Notes: generated by a model not told the origin, from the sequence alone. A DNA stretch of 64,000 nt from Akkermansia muciniphila (GCA_945898055.1 CAMDGV010000018.1:25-64024); one strand, 5' to 3'; numbered from the stretch's first letter, positions 1 through 64,000 are shown. Made by a program: numbers and translations.

Positions 1-290
1 GCCGCAGCAATGGAACGTCCATGGAAACTATCGTGGGACGGCTTAATCGCCGTCTGAAAGGATGGTATGGATACTTCCAAGGCGGCGTGGAAAACGTTTA
101 TCGAACTGAGGACTCATGGATACGAGGCCGACTGCGGCACATCCTGCGATTCCGCGATAAACGTCAGGGTCTTTGTCGTGGAGGCCTAGACCATCAACGC
201 TATCCCAATGCGTTCTTCGAGCAGCTCGGGCTAATCTCTCTATACGCCTTAGCCCTAGCCAAACGCACCAGTCCCGCCACAAGCGGGTGA
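1..290 (+). CDS. ltrA: Group II intron reverse transcriptase/maturase, C-terminal maturase (X/thumb) part; 5' end lies outside the window
   Basis: RLNRRLKGWYGYF...DSWIRGRLRHIL...YPNAFFEQLGLISL is the maturase signature. No endonuclease domain follows, and intron domain V begins 14 nt after the stop. Confidence 0.9.
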   Translation, partial: RSNGTSMETIVGRLNRRLKGWYGYFQGGVENVYRTEDSWIRGRLRHILRFRDKRQGLCRGGLDHQRYPNAFFEQLGLISLYALALAKRTSPATSG

Positions 291-300
291 CTCACCGACT

Positions 301-376
301 GGAGAGCCGGATGCGGGAAATCCGCCAGTCCGGTTCGGAGGGAGGGGTGGCCGACAACGGCCATCCCTACCCCTCT
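301..376 (+). ncRNA. Group II intron catalytic domains V and VI (3' end)
   Basis: GAGCCGGATGCGGGAAATCCGCCAGTCCGGTTC is D5 (AGC triad, GAAA loop). It is followed by the D6 hairpin GGAGGGGTGGCCGACAACGGCCATCCCTACCCCT with a bulged A. Confidence 0.92.
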
Positions 377-630
377 TCTACAACTCGCCATGGAAGCCTG
401 CGGCGTCGTCTGCCGCACACAGAAGCCCAAGGCCCGACGAGGGGAAATCCTCTTCAGCAACGCGGTGAACGAAGTCACCCGCGAACGCGCCCAGAGCTTC
501 CTCACCGACGAGCACCTCCAGCGCGTCGTCCTCGCCTATCAGGACTTCAAAGACGAGTCCGGCTTCGCCCGCGTCATGCCGATTGAGGAAATCTGGGCGA
601 AAGAGGGAAACCTGAGCATCCCTCTCGAGT
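377..630 (+). pseudogene. hsdM: Type I restriction-modification methyltransferase HsdM, C-terminal fragment
   Basis: (F)YNS-P-MEAC.VVCRTQKPKARRGEILF.NAVNEVTRERAQSFL...EGNLSIPL matches the HsdM C-terminus. There is a -1 frameshift at TCGCCATG, and the fragment ends against the next gene. Confidence 0.8.
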
Positions 631-641
631 GTCGGAAATCG

Positions 642-3600
642 TTATTGCACGATGCGGAAATACTTGTAGCTGGTGCCCGCTCCTGGGGTGTAGGTGTAGC
701 CGCTGGCTGGATTGCCGGCCACATCGGTCCAACTCCCTGGGAGGAGGGTTGACGATTCCTGGAGGCGACCCGAGCCGGTCCAAGTTAACGTGATGCTTCC
801 GCCCGCGTTGAGGGCAGGCTGATTGAACTTGGTTCTCGGCACGAACGTACCGTAACTCGAGTAACGGGTCCAAGGACGAGTTGGGATCGAGACGCCTTCG
901 GCCGTGAAGGTGTCAGCATTGGCAGCGGTCGCGAGACCGAGGAATTTCGAAGCATAGTCGGTGACATCGGCAGTACCGCGTGCCGTCCAGGCGAATTCGT
1001 CCAAGCTGGTAAAGGCGCTGACAATGCCGGCTTCATTTTTGAGACGCAGCCACACGGGGAGCGGCCCAAGAGCCGACCAATTGTTCCCTTCGTTATGCCA
1101 CTTCGGTTCGGTTGCATCGACTTCGCGAACGTGATAGCCCACACTATTGCCTGGGTTCCATGTGATGTAAGCAAAACGAGCGGACGGATCGAGGGATTCA
1201 CGCAGCATGATGCCGTTGCGATTGCCCGAACCGGTTAATGTCTCGACCCTGACGGCAACGTCGAAATCGCCCGTTGATTCCTTATAGACGAAGTTGAACG
1301 AGTCAGTCGCGCCCCAGACATCGGCGCCACCGGCTTCGACATCAAAAGTGCCGGTCGCGTTGGAATTGACCTGTCCGACTCGCGTCGGGCCCACATTGAC
1401 GTCAGACACGATCAAGCCATGAACAGCGCCGGAAACCGCCACTCCACCAGCAGGAAGGCCATTGCCCACGCGGCGGGTATAATCCCGAACATTCGATACC
1501 TTGACCGTGAAGGCACCGCCTGCCTTGGCAGGAAGACCCGACACAGTCAGCACGACAGACTTACTGCCACGTCCGATCGCTGCGCCCGTGACGGTAACGC
1601 CCGCGGGACTCGTAACAGCGTAGTTGCCAATGGTGCGAGCCGTGCCCGGATCAGCCACCGGATCGGTTCCACCCGCGTCCACGAATTCATTGAATTGAAG
1701 GCCAATCGTCGAGCCATCCACGCTGCTGGTGGAGAGCACAACCGGGGCTGTGACGTCGCTGGCCGCCACTGTCACGCTCACCGGAGTTGTCTCCGCGTTT
1801 CCAGTCCGGTTGGTCACCTTGAATTGATAGCTGCCATTGTCAGCCGGAGAGGCCTTTGTGATGACCAGAGTCTGAGAGTCCACGCCGGAGGAGTAGTGGG
1901 CCGTGCCATCGAAGTTGTTGACCGGGGCCAGAGCCACATTGTCCTTGAACCATTGATAGGTGTTCGGGAAGCCGTCAGCGACTGCTGTCAGCGTGATGGT
2001 GTCAAGATCCTGAGCGCTCGGTGCGCCAACCGGTTGAGTGGTAATTGAGGCCGCGTAGTAGGACACACTGAAATGATCAGCCACATCCGCGGCCGTGAGA
2101 GCCTTATTATAGAAGGCCACTTCATCCACGGTGCCGCGCCAGCGGACTTGTCCACCGAAACGGCTGCCAATTTCAAACGGCTGTACCAAGTTCGGGCGGG
2201 TCGGCGTCTGGGTGCTTGCGGACTGCGCCGCGCCGTTGACGTAGAGGACAGAGTTGCCCACGCCATCCCATGTGGCCACAACATGGTCCCAGCGACCGGC
2301 CGTAGGCGGCGTGTTGCCTTGAAGGAAGATGACCGTTTCCGCGATACCGAGGTGCGCTTCCCAACCATTGACGTTGAAGCCTTGATAAACCGCATAACCG
2401 GCACGACCGGTATTGCGGTTTTGCGTGGCGACCACCGCGCCCTGGGTTTGGCCGTTAAGTTCGGGCTGAGCCCAAAACTCGATCGTGTACGGTCCCGAGG
2501 GGTTCAGGGTAGGAGTATAGGGAACAGTAGTGGTGCCGCTGCCGACATTCGGAACACGCAAGGCCGTTCCGGTTGTGCCGCGGGGGCCGGGCGTGCCGAG
2601 GATGACACTCGGATTATATGTCCCGTTCAAGCCGCCGGCTGAGTCGATGAGCGTGGTGGCTTCAGTTTCGTTGAAGCGATAGTACGCTGAAGGGCCGTTT
2701 GCCAAAACCTTCGCAGCGTACAAGTCACCAGCCGGGGCCGGCGCAAAGTTCACCGTGACGCCATCACTGGACACTGAGCCCTGCGGATTTGTGACCGTGA
2801 CCTTATAGAGGCCCGACGAAGCGGCGGTAGAGCGACTGATGGTCAAGCTTGCCGTATTGGCCGACGGATTGTTGAGGATGGGCTGGTTATCCTTTTTCCA
2901 GGCATAACTTAATGGAGCGGTTCCGGAAGCAACGGCCCGCAAGACAGGCTCGCCGCCCGCCAGAATGTTGATCGTCCCGGACGGCGCCGAAGTGATCGTG
3001 GGCAGTGTTACGGCGGTGCCGAAGATGAAGCGCGAGTTGTGAATCGCAATTGCGCTTTCCGATAAGGCATCGCCGTAAATCGCAAGTTCGTCGATATTCC
3101 CGTTAAAGCCGCCAATCAAGGCACCGGCATCTTCGCCGGCTGCGCCGATGCGAGGGGTGGCTCCGGCACTGACGCCGAGGCCTAGATTCGGCTTGGTGCC
3201 GAGGGAATTTCCGTCCACGTAGGCGGTCACATTTGCGCCATCAATGACCAAGGCCACATGGGCTTGACGGCCCAAAAGGGAGGGGCTCACCACCCACGTA
3301 ACGCCCGCCGTCGCCGTATCGCTGCGGTAGTTTAAAGTGCTGCCATCAGCATTCACTTGGAATTGATACTTTGAGTCCGCGTCTCCATCCGCGACGGCAA
3401 AGATGTTCTGAGGAGCCACGCCGGGCGCGCCGGGGGCGAGGTAGATCAGCGCTTCAATGGTCCCAGTGCCGTCCGCGAACTCATAAGCGGGATTCGGCGC
3501 AAAGGCCGCTGCCCCCGTCCCTTTTAGACGCAGAGACTTCACCCCGTACGCCCGAGATATGCGGCCATCAAAATCACCCACGCCGGCAATGGTCCCGTTG

Positions 3601-4793
3601 TGGGTATTATCCTTGGTGTTGGTTATGGTAGGACCGGTGTCACCATCCATCGGGAAATAGGCGAGCAAACTCGCCTCGGCATTCACCGCCGCGCGATAAA
3701 ACGCGTTGTTGTCCGTTTCAAGAGCCTTGACAGTCAGGGTGGCAGGGTCGCTGACTTTATCTGTCGCCCCGACTTGGCTTAAAGTGACGGTGTAGATTTT
3801 GCCGCTATCCGCCGGCCTGACGGCCGGGACACTATATTCGTCGGTGGTGGCGCCCGGGATGATATCCGGGCCGACTTTCCAAGCGAAAGTTGTCCGATCA
3901 TCAACCGGCGTGCGAACGTTGAAGAGGGCTGGCGCGCCATTCCAAACCGTGATCGACTGGGGTTGCGCGATGATGCTGGCACCCGGAGGCAGGAGGAGTA
4001 GATCGCTGACGACGAAGGCACCAGGAGCGAAGGTCGAGTAACGAACTTCATCGATGAATCCCCAGAAGGGGTTGCCGGTATCCTGACCGGAACCGATATA
4101 GGGACTGCCGCCAGCGCCAGTCAGGTTCTGGGTCGCAGGCGCGCCCGTTTGGACGCCATTGACATAGAAAGTGACCGTTCCGTTGTCATTCACCGCGGCC
4201 ATATGCGTGAAGCGCGTCCGGGGCATGGTCGCTTCGTCGCCAATTTGAAAACGATTTTCCGGGTTCGGTCCGACGGAATCCAAACGCACTTTCCATTCGC
4301 CCGATTCGCTATCAAGGCGCACGCGGAAAGCGACGCCGCCTGGGGTAGCGCCGAATTGGCCCGTGCCAGTATTAAAAATTTCGCCGGACTGGCGCCCATC
4401 CACTGGCATAGCCCAGCCTTCGGCGACCCAGTTGACCTTCGGGAGGCTCCATTGCGCCGCGGTCGGAGGAGTGTTATTGGGGCCTTGAATCCACATGCCG
4501 CCATTGGCACGATTATAGTAGCCGAAACGGGCGGAAAGCGTGCTGATTTGGGTAGTGTTGCCCAGCGGCCCGCCGACTGCGGTAGAGAGGAGAACAGCGC
4601 CCGGATCTCCGCCATTGCCGCTGGAGAATGCCGCGTTAAACGCATGGTTGGCTCCGCTGGAATCGGCAAAAATACTGCCGCCTTCGCCGAAGCGAATCCA
4701 CGAATACGGAGTGACAGCTCCATGAGACTGTATCGGCCCGAGGCCGATTGCGGCGACGGATAGCCCCGCGGTGAATAGAGACTTGAGGTTCAT
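642..4793 (-). CDS. Large secreted protein with three LamG/concanavalin-like domains, interspersed Ig-like domains and a verrucomicrobial-type C-terminal domain
   Basis: Signal peptide. Three repeats end in F.G.IDE(V/L)..Y (LamG). Ig motifs (TFAWK, SYAWKKD, YQWFKD, DSG.Y). C-terminus ITLTWTGSGRLQESSTL..GSWTDV...YKYFRIVQ. Confidence 0.85.
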   Translation of the reverse strand: MNLKSLFTAGLSVAAIGLGPIQSHGAVTPYSWIRFGEGGSIFADSSGANHAFNAAFSSGNGGDPGAVLLSTAVGGPLGNTTQISTLSARFGYYNRANGGMWIQGPNNTPPTAAQWSLPKVNWVAEGWAMPVDGRQSGEIFNTGTGQFGATPGGVAFRVRLDSESGEWKVRLDSVGPNPENRFQIGDEATMPRTRFTHMAAVNDNGTVTFYVNGVQTGAPATQNLTGAGGSPYIGSGQDTGNPFWGFIDEVRYSTFAPGAFVVSDLLLLPPGASIIAQPQSITVWNGAPALFNVRTPVDDRTTFAWKVGPDIIPGATTDEYSVPAVRPADSGKIYTVTLSQVGATDKVSDPATLTVKALETDNNAFYRAAVNAEASLLAYFPMDGDTGPTITNTKDNTHNGTIAGVGDFDGRISRAYGVKSLRLKGTGAAAFAPNPAYEFADGTGTIEALIYLAPGAPGVAPQNIFAVADGDADSKYQFQVNADGSTLNYRSDTATAGVTWVVSPSLLGRQAHVALVIDGANVTAYVDGNSLGTKPNLGLGVSAGATPRIGAAGEDAGALIGGFNGNIDELAIYGDALSESAIAIHNSRFIFGTAVTLPTITSAPSGTINILAGGEPVLRAVASGTAPLSYAWKKDNQPILNNPSANTASLTISRSTAASSGLYKVTVTNPQGSVSSDGVTVNFAPAPAGDLYAAKVLANGPSAYYRFNETEATTLIDSAGGLNGTYNPSVILGTPGPRGTTGTALRVPNVGSGTTTVPYTPTLNPSGPYTIEFWAQPELNGQTQGAVVATQNRNTGRAGYAVYQGFNVNGWEAHLGIAETVIFLQGNTPPTAGRWDHVVATWDGVGNSVLYVNGAAQSASTQTPTRPNLVQPFEIGSRFGGQVRWRGTVDEVAFYNKALTAADVADHFSVSYYAASITTQPVGAPSAQDLDTITLTAVADGFPNTYQWFKDNVALAPVNNFDGTAHYSSGVDSQTLVITKASPADNGSYQFKVTNRTGNAETTPVSVTVAASDVTAPVVLSTSSVDGSTIGLQFNEFVDAGGTDPVADPGTARTIGNYAVTSPAGVTVTGAAIGRGSKSVVLTVSGLPAKAGGAFTVKVSNVRDYTRRVGNGLPAGGVAVSGAVHGLIVSDVNVGPTRVGQVNSNATGTFDVEAGGADVWGATDSFNFVYKESTGDFDVAVRVETLTGSGNRNGIMLRESLDPSARFAYITWNPGNSVGYHVREVDATEPKWHNEGNNWSALGPLPVWLRLKNEAGIVSAFTSLDEFAWTARGTADVTDYASKFLGLATAANADTFTAEGVSIPTRPWTRYSSYGTFVPRTKFNQPALNAGGSITLTWTGSGRLQESSTLLPGSWTDVAGNPASGYTYTPGAGTSYKYFRIVQ

Positions 4794-5282
4794 TGATTAG
4801 ACTTTCAAATTTTGGGGTTGATTAAAAATTATTAAAGGCGTTGACGAATATGGCACAAGCGAATTTTTAGTAATTTCACAAGGTCACCTTGGGGCGCATC
4901 TTAAAAAATTGTCGTTCACGCTAAAACCCTGCGCTGGGCGGGACTGTCTAAACCCGGTTTTGAGCAAATTTAGGGATCGTCAAAACTGTGAGGGGCGACT
5001 CCAAACGCCCCAAAGCTTGGCTTTGGAACTTTCCGCGGAGCGTCGAAAAAGGAAATTCCTTTTAGTAACACCGGGCGCCGAGGACGGCTGTAGTAATGCT
5101 CGCCTATGAGGACACAACGTCATGATTGTCTTGGCGTCATTCAACACTCCTGCGGCTCAGTCTAGGGCACTCACGCCTGAGCCCTCCCTAAAAGCGAAGC
5201 ACCAGGTGGTGAATGATCTGTTTTCCCCCCAATCAATGCACCCGACCCTCTGGGATGTGCGGTCAGTGTCACGCGTGAAGGC

Positions 5283-5345
5283 GTAAAGGGTCAGTTCAAA
5301 GGATTTATAACTATTCGTCTCGCTTCTGCCAATACAGTAAGTGCG
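5283..5345 (-). mobile_element. Right end of a RAYT-type element: last codons AHLLYWQKRDE* plus AACTGACCCTTTAC end motif
   Basis: Resembles the C-terminus (LNPLLDRRRK) and right end (AACTGACTCTTTAC) of the RAYT copy at 10555-11239. Confidence 0.55.
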
Positions 5346-6180
5346 CCTTGGTGATCCAGTCCCGCATGGTCATCACCTTGCGTTGCAGCGCCCGCAGTTC
5401 GGCAAATTCGATGTAGGCGGTCACGATCCGGTTGAGCGTGTCGAGTTCCCTACCGTCGAGATAGTTCTTCGCGATCGACACGTCCTCTTTGCGAATGATG
5501 CCACCTGGGCGCGTCGTTTGCAGGCCCATGAACGGTTTTGCCGCACCCACCCGCGCATGGATCACCTCTTCCGCCGTCTGCCCGTGCGCCGCCCAGTGCA
5601 TTTTGTTCTGCACCGGGGCGAAAAACTGCTGCGAAGTCTCCGTTTTCGGCGTGTAGTCCACACTCGTCGCGTAAATATCCAGCACCTTCTGGTAAAAGCG
5701 CCGCTCGGACGACCGGATGTCGCGGATGCGCTCCAGTTGCTCGTCGAAGTAATCCTTCTGCCCCTTGCCCGGCGGGTTCTTGAGCCGCTCGTCGTCCATG
5801 GTGAAGCCCTTGACCAGATACTCGATCAAACGCGCCGTGGCCCACTGGCGGAACTGCGTGCCCCGATGGCTGCGCACGCGGAAACCGACGGCGAGGATGG
5901 CCTCCAGCCGGTAGTGACGGAGACTGCGGAAAACCTCACGGCCACCCTCCAATCGAACTTGTAAGTAATCCTTACAAGTTGCCGCCTCGACCAGTTCGCC
6001 CTCAGCAAAAATGCCCCGCAAGTGGAGCGTGACGTTCTGCGGCGTGGTCTGGAAAAGCTCGGCGATCTGGGCCTGCGTCAGCCACAGCGTCTCGTTCTCA
6101 AACCGGCACTGGATGCGCGTCCGGCCATCCTCCGTCTGGTAGAGGATGATTTCGGATTGGGGCGAAGGTTCTTCACTCAT
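5311..6180 (-). pseudogene. rhuM: RhuM-family (virulence/RM-associated) DNA-binding protein, C-terminally truncated
   Basis: EIILYQTEDG, LWLTQAQIAELF, FRQWAT, YFDEQLERIRDIRSSERRFYQK, QNKMHWA. Homology breaks after MTMRDWITK. Confidence 0.85.
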
Positions 6181-6343
6181 GGCTTTTCAGTTCCACCTGG
6201 AAGATGAGGCCAAGGACGACGTGCTTGTTTTCCGGCGCGTCCATGTTGTTGCGCAACTTATCAGCGGTGAGCCAGAGCTTGGCCTCGAAGCCGATGGTGG
6301 CGGAGGACTGGGCGGAGGAGGCGGTGGTTTTGGTGCGGGCCAT
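6173..6343 (-). pseudogene. hsdM: HsdM N-terminal fragment (internal deletion)
   Basis: [32 protein letters not shown] is the HsdM N-terminal motif. It ends after about 50 aa. Confidence 0.85.
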
Positions 6344-6446
6344 GATTTCAGGATTTCTCCGTGGGAACCGATTGGGTCTCGCCAGCAGGGGCGAAGGGGG
6401 CAAGGGCTTTTCAAGAAGTTGAGAGATGAAGGTTGAGGGTTACTGG

Positions 6447-6474
6447 TAGGAATTTGCTTTTTTGAGGCGGAGGG
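6447..6474 (-). repeat. Dispersed ~27-bp junction repeat, copy 1
   Basis: Reverse complement reads CCCTCCGCCTCAAAAAAGCAAATTCCTA. Confidence 0.85.
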
Positions 6475-6528
6475 TAAGATTTCAGGAAAGATTCCCACTT
6501 GCGCGGTGCCGTTTGCTAGCCAACTTAT

Positions 6529-7782
6529 TTGATGGTTTTTCCATCCTCTCGCGCCGCAGCGCTCACCCAACTGGATGGATTTATTCCCTTCGCTGGGCTC
6601 TATGTCCGCGACCGGAATCACGTGAAACTTGGTCACCCATCGGTCTCACGACTTTCATCTGCGATCCGGTGCCGCTTAATTACCGAGCAGGAAGTGGTTG
6701 CGGCCGTTCTGCGCGTGCATCCGTTTCGGCAAGTGGAAAAATTCATCCAAGAAGTCTATTGGCGGCGGTACTGGAAATCGTGGCTCGCGCTGCGTCCGCA
6801 GGTCTGGAGTGATTATCGCAATAGTCTAACAGAAATTGGGGATAGCCTAGCTGTCAGGAGCATAGAGAAAACGCAGTCTGGCAACGTGGTGATCGATCAT
6901 TTCATCCACGAATTATTAACTACCGGTTACCTCCACAATCACGCCAGGATGTGGTTTGCCGCATGGTGGGTGCACACAGCGCGTCTGCCATGGCAGGCGG
7001 GCGCGGCATTCTTTTTTCGCCATCTGCTCGATGGTGATCCGGCATCTAACACTTTATCGTGGCGCTGGGTGGCAGGATTGCAGACTCCCGGAAAAACCTA
7101 TCTCGCACGCCGTAGTAATCTGGAGAAATACTTAGCGCCAGAGCTGATCGCGTCTCTCTCAAATGGTCTCGCAGCGTTTGAAAACCCACAGTCGCAGGCT
7201 CCGGAACTCGTGGGTAAATCACCGATAACTCGCACCGATGGGCCGATTGAGTCGTTCACACGCTCAGACGGGGGCGGGCTGTGGATTCATGAAGAAGATC
7301 TCGCGGTGGAAAATTCACCACTCGCACAGCAGGCGTTCTCAACCGTCCTCGTGACAGCTGATGTTGATAGTTGGCAGAATTATGATTTCCCCGACTCAAA
7401 AAAAGATTGGATCACCGCTGCCCTCCACGATGCCTGCACTCGTGCCGAGCAGCATTGGCAAGTCGCGACACAGTTCGAAACGAAAGCGGCTCATGGCGAC
7501 GCGATCCTGCACTGGGCCAAACTTCATAAACTCCAACAAGTGGTAACCCTTCGTCCAGATGTCGGTCCATTGAATGACTCGCTGCCGACCCTTCGCGCTT
7601 CGCTTGCAGACGCCGGTGTTCGACTGATTCTTATCGACCGCCCGGAGGATTTAGAGATCCGGCAGTTCGCTACGGGTGGATTTTTTCAATTTTGGGAGCG
7701 TTTGCAAAAAAAGCTGTTCGCCACGCCGACCGCGAGTGCCTCATCGAAACTACAACAACTCTGGATCGATTTCCCCCAATGA
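6529..7782 (+). CDS. Short photolyase/cryptochrome-family protein with N-terminal FAD-binding domain (inverted domain order, NewPHL-like)
   Basis: VSRLS..IR, EKFIQEVYWR.YW, TGYLHNHARMWFA, LLDGDPASNTLSWRWVAG all lie in the N-terminal half. An alpha/beta-like segment (LWIHEEDL...GFFQF) lies at the C-terminus. Confidence 0.85.
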   Translation: MMVFPSSRAAALTQLDGFIPFAGLYVRDRNHVKLGHPSVSRLSSAIRCRLITEQEVVAAVLRVHPFRQVEKFIQEVYWRRYWKSWLALRPQVWSDYRNSLTEIGDSLAVRSIEKTQSGNVVIDHFIHELLTTGYLHNHARMWFAAWWVHTARLPWQAGAAFFFRHLLDGDPASNTLSWRWVAGLQTPGKTYLARRSNLEKYLAPELIASLSNGLAAFENPQSQAPELVGKSPITRTDGPIESFTRSDGGGLWIHEEDLAVENSPLAQQAFSTVLVTADVDSWQNYDFPDSKKDWITAALHDACTRAEQHWQVATQFETKAAHGDAILHWAKLHKLQQVVTLRPDVGPLNDSLPTLRASLADAGVRLILIDRPEDLEIRQFATGGFFQFWERLQKKLFATPTASASSKLQQLWIDFPQ

Positions 7783-8237
7783 ACATTTTCTCATATTTCA
7801 GACCTGTCATCGTAGCAACTCTTTCACCCGTGTGGGGGAACTCGATTGCTGCTGGTCCGCTTGCTGCTTTCCGCGATGTTAATCGACTGGTTGTCGTTTC
7901 GCTGCCGCAGGGGCGAGCTGCCGAAAAAGTGGCGGCTGCCTGGTTCTTGCATCGGGTGAAAATCGACGAGCGCGATCTAAAAATCATCGATGCCTCGGAG
8001 GGAGCGCAGCGGGTAGCTACTGGAGTCAGGTTGAGTCCAGAGCAAATCATCGCGCTGCGCCAACAATTCAAGCTGGCAGCCGGAGAGCTGCGTCCGGTCT
8101 TCATACTCGTGGGCAAGGATGGGGGTGAAAAGGCTCGCCAAGACGGAACGTTGGATCTGGAAAACTGGTTTGCTTTGATCGACCAAATGCCCACCCGCCG
8201 TCAGGAAATCCAAAATCAGCGGAAGAAGTCCGATTGA
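7779..8237 (+). CDS. DUF4174-family protein
   Basis: NRLVVV...ILVGKDGGEK...FALIDQMPTRRQE. ATGA overlap with the photolyase stop. Confidence 0.8.
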   Translation: MNIFSYFRPVIVATLSPVWGNSIAAGPLAAFRDVNRLVVVSLPQGRAAEKVAAAWFLHRVKIDERDLKIIDASEGAQRVATGVRLSPEQIIALRQQFKLAAGELRPVFILVGKDGGEKARQDGTLDLENWFALIDQMPTRRQEIQNQRKKSD

Positions 8238-9481
8238 GTGCTTCTGGAAAAACTGTGCTCATCGTTGGCGGTGGGTTGGCGGGCCTCGCCTGCGCCATCC
8301 GCCTGCATGAAGCGGGTGCCAAGCCAGCGATCTTCGAAGCGAGCGACGCAGTCGGAGGACGCGTGCGCACCGATTTGGTGGATGGATTTCTTCTCGACCG
8401 AGGGTTTCAGGTCTATCTCGATGCCTACCCGGAAGCTGGCAAACTGTTAGACAAAGCCAGCCTTGATCTGCGCCCCTTCAAGCCAGGCGCGCTGGTCTAT
8501 CAGGGCGGTCGAATGCTCAGGGTCATGGATGTTTTTCGCGCCCCGCGTCACCTCGTGACCAGTGCTTTGGCGCCGATCGGTTCGCTCGCCGACAAGTTGC
8601 GCGTTGCGCTGTTGAAGTGGCGTTTGAGTTGGGTCAGGATCGAAGATATTGCCACGCATGAGGACATAAGCACCGAGCTATATCTCCAGCGCGCCGGGTT
8701 TTCTACTCGGATGATTGATGGTTTTTTCCGCTCTTTTTACGGAGGAATTTTTCTGGAACGAGAACTGAGGACATCGAGCCGGATGTTCGAATTTACCTTC
8801 AAAATGTTCTCCCAAAGCAGCGCGACTCTTCCGGCACGCGGCATGGGTGAAATCCCTCGACAACTTAACTTGCGCTTGCCAAGCGGCACAGTCCGGCTCG
8901 GGGCGCGGGTCACTGAAGTCCAATCGCACGGCATCATCCTGAAATCTGGCGAGACACTTGCCGGTGATGCTGTGGTCGTGGCCACCGATGCGTCATCGGC
9001 GGCTCGTTTACTTCCGAAGATGGACTTTTCGGAGCCTGCTTGGCGATCCGTTACCTGCCTGTACTTTGCCGCAACGCGTTCGCCACTGAACGAGGCCATC
9101 ATCGCCCTCAATGGCGCGGGTAATGGTTTGGTTAATAACGTCTGCGTGCCGTCAGATCTAGCGCCAGACTACGCGCCTCCCGGGCAGGCATTGATTTCGG
9201 TTTCCGTGTTAGGGCTTCCGAATTTAACAGATTTGCAATCCCTCGTTTTGGCAGAACTGGAGTCGTGGTTTGGACGTGACGTTCACGAATGGCGTCATCT
9301 GCGAACAGAACAGATCGAGCGAGCGCTACCCGAGCAAGCTCCTGGTCCCGGAAATAGCGGAGCGGGCTTTTGCAAACACGCTGGGATTTTCGTCTGTGGA
9401 GATCATCTGTGGAGCGCATCCATCGAGGGTGCGATTATCTCCGGCCAGCGCACCGCAAGCGAGATCCTCCACTCATCATGA
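8234..9481 (+). CDS. FAD-dependent oxidoreductase (flavin amine oxidase/phytoene desaturase-like)
   Basis: IVGGGLAGL, EASDAVGGR, DRGFQV, and C-terminal CGD...SIEGAIISG. Confidence 0.88.
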   Translation: MSASGKTVLIVGGGLAGLACAIRLHEAGAKPAIFEASDAVGGRVRTDLVDGFLLDRGFQVYLDAYPEAGKLLDKASLDLRPFKPGALVYQGGRMLRVMDVFRAPRHLVTSALAPIGSLADKLRVALLKWRLSWVRIEDIATHEDISTELYLQRAGFSTRMIDGFFRSFYGGIFLERELRTSSRMFEFTFKMFSQSSATLPARGMGEIPRQLNLRLPSGTVRLGARVTEVQSHGIILKSGETLAGDAVVVATDASSAARLLPKMDFSEPAWRSVTCLYFAATRSPLNEAIIALNGAGNGLVNNVCVPSDLAPDYAPPGQALISVSVLGLPNLTDLQSLVLAELESWFGRDVHEWRHLRTEQIERALPEQAPGPGNSGAGFCKHAGIFVCGDHLWSASIEGAIISGQRTASEILHSS

Positions 9482-9903
9482 TCACGCTACTTGTCATTCA
9501 CCTCGCCTGCAGCTGTGCCCTTGTCGGGCTGATCTGGACGATTCAAGTGGTGCACTATCCATTGTTGAAACAGGTGGGGCGTGAGGAATTTGTCGCTTAT
9601 CATAAGCGGCACATGTCGCTGATTATTTGGCTGGTTGGTCCGCTGATGCTGGCGGAGCTTGGCAGTGCCGGTTGGCTGCTATTTCTGGGGGAACGTTCGT
9701 TGTTCTTTGTCGTCAGCCTCGCCGCTTTGGCCTTGGCTTGGGTTTGCACGGCTTTTTTTCAAGTGCCGCTTCACCAAAAACTTGCGTCGGGCTACGATAT
9801 CGACTCGATTGATCGACTGGTGCGGACGAACAGCTGGCGCACCCTCTGCTGGACCATCCGTAGCCTGTGCCTCTGCTGGCTACTTATCCAAAAGTTTCAT
9901 TAA
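9478..9903 (+). CDS. Conserved four-helix membrane protein
   Basis: GLIWTIQVVHYP...QVPLH..L...LVRTNSWRT. Hydrophobic, with ATGA coupling to the upstream gene. Confidence 0.7.
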   Translation: MITLLVIHLACSCALVGLIWTIQVVHYPLLKQVGREEFVAYHKRHMSLIIWLVGPLMLAELGSAGWLLFLGERSLFFVVSLAALALAWVCTAFFQVPLHQKLASGYDIDSIDRLVRTNSWRTLCWTIRSLCLCWLLIQKFH

Positions 9904-9923
9904 CACATCATCCCCGCGATATT

Positions 9924-10295
9924 TCACACTAGCACCCCACTCGCCGCCAGCGCGGCAACGATGTTACTGGCAGGAAATCGGATTTTCAGTGCGAGGGGTT
10001 TTGGGATCGTTCCCGTTAGTTGCGGCGGGCGAGGGCGTTGGCGAGTCGGCGGAATCCAGACGGGCCAGAGGAGCTGGTTGAGAATTTGGGTGATGGGTTG
10101 AGTAAGCTTTAGCGCGGCGGCGACGACGAAGCAGAGAATCATCGTGAAACTGAGAAACGGGAACAGCGAGAGGGCGACACCGAGGCCGAGGGTGAAGGCG
10201 ATGCGGCCGGGGGTGATGCCTTGGGTGAGCTGGGCGGTGATCGGGCCGACGATACGGCGACGGAGGAACGAAGGCTTGGGCGCGGGCGGGCTCAT
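9924..10295 (-). pseudogene. DUF2062-family membrane protein, truncated
   Basis: LTQGITPGRIAFTLGLG..LSLFP...LTQP..QI.NQL. The sequence degenerates after about 80 aa. Confidence 0.65.
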
Positions 10296-10554
10296 TTGAG
10301 TTGGGACCAGAAACCGAGGGGGTAGATCGCGACGCCGATCACGGTGAGACCGCCAGGAAGGGCGAAGCGGGGCGGGTTGCGGCGCGGGAAGACTTGGTTG
10401 AGTTCCTCGATGCCGGAGATGCGGAAGAGCTCAATGAGCATGTAAAGTGGCATGGCGAGATTTCCTCAGAGAATGATCCCGATGAACCAAAGGATACGGA
10501 CCGCGAGCGTGGTTTCCTTCCAGGCGACCCAGTCGATGAAGGCGATAAAGGCGA
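10292..10554 (-). pseudogene. DUF1475-like membrane protein C-terminal fragment, cut by the RAYT element
   Basis: Hand translation FIAFIDWVAWKETTLAVRILWFIGIIL*GNLAMPLYMLIELFR contains an in-frame TGA. Confidence 0.55.
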
Positions 10555-11239
10555 TAAAGGAGTCAGTTCTTAATATTGATAGGTGAAGCGGCCAAAGCCA
10601 GTCTCCCAGGTTGGCCCGCCAGTTGAGAGTCGAGTCTGCTGGCGCGATTTATCCCGTCATGAATCGCGGTGACCGGCGCGAACGGATCTTCAGGGATGCT
10701 GCGGATCGCCAGCGCTTCGTCGAGACGCTGGGGGAGGTTTGCGCCAAGACGGGCTGGCAGGTTCACGCCTCTGTCCTCAGGCCGAGTCATTTTTATTGGG
10801 TGGTCGAGACGCCGTAGCCCAATTGGGTCGCTGGGATGCATGGTTGCTGGGCACTGACCCGAGTCGCCTCAATTGGCGGCCCAAGCTCTTCGGCCACTTG
10901 TTCTCCGGGCGCTCCAAGTCGCTGATCGTGGACGGATCTGGCAGCGGTTATCTCAAGAGCGTGGGCGATTACGTTCACTTGAATCCGGCGCGGGGCGGAG
11001 GAAGGCGAGGAGACGTTTCGGGAGGAGTTGCTGACGCAGATGAGCGAGCGGATGGGGGCGAAGCATTACCGCGAAGGTCGCTCGGAGACGGCGGAGGCGC
11101 TGGCGGGCGGAGACGACGATGACGGTAGGGTGGATCGCCGAGCTTCTGGCGATGGGCACGCGCGGTTCTCTGAACCCTCTCTTGGATCGCCGGAGGAAGC
11201 TGGGCGGGGAGTAGCCGATATCAATAACTGACTCTTTAC
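10555..11239 (+). mobile_element. Degenerate, internally deleted RAYT/IS200-like Y1 (HUH) transposase element with inverted ends
   Basis: MARQLRVE.AGAIY.VMNRGDRRE.IF...W.VHA...H.. and HLFSGR.KSLIV...YVHLNPAR, with stops and frameshifts. Left end TAAAGGAGTCAGTT..ATTGATA is inverted relative to right end TATCAATAACTGACTCTTTA. Confidence 0.85.
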
Positions 11240-11401
11240 AGACGCCCCATCGACCAAGCGGTGGTCGGCGGCGTGGAATTCGATGGGCACCGCCTGATCG
11301 CGAAGTGTCAACAAAGCAAATCCTGATTAAGGATTGATTTATATCTCCAAATTTCATCCTCTCATTGTACTAGGCTTCTGAAGCTTCAAATTTTTCCCAA
11401 G

Positions 11402-13984
11402 TTGAAAATGTTTCGCTGCACCCTTCGACCTTCTTCAGATCATGGCCTTGGCTTTCAAACGGTCCTTCTTCTTCTATTCGCCTGGCTCGCGTGCCCTCAC
11501 TTGGTCGCTGCGGTTCGAGGCACGCCCGAGTATTTCCAGAAGGAGACGCGGTGGCGCAATTCCCCGGAGTGGGATGAGATGGAGAAGGTCTATCAAGAGG
11601 GCGACGAGGCGGCGGTGATGTCACTGCGGGCGAAGAATCCGGAACTGACCGAGGTGTTCGAACTGTCCTTCACTTCAATCGTCGGTTGGGCTGCGCGCAA
11701 CGGGGCAACCAATTTGCTGGCGGATTTGATCCGGAATGGAGCCCTCAAGCAGAAGTCAGAGGATTCGTTCCATGGGCCGGGTCTGGGGGATGCCGCAGCG
11801 GGCGGTTGGGCGCGCTGTGTCCGCATGCTCCTTGACGGTGGCGCCGACCCGATGGGTTCCACCTTTTTTCAGGGGAGCGCCATCGAGCAATCGATCGTGA
11901 CTTGGAACCAACAGGGCACGATCGGTAGCCCCATGTCGAAAAAACAGGCTTCCCGCGTGGAACGGGAGGAATCCGTCCGGTTGCTTCTGAAGGCCGGGGT
12001 GAATCTCTTCGCCCCCCGCGCATCGCAGGATTCGAACTTGGTTTCCTTTGTTTTTAACGCAATCCCCCCCGACTCCAAAGCCTTGGTCGAACTGCTCCTG
12101 ACGAATGCCATTCCACCCCGTCAGGTCAGTCCGGTGGGAAACACGCTCTTGCATGCCGCGGCGTTTCTGGGATCCACGCAATCCCTAGCCACTCTCGTGC
12201 AGCGGGGCGGAGACGTCCAAGTGACCAACCTCCTCGGCTGGACGCCGCTGCATTCCGTCGCGGGCACCTGGTCGACCGATGGCGCGCCGCAATTCTATTC
12301 CTGGGGGCGAGACAATTTCTCGTTGCGAGAGTTGTTTGCCTGGTCGCCCGGATTCCTGCTCGGGGCCGACGATCGCAGGAAGATCTCAACGCAACTCATC
12401 CGATACGGAGCCCGCCACGATGTCTTTTCCGCGGCGGGTCTGGGGGACCTCGCGGTGCTCAAGAGGTTGCTTGCGAAACGTCCCGGAGATATCGCCGCAC
12501 GCGATGCCCGCGGGCGCACGCCCCTGCACTGGGCGGCGCTCGGAAATCAGCCGATAGCGATCGCCGTGCTTGTTGGAGCCGGTTCCGATCTGGCGGCACT
12601 CGACGACGATGGCAACAGCGCGCTGCACCTGTCGCTGCTTCGCTGTCCGTCGAAGGGGTTTGTTGCGTTGCTGGCCGCCAAGGCGCCTCTGGATCGGCCA
12701 AACAAGAATGGGGACGCGCCCTTGGGGTGGGCCACCTACAACTCCCAGGCGATGTTCAAACTGCTCGAGGCGGGAGCCCGTCCGGCGCCGAAGGGAGCCG
12801 AGCCACCGCTGTTGGGTCCGGTGCAACAGGCGGTCAATGCGATGTATCATCTTGCCTTCGTCCGTCAGGGGTGGTTCAGGCCAGGACACCCCCCAGCCCG
12901 GCTCCATACCCTGTCCGGCAATGTCGTTCCTCTGCCGCTGGATGAGGTCCCCTCCGAGATGGATCGTGTCTTGAAACTTCTGACCGCTGGGGCCAGCCCG
13001 GGGGCAGTCGGTCGGGATGGCAGAACGCCGTTGGAGATCGCGTGTGAAGCCTCGCTCTTGAACCTCATCGAGGTCTTGGTACGGGCGGGAGGGGACCTTC
13101 AATCCCTAGGTGCCACGGGAGACCCGGCTTGGTTCCACGTGCTTTCGAAACCTGCCGAGAGCGTCTACGTAGAGCATCCGGGTTGGAAATTCCGCGTAGC
13201 CTCTCAGGCGCCCACGTCGGCGCGTGCGGGTCTCGAAAAGGCGAACCTCCAAACAATACCCCCGGTGATCCGCCCCGAAGCGGTCCTTGGGTTTCTGGCC
13301 GGGCTCGGAGCACAGATGACCTCCACCAATACCGCCGGGCAGAACGCCCTTCATGTGCTCGGCCGTGGAGTCAGGAAAGTCCCTATCGACAAGATCACCG
13401 CGATGTTCGGCTTCGGCAGCCCCCTGCTGGCCCGGGGAGACCGAACCAATGCCCAGACGGCCCGCATTCAGAATCTCGTGCAGTCCGGTCTTTCTCTGGA
13501 ATCCCGAGATCTGGAGGGGAACACGCCTTGGCTGATCGCGTGGCGCCACGCCCAGACGGAGGCCGCGGAGGAGTTCGTCCGTGCCGGCGCAAACACCCGG
13601 ACGACCAATCACGCGGGCATGAATGCGCTCCACCTAGTCTGCCAACCTCACCCTAGCACGGTTTCGGCCAAATTCGCCCAAATGCCACGGTTCATGGGGC
13701 CGGTGGTGGGGCATCTCGTGAAGCAAGGAGTCGATCCCAATGCGCAGGATGCCCAGGGGCGGAGTCCACTCCATTACGCCATTGCCCCGTTTCATCAGAC
13801 CTATGTGGCCGTGGAACTGGTCGAAGCGGGGGCAGATCCCCTCGTGCGTGATGCCCAGGGCCGCACGCCGCTTGCCCTAGCGGAGGAGGCGGGCCGGGCT
13901 GATCTAGTCGCTTTTTTCAAGGATCCCAAGAACGCAAACCCGTTTACCCGTCCCCGGCCCCGCGTGGCACCCACGCCGCCGTGA
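11402..13984 (+). CDS. Ankyrin repeat protein, probably exported
   Basis: Many ankyrin motifs (GNTLLHAAA, GWTPLH, GRTPLHWAA, GNSALHL, GRSPLHYA, GRTPLALA) and a hydrophobic N-terminal segment. Confidence 0.9.
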   Translation: MKMFRCTLRPSSDHGLGFQTVLLLLFAWLACPHLVAAVRGTPEYFQKETRWRNSPEWDEMEKVYQEGDEAAVMSLRAKNPELTEVFELSFTSIVGWAARNGATNLLADLIRNGALKQKSEDSFHGPGLGDAAAGGWARCVRMLLDGGADPMGSTFFQGSAIEQSIVTWNQQGTIGSPMSKKQASRVEREESVRLLLKAGVNLFAPRASQDSNLVSFVFNAIPPDSKALVELLLTNAIPPRQVSPVGNTLLHAAAFLGSTQSLATLVQRGGDVQVTNLLGWTPLHSVAGTWSTDGAPQFYSWGRDNFSLRELFAWSPGFLLGADDRRKISTQLIRYGARHDVFSAAGLGDLAVLKRLLAKRPGDIAARDARGRTPLHWAALGNQPIAIAVLVGAGSDLAALDDDGNSALHLSLLRCPSKGFVALLAAKAPLDRPNKNGDAPLGWATYNSQAMFKLLEAGARPAPKGAEPPLLGPVQQAVNAMYHLAFVRQGWFRPGHPPARLHTLSGNVVPLPLDEVPSEMDRVLKLLTAGASPGAVGRDGRTPLEIACEASLLNLIEVLVRAGGDLQSLGATGDPAWFHVLSKPAESVYVEHPGWKFRVASQAPTSARAGLEKANLQTIPPVIRPEAVLGFLAGLGAQMTSTNTAGQNALHVLGRGVRKVPIDKITAMFGFGSPLLARGDRTNAQTARIQNLVQSGLSLESRDLEGNTPWLIAWRHAQTEAAEEFVRAGANTRTTNHAGMNALHLVCQPHPSTVSAKFAQMPRFMGPVVGHLVKQGVDPNAQDAQGRSPLHYAIAPFHQTYVAVELVEAGADPLVRDAQGRTPLALAEEAGRADLVAFFKDPKNANPFTRPRPRVAPTPP

Positions 13985-14049
13985 GGTCCTGCTCTCCTAT
14001 TCCTTCACCCACACGGGTGCCCACAACCGTTGGCCGTCTAACGCCATCG

Positions 14050-14185
14050 AGCATCGGGCGATGTTGTTTATCGTCACGCCGACAGATCCAAACCATTGAA
14101 GCCGCGATAGGCCTCGGGCACGACCAGCAGCTCGGTCGAAGCACCAGCCGCGGTCAGTCGGCAGGCATAATCCAAATCCTCATTT
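14050..14185 (-). pseudogene. Alpha/beta hydrolase (HSL/esterase family) C-terminal fragment
   Basis: EDLDYACRLTAAGASTELLVVPEAYRGF resembles E...YA.RL..AGV..EL...PG..HGF. It starts exactly at repeat copy 2. Confidence 0.55.
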
Positions 14186-14188
14186 TTT

Positions 14189-14215
14189 CCTCCGCGTAAA
14201 AAAAGCAAATTCCCA
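14189..14215 (+). repeat. Dispersed junction repeat, copy 2
   Basis: CCTCCGCGTAAAAAAAGCAAATTCCCA. Confidence 0.85.
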
Positions 14216-14584
14216 TGAGTAATTTGAAGAACGCTTGAAAGATCTGCAACCGTGAAGGTGCGCTCCATCGAAAAGAAAATTTAGGTTTATGGGAATTTTC
14301 GAGAAGGTATTTGGCAAAAAAAGCAAAGCCGATCGCAAGACGCAGAATCGGCTGGCGAGGGCGTAACACATAAAAAATCATTATCTCAAATTGGCGAAAC
14401 CTTTATCTCCTTTGGTGGGAATACTGGCTATAAAACCACAAGACCGCTCACGGATGACCAAATCAAGAAATTACGGCAGTCTACGATCCCGCTAATGGCA
14501 ACGGACTTATATATGACTATTGGACTGACCATCTCGTGTGCAAGGATCCAGACGATCAGACGTGGCAAAATCAGGTGATGTTTT

Positions 14585-15031
14585 TTGGAAAGCAGAAGAG
14601 CCATTTCCAAAAAATTCCTACCTTTTATATTTGAGACGTTTAAAACTAAGCGCTTTTTCTTCGTCGGCGACACGTCGAAAATTTCATCGGAAGTAGGAAA
14701 AGCAACGCCTTGGTTCGGTATGCCGGGTTTGGGTGATAAACAGGTTTGCAAAGTAAATTCACAAAATGTTGCTATACGAGAAATGCATAAAATGGGAGGT
14801 GTCAAATACGTGAAGCCCGTCGAGTTGATACATCAGAACCTTGAAATACTAAAAGACCGAGATAAGTACATGTTCTTGATTGACCGCAGAATTACCCCAT
14901 TTAAGGACAATAACTTCTACCTAGAAGGTCGTCCTATTCCGATTGACGCAGCTTACAATGTTGGCGGGATTCATATTGTTGTGACGGACACTTTCTCAGG
15001 TGATCTTTCTCAACCTGACCCTCCGCGCTAA
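14585..15031 (+). CDS. Hypothetical AT-rich protein fragment that ends inside repeat copy 3
   Basis: 148-aa ORF in an AT-rich segment. Its stop codon lies within the repeat. Confidence 0.4.
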   Translation: MESRRAISKKFLPFIFETFKTKRFFFVGDTSKISSEVGKATPWFGMPGLGDKQVCKVNSQNVAIREMHKMGGVKYVKPVELIHQNLEILKDRDKYMFLIDRRITPFKDNNFYLEGRPIPIDAAYNVGGIHIVVTDTFSGDLSQPDPPR

Positions 15032-15046
15032 AAAAGCAAATTCCTA
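15019..15046 (+). repeat. Dispersed junction repeat, copy 3
   Basis: CCCTCCGCGCTAAAAAAGCAAATTCCTA followed by TCAATTGG. Confidence 0.85.
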
Positions 15047-15126
15047 TCAATTGGTGTTGCAGTGTATGGATTCTCAGTAATAGATCGTCCCTCTGATGCC
15101 CAGAAAGTTACTTGCCGAGTACTCAC

Positions 15127-15621
15127 TCAATTAGCAGAACTCTCACTTCGAACCTTGATGGCAATGATTACCCTCGTGAGGCGACGCCGATTGTATTGCT
15201 GAAGCAGGCACGGGTAGAGATTGCCAAAAACGTTAAGACTCAAGTAGGCCAACGCCATTTCATTACCGACGTACCACCATGCCGTAAAATTGAGTACTAG
15301 CATTGCTGCGAATCCAACCCAATGCACTACTTCTGCGGTTTTTATATGCACCATTACCGAATCCAGTGTCGCTAAATTTCGACTTGTCGAGAAGCGAATA
15401 TTTGGTTTAAAAAATCGCAAAGGGGTTGCTAGAAGTATTTTGCGATACCAAAGTACACCCAACCTTTCGTATGGTTTCGATCCAGAAAACAAATAACGAT
15501 CACTAAACCTTTCATAAATAGACATTCGGCGCAGAATCGTATTTCCCATCATTCCGAAGAGAAACGAGAAGAACATTACTGCCCCCGGATTGCCTAACAA
15601 AATCAGGCCTAACAAACTCAT
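15127..15621 (-). CDS. Glycosyl-4,4'-diaponeurosporenoate acyltransferase (CrtO)-like membrane protein
   Basis: YERLGV..YRKIL, AEVVHW, N.FGNLYP.LLQQYNR.RL motifs. Confidence 0.7.
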   Translation of the reverse strand: MSLLGLILLGNPGAVMFFSFLFGMMGNTILRRMSIYERFSDRYLFSGSKPYERLGVLWYRKILLATPLRFFKPNIRFSTSRNLATLDSVMVHIKTAEVVHWVGFAAMLVLNFTAWWYVGNEMALAYLSLNVFGNLYPCLLQQYNRRRLTRVIIAIKVRSESSAN

Positions 15622-15708
15622 AAATGCTCCTAAGTTTTTATGTCAACGCAACGGTGCCGGTGAGTTGTTTTGTATTCGTGTCTAGTCGGCAAATCCTTGG
15701 GCCTTTTC

Positions 15709-15736
15709 CCCTCCGTGTCAAAAAAGCAATTTCCTA
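15709..15736 (+). repeat. Dispersed junction repeat, copy 4
   Basis: CCCTCCGTGTCAAAAAAGCAATTTCCTA. Confidence 0.85.
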
Positions 15737-15785
15737 GCAGTCATCGGGGTTGCGCTTTTGAGGTTTGGTTGGATAATCGTCGCCG

Positions 15786-16670
15786 ATGTTAAAGAAACTT
15801 TCTCGGACGGTGATTACCCTGATAACTGTGGGCAGCGCGTGGGCCGAAGACCGGTTTGTAGCCCCTTCGTATACTGGGGCCCTCGAAGTGAATGCGGGCT
15901 ATTCGGCCGGTGCGGACATCCGCCTGGGAACCCGCGAATTGGGCAATCTGGACGCCACCCGAACTCGGTTGGAGTACAAGGGGATCTTCGACCCGGGCGC
16001 TGCATTGAATTGGGGTGTTGGGGTGGTCTACACGCGATGGGATTTTGGTCGTGATTCGGGTAATCCGCTGCCGGCCAATTTGCAGTCGGTGGCCCTCCCG
16101 CTCACGATGTCTTGGCGCTTCAGAGAAGGTTGGCAGGCATTCGGAGAGGTTTCACCGGGCCTTTATTCCGACTTCGAGCAGGTGAGTGGGGATGATTTCA
16201 ATGCACCGTTCATCGGTGGGGTGGGCTACACGGTGAATCCGGATCTTCAGGTGTTTCTTTCGTTTAGCGTAGATCCGAGACGGGATATTCCGGTGGTGGG
16301 CGGGCCGGGAGTTCGTTGGCGCTTTGCCGAGCAATGGACATTGTCACTGCTTCTGCCTCGTCCGCAGATCCAGTATCGTCCTTCGGAGAACTGGACTTTC
16401 CATGTCGGAGCCGAAATGACGGGTGGAGCCTTCCATCTAAATCCGCACTTTGGCCGGGACCGCGGTCTGGCCGCTATGGATGACCAGATAGTCACTTATC
16501 GCGAGATTCGCACGGGCGTCGGTGCACGCTGGGGCGGGCCGCAGGGTTTCTACGCCTCGCTTGAGGCAGGTTGGATGATCGATCGGCGGTTCGTGCTCGA
16601 TAAGGTACGCCTCCAGTTCAATGGAGACGGTGCCGCCTACGGTCAGTTGGCCGTCGGCTACCGGTACTAA
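15786..16670 (+). CDS. Outer-membrane beta-barrel protein (DUF6268-like)
   Basis: Signal peptide, alternating aromatic beta-strands, PGLYSDF, GPGVRW, C-terminal GYRY. Confidence 0.75.
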   Translation: MLKKLSRTVITLITVGSAWAEDRFVAPSYTGALEVNAGYSAGADIRLGTRELGNLDATRTRLEYKGIFDPGAALNWGVGVVYTRWDFGRDSGNPLPANLQSVALPLTMSWRFREGWQAFGEVSPGLYSDFEQVSGDDFNAPFIGGVGYTVNPDLQVFLSFSVDPRRDIPVVGGPGVRWRFAEQWTLSLLLPRPQIQYRPSENWTFHVGAEMTGGAFHLNPHFGRDRGLAAMDDQIVTYREIRTGVGARWGGPQGFYASLEAGWMIDRRFVLDKVRLQFNGDGAAYGQLAVGYRY

Positions 16671-17023
16671 AGGCTTCCGCCTCAGGGGACGGTCGGGTCC
16701 GCTGCGGGTTAGCAGTACTGACTCAAGAGAAGCGTGTGAAAAGTCCACGCGACTTGACGTTTTCAAGTCGCGGCGGCGGGTCTCGGCGAACTAGGCGTGC
16801 TCCGGTGGCGGACTTTCGGAGCGCGCCTGTGCTGAAAGCCAGTCGCAGCAGTATTGAAGGAAAGGGGGAGTGAGAAAAGTCCACGCGATTTAGGTCGACC
16901 TTTCGCCCCGCCTTCGATCGTGGAATATTCTACTTTCGGCAACTAGGGAACGATGGGGTTGGGCGACCGCTTACGATAATTTTGCAATGCGGTGAAGTCA
17001 GTGCAGTCTGTCGGACCCTTGTT

Positions 17024-18481
17024 TCAGGCCATTATTTCAGGCACCACCCGTCCATGAATATCGGTGAGTCGAAAATCACGACCTGCATGTCTGTAGGTGA
17101 AAGTTTCGTGATCGAATCCAAGGAGTGCCAACAGAGTGGCGTGAAGGTCATGAACATGGACGGGGTTTTCGGCGGCGGCGAAGCCGAATTCATCGGTGGA
17201 ACCATAAACGGATCCGCCTTTAACTCCCCCACCAGCTAACCACATAGAGAAACCGTGATTGTTGTGATCACGCCCATTAATCTTACCAGAATTGGCCCCC
17301 GGCGTCGGGAGTTCAACGGTCGGAGTGCGACCGAACTCACCGCCCCAAATTACCAACGTATCGTCCAACAGACCGCGTTGTTTCAGGTCCTTGAGTAAAG
17401 CGGCAATCGGTTGATCCGATTCGCGCGCAAGTCGCCGGTGATTGGTCTCGAGATCGTCATGATTATCCCAAGGTTGACCGGCCCCGTGCCAAACCTGAAC
17501 AAAGCGGACCCCCCGTTCGACGAGGCGTCGAGCAATGAGGAGTTGACGCGCTTGAGTTCCTTCGCCGTACATGGCTCGGATGTGTGCGGGTTCGCGTTGG
17601 ATATCAAAGGCATCGGTCGCGTCCATTTGCATTCTGGAAGCCAGTTCGAAGCTTTGAATCCGAGCATCAATTTGAGGATCGGGGTCGCGTTCGGAACGAT
17701 GTCGACTATTGAGTTGACGCAGGAGATTCAGTTGGGCCTGTTGAGCTGAGGGCGACGTATGGTGGTTGGAGATATTCTCGATCAGTCGATCAATTTGGGT
17801 ATGTTCGGTATTGATGTACGTGCCCTGATAAGTGCCCGGCAGGAAACCGCTCTGCCAATTTTGGGACTCCTGAATCGGATAACCACCGGGACACATCACC
17901 ACAAAGCCCGGCATATTTTGGTTGTCACTGCCCAGTCCGTAGGTGACCCAAGAACCAAAGCTAGGTCGTACTTGACGCGCTTCTCCGCAATTCATCAGGA
18001 GTAGGGACGGCTCGTGGTTGGGTACATCCGCTTTCATCGAGCGAATAATGCACATATCGTCGGCGCATTCAGCGGTTTTAGCGAACAGATCACTGATCTC
18101 GGTCCCACTTTTTCCATAACGTTTGAAGGAAAAGGGAGATCGCCAAGCCGAGCCTGTTTTTCGTTCGGTCGCAAAGTGAACGGGAATTTCCTTACCGTGC
18201 CAGCGGTCGAGAGAAGGCTTGGGATCAAAGGTGTCCACGTGAGAGGGACCGCCATTGGCAAAAATGTGGATGATCCTTTTTGCCCGCGCGGTTTTCTGAG
18301 CGGCCTTTGGCGATAAAGGATTGATGAAATTGTCGCCATGCGCTTGAGGAGTCAGCCATCCCGAGGATCCCATGAGTGAGGCGAGCCCCACCGATCCCAT
18401 CCCCATCCCACAGGTGCGGAGGAAGTGCCGACGCGATGGACGTTCAGAAGAACGGAAGTTGGGTAGCGAATTTGGCTTCAT
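17024..18481 (-). CDS. DUF1501 family protein (Tat-exported, sulfatase-like)
   Basis: SRRHFL Tat motif, GGPSHVDTFDPKP, ARRLVERGVRFVQ, WGGEFGRTP, GRDH, HVHDLHAT. Confidence 0.92.
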   Translation of the reverse strand: MKPNSLPNFRSSERPSRRHFLRTCGMGMGSVGLASLMGSSGWLTPQAHGDNFINPLSPKAAQKTARAKRIIHIFANGGPSHVDTFDPKPSLDRWHGKEIPVHFATERKTGSAWRSPFSFKRYGKSGTEISDLFAKTAECADDMCIIRSMKADVPNHEPSLLLMNCGEARQVRPSFGSWVTYGLGSDNQNMPGFVVMCPGGYPIQESQNWQSGFLPGTYQGTYINTEHTQIDRLIENISNHHTSPSAQQAQLNLLRQLNSRHRSERDPDPQIDARIQSFELASRMQMDATDAFDIQREPAHIRAMYGEGTQARQLLIARRLVERGVRFVQVWHGAGQPWDNHDDLETNHRRLARESDQPIAALLKDLKQRGLLDDTLVIWGGEFGRTPTVELPTPGANSGKINGRDHNNHGFSMWLAGGGVKGGSVYGSTDEFGFAAAENPVHVHDLHATLLALLGFDHETFTYRHAGRDFRLTDIHGRVVPEIMA

Positions 18482-18702
18482 GGGCGGAGCGGGCGACGGG
18501 GTTTGTCGATCTCTGATTCAGGAAATTTTCGAGGGCGTTTCAGAAAAAAATATCTGAAGGAATTCGCCCACGCACGAGTTCAGAGTAAGTGGGGCGGGGC
18601 TAATAGGTAAAACAGGAATTTGACCTCAAAGCGACTTGTTGATGGGCCGGTTCAAAGTCCCGATGCTAAAAATAACCCGTTTCATTAGCGCTCGGATTCG
18701 TC

Positions 18703-19218
18703 TTACTTACCGCAGAGGCAGGTGACCACGGGATCGGTGGCCACAGTAAGTCCGTTTTCTGTGGCTTTAGTGATGGTTTCTTCGATGCCACTGAGAAAAG
18801 CGTCATCGAGACCGTGTCCAGCGGGAACGAGGCATCTTTGATGGCGATAAAGGGTAGCTCCTTTAGGTAAGGTCTGAAGAGCTCTTTCGAACTCGGAGAG
18901 GGTATTGCAGTGCATTACTCGTTTTTCTTGACGGAATCCGACGCTGATTTGTGCTTTGGGATGATCTTCATCGCCAATATTAGCGATGAGAAATCCGTAG
19001 TCGGTGGTTAGAAACATGGGCACGAGCCGAAACCCAGTATTGAGGGTCTGTAGGACTAGGGGTTGGGCCGGTTCTTTTGCATCAACCGTCGACGAGACGG
19101 GAGTGGGGCGGCAGCCAGTTAGACTTAAACCGAGCCAAGCGGACCAGGCGATTTTGAAAAGGGAAGCGCGGATGGGATCCTGATTCTTTCCGTGAAGCGG
19201 TAAGGAAGGGGACATCAT
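18703..19218 (-). CDS. Hypothetical lipoprotein
   Basis: Lipobox-like LSLTGC after a hydrophobic stretch; 171-aa ORF. Confidence 0.55.
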   Translation of the reverse strand: MMSPSLPLHGKNQDPIRASLFKIAWSAWLGLSLTGCRPTPVSSTVDAKEPAQPLVLQTLNTGFRLVPMFLTTDYGFLIANIGDEDHPKAQISVGFRQEKRVMHCNTLSEFERALQTLPKGATLYRHQRCLVPAGHGLDDAFLSGIEETITKATENGLTVATDPVVTCLCGK

Positions 19219-19432
19219 TCAGGGTAGGGTGGGTGTTGAGATCCCTGCAGATTGAGGATGTCGACTGAATCGAAACAAGTTTTTCCGAAGACGAAGGAAT
19301 ATTTTTTGCGGATTTAGCCCCGTCAAACAACGTGTTTATCGTTTATAGCCCTCTTTAGAGCAGAGCGATTGATTTTCCTTGAAGCACGCCGCTTCCCATC
19401 GCCCTAGGGTCTGTGGCACACTTGGGTTTCCC

Positions 19433-20863
19433 ATGAACGCTCAGGATTGGAAGCTTATCGCCCTCGCTCTTCTCGCCATCAGTTCGTTGGTGGTGTTGAT
19501 TACAAAGTATCGGGTAAATGCCTTTATTTCGCTCCTTCTAGCCTCCTTGGTGGTTGGACTGGGTGCGGTGATATTACTCGACGTGCCGGCGCGTGATGCG
19601 ACCGGTAAAATCCTCGTGACCGTGGCGGGTAAATCTTCGTCGTACACAGTTTTGGCGGTGCTTAAATCTTTTGGTGATGGATTGGGTGCTACGATGACAG
19701 GGACGGCGGCGGTGATTGCGCTTGGAACAATGTTGGGGCGGTTGTTAGCAGAATCGGGCGGGGCTGAAGTTTTGGCCAAACGTTTTGGAGCGTTATTTGG
19801 CCCCAAACACATTCAATGGTGCATCATGGCCCTAGCACTAGCGATAGGCCTTACTACTTGGTTTGCGGTGGGGTTGGTGCTGCTCCTACCGATCCTGCTA
19901 ACCCTGACCTACGAGACCAAACAACCTTTCCTTCGACTGGCCTTACCGCTGTTAGCCTGTTTGTCCGTCATGCACGGGGTGATGCCACCGCATCCGGGGC
20001 CGGTTGTGGCGGTGGAAGCGCTGAAGGCGAGTATGGGATTGGTCCTTTTTTGGGGGTTTGTTATCGGTATTCCGACCGCCGCCGTCGCGGGGCCTCTTTA
20101 TGCTCGCTTCGTTGTGAATAGGATTACGGCAAATCCGCCACCGATTGTCTCTAAGTCGCAGTCTTTGGATCCGAGCTTTCGGTTGCCTAGTTTTAATTTG
20201 ACCTTGTTTAGTATTCTTTCGCCGGTCTGCCTGATGCTACTGGCCACGGTGGCGGAGTTAATTTTGCCCAAGGGAAATAGTTGGCGGGAAGCAGCCCAGT
20301 TTATTGGCCATCCAACGATGGCTTTGTTGGCGGCCGTGCTCTTTGCTTCTTGGTCGATTGGCACCCGTTGCGGTTATAACCGGACCCAAATACTTAAATT
20401 TACTGAAGGAAGTATTGCGACTGTGGGTATGACGCTCTTGGTGATTTCTGCTGGTGGCGGTTTTGCCCGCGTGCTTCGGGATTCTGGCGTGGCAGATGCC
20501 ATCGGTAAGGCCGGTTCAGCCGCCGATTTAAGTCCCTTGCTCTATGGATGGATGGTGTCGGCCTTTATTCGGATTGCGACCGGTTCCGCGACCGTCGCCA
20601 TAACCACTGCCTCCGGTCTGTTGGTTCCGGTTATGGCGGTTCATCCTGAACTCAATCAGCACCAGATCGCGTTGATCATTTGCGCCATCGGCTGCGGATC
20701 GTTGATTCTGAGTCATCTGAATGATTCGGGTTTTTGGATGGTGAAAGATAGTCTAGGACTGACTGTCGGGCAGACCCTAAAGACGTGGACGGTTTGCGAG
20801 ACCTTGGTTGGCATTGCTGGAATGCTTTTTTCCCTTCTCGCTTTTAAATTGATGGCGACTTAA
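19433..20863 (+). CDS. gntP: GntP-family gluconate/sugar-acid:H+ symporter
   Basis: LAESGGA, PPHPGP, RIATGSATVA, SHLNDSGFW. Start moved to ATG 19433. Confidence 0.92.
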   Translation: MNAQDWKLIALALLAISSLVVLITKYRVNAFISLLLASLVVGLGAVILLDVPARDATGKILVTVAGKSSSYTVLAVLKSFGDGLGATMTGTAAVIALGTMLGRLLAESGGAEVLAKRFGALFGPKHIQWCIMALALAIGLTTWFAVGLVLLLPILLTLTYETKQPFLRLALPLLACLSVMHGVMPPHPGPVVAVEALKASMGLVLFWGFVIGIPTAAVAGPLYARFVVNRITANPPPIVSKSQSLDPSFRLPSFNLTLFSILSPVCLMLLATVAELILPKGNSWREAAQFIGHPTMALLAAVLFASWSIGTRCGYNRTQILKFTEGSIATVGMTLLVISAGGGFARVLRDSGVADAIGKAGSAADLSPLLYGWMVSAFIRIATGSATVAITTASGLLVPVMAVHPELNQHQIALIICAIGCGSLILSHLNDSGFWMVKDSLGLTVGQTLKTWTVCETLVGIAGMLFSLLAFKLMAT

Positions 20864-20890
20864 GTCTTTTTCGCTTGGTTTTGTTATTGC

Positions 20891-21949
20891 ATGAAGTTTT
20901 CTCCTTACTCGGTGCCAACTGCGGTCCGCCATGATGTGGTCGCTTTGGGCGAATGTATGGTCCGACTCTCCCCACCGGGGCCTGGCCGAATTGAGTTTAC
21001 TCGGTCCCTCGAAGTGGATGTCGGCGGTGGCGAATACAATGTCGCTTATGCCTGCGCTCGATTGGGGTTGAAGACCGCTTTTTTGAGTAAATTACCAAAA
21101 AATGCACTAGCATCCCTGATTCTTAATCATGCCCGAGCGGTGGGTATGGATGTCGATCATGTCGCGATGGAAGCTCATGACGGCGTCGGTCGACGGAATC
21201 GAGTTGGGCTTTATTTTGCTGAGATTGGGACAGGTGTCCGAGGGGGGATGGCGCTGTTTGACCGAGGTCATTCGAGTGCCAGCGCAATGCGGCCCGAGGA
21301 TGTAAATTGGTCCAAACTTTTTGAGAAAGAAGGGGTCCGTTGGCTGCACACAGGTGGAATTTTTGCGGTCCTATCTGAATCAACACGCGCGACCCTGCGG
21401 GTCGCATTTGATGCAGCGCGGGCAGCGGGTACCTCGGTCAGTTACGATCTCAATTTTCGAGCGGCTCTGGCTGGATCAGCCGAGGCAGCGGCCATCAATC
21501 GCGAGTTTGTCGGTCGATCAGAAATGTTAATTGGGAGTGCCGACGGTTTCAGAGCTTTGCTCGGACAAAATACACCGGCAGGATCCGTTCAGACTTTGGT
21601 GGAAGCTGTTGCCGCTGCTTTTCCTAATCTTCGATGGATCGCTGGAACTGAACGAACCACACTGAGCGGAGATCGCCATGATTTAAGTGGGTTTGTCTGG
21701 GAAATGGGAGAGTGGTTCGACGGACGGATTTACCGCGATCTCGAGATTGTCGATCGAGTGGGGACAGGGGATGCCTTTGCGGCCGGGCTCATTCGGGGAA
21801 TTTTAATCGGAACCGGGCTGCAAGCGGCGTTGGATTTTGGATTGGCCCATGCCGCCTTGGTTCACACGACTCGAGGCGACACCTCTCAGTTCAGTGTGGC
21901 CGAAATTGAAGCTGTAGCAGGCGGCGCAGGGGCGGCGATGCAGCGTTGA
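20891..21949 (+). CDS. kdgK: 2-keto-3-deoxygluconate kinase (PfkB family)
   Basis: LGECMVRLSP, GGGEYNVA, SYDLNFR, DRVGTGDAFAAG. Confidence 0.85.
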   Translation: MKFSPYSVPTAVRHDVVALGECMVRLSPPGPGRIEFTRSLEVDVGGGEYNVAYACARLGLKTAFLSKLPKNALASLILNHARAVGMDVDHVAMEAHDGVGRRNRVGLYFAEIGTGVRGGMALFDRGHSSASAMRPEDVNWSKLFEKEGVRWLHTGGIFAVLSESTRATLRVAFDAARAAGTSVSYDLNFRAALAGSAEAAAINREFVGRSEMLIGSADGFRALLGQNTPAGSVQTLVEAVAAAFPNLRWIAGTERTTLSGDRHDLSGFVWEMGEWFDGRIYRDLEIVDRVGTGDAFAAGLIRGILIGTGLQAALDFGLAHAALVHTTRGDTSQFSVAEIEAVAGGAGAAMQR

Positions 21950-22084
21950 GGGGGAGAGAGCTTTTTTGGCTTAAAAACTCTTCAACGAACTCTTCAGTTG
22001 CCCGAATTCGGCGATTCGCTGGATCCAGATCTAGGTGTCATCCGGACTTCCCTTTCACTGGGTTCATCCATTAAGCTCTGGGCG

Positions 22085-22957
22085 GTGCATTTCCGAAAAG
22101 TAACATTGGTGGGCGTCGGTCTTTTGGGAGGATCCCTCGGTTTGGCTTTGAAGCGACGTGGTCTCGTGGACGAGGTTCACGGGTTTGTTCGACGCCAAGC
22201 TTCCGTGGCCGAATGTTTGGGCTTGGGGGTGGTTGATCGTTGCACCCGCAATCTTGCGGAAGCCATTACTGGGGCCGATCTGGTGGTTCTCTGTTCGCCG
22301 GTCGGTCAAATGGCCGGTCTTTTTTCTGAGTTCAAACGCTTCTTGACCCCCGACTGTTTGGTGACCGATGTGGGCAGTGTCAAATCAACGGTGGTTGCCG
22401 ATTTGGAGACGCTGGCAGCGGAGGCCGGAGTTCTTTTCGTGGGCAGTCATCCAATGGCCGGTGCCGAAAAGAGTGGGCCCGCCTTTGCACGCGCTGATTT
22501 GTTTGATGGAGCTGTTTGTGTCGTCACGCCGACAAGCTCTACACCTCCCGTTGCACTCGAAAAAATAACCGCTTTGTGGGAGTCCTTGGGCTCCCGGGTT
22601 TTGCGGATGAATCCAATGCTTCATGATGATTTGGTGGGGCGTTCGAGCCATCTGCCCCATGTGGTGGCCGCGGGTTTAGCTAACTATATTTTAAGTCCAG
22701 CACATCCTAAAGCCCAAGCAGAACTTTGTGCCGGTGGTTTTCGTGACCTCACCCGCATTGCGTCCGGTTCTCCGTCGATGTGGAGAGATATTGCCCTCGG
22801 TAATAGCCGCAATTTATCCCGTGTTTTGGGAGTGTTCATTGAGGATCTTCAAGAGTTTCGTCGAGCCCTAGACGAAGGAGATGGCCCAGCGGTGGAAGAG
22901 TATTTCAAACAAGCTCAAGAACGTCGGCAGAGTCGTTATCCCGAACTAGGCTCTTAG
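22085..22957 (+). CDS. tyrA: Prephenate/arogenate dehydrogenase
   Basis: GVGLLGGS, TDVGSVK, GSHPMAG, SHLPH, GGFRDLTRIA. GTG start inferred. Confidence 0.93.
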   Translation: MHFRKVTLVGVGLLGGSLGLALKRRGLVDEVHGFVRRQASVAECLGLGVVDRCTRNLAEAITGADLVVLCSPVGQMAGLFSEFKRFLTPDCLVTDVGSVKSTVVADLETLAAEAGVLFVGSHPMAGAEKSGPAFARADLFDGAVCVVTPTSSTPPVALEKITALWESLGSRVLRMNPMLHDDLVGRSSHLPHVVAAGLANYILSPAHPKAQAELCAGGFRDLTRIASGSPSMWRDIALGNSRNLSRVLGVFIEDLQEFRRALDEGDGPAVEEYFKQAQERRQSRYPELGS

Positions 22958-22971
22958 CCCTCCTTCGAACT

Positions 22972-24243
22972 ATGCCCCTTCCGGATCTTATCGAAATAGT
23001 CCCTCCGTTCCAGTTGCCATCGCGATCGGCGATCACGGTGCCAGGGTCAAAAAGTATCACGAATCGTGCCCTCATTTTGGCGGCACTCTCCTCAGGGCAG
23101 GTCACTTTAAATGGAGCCTTGTGGAGTGAAGATACTCAAGTCATGACGGGCTGCCTTCGTCAGCTAGGTTTCAAGGTGCAGGTCCAACTCGATCCAGCCG
23201 AGGACGCGAATCGAATCATCCGAGTGCAAGGCTTGGGAGGTCGAATACCGAACACCGGTAGTGTCACTCATCCACTGGAACTTTTTGTGGGTAATGCGGG
23301 AACGGCAGCACGTTTTTTGGCAGCGATGGTGTGTCTCGGCGAAGGAGTTTTTCGCTTGTCGGGAGTTCCTCGTATGCATCAACGCCCGCAGGCAGGACTC
23401 TTTGCTGCCCTTCGCGCCTTGGGATATCGAGTGGAATCGTCAGATGATCATTTGCCAGCCCTTATTTTTGGAACTGGCCCCAGAGTGGCTCAGTGTGAAG
23501 TGAGTGTCTTAGAGAGTTCCCAATATGCCTCTGCGCTCTTAATGCCCGCAGGATTCGCGGGCTGGCAAGTGGCCGTGACTGGGGCCAATGCGGATGAATT
23601 GCCTTATGTGGAAATGACACGACGCTTGATCGCCGAATTTCCCGAACAAGAAGGTCATTTTCAGATCGAGCCCGATGCCTCGAGTGGAAGTTATTTCTGG
23701 GGTGCGGCCCAGCTCTTGGGACGAGATCGAATCAGCGTGAATCACTGGCCCAATTCCGGTTGGCAGGTAGACGCCCGTTATCCTCACTTCATGGATTTAC
23801 CGGAGGAAATCTCTCGTGAACGAGATTTGGGAGATAGCATTATGACTGCGATTACTTTGGCTCCCTTAGCTGGGCGAACAGTTCGTTTCACTGATCTTGG
23901 TCGCTTACGAGTCCAAGAATGTGAACGAGTTCAGGCATTAAGAACCGAATTAACGCGGTGTGGTGCTCGGGTGATTGAGGACGGAGATACCCTGATTGTC
24001 GAGCCATCAGAGTTGCATGGAGCGGAGGTTGAGACCTATGACGATCACCGAATAGCGATGTGCTTTGCGACTCTCAGCTTGAAAGTAGGAGGATTGAGAC
24101 TCAGAAATCCCTCGTGCGTTCGGAAGACCTTCCCCAATTTTTTTCAGAAACTCTCCATGGCAGCTCCACAGGGACTGGGGGTGACAGTGCTCGACCCGCG
24201 AACCGGTCAGCCACTGCCCCTCCACGCGTTAGTCGCCGAGTGA
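22972..24243 (+). CDS. aroA: 3-phosphoshikimate 1-carboxyvinyltransferase (EPSP synthase)
   Basis: PGSKSITNRA, GNAGTAARF, SSQYAS, LRVQECER, DDHRIAM, KTFPNF. Confidence 0.95.
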   Translation: MPLPDLIEIVPPFQLPSRSAITVPGSKSITNRALILAALSSGQVTLNGALWSEDTQVMTGCLRQLGFKVQVQLDPAEDANRIIRVQGLGGRIPNTGSVTHPLELFVGNAGTAARFLAAMVCLGEGVFRLSGVPRMHQRPQAGLFAALRALGYRVESSDDHLPALIFGTGPRVAQCEVSVLESSQYASALLMPAGFAGWQVAVTGANADELPYVEMTRRLIAEFPEQEGHFQIEPDASSGSYFWGAAQLLGRDRISVNHWPNSGWQVDARYPHFMDLPEEISRERDLGDSIMTAITLAPLAGRTVRFTDLGRLRVQECERVQALRTELTRCGARVIEDGDTLIVEPSELHGAEVETYDDHRIAMCFATLSLKVGGLRLRNPSCVRKTFPNFFQKLSMAAPQGLGVTVLDPRTGQPLPLHALVAE

Positions 24244-24263
24244 AGTCTGAACTGCCTGTGACG

Positions 24264-24944
24264 ATGAAGTTACCCCAAGTTATTGCGGTGGATGGCCCGA
24301 GTGCCTCAGGGAAGGGGACATTGTCTCGTCGGGTGGCCCAAGCCCTGAACTATACTTATGTCGATAGCGGTGCGATGTACCGAACTTTGGCTTGGTACTG
24401 TTTGCGTAAAGGGATGCGAGTTGAGAAGCCAATGTCTTTGGATGATGAGCGAGCTATTGCCCGGCAATTGCGAAGTTGGAAGGTGGAGATGAAGATCATT
24501 GACGGACAGGCTTGGTTGCATGTGGATGATTATTTTCCGGCTAAAGAAATCCGCACCGACGCGGTGGAGAAGGCCGTGCCCATTGTGGCTCAGATTGGTA
24601 AAGTCCGAGATTGGATGGTGACCGAGCAGCGAGAATGTGCGGCACGTGGACCGGTGGTGATGGAAGGGCGGGATATCGGGACAGAAGTATTCCCCTTGGC
24701 GCCTGTAAAATTTTTTCTTGAAGCGGATGCGATAGAACGACAAAAGCGGATTGAAGGTCGAGGTGGATCAACGGATGGGGCTTGGCGCGATAGTATGGAT
24801 ATTAATCGCAAGCAAGGGGCACTGATACCCGCATTGGATGCCATCCGGATTAATAATACTGGGCAGACTCCCGAGGAGACCTATGTCATTTTAATGACCC
24901 ATATTCGCGAGCGATTGAGTTTGTCGGAGAGTGTTCCCACTTAA
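24264..24944 (+). CDS. cmk: Cytidylate kinase
   Basis: IAVDGPSASGKGT, DSGAMYR, EGRDIGT.VFP. Confidence 0.95.
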   Translation: MKLPQVIAVDGPSASGKGTLSRRVAQALNYTYVDSGAMYRTLAWYCLRKGMRVEKPMSLDDERAIARQLRSWKVEMKIIDGQAWLHVDDYFPAKEIRTDAVEKAVPIVAQIGKVRDWMVTEQRECAARGPVVMEGRDIGTEVFPLAPVKFFLEADAIERQKRIEGRGGSTDGAWRDSMDINRKQGALIPALDAIRINNTGQTPEETYVILMTHIRERLSLSESVPT

Positions 24945-25065
24945 TTTTTTGAAGAGCCCGATGATTCATTGTATTAAGAAGGGAATTGGATGGGGATTAA
25001 TCCAAGATGGTTTTCTTTTCTCTCAGGTACTAACTTTGATTTGTAAATTAAAGAGAGTGGGTGCG

Positions 25066-26742
25066 ATGCTTTTTAAGTCTGTGATCGGGCGGTCCCTCTT
25101 CCTCTTGCTGTCCTTTGCCCTCATTCCCTCGGTCTATTCAGGGGAGGGAGAGGATGTCTTGGTGATTTTTAATTCACGCTCACCGGAGTCTCGTTTGGTC
25201 GCGGAACATTACCTTCGAAAACGGGCTGTACCCTCAGCACAGATGAAGGGGTTTGACCTGCCATTAGCTGGAGCCCTTTCCAGAGAAGACTACACCCGTG
25301 GGCTTCAAGACCCCTTGATGTCGTGGATGACCGCTCAAGGTTTGGCGACTTGGACCCACGAGACAGTTCGGGCTTCGAAGGGGATTCCTGCTGGGAAGAA
25401 ACATACTTTAAAGCAATCCCGTATTCGGTATCTTTTACTTTGTTACGGCGTGCCTTGGTACATTCAAAATGATCCAGGGTTTAAGGAAGATACGAACGGA
25501 GTTCCTGACTTTATCCGACGGAACGATGCTTCCGTCGACGACGATTTGGCACTGCTTCCCCGACTGGGCCATTCGAAGTTTGTTGGTGTTACTCAAAATC
25601 CGTTTGCTGGGACCACGAATGCTTCGATGATCCAAGCACAGAATGGAGCTTTTGTGGTAACCCGCCTCGATGGACCCACTCCCCAAATTGCTATGGGTTT
25701 GGTCGATAAAGCGATGGAAGCTGAGTCCAAGGGGCTTTGGGGGCATGCTTATATCGATTTACGTAATATAACGAATTCAGCCTATGCGGCTGGGGATGAG
25801 ATGCTCACCAATGTGGCCTCAGCATCGAAGCGCTTAGGCTTTGAGACCTTTATTGATAATCAACCCGAGACATTTCGCTTAGGTTATCCGATGAGCCAGA
25901 TCGGAATCTATGCCGGTTGGTATGAGTCAGGCATCACAGGACCCTTTGTCCGGCCCACGATGGAATTTATGCCCGGAGCTTTCGGGTATCATTTGCATTC
26001 GTTTAGCGCCGCCAATATTCGTTCAGCGGATGAAAACTGGGTGGGTCCTCTGTTGGCTCGCGGTGTGACCTGTACTTTGGGCTGTGTGGCCGAACCGTAT
26101 CTGGCATTAACTCCGCACCCAGGCATTTTTCTCGAACGTTGGGGCTATCTGGGAATGACTTTTGGCGAGGCATCGATGGCCTGTCGCCCAGCATTATCAT
26201 GGCAGACTGTGGCTATCGGAGATCCGCTCTATCGCCCTTTTCGACTGAACCCAATTCAATATGGTGAAATGCTCTCCATGGCAAATAACCCCTTATCGGC
26301 CTATGCCCTGGTTCGTAAGGCTAATGTCGATAAACTGTTAGGACGCCCAGTAGAGCCGCTCTTGGAGATTCTTGAGAAGAATCCGATGGCGACAAATAAC
26401 TCGGTTTTGGCAGAGAAAATAGCACGAATGTATTGGAGCCAAGCTCGGGTTACCAAGTCGGAAGAGTGGTATGCCATTGCTCTGGCGGCCCGAGGCTGCA
26501 CACCTCGGCAACGGATTCGACTCTTACTGGATAGCGTGGAGACCCACCGGGTGCTGGGGCACCCTAAGGCCGCTTTGGATGCCTTGGATGAAGTGATCCA
26601 AGCGGAACCCGACCGAGTTGATGCCTTAGCCCTGCGAAATCGCCAGTTGAACTTTGCCGTCGAAATGGCGGATTCGCTTCGAGCGGAAAAAGTGAGAGTG
26701 GAGATCCGAAAACTGACCCCAACGAACCCACCGACGAAGTGA
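25066..26742 (+). CDS. TIGR03790 family protein with C-terminal TPR-like helices
   Basis: ASVDDDLALL, VTRLDGPT, YAGWY, PGAFGYHLHSFSA, G.VAEPYL, IGDPLYRPF. Confidence 0.8.
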   Translation: MLFKSVIGRSLFLLLSFALIPSVYSGEGEDVLVIFNSRSPESRLVAEHYLRKRAVPSAQMKGFDLPLAGALSREDYTRGLQDPLMSWMTAQGLATWTHETVRASKGIPAGKKHTLKQSRIRYLLLCYGVPWYIQNDPGFKEDTNGVPDFIRRNDASVDDDLALLPRLGHSKFVGVTQNPFAGTTNASMIQAQNGAFVVTRLDGPTPQIAMGLVDKAMEAESKGLWGHAYIDLRNITNSAYAAGDEMLTNVASASKRLGFETFIDNQPETFRLGYPMSQIGIYAGWYESGITGPFVRPTMEFMPGAFGYHLHSFSAANIRSADENWVGPLLARGVTCTLGCVAEPYLALTPHPGIFLERWGYLGMTFGEASMACRPALSWQTVAIGDPLYRPFRLNPIQYGEMLSMANNPLSAYALVRKANVDKLLGRPVEPLLEILEKNPMATNNSVLAEKIARMYWSQARVTKSEEWYAIALAARGCTPRQRIRLLLDSVETHRVLGHPKAALDALDEVIQAEPDRVDALALRNRQLNFAVEMADSLRAEKVRVEIRKLTPTNPPTK

Positions 26743-27395
26743 CTCTTTCCGACTTTGAATGTTTGCGCAAAGCGGATTCTGTGCTTGGGGATCTGATGGA
26801 TCGCATCGGTCCGTATCAATTAGTCCCAGAAACGCGACGCAGTCCTTTCGAATCCTTGGTGCGCGCGGTGGCTCATCAGCAACTGCATGGAAAAGCAGCC
26901 GAAACGATTTTGGGCCGTTTCATCGCCCTTTTTCCGGGGCGTCGTTTTCCTAAGCCCGAAGATCTGCTGACCGTCCCCGACGCTTTGATTCGTGGAGCGG
27001 GATTCTCTGGATCCAAAGTACTAGCCATTCGCGACATAGCAGTAAAAACTTTAGATGGAACAGTGCCGACAGCTCGGCGAATTGCCGCGATGGAAGATTC
27101 CGCCATTATTGATCGATTAGTCCAGTGTCGAGGGGTTGGGCGATGGACCGTGGAGATGCTTTTAATTTTTAAGTTAGGGAGGTTAGATATTTTACCCGTG
27201 GATGATTTTGGAGTCCGAGAAGGATTTCGGGTGACCTATGGTTTGGAAAAGCAACCTAAGCCCAGTGAATTAAAGATTTACGGTGAAAGGTGGCGTCCCT
27301 ACCGAACCGTCGCGGCTTGGTATCTTTGGCGGGCGGCGGATGCAGCGAAGGAGATGAGCCGTGGTTCTGCACCTCGTCCTCTTAATTTAGGTTAA
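26739..27395 (+). CDS. alkA: DNA-3-methyladenine glycosylase II (HhH-GPD)
   Basis: QQLHGKAA, RGVGRWT.EM, PVDDFGVR, WRPYRT.AAWYLW. Confidence 0.92.
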   Translation: MTLSDFECLRKADSVLGDLMDRIGPYQLVPETRRSPFESLVRAVAHQQLHGKAAETILGRFIALFPGRRFPKPEDLLTVPDALIRGAGFSGSKVLAIRDIAVKTLDGTVPTARRIAAMEDSAIIDRLVQCRGVGRWTVEMLLIFKLGRLDILPVDDFGVREGFRVTYGLEKQPKPSELKIYGERWRPYRTVAAWYLWRAADAAKEMSRGSAPRPLNLG

Positions 27396-27495
27396 ATTAG
27401 AGGTCGTTCACCGGTGCAAAACTATCGATTTAAACGGAATTTTTGGGATACAGAGGCACTAAATGGGCTCTGTCTCATCCCTTGATTCGATGGAA

Positions 27496-30432
27496 TTAGA
27501 CCAGCCTTTGGGTTCCGCCATCGTAGCCTTCACCGTCGAGATCAATTAGAATTTCCCTCGGCTCGGCTCCTTTTCCGGGGCCGACGATTCCGCGGTTCTG
27601 AAGTTCATCCATGATCCGAGATGCCCGCCCGTAACCGAGTCTAAGTCGGCGTTGGAGGAGCGAGGCACTTGCCCTTTTCTCCGAGCGAATGACCTCGATA
27701 CATTTTTCAATCAGGTCCTCCTCGTCATTGGTGGCGTCGTTGTCAGGATCCAAAGAAAGGGTACCTGCGCTATTAGGAGCTTTTTGCAGGACGTTAAAGA
27801 TTTCCTTTACGTAGCTCGGCTTACTTTGGTGACTGATATGTCCGACCACACTCTCGATTTCTTGATCGGTGATTAAGGCCCCTTGGGCTCGGATTAAGCG
27901 TCCTGATCCAGGCGCTAAATAGAGCATATCGCCCTTGCCTAAAAGTTTATCTGCCCCCATTTGGTCAAGAATCGTCCGCGAATCCACTTTAGCAGCCACT
28001 TGGAAAGCAATGCGGGCAGGAATATTGGCTTTGATGACGCCGGTAATGACATCGACCGAGGGTCGTTGGGTGGCCACAATGCAATGAATCCCTGCGGCAC
28101 GAGCCATTTGAGTAATGCGAGCAATAGCCATTTCGACATCGGCAGGTGCAACCAGCATAAGATCCGCTAGTTCATCGATTATCACCACAATGTACGAAAG
28201 CTTTTCAGGGATCACAATGTCTTCATCCCTGGGGACCACGATTTGTTCATCGACTTCTACCGCGAAGCCGTCGGCTCCCGGTTCAACCTTTTCTCGTCGC
28301 ATGGTGAGCGGCAATTCCGGTTCCCGAAGCGGAAAAGGTTTATCTTTGGGCCGTTCGTTAAAGGCCTTAATATTACGGACGTTGACTCGGGCAAAAATTT
28401 GGTACCGCTTTTCCATTTCATTCACCACCCAACGCAGGGCGAGAATTACCTTCTTAGGGTCCGTGACAACAGGGACCACGAGATGGGGAAGTGAATTGTA
28501 GGTTTGAAGTTCGACCACCTTGGGGTCAATCATCACAAAGCGAAGTTGGTCTGGGGTAAATTTGTAGAGAAGCGAGGCAATAATCGTGTTGATACACACT
28601 GACTTGCCGGAGCCGGTACTGCCGGCAATGAGGACATGGGGCATCTCGGCTAAGTCGGCGATGATGGGGTGCCCGTAGACATCCTTGCCGAGAGCCAGCG
28701 GAATGCGGCATTTTGTATTTTGCCATTCCGGTGATTCGAGCAGGTCCCGCATGATGACCTTGGTTTTCACCAAATTTGGAACCTCGACACCGACCGAAGA
28801 TTTGCCAGGAATCGGGGCAAGAATATTGAGTCGTTCAGCCTTGAGGGCAGCGGCCATATTATTATTGAGCGAGGCAATTTTCTCCATCTTGACCCCAGCA
28901 GCCGGGTGCAATTCGTAGCGGGTGATGGTAGGACCCTTGGTAATATCGCCGGGAGCAACCTCAATGTTAAATTGCGCTAAGGTTTGCACCATCAACCGCG
29001 CGTTAGACATTAATTCCTCCTTGGTCTCAGTCGCTTTGAGGGTGAGATCTGGATAGTGGAGCAGATCCATGGAGGGCAAAATATAATTGCCCAGCATGGG
29101 AGTGCTGGCGACGGTGATTGGCTTGTTTCGGCGCGGGTGTGAGCTCAACCGAATCTTGGGCAAGGGGGCATCATCCGGATCTAGAATCACTGATGATCCC
29201 TCCATTTCACTTGGAAGTGTCCAGGGCGGCCCATCATCGTTGACCGCTACATCGGTCTTCTCCAGATCTGACCCTTCAGCATCTTCTGCGGTTTCGCTTG
29301 GATTTTTCGCCTCCGCTGGACGCCCTAGAATGGATTCAGTAATCGATCGAGACTTGACCGGATTTCCCTTGGAAGTGGTCGTTGGTTTAGCGACGAGAGA
29401 CTCAATTTCATCCGCTTTAATGACATCCCCAGCGTTCATAATTTGCGCCTCCCGCTGTTGAGGCACACTGAGATCACGAATCGTAGGTTCGGGGAAAGGT
29501 TTTAGGTCAGCACCGATTCCCGTCGGTTCAGTGGCATTAGACTCCGGGTCGAAATTCGACGGGAGCTTTGGGCGTGCGGCACGTTGATTTGGTGGGGAAC
29601 TCGACTCTGCCGCCGCAACCGAGTCTGTCGATTGCGTTGCCGATTTGTTGATTTCTTTGGCGTTTTGCTGGGCTAAATCTTTGGCCCGCTTTTCCAAGGC
29701 TTTGGCCCGTTTATTAAGAACCGCCTCTTCAGCCGCCAATTTCTCATCCGGCGTCAGAGGTCGACGATGAAGAAGCGAACGGATCCAACTGAGCAGATGG
29801 TAGTCAGTGAGGAAGAGAAGACTTACCAGATAGATGACCGCGTAAGTAAATCCGGAACCAATTCGACCGAAGGCATATTCGACGCCCTTATCGTTAATGA
29901 GATGACCTAAAAGACCGCCTGGACCGGGGCCGGTATCGCGGCGTATCGGGATTCCTGGAAGCCATTTTTCGCATAAGGAAAGAATCCCAATACAAGCGAT
30001 GAGCAGACCGGTAGAAGCAGCGAGGGATTTCCAATGGCGCAAGTAAATGAGAGAGGGAATGAAGCTAGCGATACCGAGCCCAGACATCAGAACGGGAATA
30101 AGCCAAGCACCGACGCCGACATAGAGTTGAAGCTTGTAGGCGATCCAAGCACCACCATGACCGGCCATATTGTGGACAGAGCTATTCGGGGCTGTGGTGT
30201 TGAGGCCCAGATCGAGGCGATCGTAGGAGGCGAGTGCGGCGAAGAGGATCACCGCCAGACCGATGAGGATGATACCCCAGAAGTCAGACCAGACATGAGA
30301 TCTACCAGAAGGGTTGATTTTATCTGATTCTTTTGACGGCACGCGGTTGAATCCTAGAGACCGGCGGTAGGTTGGAGCAAGAGGGGAAGGGGAAAAGCGA
30401 CACGAATCATTGATCTGAACGATTGAAATCAC
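27496..30432 (-). CDS. ftsK: DNA translocase FtsK (4TM N-terminus, linker, motor, gamma domain); start uncertain
   Basis: PHVLIAGSTGSGKS, IDPKVVEL, IIDELADLM, ATQRPSVDVITG, LQRRLRLGYGRA. Confidence 0.96.
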   Translation of the reverse strand: MISIVQINDSCRFSPSPLAPTYRRSLGFNRVPSKESDKINPSGRSHVWSDFWGIILIGLAVILFAALASYDRLDLGLNTTAPNSSVHNMAGHGGAWIAYKLQLYVGVGAWLIPVLMSGLGIASFIPSLIYLRHWKSLAASTGLLIACIGILSLCEKWLPGIPIRRDTGPGPGGLLGHLINDKGVEYAFGRIGSGFTYAVIYLVSLLFLTDYHLLSWIRSLLHRRPLTPDEKLAAEEAVLNKRAKALEKRAKDLAQQNAKEINKSATQSTDSVAAAESSSPPNQRAARPKLPSNFDPESNATEPTGIGADLKPFPEPTIRDLSVPQQREAQIMNAGDVIKADEIESLVAKPTTTSKGNPVKSRSITESILGRPAEAKNPSETAEDAEGSDLEKTDVAVNDDGPPWTLPSEMEGSSVILDPDDAPLPKIRLSSHPRRNKPITVASTPMLGNYILPSMDLLHYPDLTLKATETKEELMSNARLMVQTLAQFNIEVAPGDITKGPTITRYELHPAAGVKMEKIASLNNNMAAALKAERLNILAPIPGKSSVGVEVPNLVKTKVIMRDLLESPEWQNTKCRIPLALGKDVYGHPIIADLAEMPHVLIAGSTGSGKSVCINTIIASLLYKFTPDQLRFVMIDPKVVELQTYNSLPHLVVPVVTDPKKVILALRWVVNEMEKRYQIFARVNVRNIKAFNERPKDKPFPLREPELPLTMRREKVEPGADGFAVEVDEQIVVPRDEDIVIPEKLSYIVVIIDELADLMLVAPADVEMAIARITQMARAAGIHCIVATQRPSVDVITGVIKANIPARIAFQVAAKVDSRTILDQMGADKLLGKGDMLYLAPGSGRLIRAQGALITDQEIESVVGHISHQSKPSYVKEIFNVLQKAPNSAGTLSLDPDNDATNDEEDLIEKCIEVIRSEKRASASLLQRRLRLGYGRASRIMDELQNRGIVGPGKGAEPREILIDLDGEGYDGGTQRLV

Positions 30433-31255
30433 CCGATTTACGAGAGTGTGCCGAGGATCTAGCTTCCATGTAACTCCCTAAGCAATGGGCAAGGCTGCCC
30501 TTGGCCCCATACCAGTCCACTTTCCCCATCGGTAAATACAGCATGAGCTTGGCAGCGCGGATGAAAAGGCCAGGCAGAGTCGGACGATGCGCTTGGATCA
30601 GGCGACTCGCAGCGCGATAGTCGACTCGACCCTTTCGGTAGAAAGCGCGGATGGACTGTCGGCTAATATAGTAAACCCGGGCCGCATGAACCGCCGCCAC
30701 AGTTTCGCCTGATTTTAGAGCATCCAAGTACCATTGAAGATCTTCCCCACCGCCGATTTCCTCGTCGAACCGGCGGGATTCCCAAGCAATTCGGCGGTAC
30801 AGAGCATTTGGATTTCCTGCGCCAAACCCGAATCCCATTCGCAAGTCATCACCTTCAAAGAGGGTAATACCTCCCGGGATCGCGGCGTCAAATTCACCAA
30901 TTATCGGACCAACCGAGGCACTGACCGTGGCAGGAAAACGGTCAACGGCTTGTCGGTAGGTATCCAAAAAGTTATAAGACGTCGGAACAGTATGGGAACT
31001 GAGGCTCAACACCCAGGGATGTCGAGCGGCTTCAAATCCGAGGTTCAAGGCGCGGCCATAAGTAAAGCGACTTCTCTCGATCGGCACAATGCAGGCACCA
31101 GCAGCGTGTGCGAGCTCCAAGGTGGTATCGGTGGATCCCGAATCGACCACAATTATTTGGTCATCGGGTCTTTGATTTAACGCTTCAAGTACTCGGCCGA
31201 AAGTAGCGGCGGAGTTGAGCGTGCGAATCACAATGCTGATGGGTGTCGGCGGCAT
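30407..31255 (-). CDS. Glycosyltransferase family 2 (rhamnosyltransferase-like)
   Basis: ISIVIRTLN, VVDSGSTDTT, FTYGRALN.G, FDE...ED. Confidence 0.88.
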   Translation of the reverse strand: MPPTPISIVIRTLNSAATFGRVLEALNQRPDDQIIVVDSGSTDTTLELAHAAGACIVPIERSRFTYGRALNLGFEAARHPWVLSLSSHTVPTSYNFLDTYRQAVDRFPATVSASVGPIIGEFDAAIPGGITLFEGDDLRMGFGFGAGNPNALYRRIAWESRRFDEEIGGGEDLQWYLDALKSGETVAAVHAARVYYISRQSIRAFYRKGRVDYRAASRLIQAHRPTLPGLFIRAAKLMLYLPMGKVDWYGAKGSLAHCLGSYMEARSSAHSRKSGDFNRSDQ

Positions 31256-31391
31256 GATACAGGGGCGAAAGAGTAACTAAAGTCCGCGATCACGTGAAGT
31301 CTGCTGAAAGGACGGCCTTAGTTTGAGAAGAAGAAGAGCGAGGACGATCTTGCGTCGGAAGCCAAACCGGTTTCACTTTGGGGTTGTCGAT

Positions 31392-32804
31392 ATGACTGAT
31401 TCTCAAGATACCCATCAGAAGGCACTTCAGATAAACTTGGATCCGACCAAGTATGGAGTGTTTGCTGAAATTGGAGCGGGGCAAGAGGTGGCACGGTGGT
31501 TTTTTCGCGTGGGCGGAGCGAGTGGCACCATTGCCAAGACCATTTCGGCTTACGACATGACCGTTAGCGATGCCATTTACGGGCAGAGTGACCGCTATGT
31601 AAGCCGCAAGCGTTTGTCCTCAATGCTTGAGCATGAGTATCTCTTGATCGTGGATCGGTTAAAGGAACAGCGCGGGACGACGACTAAGTTTTTTGCCTTT
31701 GCCAACACTCTAGCGGCGCGAAGTTTTCAGAGAAAAGAAGAGACCCATGGCTGGATGGGTATCCGTTTCCAGACCGAGCCCAGAGGTGAACCCAGTGATA
31801 TTCTCATTCACGTGGTCATGTGGGATCGCGACAACTTGCAGCAAGCAGAAGCGATTGGAGTGCTCGGAGTGAATCTGATTCATGCAGCCATGTATCTGCA
31901 TCAGAGGCCCGAAGCCATCGTCAACGCCCTACTCGATAGCCTCTCCATCGCTCGAATCGAAGTGGATATGATTGAGTTTCGGGGAGCTGAGTTTAACAGC
32001 GTGGACAATCGGCTTCTTGCGCTCCAGTTGGTTGAGAAAGGGTTAACCAACGCAGCGATGTTTCTTCCCGACGGTCGCATTGTCCAACCGGCGGATGCCT
32101 TGCATAAAAAGTGCATTTTGGTCGAGCGCGGTTCCTTTCGTCCTGTGACTAAAGTCACCGTGGACATGTTACGGTACGCGCAGGCGCAGTTTATCCAGGA
32201 GCCCCATGTGGATCCGAAGAGCGTGGTGGTGTTAATGGAGATGACCCTTAAAAACCTGAGTTCGGAGGGCAAAATTGATCACCAAGATTTCTTAGACCGG
32301 GTGGATATGTTGGCAACGCTCGGAAATCCCGTCTTGATTTCTAACTACGGCGAGTTTCATCGATTGGCGGCCTATCTCCACCGTTTTACCAAAGGGCCCG
32401 TGGGCTTTGTTATGGGCATTCCGACACTCAAGGAATTGTTTGAAGAAAAGTATTACACTGAGTTATCGGGAGGGATTTTAGAGAGCTTCGGCCGGATGTT
32501 TAAAAACGACCTCAAGCTTTATGTTTACCCCTTTAAAGAACCGGAGAGCAACGCGATTATCACCTCTGGCAATTTGCGCGTTGCCCCGCATTTACGGCAT
32601 CTTTATCTCTATTTGATGGAGAATTTCTTCATTCAAGGACTACGCGATGTCAATGAGTCGAATATGTCGATCCTCAGCCGGAACGTCTTAAGCATGCTGC
32701 AAAATCAGGAGGCAGGCTGGGAAACAATGGTGCCAGAACAAGTTGCCGATCTGATTAAAGAAAGAAATCTCCTGGGGCACGGTACGGTGCAGGCTCCTGA
32801 CTGA
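31392..32804 (+). CDS. Conserved protein of the family often labelled nicotinate-nucleotide adenylyltransferase-like (CinA-like N-terminus plus nucleotidyltransferase-like C-terminus)
   Basis: KALQINLD..YG.FAEIGAGQEVARWFF..GGASGTIAK.ISAYDM..SDAIYG, ERGSFRPVT. Confidence 0.7.
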   Translation: MTDSQDTHQKALQINLDPTKYGVFAEIGAGQEVARWFFRVGGASGTIAKTISAYDMTVSDAIYGQSDRYVSRKRLSSMLEHEYLLIVDRLKEQRGTTTKFFAFANTLAARSFQRKEETHGWMGIRFQTEPRGEPSDILIHVVMWDRDNLQQAEAIGVLGVNLIHAAMYLHQRPEAIVNALLDSLSIARIEVDMIEFRGAEFNSVDNRLLALQLVEKGLTNAAMFLPDGRIVQPADALHKKCILVERGSFRPVTKVTVDMLRYAQAQFIQEPHVDPKSVVVLMEMTLKNLSSEGKIDHQDFLDRVDMLATLGNPVLISNYGEFHRLAAYLHRFTKGPVGFVMGIPTLKELFEEKYYTELSGGILESFGRMFKNDLKLYVYPFKEPESNAIITSGNLRVAPHLRHLYLYLMENFFIQGLRDVNESNMSILSRNVLSMLQNQEAGWETMVPEQVADLIKERNLLGHGTVQAPD

Positions 32805-33631
32805 TGACCTCGTGACGTTTAGTCACTTTGTGGCGTGGCGAAGCCCAACGCTGCACCAACTCCCCGCGGTCTGTGACGAGCAGCAGGCCCCTGGTCTCCG
32901 TGTCGAGACACCCGACGCTGGTGATCGGTGGGTTTCGACGGTTCCACTGTTCCGGGAGACAGTGATAGAGATCTTCCGAGATTTAATTTTGGTCGTTAAT
33001 AAAGCGGTCCAGGATCTTAGTAAACGCATTGAGGCAGATGCCCCCAAAGTTTTACCTAAAGGGATGGGGCGATTAACCCATGAGAACATAGAGACAGAGG
33101 TTCGCGACTGGAATCGTCTTCAAACCGCCGCGCAATCGGGAGTTACTCAGGACTGACCGGAGGGGTCAGTTTTTCGGAAAGCGGTGCGTGACCCGTTCAA
33201 ATTCCTAGTCTTCAACGACCGATTGATAGAGTGGGCGCGCTCGCTTTCCCACCCTTAAACGTTACGGACATCACCCTCGTGGGCAGGCGCTAAAAAAGGC
33301 GACTGACCCGGATAGCAGGTTGTGACGCTTAACTTCAAAGCGGCCACACCGTGGGAAAGACGTTGAACCGAAAAGGCGGATAAGAGAGGGAAACGATTTA
33401 AGTGAATGGTAATCAAAATAATTTAGCGAAATAACACCCCTAGAAAAAGACAGCAGAGAAGAGCTTCTATAAAAGTGCAGAAAAGAGCCAATTCGCTTCA
33501 ATATCGAATTATTTGGTTCGTGCAACCTAATGCCAAATTCAAAGAAAAATCCGCCCTAAAAAACTCAATAAAATGAAAAAATCCGCTCAGAATCAGAAAA
33601 TAGTAAAAATATCCTTGTCCTCTTACATAGC

Positions 33632-33655
33632 AGGAATTTGCTTTTTGAGGCGGAG
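33632..33655 (-). repeat. Dispersed junction repeat, copy 5
   Basis: Reverse complement reads CTCCGCCTCAAAAAGCAAATTCCT. Confidence 0.85.
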
Positions 33656-33903
33656 TTCAAGATGCTTCGTGCCATCCCGTTTATTTAATCACTCCAAACA
33701 AAATCCCTCAACACAAAAATGAAAGGAAATGCACACTGACCCCTATTTCTCCTATTTCCCCATCTGATTAAATCTTCTCTGATTCGGTATGTTCGATGAC
33801 GCGCTCAATCTATTTATCCTTGATTCCGACCCGGTCGGGTCGCTGGCGCGTGTGCCGAAAATATTATCTTTGCAGGAATCGTGGCATCAGACTCTATCTT
33901 CTC

Positions 33904-33964
33904 AGCGAATGCTTCACATCAGCGGCGTAGCGAAGCGAAGTCCGCTGGATGTGATTGTTAGCGG
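33904..33964 (-). repeat. Integron attC site with degenerate R' box
   Basis: Minus strand: CGCTAAC AATCACATCCAGCGGAC..GCCGCTGATGTGAAGC ATTCGCT. An imperfect palindrome with an extrahelical base, about 30 nt after an ORF stop. Confidence 0.78.
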
Positions 33965-33993
33965 TACATGTCACTCGAAATCCCATCGACTCT

Positions 33994-34371
33994 TTAGGGT
34001 CGCCTTGAGCTGGTTAATCTAATCTTCGCGAAACTAATCATCCATTCGATAAACTCACTGTCTCCTTCTTTAAATTTATTCAATGATTCTATCCATTCAT
34101 TTTCAGTTCCCGGAAAGTCGATTTCGGCTAATTCGATCACTATTTCTTCGCTCGGTAAATATTTAATTCCAAGATCAGAATCCCCGTAATTAAAAGACTC
34201 TGTAATTACATTTCCTTTGATATCCACGATTAAATGAGGATCTCTCATGACAAAAGACACGTATCGAGATTGACCCTTTGTTTTAATGGTCAACTCACAG
34301 TCCTTGCCATTACCAGATATAATCATTTCTTCCAGAAAATGCCCTTCAATGGGTAATTTTTTTAAAGCCAT
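33994..34371 (-). CDS. Integron cassette hypothetical protein (acidic, AT-rich)
   Basis: 125-aa ORF preceded by GTTAGTG (34406-34400) and followed by an attC. Confidence 0.7.
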   Translation of the reverse strand: MALKKLPIEGHFLEEMIISGNGKDCELTIKTKGQSRYVSFVMRDPHLIVDIKGNVITESFNYGDSDLGIKYLPSEEIVIELAEIDFPGTENEWIESLNKFKEGDSEFIEWMISFAKIRLTSSRRP

Positions 34372-34616
34372 TTTTTTCCATTAACTCTGTAGATTGCATC
34401 ACTAACGTTGTTTAGGACTCATTTGGGGCTGCCGGCGCTTGTTTTTCAGTAGATACCATGTCTCCTTGGGCAAGAGTCCCTGTCGGTTCTCGCCTACTTC
34501 GGAGAAAAGAAACCGACCGACCTTCACCTCCAAATTCAGCCTTTGACACTTTTATAGGAGAAAAGCTGCGTGGCCGAAACGGATGTTCCGTGATAGGAGT
34601 CCATGATTTTGTTAAG

Positions 34617-34693
34617 GGTTAACTTGAAGCTAACCGGCGTGCGGCATCGGGCGAAGAACGCTGTGGTACGTCCGGTTGAGCGTAGGGTTGGGA
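34617..34693 (-). repeat. Integron attC site
   Basis: Minus strand: TCCCAAC CCTACGCTCAACCGGACG...CGCCGGTTAGCTTCAA GTTAACC, with R''/L''/L'/R' layout and an extrahelical base. Confidence 0.8.
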
Positions 34694-35215
34694 TGTTTGG
34701 GTTTTGTGTTATTTCTGCAGGAAGAGGGCTTGCGTGACGGCTTCGGGAGTGGGGCTTCGGTTAAGTCGCTGTCCTGGCTTTTGTGGGCTTGGATTTCTCC
34801 GGCTGCGGTCGCCGTGGTGATCGCGAAGTTGGAGGTTTGACCGGACCGTATGCGAAGCAGGCGCAGGTTGAGTTTAATGCCTCGGACGGAGGGGGGCCCG
34901 CGGCTCGCGTCGGTTGGAAAGCCGTCCATGAACTGGTCGGCGACCGCGTGAATGACTACTCGCAGCAGAATGGTGGTTTTATTGAGCATGCGGGAGGTGT
35001 CAAGGTGGCTAAAAAGCAGGCGGAGTAATCAGATAGTCAAATAGAAAACGGGTAAGGGGTCAAAAACTTGAAATGTGAGGGTTTGATGACGATTGGTTCG
35101 CGGAATTACCCGGAAGCCGGGTCAGCGAAGGGTTGCCGACTTTGGCCGTACGGGTTGCCTCGGCTCGGACTCGGTAACGGGCTCCGCAACCTGGATGGGA
35201 AATTGCCGACTTCGA

Positions 35216-35900
35216 TAAAGGGGTCAGTTCTTAAAGGGGTCAGTTCTTGATATTGATGTGTTAAGCGGCCAAATCCACTCCCCCGGCATGGTCCGCAAGT
35301 TGAGAGTCGAGTATTCTGGGGCGATTTATCACGTCAGGAATCGCGGTGACCGGCGCGAACGGATCGCCAGCGCTTCGGAGAGACGCTGGGCGAGGTTGGC
35401 GCCAAGACGGGCTGGAAGGTTCACGCCTATGTCCTCAGGCCGAATCATTTTCATTGGGTGGTTGAGACGCCGCAGCCCAATCGGATCGCCGGGATGAAAG
35501 GGTTGCTGGGAACTGACACGAGTCGCTGCAACCGGCGGCCCAAGCTTTTCGGCCACTTGTTCTCCGGGCGCTCCAAGTCGCTGATCGTGGACGGGGCGGG
35601 CAGCGGTTATCGCGAGAGCGTGGGCGATTACGTCCACTTGAATCCGGCGCGGCTGGGGTCTGGGCGAGGGGACTTTTCGGGAGGAGTTGCCGACGCAGAT
35701 GAGCGAGCGGATGGGGGCGGAGCCCTACGGCGAAGAGCGCGCGGAGACGGCGGAGGCGCTGGCGGAACAAATCATCGCGGAGGAGTTGAAGCGGGGGCGA
35801 TGGCAGGAAGCTGATCTCAAAACTCGGCCCAAGGGGAATTCAGTGAGGTCGAATTTGGCGGCTCGCTGGCGGGCGGAGACGATGACGGTGGCGGTGGCGG
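35216..35900 (+). mobile_element. Second degenerate, internally deleted RAYT/Y1 transposase element
   Basis: Left end is a tandem TAAAGGGGTCAGTTCT x2 plus TGATATTGAT. MVRKLRVEYSGAIYHV.NRGDRRE, NHFH (HUH), YVHLNPAR; highly similar to 10555-11239. Confidence 0.85.
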
Positions 35901-35931
35901 TGGCGGTGCATCCCGATGTTGTTGGCAAAGT

Positions 35932-36270
35932 TCAGTTCCAAAGGTGGGAATAATCGTTATTTTTCACCAGCACGGCCAACCGCAGCACGGAAGTGAGGCC
36001 GTCGCGGGTCCAAAATTGTCCACAGCCTCGAAGTCTGCCTTGAAGCTGTTTACCCAAGGACTCGACAGCGCCGCTTCCCATGGGAGTTCCTGCTTTTTCC
36101 ATCTGTTGATACTGCAGATGTTCTCGATGATCTTGAAAGTAGCTGACCTCCCGGTTGATGGTCTTCTGATCTTCTGCCGTCCGTTGGCTTTGCGTTTGCA
36201 ATAGGTCCTCCAATCGACGAACCGTCCGCGCCTGTACAACGACGATTATTCTTCCTAGGGGGAAGAATAA
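35932..36270 (-). pseudogene. ISKra4/ISLre2-like (UPF0236) DDE transposase, C-terminal fragment
   Basis: YF..HREHLQY.....G.PMGSGAVES..KQLQ.RL...GQFW. Confidence 0.75.
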
Positions 36271-36279
36271 TTGTCGTTG

Positions 36280-36620
36280 TACATTCTCCACCACCACGGG
36301 GGCAATCTCCGCCAGCGTAGCCGTCCAATCGGCTGGTTGCTCCCATTGATCCAACGAGGCTACCTGCGGTCGGTCGCGCCGGTAATTGACTCGCAGTGCC
36401 GGAAGCTTCATCAGACCTCGACTTTCCAGTTTAAGCAACAAGCTGCGCGCCGCAAAATCCTTGAGGCGCTCCCGTCCGTCCACCCATTTCCACTCTTGGC
36501 ACAGATTGCGCGCAATCCGTTTGCGGCTCCAGTCCGGATTCGCATCAATCCAGCCCTGCAGCCATGGTAAATCCCCGGGCGCTCTTTGCCGCCCCTGTAA
36601 TGCAAATTCAGTTTCGATGC
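36280..36620 (-). pseudogene. DUF4338 (DruA-like, IS-associated) N-terminal fragment
   Basis: LQGR......L.WLQGWIDANPDWSRKRIARNLCQEWKW.DGRERLKDFAARSLLLKLE.RG...LP. Confidence 0.65.
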
Positions 36621-36654
36621 TCCGACTGTGGCCTCTACCAACCAGATAGCTCTG

Positions 36655-37580
36655 CTAAACCAACAACAACTTCGGGATGCACGGCGCCGAACCCAGTGCT
36701 TGAATCTCCGTCGCTCCCATCAGCGACGCTTCAAAGTCTGAGTTCAGCTCGTAGCTCACATGCTCCGCCGTCACATCCTCCGACATCGCCTCGGCCGAGT
36801 GCCACCAATACACCCAAAGCAACACCTCATTCAGCGACGTCGTCACCGATGCGGAAATGCCCGCAATGATGCTGCTTTCGCCCGCTTGACGGATGGACAG
36901 CGCCTCCGCGCTTTCACTCACCCGCTTCTGGCTCACCAGCAGGACCGACCCGAGCCCCGCCAGCAACCGCTCCACTCGATCCAGTGCGCGATCAAACGTC
37001 GAGAGTCCATCACCCTTGAACTCCAGGTAGCTCGCCGTCGCACCGAGCGTGTCCGGCGCCCACGCCGTCGTGGACCCGATGCGCATTGCGCACTCTTGTC
37101 GAAGCTCGTCACAAACGCCGTCGGAAGTGCAGTGAGGTGCATCCCGTGTTTGTACTCCGTATTCAGCCGGTAGTGATGCAAGTTCGCCGACCCGATGTCT
37201 TCGATCGGCGACTTCGCCACCGCCGGACGCGAGTGCGCCGGACCGTGGTAGATGAACGGAATGGCGAAGAGAGGTTTGCCCAAATGCAGCGGTGTGGACG
37301 TGCGGATGAGCTGCTATTCCTTCTCCTTCTTTCGGATCTTGCCCGGCCAGATCTGCCAGATCTCCACCTGATACTCGAAGCCAACTTCCTCCCCATTCTT
37401 GGCGGCCTTCGTGGGAACCAACTGCAAAACGCGTCTCTGCTGAACCGTCTCCACCACGAACGGGGCAGCAGCCTGGGATTCATCGGTGGCAGACTCGGCG
37501 AGCCCCAGCAGGCTCAACTTCAGCAGGCCATTGATGCGCGTCTGTCGCCAGCTCAGGATCGACTCGGCGGCATATAAAGT
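36655..37580 (-). pseudogene. Phage portal protein (DUF4055-like), frameshifted remnant
   Basis: Pieces in three frames: LYAAESILSWR, IPFIYHGP...NLHHYR...YKHGMH.TALPT, A.YLEF.G.GL, ESAEAL.IRQAGE.S. Confidence 0.75.
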
Positions 37581-37794
37581 ACCCCACCGAGAAATCTTTT
37601 TATCCACAATGAAAAAATCTAGCCAGCAAGCGCATTACTCATCAGGCCTCAACTAAGCGCATCTCACTATATTTTTGACCCAAAAACAAATAATCGCTCA
37701 CATTCTGAAAAGGTCTCTAAAAGACTCTCAAACGCGAACAAAAACACGTATTACTAATAAAATTCAACCTCCTCCATCGACTCAAGAAAACGGC

Positions 37795-37810
37795 TGGCAC
37801 GCACGATGCT
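37795..37810 (+). promoter_or_regulatory. Sigma54 (-24/-12) promoter of the urea/urease locus
   Basis: TGGCACGCACGATGCT versus consensus TGGCACG-N4-TTGCW (one mismatch), about 50 nt upstream of the porin ATG. Confidence 0.75.
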
Positions 37811-37861
37811 AGTCCGTTCGAAGGCATAATATGTTATGCTAAAAAGTAGGAACTTCTAAAA

Positions 37862-39157
37862 ATGACAACTGTCACTACTGTAAGCCAAAAAAAATGTATA
37901 CCAAGACGCGGAAAATCCGCTCTTGCTATAGGTATAATAGCAGCTTCATCGCTCGCCTCTCTGCCTGAAAACATTAGAGCAGCAGATTCTGAGTCCTTTG
38001 ATAAATTAGAACAGGAAAATAAAGACCTCAGAACACGCCTTGATGTTTTAGAAGGTATTGCCCGGAAAGAAGGTATTCTGCCAAATGATAAATCAAAATC
38101 AAAACTGGTCTCGGCAATGTCCAGTGTCTCAATAAGTGGGTTTGTTCAAGCATCTTATTTTTACAATCTCGATAAACCCGCTGATAAACACTCAGACGGT
38201 TATTTATGGAATAATACGGACAACTCATTCTCACTTAATAAGTTTAAATTGACACTAGCCAGTCCCCCAGTTGCTACCGATTCCTGGGATGCTGGCTTTC
38301 GGACCTCCCTGCTCCTAGGTGAGGACTCACCTAATCTAAATACGGGGTCTCCGATGGCTGGATTTGAATCCCTAAGGGAGGCTTTTGTTGAGCTGAATGT
38401 TCCTGTCGGAACCGGACTAAATGTCAAAGCCGGTCAACTAATCTCACTGTTGAATTATGAGTCAGGCGACGGTGGGGCAGCCAATGATAACTTCTCGCAA
38501 GGAAACCAATGGTGGTTTACCGGCAACGGACCTTCTGCGGGCGTACAACTTGGCTATTCACTGACTGAAACCGTGGGCCTCAAGGTTCGAGTTCAAAACG
38601 GAATGTTTGCCGGGCCGGTCGATAGCAATGAAGGTAAAGCCCTTCTTACTAGCCTTGGATTTAAGCCTACTGACAAATCGTGGGTGAGCCTCATTGGATG
38701 GTATAGCGAAGAAAATGCCACGACTGACGTTACAGGGGGCTCAATTCTTGCGGGCTACAAAATCACCGACAACTTAAACACTGGCCTTGAGGCCGATTAC
38801 TTTCATTTTGTAAATGCTCTTAAGGCTGACTCTGACCTCTGGTCTATAGGGACTTGGTTCTCCTACAGCCTTACCTCTAAAACTGCGCTCGCGCTGAGAG
38901 CTGATTATATTCAAAACCCTGATGGGGTGCTCGGACCTGCTGTCCGACCGAACGCTGGAATTTTGTCACCTGATTTGGATGGAAGCCTTGGTAGTTTAAC
39001 CCTCACGTATAACTATAAGCCGACACCTAACCTAAAAATTCAACCCGAGGTTCGTTATGATTACACTACTTACACGGGTCTTGGAGGGGCGCCTGGTGCC
39101 CTAGATGGAAGTAAAACGCGGGTCATCGTTGGTGCGGGAATCTCTTACCTATTTTAA
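37862..39157 (+). CDS. Outer-membrane beta-barrel porin (DUF1597/BBP2-like), first gene of the urea operon
   Basis: Signal region, coiled-coil, SGFVQASYFYN, LREAFVE, PEVRYD, C-terminal YLF. Confidence 0.8.
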   Translation: MTTVTTVSQKKCIPRRGKSALAIGIIAASSLASLPENIRAADSESFDKLEQENKDLRTRLDVLEGIARKEGILPNDKSKSKLVSAMSSVSISGFVQASYFYNLDKPADKHSDGYLWNNTDNSFSLNKFKLTLASPPVATDSWDAGFRTSLLLGEDSPNLNTGSPMAGFESLREAFVELNVPVGTGLNVKAGQLISLLNYESGDGGAANDNFSQGNQWWFTGNGPSAGVQLGYSLTETVGLKVRVQNGMFAGPVDSNEGKALLTSLGFKPTDKSWVSLIGWYSEENATTDVTGGSILAGYKITDNLNTGLEADYFHFVNALKADSDLWSIGTWFSYSLTSKTALALRADYIQNPDGVLGPAVRPNAGILSPDLDGSLGSLTLTYNYKPTPNLKIQPEVRYDYTTYTGLGGAPGALDGSKTRVIVGAGISYLF

Positions 39158-39175
39158 ATCCTAACTAATAATAAA

Positions 39176-40402
39176 ATGAAATTTACATATTCTAAGCAGG
39201 TACTTGCTTTAGTTGCCGGGATTATGACCTGTGCAACTCAGGCTGCCGAGACAGTCAAAGTCGGAATCCTTCACTCCCTCAGCGGAACAATGGCTATCAG
39301 TGAAACCTCCCTCAAGGACGTTTTGCTCTTTACCTTCGATGAGATTAACAAGTCAGGGGGTGTTCTTGGGAAAATGATTGAGCCCGTCGTGGTTGATCCA
39401 GCTTCAAACTGGCCCCTCTTTGCCGAGAAAGCGGAACAACTTCTCGTTAAAGACAAGGTTTCAGTCGTCTTCGGTTGCTGGACCTCGGTCAGCCGTAAAT
39501 CGTGCCTTCCTGTCTTCGAAAAAGAAAACGGTCTGCTCTTTTATCCAGTTCAATATGAGGGAGAAGAACTCTCTCAAAACATTTTTTATACTGCCGAAGC
39601 GGTTAACCAACAGGCTATTCCGCCAGTTGACTACATGCTTGCTGAAGGCAAGACCAAGTTTTACCTGCTAGGCTCTGATTACGTTTATCCAAGAACGACC
39701 AACAAGATCCTAAAAAAATATCTAAAGTCTAAGGGCATTCCCGATGATGACATCGAGGAAATCTATACGCCGTTTGGCCATACCGATTACCAGACGATAG
39801 TAGCCTCGATCAAAAAGTTCTCATCTGGAGGTAAAGCTTGTATCATTTCAACATTAAACGGAGATACAAATATACCCTTCTTTAAGGAGTTCGCCAATGC
39901 CGGACTAACCTCCGAGAATTGCCCAGTCGTATCGTTCTCAATCTCGGAAGATGAGTTCCGAGGTCTTCCCGCAAAACAATTGGCAGGTCATCTGGGCTGT
40001 TGGACTTACTTTATGTCGATTAAAACACCCGAGAACAAAAAATTCGTTGGCGACTTCCTTTCTTGGGTAAAGAAACCGAAAGTGACCGGAGTTGATTATA
40101 CCGTTTCCGGTGTTGATCCAAACGGTCGCGTTACCTGCAGTCCAATGAATCTGTCCCGAATGGGTGTCTATCTTTGGAAGCAAGCTGTCGAGAAAGCAGG
40201 AAGCTTCGAGGTCGACAAGGTACGGGTTGCTATGGCGGGGCAAAAATTTAGGGGCCCCGTTTGTGAGGTAACTATGCAAGAAAACCATCATCTGGTTAAC
40301 GATGTCTTCATCGGCGAAACTCTCCCGACCGGTCAATTTAAGGTGATTAAAACCTTTAAATCTGTGGCGGGAGAACCGTTCAGTGCGAAGTTCCTAAAGT
40401 AG
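39176..40402 (+). CDS. urtA: Urea ABC transporter substrate-binding protein
   Basis: [56 protein letters not shown]. Confidence 0.96.
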
Positions 40403-40420
40403 TTTGTGTTGTTAGCAGCG

Positions 40421-40450
40421 AATAAGGCGGGCCTCTCGGCCTGCCTTATT
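40421..40450 (+). terminator. Stem-loop after urtA (attenuator or mRNA stabiliser)
   Basis: AATAAGGCGGGCC-TCTC-GGCCTGCCTTATT hairpin. Confidence 0.6.
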
Positions 40451-40480
40451 CTTAAAATCGTCCCTAAACCTCGAGAAGAT

Positions 40481-42202
40481 ATGAATTCGCTCTTAACCCT
40501 CTTAATGGTCTATTGCCTGTCTGCTCTTGCGGTCGTAGGGCAATCGAACGTTTCTTCAGGCCGAATTCTTTTAAGAGAAATATTTCTATCTGAGACTGTC
40601 GAGAAGCAGATTTCGTTGCTGGGGGAGTTAAAAGGGAGAGGCGACCCTTTAGTTGAACTTGGACTGAGGGCCTGGCGGGCCGGAGAGATCTTCATCTTTG
40701 AGCTCAATGAAAATACGCAAATACCCTTTGTATTAGTTCAAGATAAATCAGATGTATCTAAGCTAAATGGTCTAGATATTAATACAAATCAGCTTCTTAA
40801 TGACGAGCAAGGTAGTCCGCTCTATTTTTCACAGAAAGATCTAAATCCACTAGACACGACAGCAAAAACTCGAAAAAAAATAAAGGAAATATTAGACTTA
40901 GGAGCCCTGGAGAGCTCCGACGAACAGACCCGACTCAATGCAGCGATTAAGCTGGGAGATGAGCAGAATATTGATTATTTAGAAACATTTAAAAATCGAA
41001 CTAGTCAAGAGACCAGCGTTACTGTTCTAAAGGTATTATCCGAGGCAATCGCGCGTCTTAATGTGGTAAGTACAAATACACTAACGCAGATTGCAGGTCT
41101 AGAAAAGTTGCAGAAACTCAGAGCTGTCAACTCAATTACTTTTCTGAGCCAAGTAGGGAAGACCCTTGAAAAATCTTCTGATCCCTCAACGATCAAGGTT
41201 AACCGTTTGCTTCGTTCTACCCTTAAATCATTAGAAAACTACCAGACGATTTGCTCTTACTTTGGGACGGCCTTTAGGGGCTTGAGTCTATCGGCAGTCT
41301 TGCTAGTTGCAGCACTAGGCCTTTCTATTACTTTTGGGCTTATGGGAGTGATAAATATGGCCCATGGAGAAATTATGGCAGTTGGGGCGTACACAACATT
41401 TTTCATCCAAGGTTTACTTGGAAAAGGTCTATTGTTTTCAATTTTAGGACATCCGGTCTCCCTACCTGGGATGGCTATTTCTGGAATAGCTTTCGATATT
41501 TCTTTTCTCTATTGTATTGTTGCCTCATTTCTGATGGCAGGCTTAGTTGGACTTTTTTTAGAACACACAATTATTCGTTTTTTGTATAAAAGACCGCTTG
41601 AGTCACTGCTAGCAACTTATGGGGTAAGCCTGATTCTTCAGCAGGTTTTTAGACATACATTTGGTTCCGCAAATGTTCAAGTTGACGCCCCAGGGTTCCT
41701 TCAGGGAAGTCTTGTAGTAAATGATGTTTCTTTAGCCTATAATCGAATATTTATTATTATTTTCTCTATATTTGTTGTTCTACTAACATGGTTTATACTG
41801 ACAAAAACGTCGCTTGGACTTCTTATCCGAGCGGTTATGCAAAATAGGAATATGGCTTCATCTCTCGGAGTAAGAACGGAGCAGATTAATAAACTCACTT
41901 TTGCCCTAGGTTCAGGTCTTGCCGGAATGGCGGGAGCCTGCATAACCCAGATTGCAAATGTCGGTCCTAGTCTGGGGCAAAATTATATTATCGATTGCTT
42001 TATGGTAGTCGTCCTTGGCGGTGTTGGGAATTTAGTAGGCACAATTACAGCCTCAGGCACGGTTGGAGTGACCAATCAAATTCTTGAGCCTTGGATAGGA
42101 GCCGTGTTGGGTAAGATTTCGGTTCTAGGAGCAATTATTTTATTTCTGCAATGGCGGCCTAATGGGCTCTTTGTTACACGAAGTCGAAATCTTGATAATT
42201 AG
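40481..42202 (+). CDS. urtB: Urea ABC transporter permease with large periplasmic N-terminal domain
   Basis: LGLSITFGLMGVINMAHGE, RPLESLLATYG, RAVMQNR.MA, FMVVVLGGVG, QWRPNGLF. Confidence 0.93.
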   Translation: MNSLLTLLMVYCLSALAVVGQSNVSSGRILLREIFLSETVEKQISLLGELKGRGDPLVELGLRAWRAGEIFIFELNENTQIPFVLVQDKSDVSKLNGLDINTNQLLNDEQGSPLYFSQKDLNPLDTTAKTRKKIKEILDLGALESSDEQTRLNAAIKLGDEQNIDYLETFKNRTSQETSVTVLKVLSEAIARLNVVSTNTLTQIAGLEKLQKLRAVNSITFLSQVGKTLEKSSDPSTIKVNRLLRSTLKSLENYQTICSYFGTAFRGLSLSAVLLVAALGLSITFGLMGVINMAHGEIMAVGAYTTFFIQGLLGKGLLFSILGHPVSLPGMAISGIAFDISFLYCIVASFLMAGLVGLFLEHTIIRFLYKRPLESLLATYGVSLILQQVFRHTFGSANVQVDAPGFLQGSLVVNDVSLAYNRIFIIIFSIFVVLLTWFILTKTSLGLLIRAVMQNRNMASSLGVRTEQINKLTFALGSGLAGMAGACITQIANVGPSLGQNYIIDCFMVVVLGGVGNLVGTITASGTVGVTNQILEPWIGAVLGKISVLGAIILFLQWRPNGLFVTRSRNLDN

Positions 42203-42314
42203 TCAATGTTTGAATTCTCGCATTCAGTTTATTCTGGTTTATCAAATTTATAGGTGATTATTATTTATATCTTAAGTTTTTAATCGGATTAGAATTATAA
42301 AACAAATCAAACCG

Positions 42315-43838
42315 ATGTCATCATTTTTAAATCGACGAGAATTCTCCCTAGTCTTTGTAACTGTACTGATTGGCTTTGTACTTATTCCTAGTCTGAATGC
42401 TTTTACAAAGGAACAGCATTGGCTACACATTAGCACCTTTTCACTTAGTCTTTATGGTAAGTATTTAACTTATGCTGTTTTAGCCTTGGGAGTCAATTTA
42501 CTCTGGGGTTACACGGGTATTCTAAGCCTAGGCCAATCCCTCTTTTTTTCATTAGGTGGATATTGTATAGGAATGCATATGATGATGAACTTGGGTTGGC
42601 TCGGGCAATATCATGAAGCCATTCCTGATTTTATGGTTTTCTTAGAATTTCCGAATCGATTTCCAGAGACCGGGGGTTTTCCTCCTCATTGGATTCCATT
42701 CAAAAATATTAGTTTTACTATTTTAATGGTTTTTCTAATACCAGGATTCGTTGCGGGTGTATTTGGTTATCTTGCATTTAGATCGAGAATTAAAGGAGTC
42801 TATTTTTCGATTCTTAGTCAGGCTCTCACTTATGCTGCTTGCTTGATGTTTTTTCGCAATGACTTTACATTTGGTGGGAATAATGGGCTGACTGATTTTA
42901 AGTATCTTATCGGAAATCCAAGTTTGATTGTAGCAGATATCAGTGAACCTATCCTGTTTGGTAAAAGTTTAAATTCGGGCGACGGTGAGTTGTCAAAATT
43001 TCTCTTCAATCAACTTCAATTAACAAATCAACAGAATCTAGTTGTTGCACTTGGCCAGACAAACAGTTTAAGGGTGGCAAGCATCCTCTGTGAGAGTTTA
43101 AATAGAATAATAGCAACCTCGGCGATTTACAAAGAAGAGCGGTTTACGAAGTCTAGCTTAACTCCCGATTTAAAGTCTGAGATTTTATTGGAGCCGCGTG
43201 ATTCAAGGCTTTTGATGTTAAATCGTCGTCTTTTAGAAGTTGCTTTCCCAAGGTATATAATTAAGAGTAGATTCTTAGGGCTTAGGTTAAATGATCCAGC
43301 AATAAAACGTTATTTATTTGTCTGTTCTTTTTTTCTTTTATTAATGACGTATTTATTTTGTAAATGGTTGACAAAGAGTCGGTTTGGACTTGTTCAGCGA
43401 GCAGTTCGGGACTCGGAGAGTCGGGTTCTTTATTCTGGCTATGCAACCAGTGATTTTAAGCTTGTTGTTTTTATTGCGGCAGCGGTTATTTCAGGTCTTG
43501 GCGGGGCGTTATTTGTGCCACAAGTAGGAATTATAAATCCAAGTGAGATGGGGGCCGATCGTTCGATTGAGGCAGTAATTTGGGTTGCGGTCGGGGGGCG
43601 AGGGAATCTTTTGGGACCTATTTTGGGTGCGATTGGAGTCAACGCGTTAAAAAGTTATTGTACGCATGTTTTCCCTGAGCAGTGGCCCTACATTTTGGGC
43701 GGATTATTTATTTTTGTTACGATTGTAATGCCAAATGGGCTCATTGGGCTTCCGGCACAATTAATCTATTGCAAATCATTCTTGTTGAAAAAGTATTTAG
43801 AGTTGAGGGAGAGTTCTGGGTTTAAGGCCAACCGATGA
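42315..43838 (+). CDS. urtC: Urea ABC transporter permease with a ~120-aa insertion
   Basis: WGYTGILSLGQ..FF.LGGY, FRSRIKGVYFSI.SQA, GGNNGLTDF, VPQVGIINP, WVAVGGRG. Confidence 0.93.
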   Translation: MSSFLNRREFSLVFVTVLIGFVLIPSLNAFTKEQHWLHISTFSLSLYGKYLTYAVLALGVNLLWGYTGILSLGQSLFFSLGGYCIGMHMMMNLGWLGQYHEAIPDFMVFLEFPNRFPETGGFPPHWIPFKNISFTILMVFLIPGFVAGVFGYLAFRSRIKGVYFSILSQALTYAACLMFFRNDFTFGGNNGLTDFKYLIGNPSLIVADISEPILFGKSLNSGDGELSKFLFNQLQLTNQQNLVVALGQTNSLRVASILCESLNRIIATSAIYKEERFTKSSLTPDLKSEILLEPRDSRLLMLNRRLLEVAFPRYIIKSRFLGLRLNDPAIKRYLFVCSFFLLLMTYLFCKWLTKSRFGLVQRAVRDSESRVLYSGYATSDFKLVVFIAAAVISGLGGALFVPQVGIINPSEMGADRSIEAVIWVAVGGRGNLLGPILGAIGVNALKSYCTHVFPEQWPYILGGLFIFVTIVMPNGLIGLPAQLIYCKSFLLKKYLELRESSGFKANR

Positions 43839-44596
43839 ACAAAGAATTTATTCTTTCGGTCGAGGGTGTTAATAAATCATTTGACGGGTTTAAGGCGATT
43901 TCGGAGCTTAATTTTTACATGGAGGAGGGGGAACTGCGTGTGATTATAGGGCCGAACGGTGCGGGTAAGACATCCTTTTTAGATTTACTTACTGGACGTA
44001 CGAAACCTGATTCGGGAACGATCAAATTTGAGAATAAGACTGATCTAACGGCATTAAATGAGTACCAGATTAGTCGTCTTGGTATAGGAAGGAAGTTCCA
44101 GACTCCGTCTGTTTATTCTAACCATACAGTCCGTGAGAATATTTTGTTGTCCCTCCAAGGAAGTCGGAGCATTTGGTCGGCACTCTTTCTTGAGGTGACC
44201 GCAGCTGATGAGGATCGAATACAGTGTATTCTGAAGGAGGTAGGTCTCGCCGAGAAAGGGGATTCTCTTGCAGGTTTACTTGCGCATGGCCAAAAGCAAT
44301 GGATGGAGATTGGCATGCTTCTGGCTCAGAACCCGAAGTTGTTGTTGGTTGATGAGCCTGCGGCAGGGATGAGCGATGAAGAGACAGCAAAAACAGGTGA
44401 GTTGCTCGTTCGGTTAGCCGGCAAGCACAGTATTATTGTGATTGAGCACGACATGGATTTTGTTCGGCAAATTGCCCGTAAAGTGACGGTTTTGCATCAA
44501 GGCCATGTTCTCTGTGAGGGCAATGTGGACCAAATTCAGAAAGACGAGCGGGTGATGGAAGTTTATTTGGGTCGAAAGAAGAAGACAGGTAACTAA
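43835..44596 (+). CDS. urtD: Urea ABC transporter ATP-binding protein
   Basis: SFDGFKA, GPNGAGKT, GIGRKFQ.P, HGQKQW.EIGM, DEPAAGM. Confidence 0.95.
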   Translation: MNKEFILSVEGVNKSFDGFKAISELNFYMEEGELRVIIGPNGAGKTSFLDLLTGRTKPDSGTIKFENKTDLTALNEYQISRLGIGRKFQTPSVYSNHTVRENILLSLQGSRSIWSALFLEVTAADEDRIQCILKEVGLAEKGDSLAGLLAHGQKQWMEIGMLLAQNPKLLLVDEPAAGMSDEETAKTGELLVRLAGKHSIIVIEHDMDFVRQIARKVTVLHQGHVLCEGNVDQIQKDERVMEVYLGRKKKTGN

Positions 44597-45291
44597 TGCT
44601 ATCCCTTTCCCATATGGCTGTTTCGTACGATGGTTCACGGGTTCTCCGTGGGATTGACTTGACGGTTCCTGAACGGAGTCTGGTTTGTTTAATGGGCCGT
44701 AACGGCGTTGGAAAAACGACCACTTTGAAGGCAATAATGGGGCTCATTCCAAGTGAGGCAGGAAGGGTAGATTTTATGGGAGCAGACATTTCCCACCTCA
44801 AGCCTGAGCAGCGTGCTCGGCAAGGTCTTGGGTACGTTCCGCAAGGGCGCGATATTTTCCCGCAGTTAACCGTTTTAGAAAACCTTAAAGTAAGTTTGCT
44901 GGTTAGCGGGAGGAGGGCAGATGGGGAACTAGACCGAGTCCTTGAGTTGTTCCCAGTCCTCGCCGAGATGTTGAGTCGAAAAGGGGGACTCTTAAGTGGG
45001 GGACAGCAGCAACAGTTGGCGATTGCCCGGGCGCTGCTCACCAATCCCAAAGTTTTGCTTTTGGACGAGCCGACCGAAGGCATTCAGCCCAACATTATTG
45101 AGTTGATAGGAGAGACCTTGGTAAAGATTAAGCGTGAGGGCAAAATTAGTATTCTGATGGTCGAACAATACCTCGACTTCTGTTTAGAGATTGGCGACCT
45201 GTTTTATATAATGGATCGTGGGTCGGTTGTTGCCAAAGGTCCGATTGCGCAACTGAGTAGCGAGGTAGTGAAGAGGTACTTAACGGTATGA
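44596..45291 (+). CDS. urtE: Urea ABC transporter ATP-binding protein
   Basis: GRNGVGKTT, YVPQGR.IF, LSGGQQQQLAI, DEPTEGIQP. Confidence 0.95.
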   Translation: MLSLSHMAVSYDGSRVLRGIDLTVPERSLVCLMGRNGVGKTTTLKAIMGLIPSEAGRVDFMGADISHLKPEQRARQGLGYVPQGRDIFPQLTVLENLKVSLLVSGRRADGELDRVLELFPVLAEMLSRKGGLLSGGQQQQLAIARALLTNPKVLLLDEPTEGIQPNIIELIGETLVKIKREGKISILMVEQYLDFCLEIGDLFYIMDRGSVVAKGPIAQLSSEVVKRYLTV

Positions 45292-45360
45292 TTTTAGAGA
45301 CCAAACTTCAACGATGCGATTGCGGCCACTGGCTCAGGATTTTGCCGTTTAATTTCTTGG

Positions 45361-46242
45361 ATGTCCACTTTAGTGGGTTCGCCTGAGTGCATGAGCGGTT
45401 CCCCGAGATTTTTGGAACAGCACGGCACCTGTGTTGGAAGTGGTTGGTTACGGGTTGAGCGAGTTGCGGGACTAAGCACGGTGGTATCAACTCAGGCGAG
45501 TGCTCCGTTAAAGGTTTTGATACCCAGAGCGCGAGGGCTGAGTGTTTGGGCCTATTTGAGTAGTTTTGGTGGAGGTCTTGTAGCGGGCGACTGCATCCAA
45601 TTTAGGGTCGAGATCGGCGCTGAGGCTCGGTGCTTTGTCAGCAGCCAAGCATCGACCAAGGTGTTCAAGAATCCGAATCTACTCCCCTGCGGTCACCAGT
45701 TTGAGGCCTGGGCAGGAATAGGTTCGCTGCTAGTTCTTGCCCCTGATCCGGTGCAAGCTTTTACAGGTTCGATCTATTCCCAGCGGCAAACATTTCATCT
45801 TGATAAGGGGGCTTCGTTGGTTTTGGTTGATTGGCTTACTTCCGGGCGAGTTGCTTGCGGGGAGCGTTGGGCCTTTTCTCATTTTGAGAGTCGCAACGAG
45901 ATTTTTGTCGAAGGCCAAAGGCTTGTTATTGATTCTGTCCGACTCGATCCTAGGGATGGTCCTCTCCGACTCTCTCACCGAATGAGCCGCTATAACTGTT
46001 TTGCATCAGTTGTAATAATTGGCGAGGCATTGAAGGAGGGAATTGATCAAGTTCTCATAGCCGTGGCAAAGTGCGCAGTTGTCCAACGGGCCTCAATCAT
46101 TTTTACTGCGAGTCCGATTCGAGGAGGAGTTCTTTTACGTCTCGCAGGAGAGACCGTGGAGGAAGTTAGCCGTGAGATTCGAGCGCATCTTAATTTTATT
46201 TCTGCGTTACTGGGAGACGATCCACTGATTAGAAAATGGTAA
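45361..46242 (+). CDS. ureD: Urease accessory protein UreD (plant/fungal-like)
   Basis: [43 protein letters not shown]...GE.W.F. Confidence 0.9.
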
Positions 46243-46246
46243 ACTT

Positions 46247-47035
46247 ATGCATCTTTCGCCTCGTGAACTCGACAAATTAGTCCTGCACCAAGCGGGTTTC
46301 CTTGCCCAGAAGAGACTCGCTCGAGGGACCCGCCTAAATCATCCGGAATCTGTCGCTCTGATTGCCACGGTGTTGCTGGAATTTATTCGCGACGGACGAA
46401 GGGTCGCCGAGTTAATGAATCTGGGGCGACAGCTTTTAGGGCGCAGTCAGGTTATGGCTGGGGTTCCGGAGATGATCCACGATGTTCAGGTTGAAGGGAC
46501 ATTTCCAGATGGGTCGAAGCTCGTGACCGTTCATCATCCGATCGCCTCTGAGAATGGAGATCTGAAGCTGGCTCTCTATGGGAGTTTTTTACCAGTTCCT
46601 GATGTTACGGTTTTTAAACTATTAAAAGATGAAATGCTCTTTGAGCCTGGTTCTTACGAGATTGCCGCAGGCGAGCTAGAGTTGAATGCTGGGCGCGCAA
46701 CCGTAACCCTCTCAGTGACCAACCTCGGAGATCGTCCTGTTCAAGTTGGGAGCCATTATCATTTCATTGAAACGAATGCCTTCCTGCGATTCGATCGTGG
46801 AGAGGCTTACGGAAAGCGCCTAGATATACCGGCAGGGACAGCGGTCCGATTTGAACCTGGCGAAGCCAAGACGGTTCGTCTTGTCGAAATTGGGGGGCGG
46901 AAGGTAATCCGCGGCGGAAATAACTTAGGCGACGGCCCGGTTTCGGAGGAGGGCAAGCGTGCGGCGATGGATCGTGTTAGACTTCGCGGATTTGCCCACC
47001 AGGAGTCTCATCCGACAACAGCAACCCAACCCTAA
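46247..47035 (+). CDS. ureAB: Urease fused gamma/beta subunit
   Basis: [11 protein letters not shown]...[25 protein letters not shown] (gamma), then [29 protein letters not shown] (beta). Confidence 0.96.
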
Positions 47036-47125
47036 GGCGAGGCCAGAAGTGCGGACTCGGAAGTCTTTGAGTGTTACCTAGCCTCTTAAATTGCCAATCG
47101 ATCGTAGATTTATTTCATCCATTTT

Positions 47126-48841
47126 ATGAGCCAGTATATGAAACGTCAGCATTACGCTGAAATGTTTGGTCCAACCACCGGCGACAAGGTCCGTCTTGGA
47201 GATACCCACCTTATTTTGGAGGTAGAGTACGATGAGACTGTTTATGGGGATGAATGTAAATTTGGAGGTGGCAAGACACTCCGCGAAGGGATGGGGCAAG
47301 CCTCTGGAGTCCATCAAGCGGGGGCGCTTGATTGCGTGATTACCAATGCGTTGATTATCGACTATACAGGTATATTTAAGGCGGATATTGGGATCAAAGA
47401 CGGGTTTATTGCAGGGATTGGCAAGGCAGGAAATCCCGAGATGATGTCCGGAGTTAAAGAAGGAATGGTGATTGGAGTCACCACGGAGGTGATTGCTGGT
47501 GAGGGTTTGATCGTAACTGCAGGCGGTCTTGATACCCACATCCATTTCATCTGCCCTCAACAGGCTCATGAGGCAATTGCTGCGGGGTTAACCACCCTTA
47601 TTGGTGGAGGAACGGGTCCAGCCACTGGCACCTGTGCAACGACCTGTACGCCCAACGCCTTTTACTTTCGAACCATGCTTCAGGCGACGGATGCGTTGCC
47701 TCTTAACTTCGGATTTACTGGCAAGGGGAATACGGCCTCGTCTGCGGGACTGGCGGACCAAATTCGAGCGGGAGCGATTGGGCTGAAGCTCCACGAGGAC
47801 TGGGGCACCACCCCTGCGGCAATCGATTGCTGCCTGACCGTTGCCGATCAGCACGACATTCAGGTCACGATTCATACGGATACCTTGAACGAGTCGGGTT
47901 TTCTTGAAGCCACACTAGCGGCCTTTAAGGGGCGGACAATTCACACCTATCATTCTGAAGGAGCTGGAGGGGGGCACGCGCCTGATATTATTCGAGTTTG
48001 CGGAGAATCTAACGTGTTACCGAGTTCGACAAATCCCACCCGACCCTACACGATAAATACGATTGATGAGCACTTGGATATGCTGATGGTTTGCCATCAT
48101 TTAGATCCCAATTTACCTGAAGACGTCGCGTTTGCGGAGAGCCGGATTCGAGGGGAGACCATTGCCGCCGAAGACATTCTTCATGATCTTGGCGCGATTA
48201 GTATGATGAGCAGTGACTCGCAAGCAATGGGACGGATTGGAGAGGTGATTACTCGCACTTGGCAAACTGCTGACAAGATGAAGCAGCAACGCGGTAGCCT
48301 ACCGAATGAGACCGGTTTGAACGATAATGTACGGATCAAAAGGTATATTTCTAAGTATACGATAAACCCCGCAATTGCTCACGGCGTCGGCCATCTTGTC
48401 GGGTCGGTTGAAGTTGGAAAGCTCGCCGACTTGGTGCTTTGGCGGCCCGCCTTTTTTGGAGCCAAACCTGAGTTGGTGATTAAAGGAGGCGTCATTGCTT
48501 GGAGCCAGATGGGTGATCCGAATGCAAGTATTCCCACGCCTCAACCCGTTTTTATGCGACCGATGTTTGGGGCCTTTGGGATAGCGCCGGGGCCGATCTC
48601 CTTCGCCTTCGTCAGCCAACTCTGTAAGAAAGAAGGCGTGGCTGCAGGCTACGGACTCACCAAACGAATCGAGGCGGTGCGCGATTGCCGGTCCCTAGGA
48701 AAGAAGGACTTAAAATGGAATGATGCCACACCCGTCATCACGGTGGATCCTGAAACCTATCGGGTCACCGCTGATGGCGAAGCTTTGGTTTGCGAGCCAT
48801 CCACCGTATTGCCCCTAGCACAGCGGTACCAATTGTTCTGA
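47126..48841 (+). CDS. ureC: Urease alpha (catalytic) subunit
   Basis: [47 protein letters not shown]. Confidence 0.98.
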
Positions 48842-48844
48842 GCT

Positions 48845-49567
48845 ATGGTCGGCCCACCCTTAGTTTGTGAGACGGCGTTGGGGTCAGAAACCATCGATTG
48901 CCCAAGGTCGAGTGTCGTTGATTGGCTGATTTGGCAGTTTGCAGATTCAGCCTTTCCGACGGGTGGATTTGTTCACTCCGGAGGGTTGGAGGCCGCTTGG
49001 CAGCACGGGGAGATTCGGGGTCGAGCTGACTTGCAGGCATTTATTCAAGCAAGCCTCAACCAACTGGGTAGCTCCGTGCTTCCCTTCGTAAGTGAAGTCC
49101 ATCGACAACCCGGAAAAATTGAAGAATTGGATCGGCTTTTTGATGCGTTCACCACCAATCATATCGCCAATCGAGCGAGCCGGTTGCAAGGGTTATCTTT
49201 GGCTACCGCGGCTGAACGGATTTTTGCGCATCCCGGATTCAAGCCGCTGCACCAACCGGCGCTCCCGTTCAGTCATGTTGCGCTTGTCTTTGGTTTCATA
49301 TCTCAGGTGGTCGGACTTGAGTTAGTGAGGGCTTCTCGATTGTTTCTTTTTCAACAGCTCCGCACTTTGACGAATGCCGCAGTTCGCCTTGGTATCGTCG
49401 GACCGATGGAGGGGCAGACACTACAGTATCGATTGGCACCTTTGGCTGAATTGATTGTGTCTCGTAGCCTGACTCAGTCACTTGCTGATCTCTCGCAGAG
49501 CATGCCCTTGCTCGATCTTTGGCAAGGGACGCAAGGCCGACTTTATTCGCGACTGTTCCAAAGTTAA
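48845..49567 (+). CDS. ureF: Urease accessory protein UreF
   Basis: [40 protein letters not shown]. Confidence 0.93.
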
Positions 49568-49602
49568 CTCTCCAGCAACCTGCCCCATTTTCCTCATTTC
49601 TA

Positions 49603-50340
49603 ATGAACTCACATAGTCATAATTTCGGATCGCATTCACACAGTCACACCCACGAACACTTGGAGCATCCGGGTCATTTTCACGAACGCGAAACGCCCTT
49701 AGATCGAGACTTCAAAAAACGTGCTTTCACCGTGGGTATTGGTGGACCTGTTGGTAGTGGAAAAACAGCGCTGATGCTGCAGCTCTGTCAGCGGCTCCGA
49801 GAGAGGATGAATATCGCTGCCGTGACCAACGATATTTTCACCCGTGAAGACGGCGAGTTTCTGGTTCGAAATAACGCTTTGGATGCCGCACGAATTAGGG
49901 CCGTTGAGACCGGTGGTTGTCCGCACGCGGCTATTCGAGAGGATATCTCTGCGAATCTCTTAGCTCTCGAAGAGCTCCATCGCGAATTCCATCCTGAACT
50001 TCTCTTGCTTGAATCCGGTGGCGATAATTTAGCTGCGCATTTTAGCCGCGAATTAGCTGATTTTACTATTTATGTTATCGATGTCGCGGGGGGCGATAAG
50101 GTCCCGCGTAAAGGAGGCCCTGGGATCACCCAATCAGATCTTCTAGTCATTAATAAGACAGACCTTGCGGAAGCGGTCGGGGCCAATTTGGAGGTTATGT
50201 CGCGTGATTCAAAAGCGATGCGAGGAACTGGTCCCTTTGTTTTTGCACAGGTCAAAAATGGGGTAGGACTCGCTGACATTATTAGTCAAATAGTCCACGC
50301 ATGGCAGCATCAAAAAGGCGTTGAACACTCTCATCTTTGA
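49603..50340 (+). CDS. ureG: Urease accessory GTPase UreG with His-rich N-terminus
   Basis: [36 protein letters not shown]. Confidence 0.97.
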
Positions 50341-51182
50341 GGGGTGAAACCACCGTCCCTTGTGGTAGTTTTTAAGGTCAGTGTTCGGGGTCAGTTTTCT
50401 AAACAGCGCTTTGCTTGGACTGGGTAAAGGCCGGGTCTCAATCACCTTTTTTTGAGAGCAGATCTGGTTTTTCTGACAATTACCTCCCCTATTGTTGGAA
50501 GGATGAGGATGAGGCTAGGAAGCCGATTGAGGGCATAGATCGGCATCGGCCGAGCTTTTTAGGATGGCGGAGGGCGTTGTTTGCGCAGGCGTTCAGCGGC
50601 GATTAAAATCTGGGGGTACCTTAAGATTAGAAATAAACTCTTTGGGGAATGGTTCCGATCAAAGTAGGCCAATCGGCAATTTTTTAGCGCGAACAGCGTT
50701 CAAATGACCCACGGCAACCTCCTCTATTGAGCCTAGTTCCAATGGCCGAAAACGAATTTGGAAGTCCAGAATTCGATCACGTTTTTCCTTAACCAATAGG
50801 AGCATTTCGAAGACATTTTCGAATCGTAAAGGTTTGAATTAATCGCAATAGGCATGCACCTGAGGAAGTCCCATCGGTTCTTCGGACCCGCGTAGAGTCA
50901 TCGATTGACCAAAGGATCGGTAGAATCCCCCTTCAACGGTTTCCATCTAGCGAAAAAAGTTGGAGAAATGAACGATCCCAGCCAGATCCGTTTCGGAGAA
51001 CTCAACCCGCCGTGTCGCTCGAAATTAAAATGGCCTAAGAGACCTTTGCCTTCCTGCGCGTTCCCTCCGATCCTGAATATTTTCTTAGCGAGAATACTTT
51101 GCATTGATCGAGGTCTGAAGTGAGTTTTATTAGGGTCCTTCCCTTGTTTTTTTTTGTCAGTTGGCGTCCGATCATCCTCGCT

Positions 51183-52865
51183 ATGATTCCAAGTTCACTA
51201 TGGATCCGGTTCCTCAGTTTGTTGTGCTGGAGTGCGATCTCCGCCTTGGCCGCTCGCAAACCAAATATTATTATTATGTTGTCTGATGACATGGGTTTTT
51301 CGGACCTCGGTTGTTATGGCGGAGAAATTTCGACTCCGCACCTCGACGGGTTAGCTCGAGACGGATTACGGTTCACCCAATTTTATAATACTGCGAGGTG
51401 TTGTCCGACCCGAGCGTCGTTGCTCACGGGGCTTCATCCGCACCAGGCTGGGGTGGGGCACATGATGGAAGATCGGCATTTAGGTGGATATCGAGGGCAA
51501 CTGGGCCAAAATTCGGTGACGATTGCTGAGACCTTAAAAGGGGTTGGTTACCGGTCCTATGCGGTGGGCAAGTGGCATGTGACCCCAGGCGAGTCGGTTC
51601 AGGCATTGCTCTCCACGAACAACTGGCCATTGCAACGTGGATTTGATCGTTTTTATGGAACGATCCACGGCGCCGGCAGTTTCTGGGATCCCAGTTCTTT
51701 AGTACGCGACAACCGTCAGATTACCGTGGCGAACGATCCTGAATATCAACCGAGAAGCTTTTACTACACCGATGCCATTGCCGACCAAGCGGCTCGATTT
51801 ATTCGGGAGCACGGACGCGAATCGAACCAAAGACCCTTTTTGCTGTATGTAGCTTTTACTGCGGCGCATTGGCCGATGCACGCCAGGGAGAGCGACATTG
51901 TTCGGCAGAAGGGTCGTTACGCAGTTGGATACAAGGGGATTCATCAAGCGCGCTGGGAAAAACAAAAACAGTTAGGAATTGTTGATTCCACATGGTTACC
52001 GGCACCGATGGCAGCTGAGTGGGATTCCGTGAAGAACCGGCCCTTTGAAGAACGTTGCATGGAGGTATATGCTGCGATGGTCGAGTCTATGGATCAGGGG
52101 ATTGGGCGAATTCTGGGGGCCTTGAAAGAAGGTGGAAGATCGGACAATACGGTGGTGTTCTATCTGCAGGATAATGGGGGATGCGCGGAAGGAATCGGTC
52201 GAGGGACCGGGCCCAGTGGATCCGCCGTTTCTCAGTCTTTGCCTCCGATGACTCCGGAGACACCTCAATTCGGGAGTCAGCCGAAGCAAACCCGCGACGG
52301 ACGACCCGTGCGACAGGGATATGGGGTGATGCCTGGAGCCGACGATACCTATGTGGCCTATGGGCGGGCTTGGGCCGCGGTCAGCAATACTCCCTTTCGA
52401 GAGTACAAACATTGGGTCCATGAGGGAGGAATCAGCACTCCCTTGATTATCCGTTGGCCGATCGGAATCCGAGCCAAAGATAGGAATGGGCTGATACCGG
52501 CACCGGGGCAACTCCCGGATATTCTGGCCACCTGCATCGATTTGGCGGGGGCTCGATATCCGTTGGAATATGGGGGCAACCGGATTACTCCTCTTGAAGG
52601 TACCAGTTTACGACCGTTGCTTGAGGGTCGACGTTTCCGAAGGACTAAGCCGCTAGTTTGGGAGCATGAAGGAAATCGTGCGATACGGCAGGATGAATGG
52701 AAACTAGTAACAAAAGGCGAAAAAGTTTCATGGGAATTGTACAATCTAAGTTCTGACCGAACTGAGTCGCACGACTTAGCTGGAGTGCATCCTGACAAGG
52801 TTCGAGCCCTGACTTTGGAGTGGGAAAAGTGGGCACGCAGAGCAAATGTCCTTCCTAGTCCGTAA
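51183..52865 (+). CDS. Arylsulfatase (Cys-type, formylglycine-dependent)
   Basis: PNIII.LSDDMG, CCPTRASLLTG, GKWH, DNG, HEGGISTP; signal peptide. Confidence 0.93.
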   Translation: MIPSSLWIRFLSLLCWSAISALAARKPNIIIMLSDDMGFSDLGCYGGEISTPHLDGLARDGLRFTQFYNTARCCPTRASLLTGLHPHQAGVGHMMEDRHLGGYRGQLGQNSVTIAETLKGVGYRSYAVGKWHVTPGESVQALLSTNNWPLQRGFDRFYGTIHGAGSFWDPSSLVRDNRQITVANDPEYQPRSFYYTDAIADQAARFIREHGRESNQRPFLLYVAFTAAHWPMHARESDIVRQKGRYAVGYKGIHQARWEKQKQLGIVDSTWLPAPMAAEWDSVKNRPFEERCMEVYAAMVESMDQGIGRILGALKEGGRSDNTVVFYLQDNGGCAEGIGRGTGPSGSAVSQSLPPMTPETPQFGSQPKQTRDGRPVRQGYGVMPGADDTYVAYGRAWAAVSNTPFREYKHWVHEGGISTPLIIRWPIGIRAKDRNGLIPAPGQLPDILATCIDLAGARYPLEYGGNRITPLEGTSLRPLLEGRRFRRTKPLVWEHEGNRAIRQDEWKLVTKGEKVSWELYNLSSDRTESHDLAGVHPDKVRALTLEWEKWARRANVLPSP

Positions 52866-52885
52866 AAAATGACACGGGTGTTTTA

Positions 52886-52912
52886 CCCTCCGCGTCAAAA
52901 AGCAAATTCCTA
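52886..52912 (+). repeat. Dispersed junction repeat, copy 6
   Basis: CCCTCCGCGTCAAAAAGCAAATTCCTA followed by TCAAATTGG. Confidence 0.88.
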
Positions 52913-52940
52913 TCAAATTGGCGCCCCGTTTTTCCGGCCT

Positions 52941-52956
52941 CGGCAAGCGCCTTGCT
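52941..52956 (+). promoter_or_regulatory. Possible sigma54 promoter of the ATP-grasp operon
   Basis: CGGCAAGCGCCTTGCT has correct GG-N10-GC spacing with TTGCT, about 90 nt upstream of ATG 53046. Confidence 0.5.
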
Positions 52957-53045
52957 AAGGGGAAGGCCACGCAGGATCAGTCAAAGCCTTTTGCCTGATT
53001 TTGCTGAGGGAAACCGAATAATAATATTCATCTGTCTGACGCAAT

Positions 53046-54518
53046 ATGACCGCAGTGGTAAAAAAACAACTGAACCAGTTGAGCTTGGATGCAGACGTCG
53101 CCAATGGATTTTTTGACGAGATGTTCGGTCGTGAGGCCAGCACTCTCGATCATTACCAGAAACTGCGCGGCGCGTTCAACCAGATCACCCACGATGATTT
53201 CAAGACCAAGCGCAACTCCGTTGATCTCGCGTTCCTGCGTCAGGGCGTGACTTTCAATGTGTATGGCGATTCGCGCGGGACGGAGCGGATATTCCCGTTC
53301 GACCTCGTGCCGCGCATCATTCCGGCCAAGGAGTGGGAACACATAGAGCGCGGTCTCGTGCAACGGATCACCGCGCTCAATCTTTTCCTCCACGACATCT
53401 ACCACGAGCAACGCATCGTCAAGGACGGCGTCGTGCCGGAGCATTACATCCTTTCGGGAAAACATTTCCGCCGCGAGTTCGTGAACTTCGCCGTGCCCAA
53501 GGATATTTACATCCACGTCTGCGGAACGGACCTAATCCGCGATGACAAGGGGCAATACATGGTGCTGGAGGATAACGGCCGTTGTCCGAGCGGCGTGAGT
53601 TACGTGTTGGAAAACCGGCGCGCGATGAAACGCACGTTTCACGGCTTGTTCGAGAACGTCGGCGTGCGCCCGGTGGAACATTACCCGCAGGAGTTGCTCA
53701 AATCGCTGCAACACATCGCACCCGCTGGCGTGGCCGAGCCGACCATCGCGCTGCTGACGCCCGGCGCGCACAACTCGGCTTATTTTGAACACACATACCT
53801 TGCGCGTCAGATGGGAATCGAGATCGTTGAGGGGCGCGACCTGCTCGTGCGCGACGATCATGTGTTCATGCGGACGACGAAGGGTTTAAGACCGGTGCAT
53901 GTGATCTATCGGCGCATTGATGATGATTTTCTTGATCCCACAGTGTTCCGTCGCGACTCGATGCTCGGCGTGCCCGGGTTGATCCGAGCCTATCGTGCGG
54001 GAAATGTTTCGCTCGCCAATTCCATCGGCACGGGCATCGCCGATGACAAGGTGATGTATTATTTCGTGCCGAAGATGATCGAGTATTACCTCGATCAGAA
54101 ACCGATCATCCCCAACGTACCGACTTACCTCGCGAGCGAGGAGGCGGACATGAAATACATTCTCGCGAATCTCGAAAAGTTGGTGGTGAAAGCCGCCAAT
54201 GAATCCGGCGGGTACGGCATGTTGATGGGGCCAAAGGCGGCGAAGGAGGAGATAGAGGAGTTTCGCAAGCGCATCATTGCCGAACCGCGCAATTACATCG
54301 CGCAGCCGATGATCTCTCTCTCCACGCATCCGACGTATGTGGACGGTGGCTTTGAAGGACGTCACGTAGATTTGCGCCCGTTCATCCTGTGTGGCGAAAA
54401 GACCGTGATTGTACCCGGCGGCTTGACGCGTGTGGCCTTGCGCAAAGGTTCGCTTGTCGTCAATTCCTCTCAAGGCGGTGGTAGTAAAGACACCTGGGTT
54501 TTGTATGGAGACGAATAA
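53046..54518 (+). CDS. Circularly permuted type 2 ATP-grasp protein
   Basis: [64 protein letters not shown]. Confidence 0.95.
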
Positions 54519-55565
54519 ATGTTAAGCCGCGTTGCCAACTCGCTTTACTGGATGTCCCGCTACATTGAGCGGGCTGAAAATGTCGCGCGTCTGCTCGATG
54601 TTAATCTTCAACTGCTGCTCGATTTTCGCAGTCTCGACGACGAAAAACTCCGCGCTCACTGGCTACCCATCGTGCAGACGACTGGCGATCAGGAGTCGTT
54701 CGTCAAACAACATCAGCGCGCCACAGCCGCTGCGGTGGCGGATTTCATGGTGTTCCGTCAGGAGAATCCCAACTCCATCGTTTCCTCCATCTGTAGCGCG
54801 AGAGAAAACGCACGGATGGTCCGCGACCAGATCACGCAGGAGACGTGGGAGGAGTTGAACCGGCTCTATCTCTTCATGCTGTCGCCGCAGGCGCGGCAGA
54901 TGTGGACGGACAGTCCGACGGATTTCTTCAACCAGATCAAGGGCAGCTCTCTTCAGTTGATTGGCCTGAGCGACGCCACTCATATCCACAATGAAGGGTG
55001 GTGGTTCAGCGAGGCAGGGCGTTTCATCGAACGCGCCGACAAGACGTCGCGCATTCTTGATCTGCGTTATCACACGCTGCCCACGCGCGGCCTTCCAAAA
55101 AGTGTGAGCCAGATGGACACGCTCGAATGGTCGGCCGTGTTACGTTCGTGCAGCGGTTGGGATGCGTTCAAATCAATCTATGGCGCGGAGGTTCATCCGC
55201 GTCATGTGGCTGAGTTTCTTTTGTTGAACGAAGATTTTCCGCGCTCCGTCCGGTTTTGCGTCGAGCGGCTCAACGATTCGTTACGCCGCATCTCCGGCGT
55301 CTCCGACCGGCGTTTTTCAAACGACGCGGAAAAGCTCTGTGGTCGCCTCGCGGCGGAGTTGCAATTCTGCACCATTGAGGAAGTCTTCGAGGCTGGATTG
55401 CATGACTATATTGATCAGGTTCAGATCAAGCTGAACAACATCGGGGAGGCTCTTTTCAACGCCTACATCTTCAAGGCATTTGATACCGACGGCGAAGAAC
55501 ATTTCGTGCAGCAAGAGGAACAACAGCAGCAGTTCAAATCGGCAATCGGCAATCGAAAATTCTAA
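54519..55565 (+). CDS. Alpha-E domain protein (DUF403)
   Basis: MLSRVANSLYWMSRYIERAEN.AR, ARENAR..R, G..IERAD.T.R, FPRS. Confidence 0.95.
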   Translation: MLSRVANSLYWMSRYIERAENVARLLDVNLQLLLDFRSLDDEKLRAHWLPIVQTTGDQESFVKQHQRATAAAVADFMVFRQENPNSIVSSICSARENARMVRDQITQETWEELNRLYLFMLSPQARQMWTDSPTDFFNQIKGSSLQLIGLSDATHIHNEGWWFSEAGRFIERADKTSRILDLRYHTLPTRGLPKSVSQMDTLEWSAVLRSCSGWDAFKSIYGAEVHPRHVAEFLLLNEDFPRSVRFCVERLNDSLRRISGVSDRRFSNDAEKLCGRLAAELQFCTIEEVFEAGLHDYIDQVQIKLNNIGEALFNAYIFKAFDTDGEEHFVQQEEQQQQFKSAIGNRKF

Positions 55566-55571
55566 ATCCGG

Positions 55572-58500
55572 ATGTCTATCCACGTCGCGCTTCATCACAA
55601 GACGCACTACAAATACGACCGCCTCGTTACACTTGGCCCACAGGTCGTGCGACTGCGACCAGCGCCGCACGCGCGCACGCGCATCCTGAGCTACTCGCTG
55701 AAGGTTGCGCCCGAAAAGCATTACATCAACTGGCAGCAAGACCCGCAGTCTAACTACGCGGCTCGTCTCGTCTTCGATCAGCCCACGCGGGATTTTTGCG
55801 TCGAAGTGGATTTTGTGGCCGAGATGTCCGTGTTGAATCCGTTCGATTTCTTTCTCGAACCGAACGCCCAGAAATTTCCCTTCGCCTATGATCCGGCGCT
55901 CGACACAGAACTCGCGCCCTTCCAGCGCAAATGCTGGCTCACCCCCAGCTTTTCAAAATATCTGACAGAGTTGCGCCGCGACCTGATGGGTGAAGTTAAA
56001 CGCCGAACCAAGCGGCAGCGGCTGGAGTTGCCTGACAGCGAGAAGCAGCCCACGAACGATTTCCTCGTTGCCATCAACCAGCGGCTTTGGAAGGACATCA
56101 AATACACCATCCGCATGGAGCCCGGCGTGCAGACGCCGGAGGAAACGCTCACGAAGATGAGCGGTTCGTGTCGCGACTCCGCTTGGCTGCAAGTGCAACT
56201 CATGCGGCACTTCGGCCTCGCGGCGCGGTTCGTCAGCGGCTACTTGATCCAGCTCAAGCCCGACGTAAAATCGCTCGACGGCCCGAGTGGTGCGGAAAAA
56301 GATTTCACTGATCTCCACGCCTGGACGGAAGTTTATCTGCCCGGCGGGGGCTGGATCGGACTTGATCCCACTTCCGGTCTGCTCGCGGGCGAAGGTCATA
56401 TTCCACTCGCCTGCACGCCTGATCCTTCGAGTGCCGCGCCCATCAGCGGCGGCGTGGACGAGTGCGAAACGGAGTTCGACTTCGCAATGACGGTGACACG
56501 CGTCCACGAATCGCCGCGCGTCACCAAGCCTTACACCGACGAGCAATGGGGGGAAATTGAGTCGCTCGGCCACTCGATTGATGCCGATCTGAAAAAAGGC
56601 GACGTGCGCCTCACGATGGGCGGCGAGCCGACGTTCGTTTCCGTGGACGATCCTGACGGGCCAGAATGGAACTTCACCGCGATGTCGCACAAAAAGCGCA
56701 CGCTCTCCGGCGACCTCATCAAGCGTCTTCGAAAAAAATTTGCGCCCGGCTCGCTGCTCCACTACGGCCAGGGTAAATGGTATCCAGGCGAACCGCTGCC
56801 GCGATATGCACTTGGCTGTTATTGGCGCAAAGATGGCGTGCCGATTTGGAAGGACGATTCGCTCATCGCCGACGAATCGAAGAATTACGGTCATGGGGCA
56901 AAAGAGGCGAAGGAACTTGCCACACGTCTCGCGAAAACAATTGGCGTTGATCCGAAACATCTGATTCCCGCCTACGAGGACGTGTTTTACTACACTTGGA
57001 AAGAGCGGCGGTTTCCGTCCAACGTCACGCCGGAAAAATCCAATCTCAAGGACAAGCTGGAGCGCGACCGCATCGCGCGGATTTTCCACCAGGGACTTGG
57101 CTCAGTGGTCGGCTACACGCTGCCGATCAAGCGTGCGTCGTTTGGGCAGAAGCAGGGATGGATGTCCGGCTCGCTGTTTTTGCGCGATGACGATACCCTC
57201 TGGCTCATCCCCGGCGATTCCTCGATGGGCCTGCGCCTACCGCTGGATTCCATGCCTTGGGTGGCGGAAAACGATTTTCCGTGGCTGCTGACGCAAGACC
57301 CGTCCGATCCGAATTTGCCGCCGCTCCCGAAAGAATTTCCTTATCGCCAGCAAGTCGTTAGCCGCCGCAACGCGCCGATCCCATCCGGCTACGGGCCCGG
57401 CCAACGGGCGCAACAATTGGAAGATCCGAGCCGCCGTCCTGCGCCGGGCGAATCCGCGCCGTGGATCATTCGCACCGCCCTCTGCGTCGAGCCACGCGAC
57501 GGGCGGCTGCACGTTTTCATGCCGCCAGTGGAGGGGCTGGAAGACTATTTGGATCTTATCGCGGGCATCGAAGCGACGGCTCACGAAACCGGTTTGCCCG
57601 TCGTCATCGAAGGCGAAACTCCGCCGAAAGATCCGCGTCTGAACAAGCTTGGGGTCACGCCTGACCCCGGCGTGATCGAGGTGAACATGCACCCGAGCAA
57701 ATCATGGGACGAACTCGTTGAGCGCACGACCACGCTTTACGAGGAGGCGCGCCAGACGCGGCTCGGCCCGGAAAAATTTATGCTCGATGGCCGGCATACC
57801 GGCACGGGCGGCGGCAATCACATCACACTCGGCGGCGAGACGCCGCAGGATTCGCCGGTGCTGCGCCGGCCCGATCTGCTACGTTCGCTGCTGGCGTATT
57901 GGCAGAATCATCCGTCGTTGAGCTGGCTGTTCAGTGGTCTGTTTGTTGGCCCGACGTCGCAAGCGCCGCGCATTGACGAGGCGCGCAACGATTCGCTTTA
58001 TGAACTCGACGTCGCGTTTAAGGAGTTGGACCGGCAGATCACTACCTTTGGCCAGACGCCGCCGTGGCTGGTGGATCGTCTCTTCCGAAACCTGCTGATT
58101 GATTCCAGTGGCAACACCCATCGGGCGGAGTTTTCCATTGATAAACTTTTCGCGCCGGAAAGCAGCACCGGCCGTCTGGGGCTCGTCGAGATGCGTGCGT
58201 TTGAAATGCCGCCTGACGCGCGCATGAGTCTCGCGCAACACCTCCTACTGCGCGGCCTCGTCTCGAAATTCTGGAACGCGCCGTATAAAAATAATCTCGT
58301 GCGCTGGGGCACGGACATCCACGACCGTTGGATGCTGCCGCACTTCTGCCAAACGGATTTTGCGGATGTTATCAACGATCTGCGCGAGGCTGGTTATCCG
58401 TTTCAAGCCGAATGGTTCGCCCCGCATTTTGAATTCCGTTTCCCGCGGATCGGCGATCTGGAGCAACGCGATTTGCAGATCGAACTCCGCACCGCGCTCG

Positions 58501-58979
58501 AACCGTGGCATGTCCTAGGCGAAGAACCCGGCGGCGGCGGCACGGTGCGCTATGTGGACAGCTCGCTGGAGCGTCTGCAAATCAAGGCGCGTGGGCTTGT
58601 CGGCGACCGCTTCGCCGTCACCTGCAACGGCCATCGGGTGCCGCTGCATCCGACCGGCACGACCGGCGAAGGTGTTGCCGGCGTCCGCTATCGCGCTTGG
58701 CAGCCGCCGATTTGTCTGCAACCTACGATTAGGGTTCACGCGCCGCTGCGATTCGATCTTTACGACACATGGAACCAGCGTTCACTCGGTGGCTGCACCT
58801 ATCACGTTGCTCATCCCGGCGGCCGAAATTCGGATACGTTTCCAGTCAACAGCTACGAAGCCGAATCGCGCCGCCTCGCGCGATTTTTTCGCCACGGTCA
58901 TCAGCAAGGAAAGTTCACGCCACAGCCGCCAACGGTGAACCCGGACTTTCCATTCACGCTGGATTTGCGCAATGTCTGA
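55572..58979 (+). CDS. Transglutaminase-like plus DUF2126 (putative amidoligase) fusion
   Basis: GSCRDSAW, ARFVSGY, DLHAW.EVY.PG.GW.G.DPT (Cys-His-Asp), then MGGEPTFVS, PDPGVIEVN, GTGGGNH, HRAEF.IDK. Confidence 0.93.
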   Translation: MSIHVALHHKTHYKYDRLVTLGPQVVRLRPAPHARTRILSYSLKVAPEKHYINWQQDPQSNYAARLVFDQPTRDFCVEVDFVAEMSVLNPFDFFLEPNAQKFPFAYDPALDTELAPFQRKCWLTPSFSKYLTELRRDLMGEVKRRTKRQRLELPDSEKQPTNDFLVAINQRLWKDIKYTIRMEPGVQTPEETLTKMSGSCRDSAWLQVQLMRHFGLAARFVSGYLIQLKPDVKSLDGPSGAEKDFTDLHAWTEVYLPGGGWIGLDPTSGLLAGEGHIPLACTPDPSSAAPISGGVDECETEFDFAMTVTRVHESPRVTKPYTDEQWGEIESLGHSIDADLKKGDVRLTMGGEPTFVSVDDPDGPEWNFTAMSHKKRTLSGDLIKRLRKKFAPGSLLHYGQGKWYPGEPLPRYALGCYWRKDGVPIWKDDSLIADESKNYGHGAKEAKELATRLAKTIGVDPKHLIPAYEDVFYYTWKERRFPSNVTPEKSNLKDKLERDRIARIFHQGLGSVVGYTLPIKRASFGQKQGWMSGSLFLRDDDTLWLIPGDSSMGLRLPLDSMPWVAENDFPWLLTQDPSDPNLPPLPKEFPYRQQVVSRRNAPIPSGYGPGQRAQQLEDPSRRPAPGESAPWIIRTALCVEPRDGRLHVFMPPVEGLEDYLDLIAGIEATAHETGLPVVIEGETPPKDPRLNKLGVTPDPGVIEVNMHPSKSWDELVERTTTLYEEARQTRLGPEKFMLDGRHTGTGGGNHITLGGETPQDSPVLRRPDLLRSLLAYWQNHPSLSWLFSGLFVGPTSQAPRIDEARNDSLYELDVAFKELDRQITTFGQTPPWLVDRLFRNLLIDSSGNTHRAEFSIDKLFAPESSTGRLGLVEMRAFEMPPDARMSLAQHLLLRGLVSKFWNAPYKNNLVRWGTDIHDRWMLPHFCQTDFADVINDLREAGYPFQAEWFAPHFEFRFPRIGDLEQRDLQIELRTALEPWHVLGEEPGGGGTVRYVDSSLERLQIKARGLVGDRFAVTCNGHRVPLHPTGTTGEGVAGVRYRAWQPPICLQPTIRVHAPLRFDLYDTWNQRSLGGCTYHVAHPGGRNSDTFPVNSYEAESRRLARFFRHGHQQGKFTPQPPTVNPDFPFTLDLRNV

Positions 58980-61599
58980 CTCGTTCGACAAAAAGAACGG
59001 TCGCGATAAGACGCAAATGTTCCAGTCTCAGACGCAATCATCCATCGGAGAAGGCAGTGCCGACAAAAAGGCGCAGCCTTCGCCGACCGGTTTGCTCGCG
59101 AATTGTTTCGCGAGCGACACGGCATTTGATGAGGTGCGAGCCGACGACGGCAAGGTGCGTCCGCATTACGTGAAACTCTTCGGAGCACTGGAGGATTTTA
59201 GCACGGTGGAATTGCGTCGGCGCTCCGAATCCTGCGAGCGTCTCGTGAATGAGCAGGGCATCGCCTACAACGTCTATGGCGACCCGCGCGGCATGGAGCG
59301 TCTGTGGCAACTTGATCCAATCCCGTTCGTCATCGCGCAGGACGAGTGGCGTGCGCTCGAAACTGGCTTGATCCAGCGCGCGACGCTGCTGAACAAGATT
59401 CTCGCCGACTGCTACGGCGCGCAGGAGCTCATCCATTCGCGCTGGCTTTCCCCCGCGATGGTTTTCGGCCAACCGGATTTTCTCCGCCCGTGTCACGGCA
59501 TCAAAGTTCCCGGCGACTCCTTCCTGCATTTCTACGCGGCCGATCTCGTCCGCTCGCCGGACGGGCGCTGGTGGGTCATCTCAGACCGTACGCAGATTCC
59601 AACCGGCGCGGGTTACGCGCTGGCAAACCGCCTTGTAACTTCGCGGATTTTTCCCGAGCCGTTCCGTGACAACAATGTTCAACGCCTCGCTGGATTTTTC
59701 CGCGACGCTCAGAAAAGTCTCGCCCGCCTTTCGCCGCGCGGTGCGGACAATGCCCGCGTGGTCATGCTCACGCCCGGTCCGCACAACGAAACGTATTTTG
59801 AGCAAGCCTACCTCGCGCGCTACCTTGGCTACATGCTTGTCGAGGGACAGGATTTGACCGTGCGCGACAATAGCGTCTGGCTGAAAACTCTGAGCGGCCT
59901 TGAACGTGTGGATGTGATTCTGCGCCGCGTGGATGATGATTTTTGCGACCCTCTGGAACTGCGTAACGACTCAATCCTCGGCGTCCCCGGTCTCGTCGAG
60001 GCCGTTCGTGCGGGCAATGTCGTCATGGCGAACGCGCTCGGCTGCGGATTGGTTCAAAGCCCCGCGTTCATGTCGTTCCTGCCGGGTCTCTGCGAACACA
60101 TTCTAGGTGAGGATTTGAAACTGCCGTCCGTCGCGACGTGGTGGTGTGGGCAGAAAGATGCTCGCAAATACGTCTTAGAAAACCTTGATAAACTGGTTGT
60201 GAAATCTGCGTTCCGCACGCATCTGCGTACGCCTGAGGCAGGCAAGCCATTGAGCGACGAGGAAAGCGAGGACTTGAGGCGGCGCATCGAGTTCGATCCT
60301 GATCTCTTCGTCGCGCAGGAGCGCATCGAACTTTCCGCCGCGCCGTCGTGGGAGAAAAATTTGCTAGTCGCCAAGCCGGTGGGGTTACGCGTTTTCCTCG
60401 TCACGACCGAAAAGGGTTTCAGCGTCATGCCCGGTGGACTCACACGCGTCGCACCAGATGTCAGCGGACGCTTCATTTCGATGCAGCGCGACAGCAGCAG
60501 CAAGGACACTTGGATTCCATCGGAGACCGCGGCAGCGGACGTCTCATTGCTGAATACTAGTGCGCAGAGTGTCGAGCTACGCCGCACCGGAAACAACCTG
60601 CCGTCGCGGCTCGCGGATAACTTCTTCTGGCTCGGCCGCTACTCCGAGCGCGCTGATGCGACGGCGCGGCTGCTGCGCAGTGCTTTGCGGCTGTTCAATC
60701 CTGAACGCACGAGCGGTGCGCAGCCATTGCTCGCGCCACTGCTCCAGACGCTTGAAACGCAGGGTCAGTTGCCGGGCATCTCCAAGAAACCTGAGCTGCG
60801 GCAGAACGCCGAGGCGTTCGAGGCAGAATTGCTCGCGGCTATTTTCGATCCGTCGCGTCCCGGCAGTTTGCGGCAGACGGCGGATCACTTGCAGCGGCTC
60901 GCGATGCTGGTGCGCGACCGAACGTCGAACGACATGTGGCGTGTCCTGAGTCAGCTCAACGACCGGCTCGCGACGCCGACCGCGAGTCTTGTAATCTTGA
61001 GTGGCGACGCCGTGGGTGTGTTGAATCAGACGCTCATGGGGTTGGCGGCATTTCATGGTCTGGCGAGAGAGAACATGACGCGCGCACAGGCGTGGCGCTT
61101 TCTTGACATGGGGCTACGGCTGGAGCGGGCGGTTTATCTTTGCACGCTGCTTGACGCGACATTGCGCTCGCCCGAAGCGGAGAATCCCAGCGTGCTGGAA
61201 GCTGTGCTTGAGGTCGTGGACAGCAGCATCACGTTCCGCTCGCGTTACAATCTGCTCGCCACCGTACCAGCAGTGTTCGACCTCGTGCTGCTCGACGACA
61301 AGAATCCGCGCTCGGTGCTCTTCCAGATCAACCAGCTCGCGAAACATTTCGAGAAGTTGCCGAAGGAGCGCGAGGACGCACCCGGCTCAGGAAAAAATCT
61401 CTTGGCGAAGTGTGCCGCACGGTTGAATCAAACCGACCCGCGTGAACTTGCCAGTCCACGCGGAACTTGGACAAACAGCGAGTTGAGCAAGACCATCAGG
61501 GAAACGATGCGTGCGCTGCCGGAGATTTCCAATGCCATCGCGGCAAATTATTTTGCGCACGCGTCCATCTCGCGCACAGGACGGGGGAGCGAATCGTGA
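58972..61599 (+). CDS. Circularly permuted ATP-grasp plus alpha-E fusion protein
   Basis: W.LDPIP, DRTQ.P.GAGYAL.NR, NETYFEQAYLARYLG, DPLELR.DS.LGVPGL, SKDTW, then LPSR.ADN.FWLGRY.ER, NPRS. Confidence 0.94.
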   Translation: MSDSFDKKNGRDKTQMFQSQTQSSIGEGSADKKAQPSPTGLLANCFASDTAFDEVRADDGKVRPHYVKLFGALEDFSTVELRRRSESCERLVNEQGIAYNVYGDPRGMERLWQLDPIPFVIAQDEWRALETGLIQRATLLNKILADCYGAQELIHSRWLSPAMVFGQPDFLRPCHGIKVPGDSFLHFYAADLVRSPDGRWWVISDRTQIPTGAGYALANRLVTSRIFPEPFRDNNVQRLAGFFRDAQKSLARLSPRGADNARVVMLTPGPHNETYFEQAYLARYLGYMLVEGQDLTVRDNSVWLKTLSGLERVDVILRRVDDDFCDPLELRNDSILGVPGLVEAVRAGNVVMANALGCGLVQSPAFMSFLPGLCEHILGEDLKLPSVATWWCGQKDARKYVLENLDKLVVKSAFRTHLRTPEAGKPLSDEESEDLRRRIEFDPDLFVAQERIELSAAPSWEKNLLVAKPVGLRVFLVTTEKGFSVMPGGLTRVAPDVSGRFISMQRDSSSKDTWIPSETAAADVSLLNTSAQSVELRRTGNNLPSRLADNFFWLGRYSERADATARLLRSALRLFNPERTSGAQPLLAPLLQTLETQGQLPGISKKPELRQNAEAFEAELLAAIFDPSRPGSLRQTADHLQRLAMLVRDRTSNDMWRVLSQLNDRLATPTASLVILSGDAVGVLNQTLMGLAAFHGLARENMTRAQAWRFLDMGLRLERAVYLCTLLDATLRSPEAENPSVLEAVLEVVDSSITFRSRYNLLATVPAVFDLVLLDDKNPRSVLFQINQLAKHFEKLPKEREDAPGSGKNLLAKCAARLNQTDPRELASPRGTWTNSELSKTIRETMRALPEISNAIAANYFAHASISRTGRGSES

Positions 61600-62468
61600 C
61601 CTACGCGATCACGCATCGCACGTTTTACGAATACGCCGCGCCGGTGAGTGTTTCGCAGCACGTCGCCCGGCTCACGCCACGCCTGACGCCGCTGCAACGT
61701 TGCGACGCGTTCGCGCTGGAGATTGCGCCGGTGCCGACGTTGCGCCGAACGAGGACGGATTATTTCGGCAACGAGCTTTGTCTGTTCAGCATCCAGGAAG
61801 TGCATCGTCGGCTGGAGATCACCACGCGAAGCCGCGTTACTGTGAAGCCGAGTGAACCGGCGGCAGCTGCAAGCTCCATCGCATGGGAGGAAGCGGCAAA
61901 GATGTTCCGCGATCCAGTTTCGCCCGCTGTCGTTGAACCGTATCAATTCGTTTTTGATTCACCACAGGTGCGGGCCTCGGTGGAATTGGCGGATTACGCG
62001 CGGGAAAGTTTCGGCGACGAAACCCCGTTGCTGGTCGGAGCGCGCGATCTCACTCGGCGGATTTTCGCTGATTTCAAATTTGATCCCAAGGCGACGACCG
62101 TTGCGACGCCGCTTGAGGAAGTCTGGGAGAAGCGGCGCGGTGTTTGTCAGGACTTCGCGCATCTCGGCATCGCATGCCTGCGTTCGCTGGGGCTGCCTGC
62201 GCGTTATGTGAGCGGTTATCTGCGCACGCGCCCACCGGAAGGCAAACCCCGGATGGTCGGCGCGGACGCCAGCCATGCATGGTTCAGAGTCTTTTGTCCT
62301 GGGATTGGTTGGATGGGGTTTGATCCCACCAACAATTGCGAACCGGCCGAGGAACATATCATCGTGGCGTATGGCCGAGACTTCGGCGACGTGAGTCCGG
62401 TGGCGGGAATTCTCACAGGTGGCGGCGAGCATGAGGTTCAAGTGTCAGTGGATGTAGCGGAGATCTGA
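61596..62468 (+). CDS. Transglutaminase family protein
   Basis: [47 protein letters not shown] start overlaps the upstream stop. Confidence 0.93.
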   Translation: MTYAITHRTFYEYAAPVSVSQHVARLTPRLTPLQRCDAFALEIAPVPTLRRTRTDYFGNELCLFSIQEVHRRLEITTRSRVTVKPSEPAAAASSIAWEEAAKMFRDPVSPAVVEPYQFVFDSPQVRASVELADYARESFGDETPLLVGARDLTRRIFADFKFDPKATTVATPLEEVWEKRRGVCQDFAHLGIACLRSLGLPARYVSGYLRTRPPEGKPRMVGADASHAWFRVFCPGIGWMGFDPTNNCEPAEEHIIVAYGRDFGDVSPVAGILTGGGEHEVQVSVDVAEI

Positions 62469-62471
62469 ACA

Positions 62472-63305
62472 ATGAAATGGGAAATTATCCATCGAACAAG
62501 CTACGCCTATGCCTCCCCAGTGCATAACAGCTTTAACGAAGCGCGGCTGCAACCGTTCTCAGACGAGTGGCAGACGGTGGATTATTTTCTCCTGAAAGTC
62601 CTCCCAGCAGCGCGCCTTCGGCATCACCATGATTTCTATTCCAACGTGGTCCACCACTTTGAAATTGTTGAGCCGCACAACACGCTGATGGTTGAGAGCA
62701 ACCTGCGCGTGACCACCAAGGCGCGTCCGCTACTTGCGCTGGACGCCACGCTGTTCTCGCTGTCGCGGATCAGCGAGGCCGCGCGCGAACCACGCGTCTT
62801 TGATTTTTTACAGGAGAGCCGGTTCGTGGATCTGTCGCCCGAGGTCTGGAGGTTCGCGCTCGATGCGACTGATGGCATCACCGACACATGGCAGGCGGCG
62901 TTGGCGTTGATGGGATTTGTTCACGGCACTTTAAAATATGAACCGAACTCCACCACCGCCCATACTCACGCGCGTGAGGTTTTGCGGGACAAACGCGGCG
63001 TTTGCCAGGATTTTGCGCATGTGTTGATCGGCTTGTGTCGTGTGCTGAAGATTCCCGCGCTCTACGTCAGCGGTTATCTCGCGACGGAAGCAGCCAGCGC
63101 GACCCATGCGTGGGTGGAAGTTTTGATTCCCGGCGTCGGTTGGCGGCCGCTTGATCCGACACACAACCGGGAGGCGGATGAGAATTACGTCAAAATTGCG
63201 GTGGGGCGGGACTATTCAGATGTTGCGCCCGTCACGGGAACCTACAAAGGCACGACGGAGCGGAAGATGGAGGTCAACGTCAAGATTGAGCGTTTGAACG
63301 GTTAA
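62472..63305 (+). CDS. Transglutaminase family protein (second)
   Basis: [41 protein letters not shown]. Confidence 0.93.
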
Positions 63306-64000
63306 ACTTTCCGGCTCGGCGATAAAAATAGATCGACGTTCCTACCAGCACCGACACCACGTCGAAGATGGAGTTGAGCAATGCTGACTTCCCCGCAGCA
63401 ATTGCAATGCGATATGCCACGAAGTCGTTATAAACCGTGAAGCTCAGGAACGTGAGCGCGAAGAGGTTGAATATCCACCGCACGATGGGATAGCCGAGCA
63501 CTTTGTAGGCGCGCGGGGCGTCCGGCATCTTCCATCTCATCACGAACACGCCCTATGCTCCCGTCGCGTGGAAAATCCACGTCACGAAGATCAGCGTTTC
63601 GAACGTGCCGCTGAAGAGCAGCGCGACGCTCCAGAAGCTTTGCGCCACAAGCGATCCGGCGGGCGTGTGAAAGCGTGGATGCACGTTGCCGATGAAACGC
63701 GGGGAGACATTGAGGCGCGACATCGAGAAATAAACCCGCGCCGCAGCCATGATGATGGCGTTGTCGTGCCGAAGGTTGAAACCATCACCAGTGCCGCGAC
63801 CCAATATCCTCCGCCGGAAAATATTTTTTTCTGCCACATCAAAGTCGAAAAACCTGGTGGACTTGGCGAGTTCATCCACGGGAAGCACGTAGAGATACGC
63901 CATATTCATCAGCACGTAGATCGTGGTCACGGTCAACATGCCGCGCAACAACGTGAGCGGGATGTTGCTTTGCGACTGCTTCACATCACCCGCGATGTAA
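63302..64000 (-). pseudogene. APC-family amino acid permease, frameshifted or stopped; 5' part outside the window
   Basis: NIP..L..GML.VT.IY.L.N.AY, AARVYFSM, VHPRFHTP, FVMR.K.PD.PR.YKV.GYP, split across frames with an internal TAG near 63553. Confidence 0.75.

Follow-up and report, generated by a model that had tools for sequence, protein, structure and literature searches.

An oriIS-type end, situated downstream of the transposase gene, is the start point of rolling-circle transposition. In the IS91 family, the two ends differ functionally, the target tetranucleotide adjoins oriIS, the functional intermediate is a single-stranded circle of the bottom strand, and termination fails in 1-14% of events; IS91 and IS801 carry subterminal palindromes (excerpt of PMC13181058). 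Mobile right-end fragments of IS801 measure 229-679 nt and start with a target-like tetranucleotide, GAAC (excerpt of PMC3189936). Full copies of ISCR1 are located in the resistance regions of clinical plasmids. This element has variable captured DNA beyond its oriIS and outward promoters in the oriIS region (PMC6218425).

We suggest that the short repeat found in the window (the whole stretch of 64,000 nucleotides analysed here) belongs with these systems, each copy corresponding, with a probability of about 0.8, to the outermost 35-40 bases of an IS91/ISCR-family insertion sequence at its oriIS-type end. The preliminary description of the window had proposed orphan ends of a transposable element that works by one-ended transposition and capture, and this idea survives, IS91/ISCR being the family known for both. 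The six copies that it listed were all recovered by nhmmer on the same strands and a few bases from where it had placed them (E 1e-10 to 2.5e-6), but it missed a weak and a degenerate copy (Table 1). The 27-mer that it quoted has 0 matches in shuffles of the window, yet only one of the six copies lies within three substitutions of it, because the copies vary by indels in the A-run. Its core block, from 15.8 to 33.1 kb, is indeed free of copies (nhmmer, E<=1).

Table 1. Repeat copies, read here as putative solo end units, and associated segments of the window
Feature	Coordinates	Strand	Basis
Solo end unit, copy 1	6441..6479	-	nhmmer, E=1e-8
Solo end unit, copy 2, ..AAAGCAAATTCCCATGAGT	14180..14222	+	nhmmer, E=2.5e-6
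Solo end unit, copy 3	15015..15055	+	nhmmer, E=3.4e-8
Solo end unit, copy 4, tip ..TTTCCTAGCAGT ending at 15741	15699..15741	+	nhmmer, E=9.4e-10
Solo end unit, copy 5, TTGAAC-start subfamily	33629..33665	-	nhmmer, E=5.5e-7
Solo end unit, copy 6	52878..52916	+	nhmmer, E=1e-10
Weak seventh copy, CCGCGGAGCGTC type (common in relatives)	5027..5069	+	nhmmer, E=0.02
Degenerate eighth copy	9964..10003	-	flank alignment by eye; undetected by nhmmer
Segment with photolyase-like gene and amine-oxidase gene, repeat edges at both borders	6479..10003		G015 alignment, Pfam
DUF6268 gene segment	15744..16700	+	87-88% identity in 8 same-genus genomes
Core block without any repeat copy	17016..32805		G012:C6 matches at both end stretches

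The repeat is a genome-wide family. A scan of the whole genome (4.63 Mb), as the preliminary description had advised, gave 212 nhmmer matches at E<=1e-3, and 175 copies are counted when the core is allowed at most one mismatch; genomes of the same genus hold only 0-3 copies of the exact core each. The constant part reads AAAGCAA(A/T)TTCCTAT(CAGT), and ...TTCCTAT(CAGT) is the sharp outer tip of the unit: among the genome copies, no more than 2 nt past TATCAGT conservation has fallen from 1.3 bits to 0, and it fades slowly on the opposite side. CCCTCC, which had been taken for the tip, is in fact on the inner side and in longer remnants runs on into the interior of the element, and the T-run beside it, which had been assigned to the flank as an abutting T/A run, belongs to the consensus of the repeat itself. 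Compared with long right-end remnants, 158 of the 212 copies are similar over 30-44 nt and 15 over 60-499 nt; most copies in the genome thus end 30-44 bases inward of the tip. Another copy shares the inner flank only in 35 cases and the outer flank only in 11. Most copies begin with TTAC or TTTC, and an early stop at a target-like tetranucleotide is not general because the IS801-like GAAC start occurs in only 25 of the 212. Copy midpoints lie outside crude ORFs in 131 of the 212, these ORFs making up 87% of the genome, and neighbouring copies (less than 6 kb apart, 100 pairs) point in the same direction in 83 pairs and in opposite directions in 17. We also observed that 35 of the 212 copies are embedded in a larger composite repeat that has inverted repeats of its own.

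In genomes of the same order, the sequence is found beside transposase genes, an association that had been proposed as a check. The gene in genome G110 encodes a protein of 454 aa with Zn_Tnp_IS91 (1.5e-18) and Y2_Tnp (4.9e-22) Pfam domains, which scores 183.8 bits against the NCBIfam model NF033538 'IS91 family transposase' (cut-off 125), and the constant module begins 253 nt past its stop, on the same strand and with the tip outward. The arrangement is the same in G168 (239 nt) and G045 (264 nt); all three genes are full-length or near full-length. Both the zinc-binding and the HUH two-tyrosine domain are found in the motif-bearing elements, and the transposase of a second such element reaches 170.8 bits with the same model and cut-off. 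A fourth transposase gene (G164) has a weak copy about 70 nt past its stop, and gene fragments in G091 and G115 are followed by weaker copies (that of G115 weak). The motif is absent from about 25 classical IS91 genes (<=28% identity). A survey of public genomes gave 79 transposase loci of the clade in several phyla, 50 of them evaluable. AAAGCAAATTCCTAT, with at most two substitutions, lies 165-406 nt downstream of the transposase match (counted from its end) on the same strand in 25 of the 50, as against 0/50 on the opposite strand and 0/50 upstream; the strict module is missing from 25, and weak same-strand matches occur at four further surveyed loci. In many genomes the constant module AAAGCAA(A/T)TTCCTAT is found downstream of the transposase gene, on its strand and with the tip outward. 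In Verrucomicrobiota, CAGT or CAAT stands next to the tip. The clade is present in Verrucomicrobiota and other phyla, and as far as could be found it has no earlier description.

With no transposase gene in their neighbourhood and only fragments of one in the assembly, the copies in the window are orphans. As the preliminary description had said, no matching transposase is in the window (tblastn), the matches in this genome being confined to C49 (at the contig end), C12, C23 and C85. An intact transposase is absent from the assembly, and recent activity in this genome is consequently unproven.

The complete Trichlorobacter lovleyi plasmid NZ_CP058410.1, with a transposase 41.8% identical, displays the one-ended pattern. 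All 15 matches found on it share one strand and stop on the right at an invariable ..GAAAAAGCAAATTCCTAT (query positions 2050-2058), whereas on the left they start at query positions 1, 248, 376/377 or 1592 and have different flanks. The end carrying the module is thus constant and the opposite end variable, a pattern with which we compare the genome copies, which reach 30-499 nt inward. The 19 tips are followed by TCCT (11), TGAC (4) or CCCC (4). Tandem solo ends of 33, 24, 18 and 9 nt stand behind full ends, showing that very short solo ends exist on a complete plasmid. As for target-site duplications, which the IS91/ISCR family does not make, a non-systematic look around the window pairs and the plasmid copies revealed no direct repeats.

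With IS91, IS801 and IS1294, the clade shares an HUH Y2 transposase with a zinc-binding N-terminus, and with the IS91 family at large two unlike ends that lack terminal inverted repeats, a start end downstream of the gene, one constant and one variable end, and perhaps a short preferred sequence beside the tip. It differs in that its transposase is at most 28% identical to the classical members sampled, in the flanking tetranucleotides (CAGT/CAAT, TCCT, TGAC and CCCC here, CTTG/GTTC in known members) and in an end that has no significant palindrome (z -0.5 to +2.2). Folds of three window copies gave 0 to -1.8 kcal/mol (z -0.5 to +1.1 against shuffles), in agreement with the earlier statement that the motif is not palindromic, and in four right ends the final 110 nt are no better folded than shuffles (z = 0.42, -0.29, 2.23 and 0.12); where palindromes were sought, the right ends have direct sub-repeats, AAAGCAATTCTCC ... 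AAAGCAAATTCCTA. The free-standing right-end fragments of IS801 have their counterpart here, including the GAAC start in the 25-copy subfamily and in the units of genome G049, but the solo units are only 9-44 nt long and, at some 200 copies per genome, are as abundant as REP elements. ISCR1 has an IS91-like transposase (25.5% identity over 87% of the query), comparable variable DNA beyond oriIS, and an oriIS end with the TTCCTAT core in common (..AAAAAGG..CTTCCTATACCC / ..AAAAAGGTGGTTTATACTTCCTATACCC); unlike ISCR1, the units here are orphans distributed along the chromosome of an environmental bacterium from a lake, beside ordinary metabolic genes and no resistance genes. In ISEcp1 the transposase is of the DDE type, the ends are inverted repeats and the target is duplicated. 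This element is similar in mobilising neighbouring DNA through only one proper end, and the preliminary description had named its family, IS1380; this has to be given up, since the associated enzyme is an IS91/ISCR-type HUH Y2 protein. Likewise, the bracketing of two accessory zones by minus and plus copies has no known meaning for a family without inverted ends.

Homology to relatives of the same genus stops at one or other edge of the repeat. The tip of copy 1 (..TTCCTACCAGT) faces lower coordinates and its inner end, GGAGGGTAAG on the + strand, adjoins 6479. Immediately past it begins a segment, 6479..10003, which is 93% identical to G015:C123:1060-4591 and has unrelated flanks on both sides; the shared homology stops at the inner end of the eighth copy (10003), itself present in G015. 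These two junctions, 6478/6479 and 10003, fall on the unit's inner edge, which the simplest model of a constant tip does not predict. Eight same-genus genomes match the window from 15744 on, and there the upstream gene is a different one, conserved among them and with no blastn match in the window's genome; the DUF6268 segment (Table 1) has been displaced from a context kept in the rest of the genus. The empty site of the relatives at the copy 4 junction has no CAGT, and metagenome contigs across 13.8-17.0 kb gave repeat-type joints with short sides only and no clean empty site. Near copy 6, which has a sulfatase gene (51120-52865) on one side and an ATP-grasp operon (from 53046) on the other, the G012 match stops at 52856 and core-gene matches to relatives start at about 53165. 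G012:C6 matches window positions 17016-20000 (91%) and 26001-32805 (93%) in a search of the block outside 20001-26000, and the match of both end stretches to one contig suggests that the core block is syntenic with G012. The preliminary description had located its copies at block borders; a coincidence of copies with synteny borders is borne out at four places (6478/6479, 10003, 15741/15744 and roughly 52.9 kb). Its cut genes fared less well: even at E<=1, Pfam lends no support to a hydrolase fragment at 14185, and the ORF at 14585-15031 does have its TAA stop within copy 3, but nothing marks it as a truncated gene. Past ..TTCCTGCTAT, copy 5 is followed by a repeat of at least 490 bp common to several contigs (window 33171-33664, 91-95% identity to C127, C86 and C125).

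Three other explanations were weighed. A role of the repeat within a regulon, as a promoter or as a site bound by a regulator and kept by function rather than by mobility, we consider improbable, although it is the least unlikely of the three. Copies in relatives favour sites just upstream of same-direction genes, a placement that our model does not need: a same-direction ORF start lies -60 to +250 nt from the tip in 14 of 22 cases in copy-poor relatives (mirrored, 3/22), and the arrays of copy-rich relatives give 18/31 against 6/31. Four species of the genus have kept a copy upstream of an LRR-kinase gene, and the outward promoters of the ISCR1 oriIS region (PMC6218425) also speak for this reading. 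The window's genome, however, has no bias to gene starts (58 versus 60 of 212), its 175 copies contrast with the near absence of the exact core from same-genus genomes, a sigma-70-like match is absent from the three copies at 14-16 kb, and some 20 contiguous bases conserved across phyla at transposon ends are unlike a regulon. The preliminary description had named a fixed distance to gene starts, or a failure to coincide with breakpoints, as evidence against itself; the outcome is mixed, with no fixed relation to gene starts in this genome and several copies at synteny breaks. A promoter role would be at most an added outward-promoter effect, as in ISCR1.

An integron-like or dif-like site served by a tyrosine or serine recombinase, at which circular modules are inserted to give same-direction arrays, is a still poorer candidate. 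It would suit the excess of same-direction neighbours, the stop of homology at both edges of the unit, and genome G049, where identical 38-nt units stand 8 nt to 3 kb apart with unrelated genes and gene fragments between them. Integron cassette arrays similarly have short same-direction sites separated by unrelated genes, but the units here have neither dyad symmetry nor a hairpin nor the imperfect inverted repeats of attC, the sites are identical, many segments are gene fragments, and many loci are involved. Moreover, IS91-type elements physically end in this very sequence, and the genes near the copies include no recurrent recombinase family, the enriched ones being sulfatases, esterases and a Y1 pseudogene. 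The preliminary description had kept a site-specific recombination site as its second option; nothing was found in favour of it.

Least likely of the three is a REP/REPIN-like element moved by a Y1 (IS200/RAYT-like) transposase. REP elements too number in the hundreds, are mostly intergenic and have an HUH enzyme as their likely mover; each of the window's two accessory zones has a Y1 pseudogene (10554-10993 and 35232-35658), most of the 13 pseudogene copies in the genome are no farther than about 1 kb from the motif, and an orientation bias with GC skew would suit single-strand transposition. Against this, the repeat has no palindrome, hairpin or doublets and is linked to an enzyme of class Y2, not Y1, the intact Y1 gene of G031 has on its flanks an inverted repeat of its own (GGGGTCGGTTCTTGATATTG / CAATATCAAGAACTGAC) and not the motif, the motif itself cuts some Y1 copies, and 4 of 10 Y1 loci found with Pfam have no motif within 4 kb. 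A MITE was rejected, since inverted neighbours make up just 17 of 100 pairs and the copies are for the most part lone units of 30-44 nt, and an attC site was rejected because the units do not fold.

Returning to the oriIS-type end, analogy with IS91 and IS801 allows a mechanism to be proposed. Indirect hints of a rolling-circle, single-strand process may be seen in the one-strand plasmid copies and in a strand bias with GC skew; in 84 of 122 copies, the G-rich bottom strand coincides with the replichore's G-rich strand, a bias which, counted per contig, is not significant (22 agree, 12 disagree, 5 tie, p=0.12). The transposase would nick at the tip and the bottom strand would be displaced, transposition normally halting at the proper far end; an early halt would yield short solo units, and read-through would carry neighbouring DNA along. 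The single strand would insert elsewhere, often beside an existing tip, building same-direction arrays. Later recombination among the approximately 200 copies, or further cuts at both edges, may then have given rise to the breaks in gene order.

The repeat is the gene-distal tip of IS91-type elements, that is, the terminal bases of the oriIS end that lies downstream of the transposase gene. A Pfam Y2_Tnp search of five copy-rich genomes gave a match in G110 (a genome of the same order), where an intact 454-aa gene encodes a protein with Zn_Tnp_IS91 and Y2_Tnp domains that scores 183.8 bits against the NCBI 'IS91 family transposase' model (cut-off 125). The motif lies downstream of this gene on the same strand with its tip pointing outward, the constant module starting 253 nt past the stop codon. 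G110-like proteins (at least 30% identity) from the same order show the same layout, with the module 239 nt past the stop in G168 and 264 nt in G045; in G164, a weaker copy of the module is found ~70 nt past the stop of such a gene. The module also stands behind transposase gene fragments in G091 and, weakly, in G115. Around 25 classical IS91 genes, whose products are at most 28% identical to the G110 protein, have no motif.

A profile scan of public genomes located 79 loci of this clade, with hosts in Verrucomicrobiota, Kiritimatiellia, Lentisphaerae, Planctomycetota, Desulfobacterales, Burkholderiales and others. AAAGCAAATTCCTAT, with up to two substitutions, occurs 165–406 nt past the match on the same strand at 25 of the 50 evaluable loci; the controls gave none of 50 on the other strand and none of 50 in the 700 nt upstream. 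Four further loci have weak same-strand matches. A Y2_Tnp match was found in 44 of 151 genomes sampled from the order, and the motif is present in 31 of these vs 37 of the 107 others (Fisher p=7e-5, which overstates the association because related genomes are non-independent). The oriIS of ISCR1, taken from a plasmid record, ends ..AAAAAGGTGGTTTATACTTCCTATACCC and has TTCCTAT in common with the repeat, whose end, unlike those of IS91 and IS801, lacks a palindrome. Against the assignment stand, among other points, the absence of the strict module from half of the evaluable loci and the lack of an intact enzyme in this assembly. With the G110 protein as query, tblastn recovered only fragments from this genome, on contigs C49, C12, C23 and C85, of which C49:32576–32998 (56% identity, residues 12–152) runs into the contig end; nothing was found on C18, the contig of the window, in agreement with the preliminary description, which had seen no matching transposase there.

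The best plasmid match, with a transposase 41.8% identical, is the complete Trichlorobacter lovleyi plasmid NZ_CP058410.1, in which ..CGAAAAAGCAAATTCCTAT lies ~215 nt beyond the transposase stop. The 15 matches on this plasmid are all on one strand, and their right ends coincide while their left ends differ. Five of ten copies begin at AACGGGGCTGAGG.. beside a small palindrome, with differing flanks, and the other five carry extra common upstream DNA, which looks like the result of read-through transposition. The tips (n=19) are followed by TCCT (11), TGAC (4) or CCCC (4). Behind full ends stand solo pieces that comprise just the terminal 33, 24, 18 or 9 nt of the element, with TCCT after each. 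As these solo ends are on a complete plasmid, short orphan ends are a property of the clade on a finished replicon and no assembly artefact. At 162–253 kb of this 290-kb plasmid (loci L101–L115), we also note at least ten copies that are 100% identical on one strand, and four or five copies of a ~80% identical variant on that same strand.

In the present genome (4.63 Mb in 136 contigs, 53% G+C), the core AAAGCAA[AT]TTCC occurs 152 times, and a profile search returned 212 copies at E<=1e-3 and 262 at E<=1. The family consensus is tTTtcCCctCC..tcAAAAAGCAAtTTCCTATCAgTt. Information content (177 of the 212 copies anchored) drops from 1.3 bits to zero within two bases past TATCAGT, the tip or outer end, and fades slowly toward CCCTCC, the inner end. 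Similarity to the longest right-end remnants spans 30–44 nt in 158 of the 212 copies, 45–59 nt in 13 and 60–499 nt in 15, with less than 30 nt or none in 26. Flanking sequence is shared with another copy on the inner side only for 35 copies, on the outer side only for 11 and on both for 22. In 35 of the 212 copies, the unit lies within the loop of a longer composite repeat (e.g. G000 C38:40050–40900, C64:22450–23000 and C4:117550–118000), where it is bracketed by the imperfect inverted repeats CCTTTGCGTCTTTGCGTGAGA ... TCTCACGCCCGCTTCGCTCAAGACGCCAAGACGCAAAGG and another repeated block comes after (..AAATAGATAGCCTGCCCCATAGTTTTGCC).

All six window copies of the preliminary description are present on the strands it gave, and nhmmer had no match in the core block at 15.8–33.1 kb, which it had likewise described as free of copies. 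Two more copies, which it overlooked, are included in the table below. Only one window copy fits the 27-mer it quoted within three substitutions (shuffled windows gave none), because the length of the A-run varies. Its 'hydrolase fragment' had no Pfam match even at E<=1. No fold was found for the repeat units, and Rfam had no match at the copies, its matches elsewhere in the window being to a group II intron and a ureB sRNA.

Copies of the repeat and decayed Y1 (IS200/RAYT-like) genes in the window
Feature	Position	Strand	Basis
Weak copy, overlooked previously	5027-5069	+	nhmmer E=0.02
Copy 1	6441-6479	-	nhmmer, profile from genome's own copies
Degenerate copy, overlooked previously	9964-10003	-	flank comparison with G015
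Decayed Y1 copy	10554-10993	+	IS200/RAYT-like
Copy 2	14180-14222	+	nhmmer, profile from genome's own copies
Copy 3	15015-15055	+	nhmmer, profile from genome's own copies
Copy 4	15699-15741	+	nhmmer, profile from genome's own copies
Copy 5	33629-33665	-	nhmmer, profile from genome's own copies
Decayed Y1 copy	35232-35658	+	IS200/RAYT-like
Copy 6	52878-52916	+	nhmmer, profile from genome's own copies

Other repeats were seen in the window. The 3' end of a group II intron occupies 1–376 (Rfam RF00029 at 302–376, 51.6 bits); positions 1–374 recur at 92–98% identity on one more contig of this genome and on numerous contigs from genus relatives, frequently where a contig terminates. The DNA past the tip of copy 5 (33171–33664) is a repeat of at least 490 bp, 91–95% identical on contigs C127, C86 and C125, near a recurrent ORF family (183–192 aa, no Pfam match) that is often at contig ends. 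In four lake metagenomes, the summed contig depth at 16796–17000 is ~36–330 vs 3–14 in adjoining single-copy bins, and another multi-copy repeat seems to lie here, at the right-hand border of the DUF6268 segment; the short motif gaaaagtccacgcga.. occurs twice at 16.7–16.95 kb.

The preliminary description had placed the copies at borders between gene blocks, and comparison with relatives does locate synteny breaks at the repeat, at both of its edges. Window 6479–10003 is found at 93% identity between unrelated flanks in G015 (same genus), the match beginning immediately past the inner end of copy 1 and stopping at that of the degenerate copy, which is itself shared by the two genomes. The DUF6268 gene (15744–16700) is 87–88% identical in eight genomes of the genus, with the match starting 2 nt past the tip of copy 4; the upstream gene mutually conserved in those eight has no blastn match in this genome. 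A single contig of G012 (same genus) matches 17016–20000 and 26001–32805, in a search that covered this block up to 20000 and from 26001 on, and at the sulfatase segment the G012 match extends up to 52856, with core matches again from ~53165. The junctions at inner edges are unpredicted by the IS91-end model.

Window 37862–50340 carries a porin gene, urea ABC transporter genes and the urease operon. It has no DNA match among the matches listed for 23 same-genus genomes and is therefore an accessory island; for these relatives, 44.0–50.6 kb (urease genes) is uncovered by the matches listed at E<=1e-60, and 36.7–46.0 kb is uncovered among those listed at E<=1e-40. G+C falls to 39–46% at 38–44 kb. 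The Rfam match to the Helicobacter 5' ureB antisense sRNA (47279–47572, minus strand, 104.5 bits) is inside the urease alpha-subunit gene and may reflect only conserved coding sequence. Metagenome contigs (four runs from four studies) compared with 13.8–17.0 kb gave no clean or usable insertion polymorphism there. One 4547-nt contig equals 13800–15733 with no difference, the four joints listed (sides of 23–33 letters, 90% likeness) look like cross-matches between repeat copies, and the loose ends at 15703/15704 and 15735/15736 are flanks of other copies.

This genome has 88 exact copies of the 17-mer core, vs 0–3 in each of 23 same-genus genomes (at least one in seven of them). With one mismatch, the core is present in 68 of the 151 genomes sampled from the order and in 54 of 99 genera, the reversed control pattern being absent everywhere; counts are 175 in this genome, 48 in G110, 45 in G049 and 35 in G105. 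The 3' module AAAGCAA(A/T)TTCCTATCAGT is constant and the 5' module varies by lineage. The G049 unit, a 38-mer beginning TGAACC, is repeated without change in same-direction arrays, with 8 nt to 3 kb of unrelated DNA (complete genes as well as fragments of genes) between units. Copies in relatives favour the position just upstream of same-direction genes (14/22 vs 3/22, and 18/31 vs 6/31), which points to selection or to an additional outward-promoter effect. In the window, scanning 14–16 kb for sigma-70 sites gave one (2.4 expected), outside the three copies there. We also observed a unit directly upstream of an LRR-plus-protein-kinase gene in G014, G010, G015 and G022 (L029, L030, L022 and L025), seemingly at a single locus across four congeneric species. 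This may be an ancient insertion that has been retained, perhaps for the sake of an outward promoter.

A regulatory site would be expected to keep a fixed relation to gene starts, and none was seen in this genome (58 vs 60 of 212, by the criterion applied to the relatives); there is no orientation preference relative to flanking ORFs, and 131 of the 212 copy midpoints fall between ORFs in a crude ORF prediction spanning 87% of the genome. As the mover, we considered a Y1 (IS200/RAYT-like) gene with a C-terminal helix-turn-helix part, of which 13 decayed copies (81–92% mutually identical, each carrying stops or frameshifts) often lie close to the repeat. The intact 312-aa copy in G031 (L012, 6480–7418) is flanked by its own inverted repeat, so Y1 is a separate element. 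The only gene families enriched near copies are sulfatases, esterases and the Y1 pseudogene, with no recombinase. Reading the reverse strand as a ribosome-binding site or promoter (GGAGG then ATG) was dropped since ORFs on that side start at widely varying distances, and an integron found no support in the folding of the units.

Returning to the IS91-type elements, the tip stays constant and the opposite end varies, there are solo ends of very short length, and the units cluster and point the same way: neighbours less than 6 kb apart have the same direction in 83 pairs and opposite directions in 17, with inner ends facing each other in 12 of the latter. PMC13181058 describes IS91-family transposition as starting at oriIS and stopping at terIS, with the stop missed in 1–14% of events so that neighbouring DNA is carried along, the tetranucleotide adjoining oriIS as essential, and a bottom-strand single-stranded circle as the functional intermediate. 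IS801 has mobile right-end pieces of 229–679 nt that begin with a target-like tetranucleotide (PMC3189936), and ISCR1 has variable DNA beyond oriIS, the oriIS region driving downstream genes (PMC6218425). We suggest that the 30–44-nt units would be early-stop products; we infer this most clearly for units starting GAAC, namely those of G049 and 25 of the 212 here, although most units in this genome start otherwise. The longer segments between units would be products of read-through or of later rearrangements. In G054, one tandem pair differs by a unit plus 6 nt of inner-side flank, inserted directly behind a tip, which fits read-through and reinsertion at a tip.

The CCCTCC..TTCCTA strand is the C-rich strand for 84 of 122 copies on contigs with clear GC skew (Fisher p=4e-5, with copies clustered); by contig, 22 agree, 12 disagree and 5 tie (p=0.12). 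The bias fits bottom-strand insertion into the lagging-strand template, a replication link known for IS200/IS605. A bolder proposal, which we hold tentatively and think rather unlikely, is that the 35–40-nt unit is a complete minimal rolling-circle transposon, with start and adjacent stop site in less than 40 bases, moved in trans by an IS91-type enzyme. Read-through would pick up pieces of chromosome and stack them beside other units, which would give Verrucomicrobiota and other phyla an integron-like but integrase-less system of gene capture and shuffling; insertion would depend on the template of the lagging strand.

The IS91/ISCR family is already known for one-ended transposition and for orphan oriIS ends. 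Four 14-mers taken from the motif had no match in the literature, and the part of the literature searched held no description of this clade and its conserved tip, no units so short at such copy number and no account of IS91 in Verrucomicrobia. The mobile element behind the repeat in the window can now be named as of IS91/ISCR type. Resistance and virulence plasmids of Proteobacteria are the main known setting of IS91-type elements, which prove to include a clade widespread in environmental phyla, with an end nearly invariant over 15–19 nt. The 'miniature right-end fragment' behaviour of IS801 is extended to units of 9–44 nt that become as numerous as REP elements and serve as markers of gene-order breaks. 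With its short conserved sequence, the tip offers an easy query for such ends and the surrounding rearrangements in metagenome assemblies. If the strand bias holds, insertion by the IS91 family would be linked to replication.
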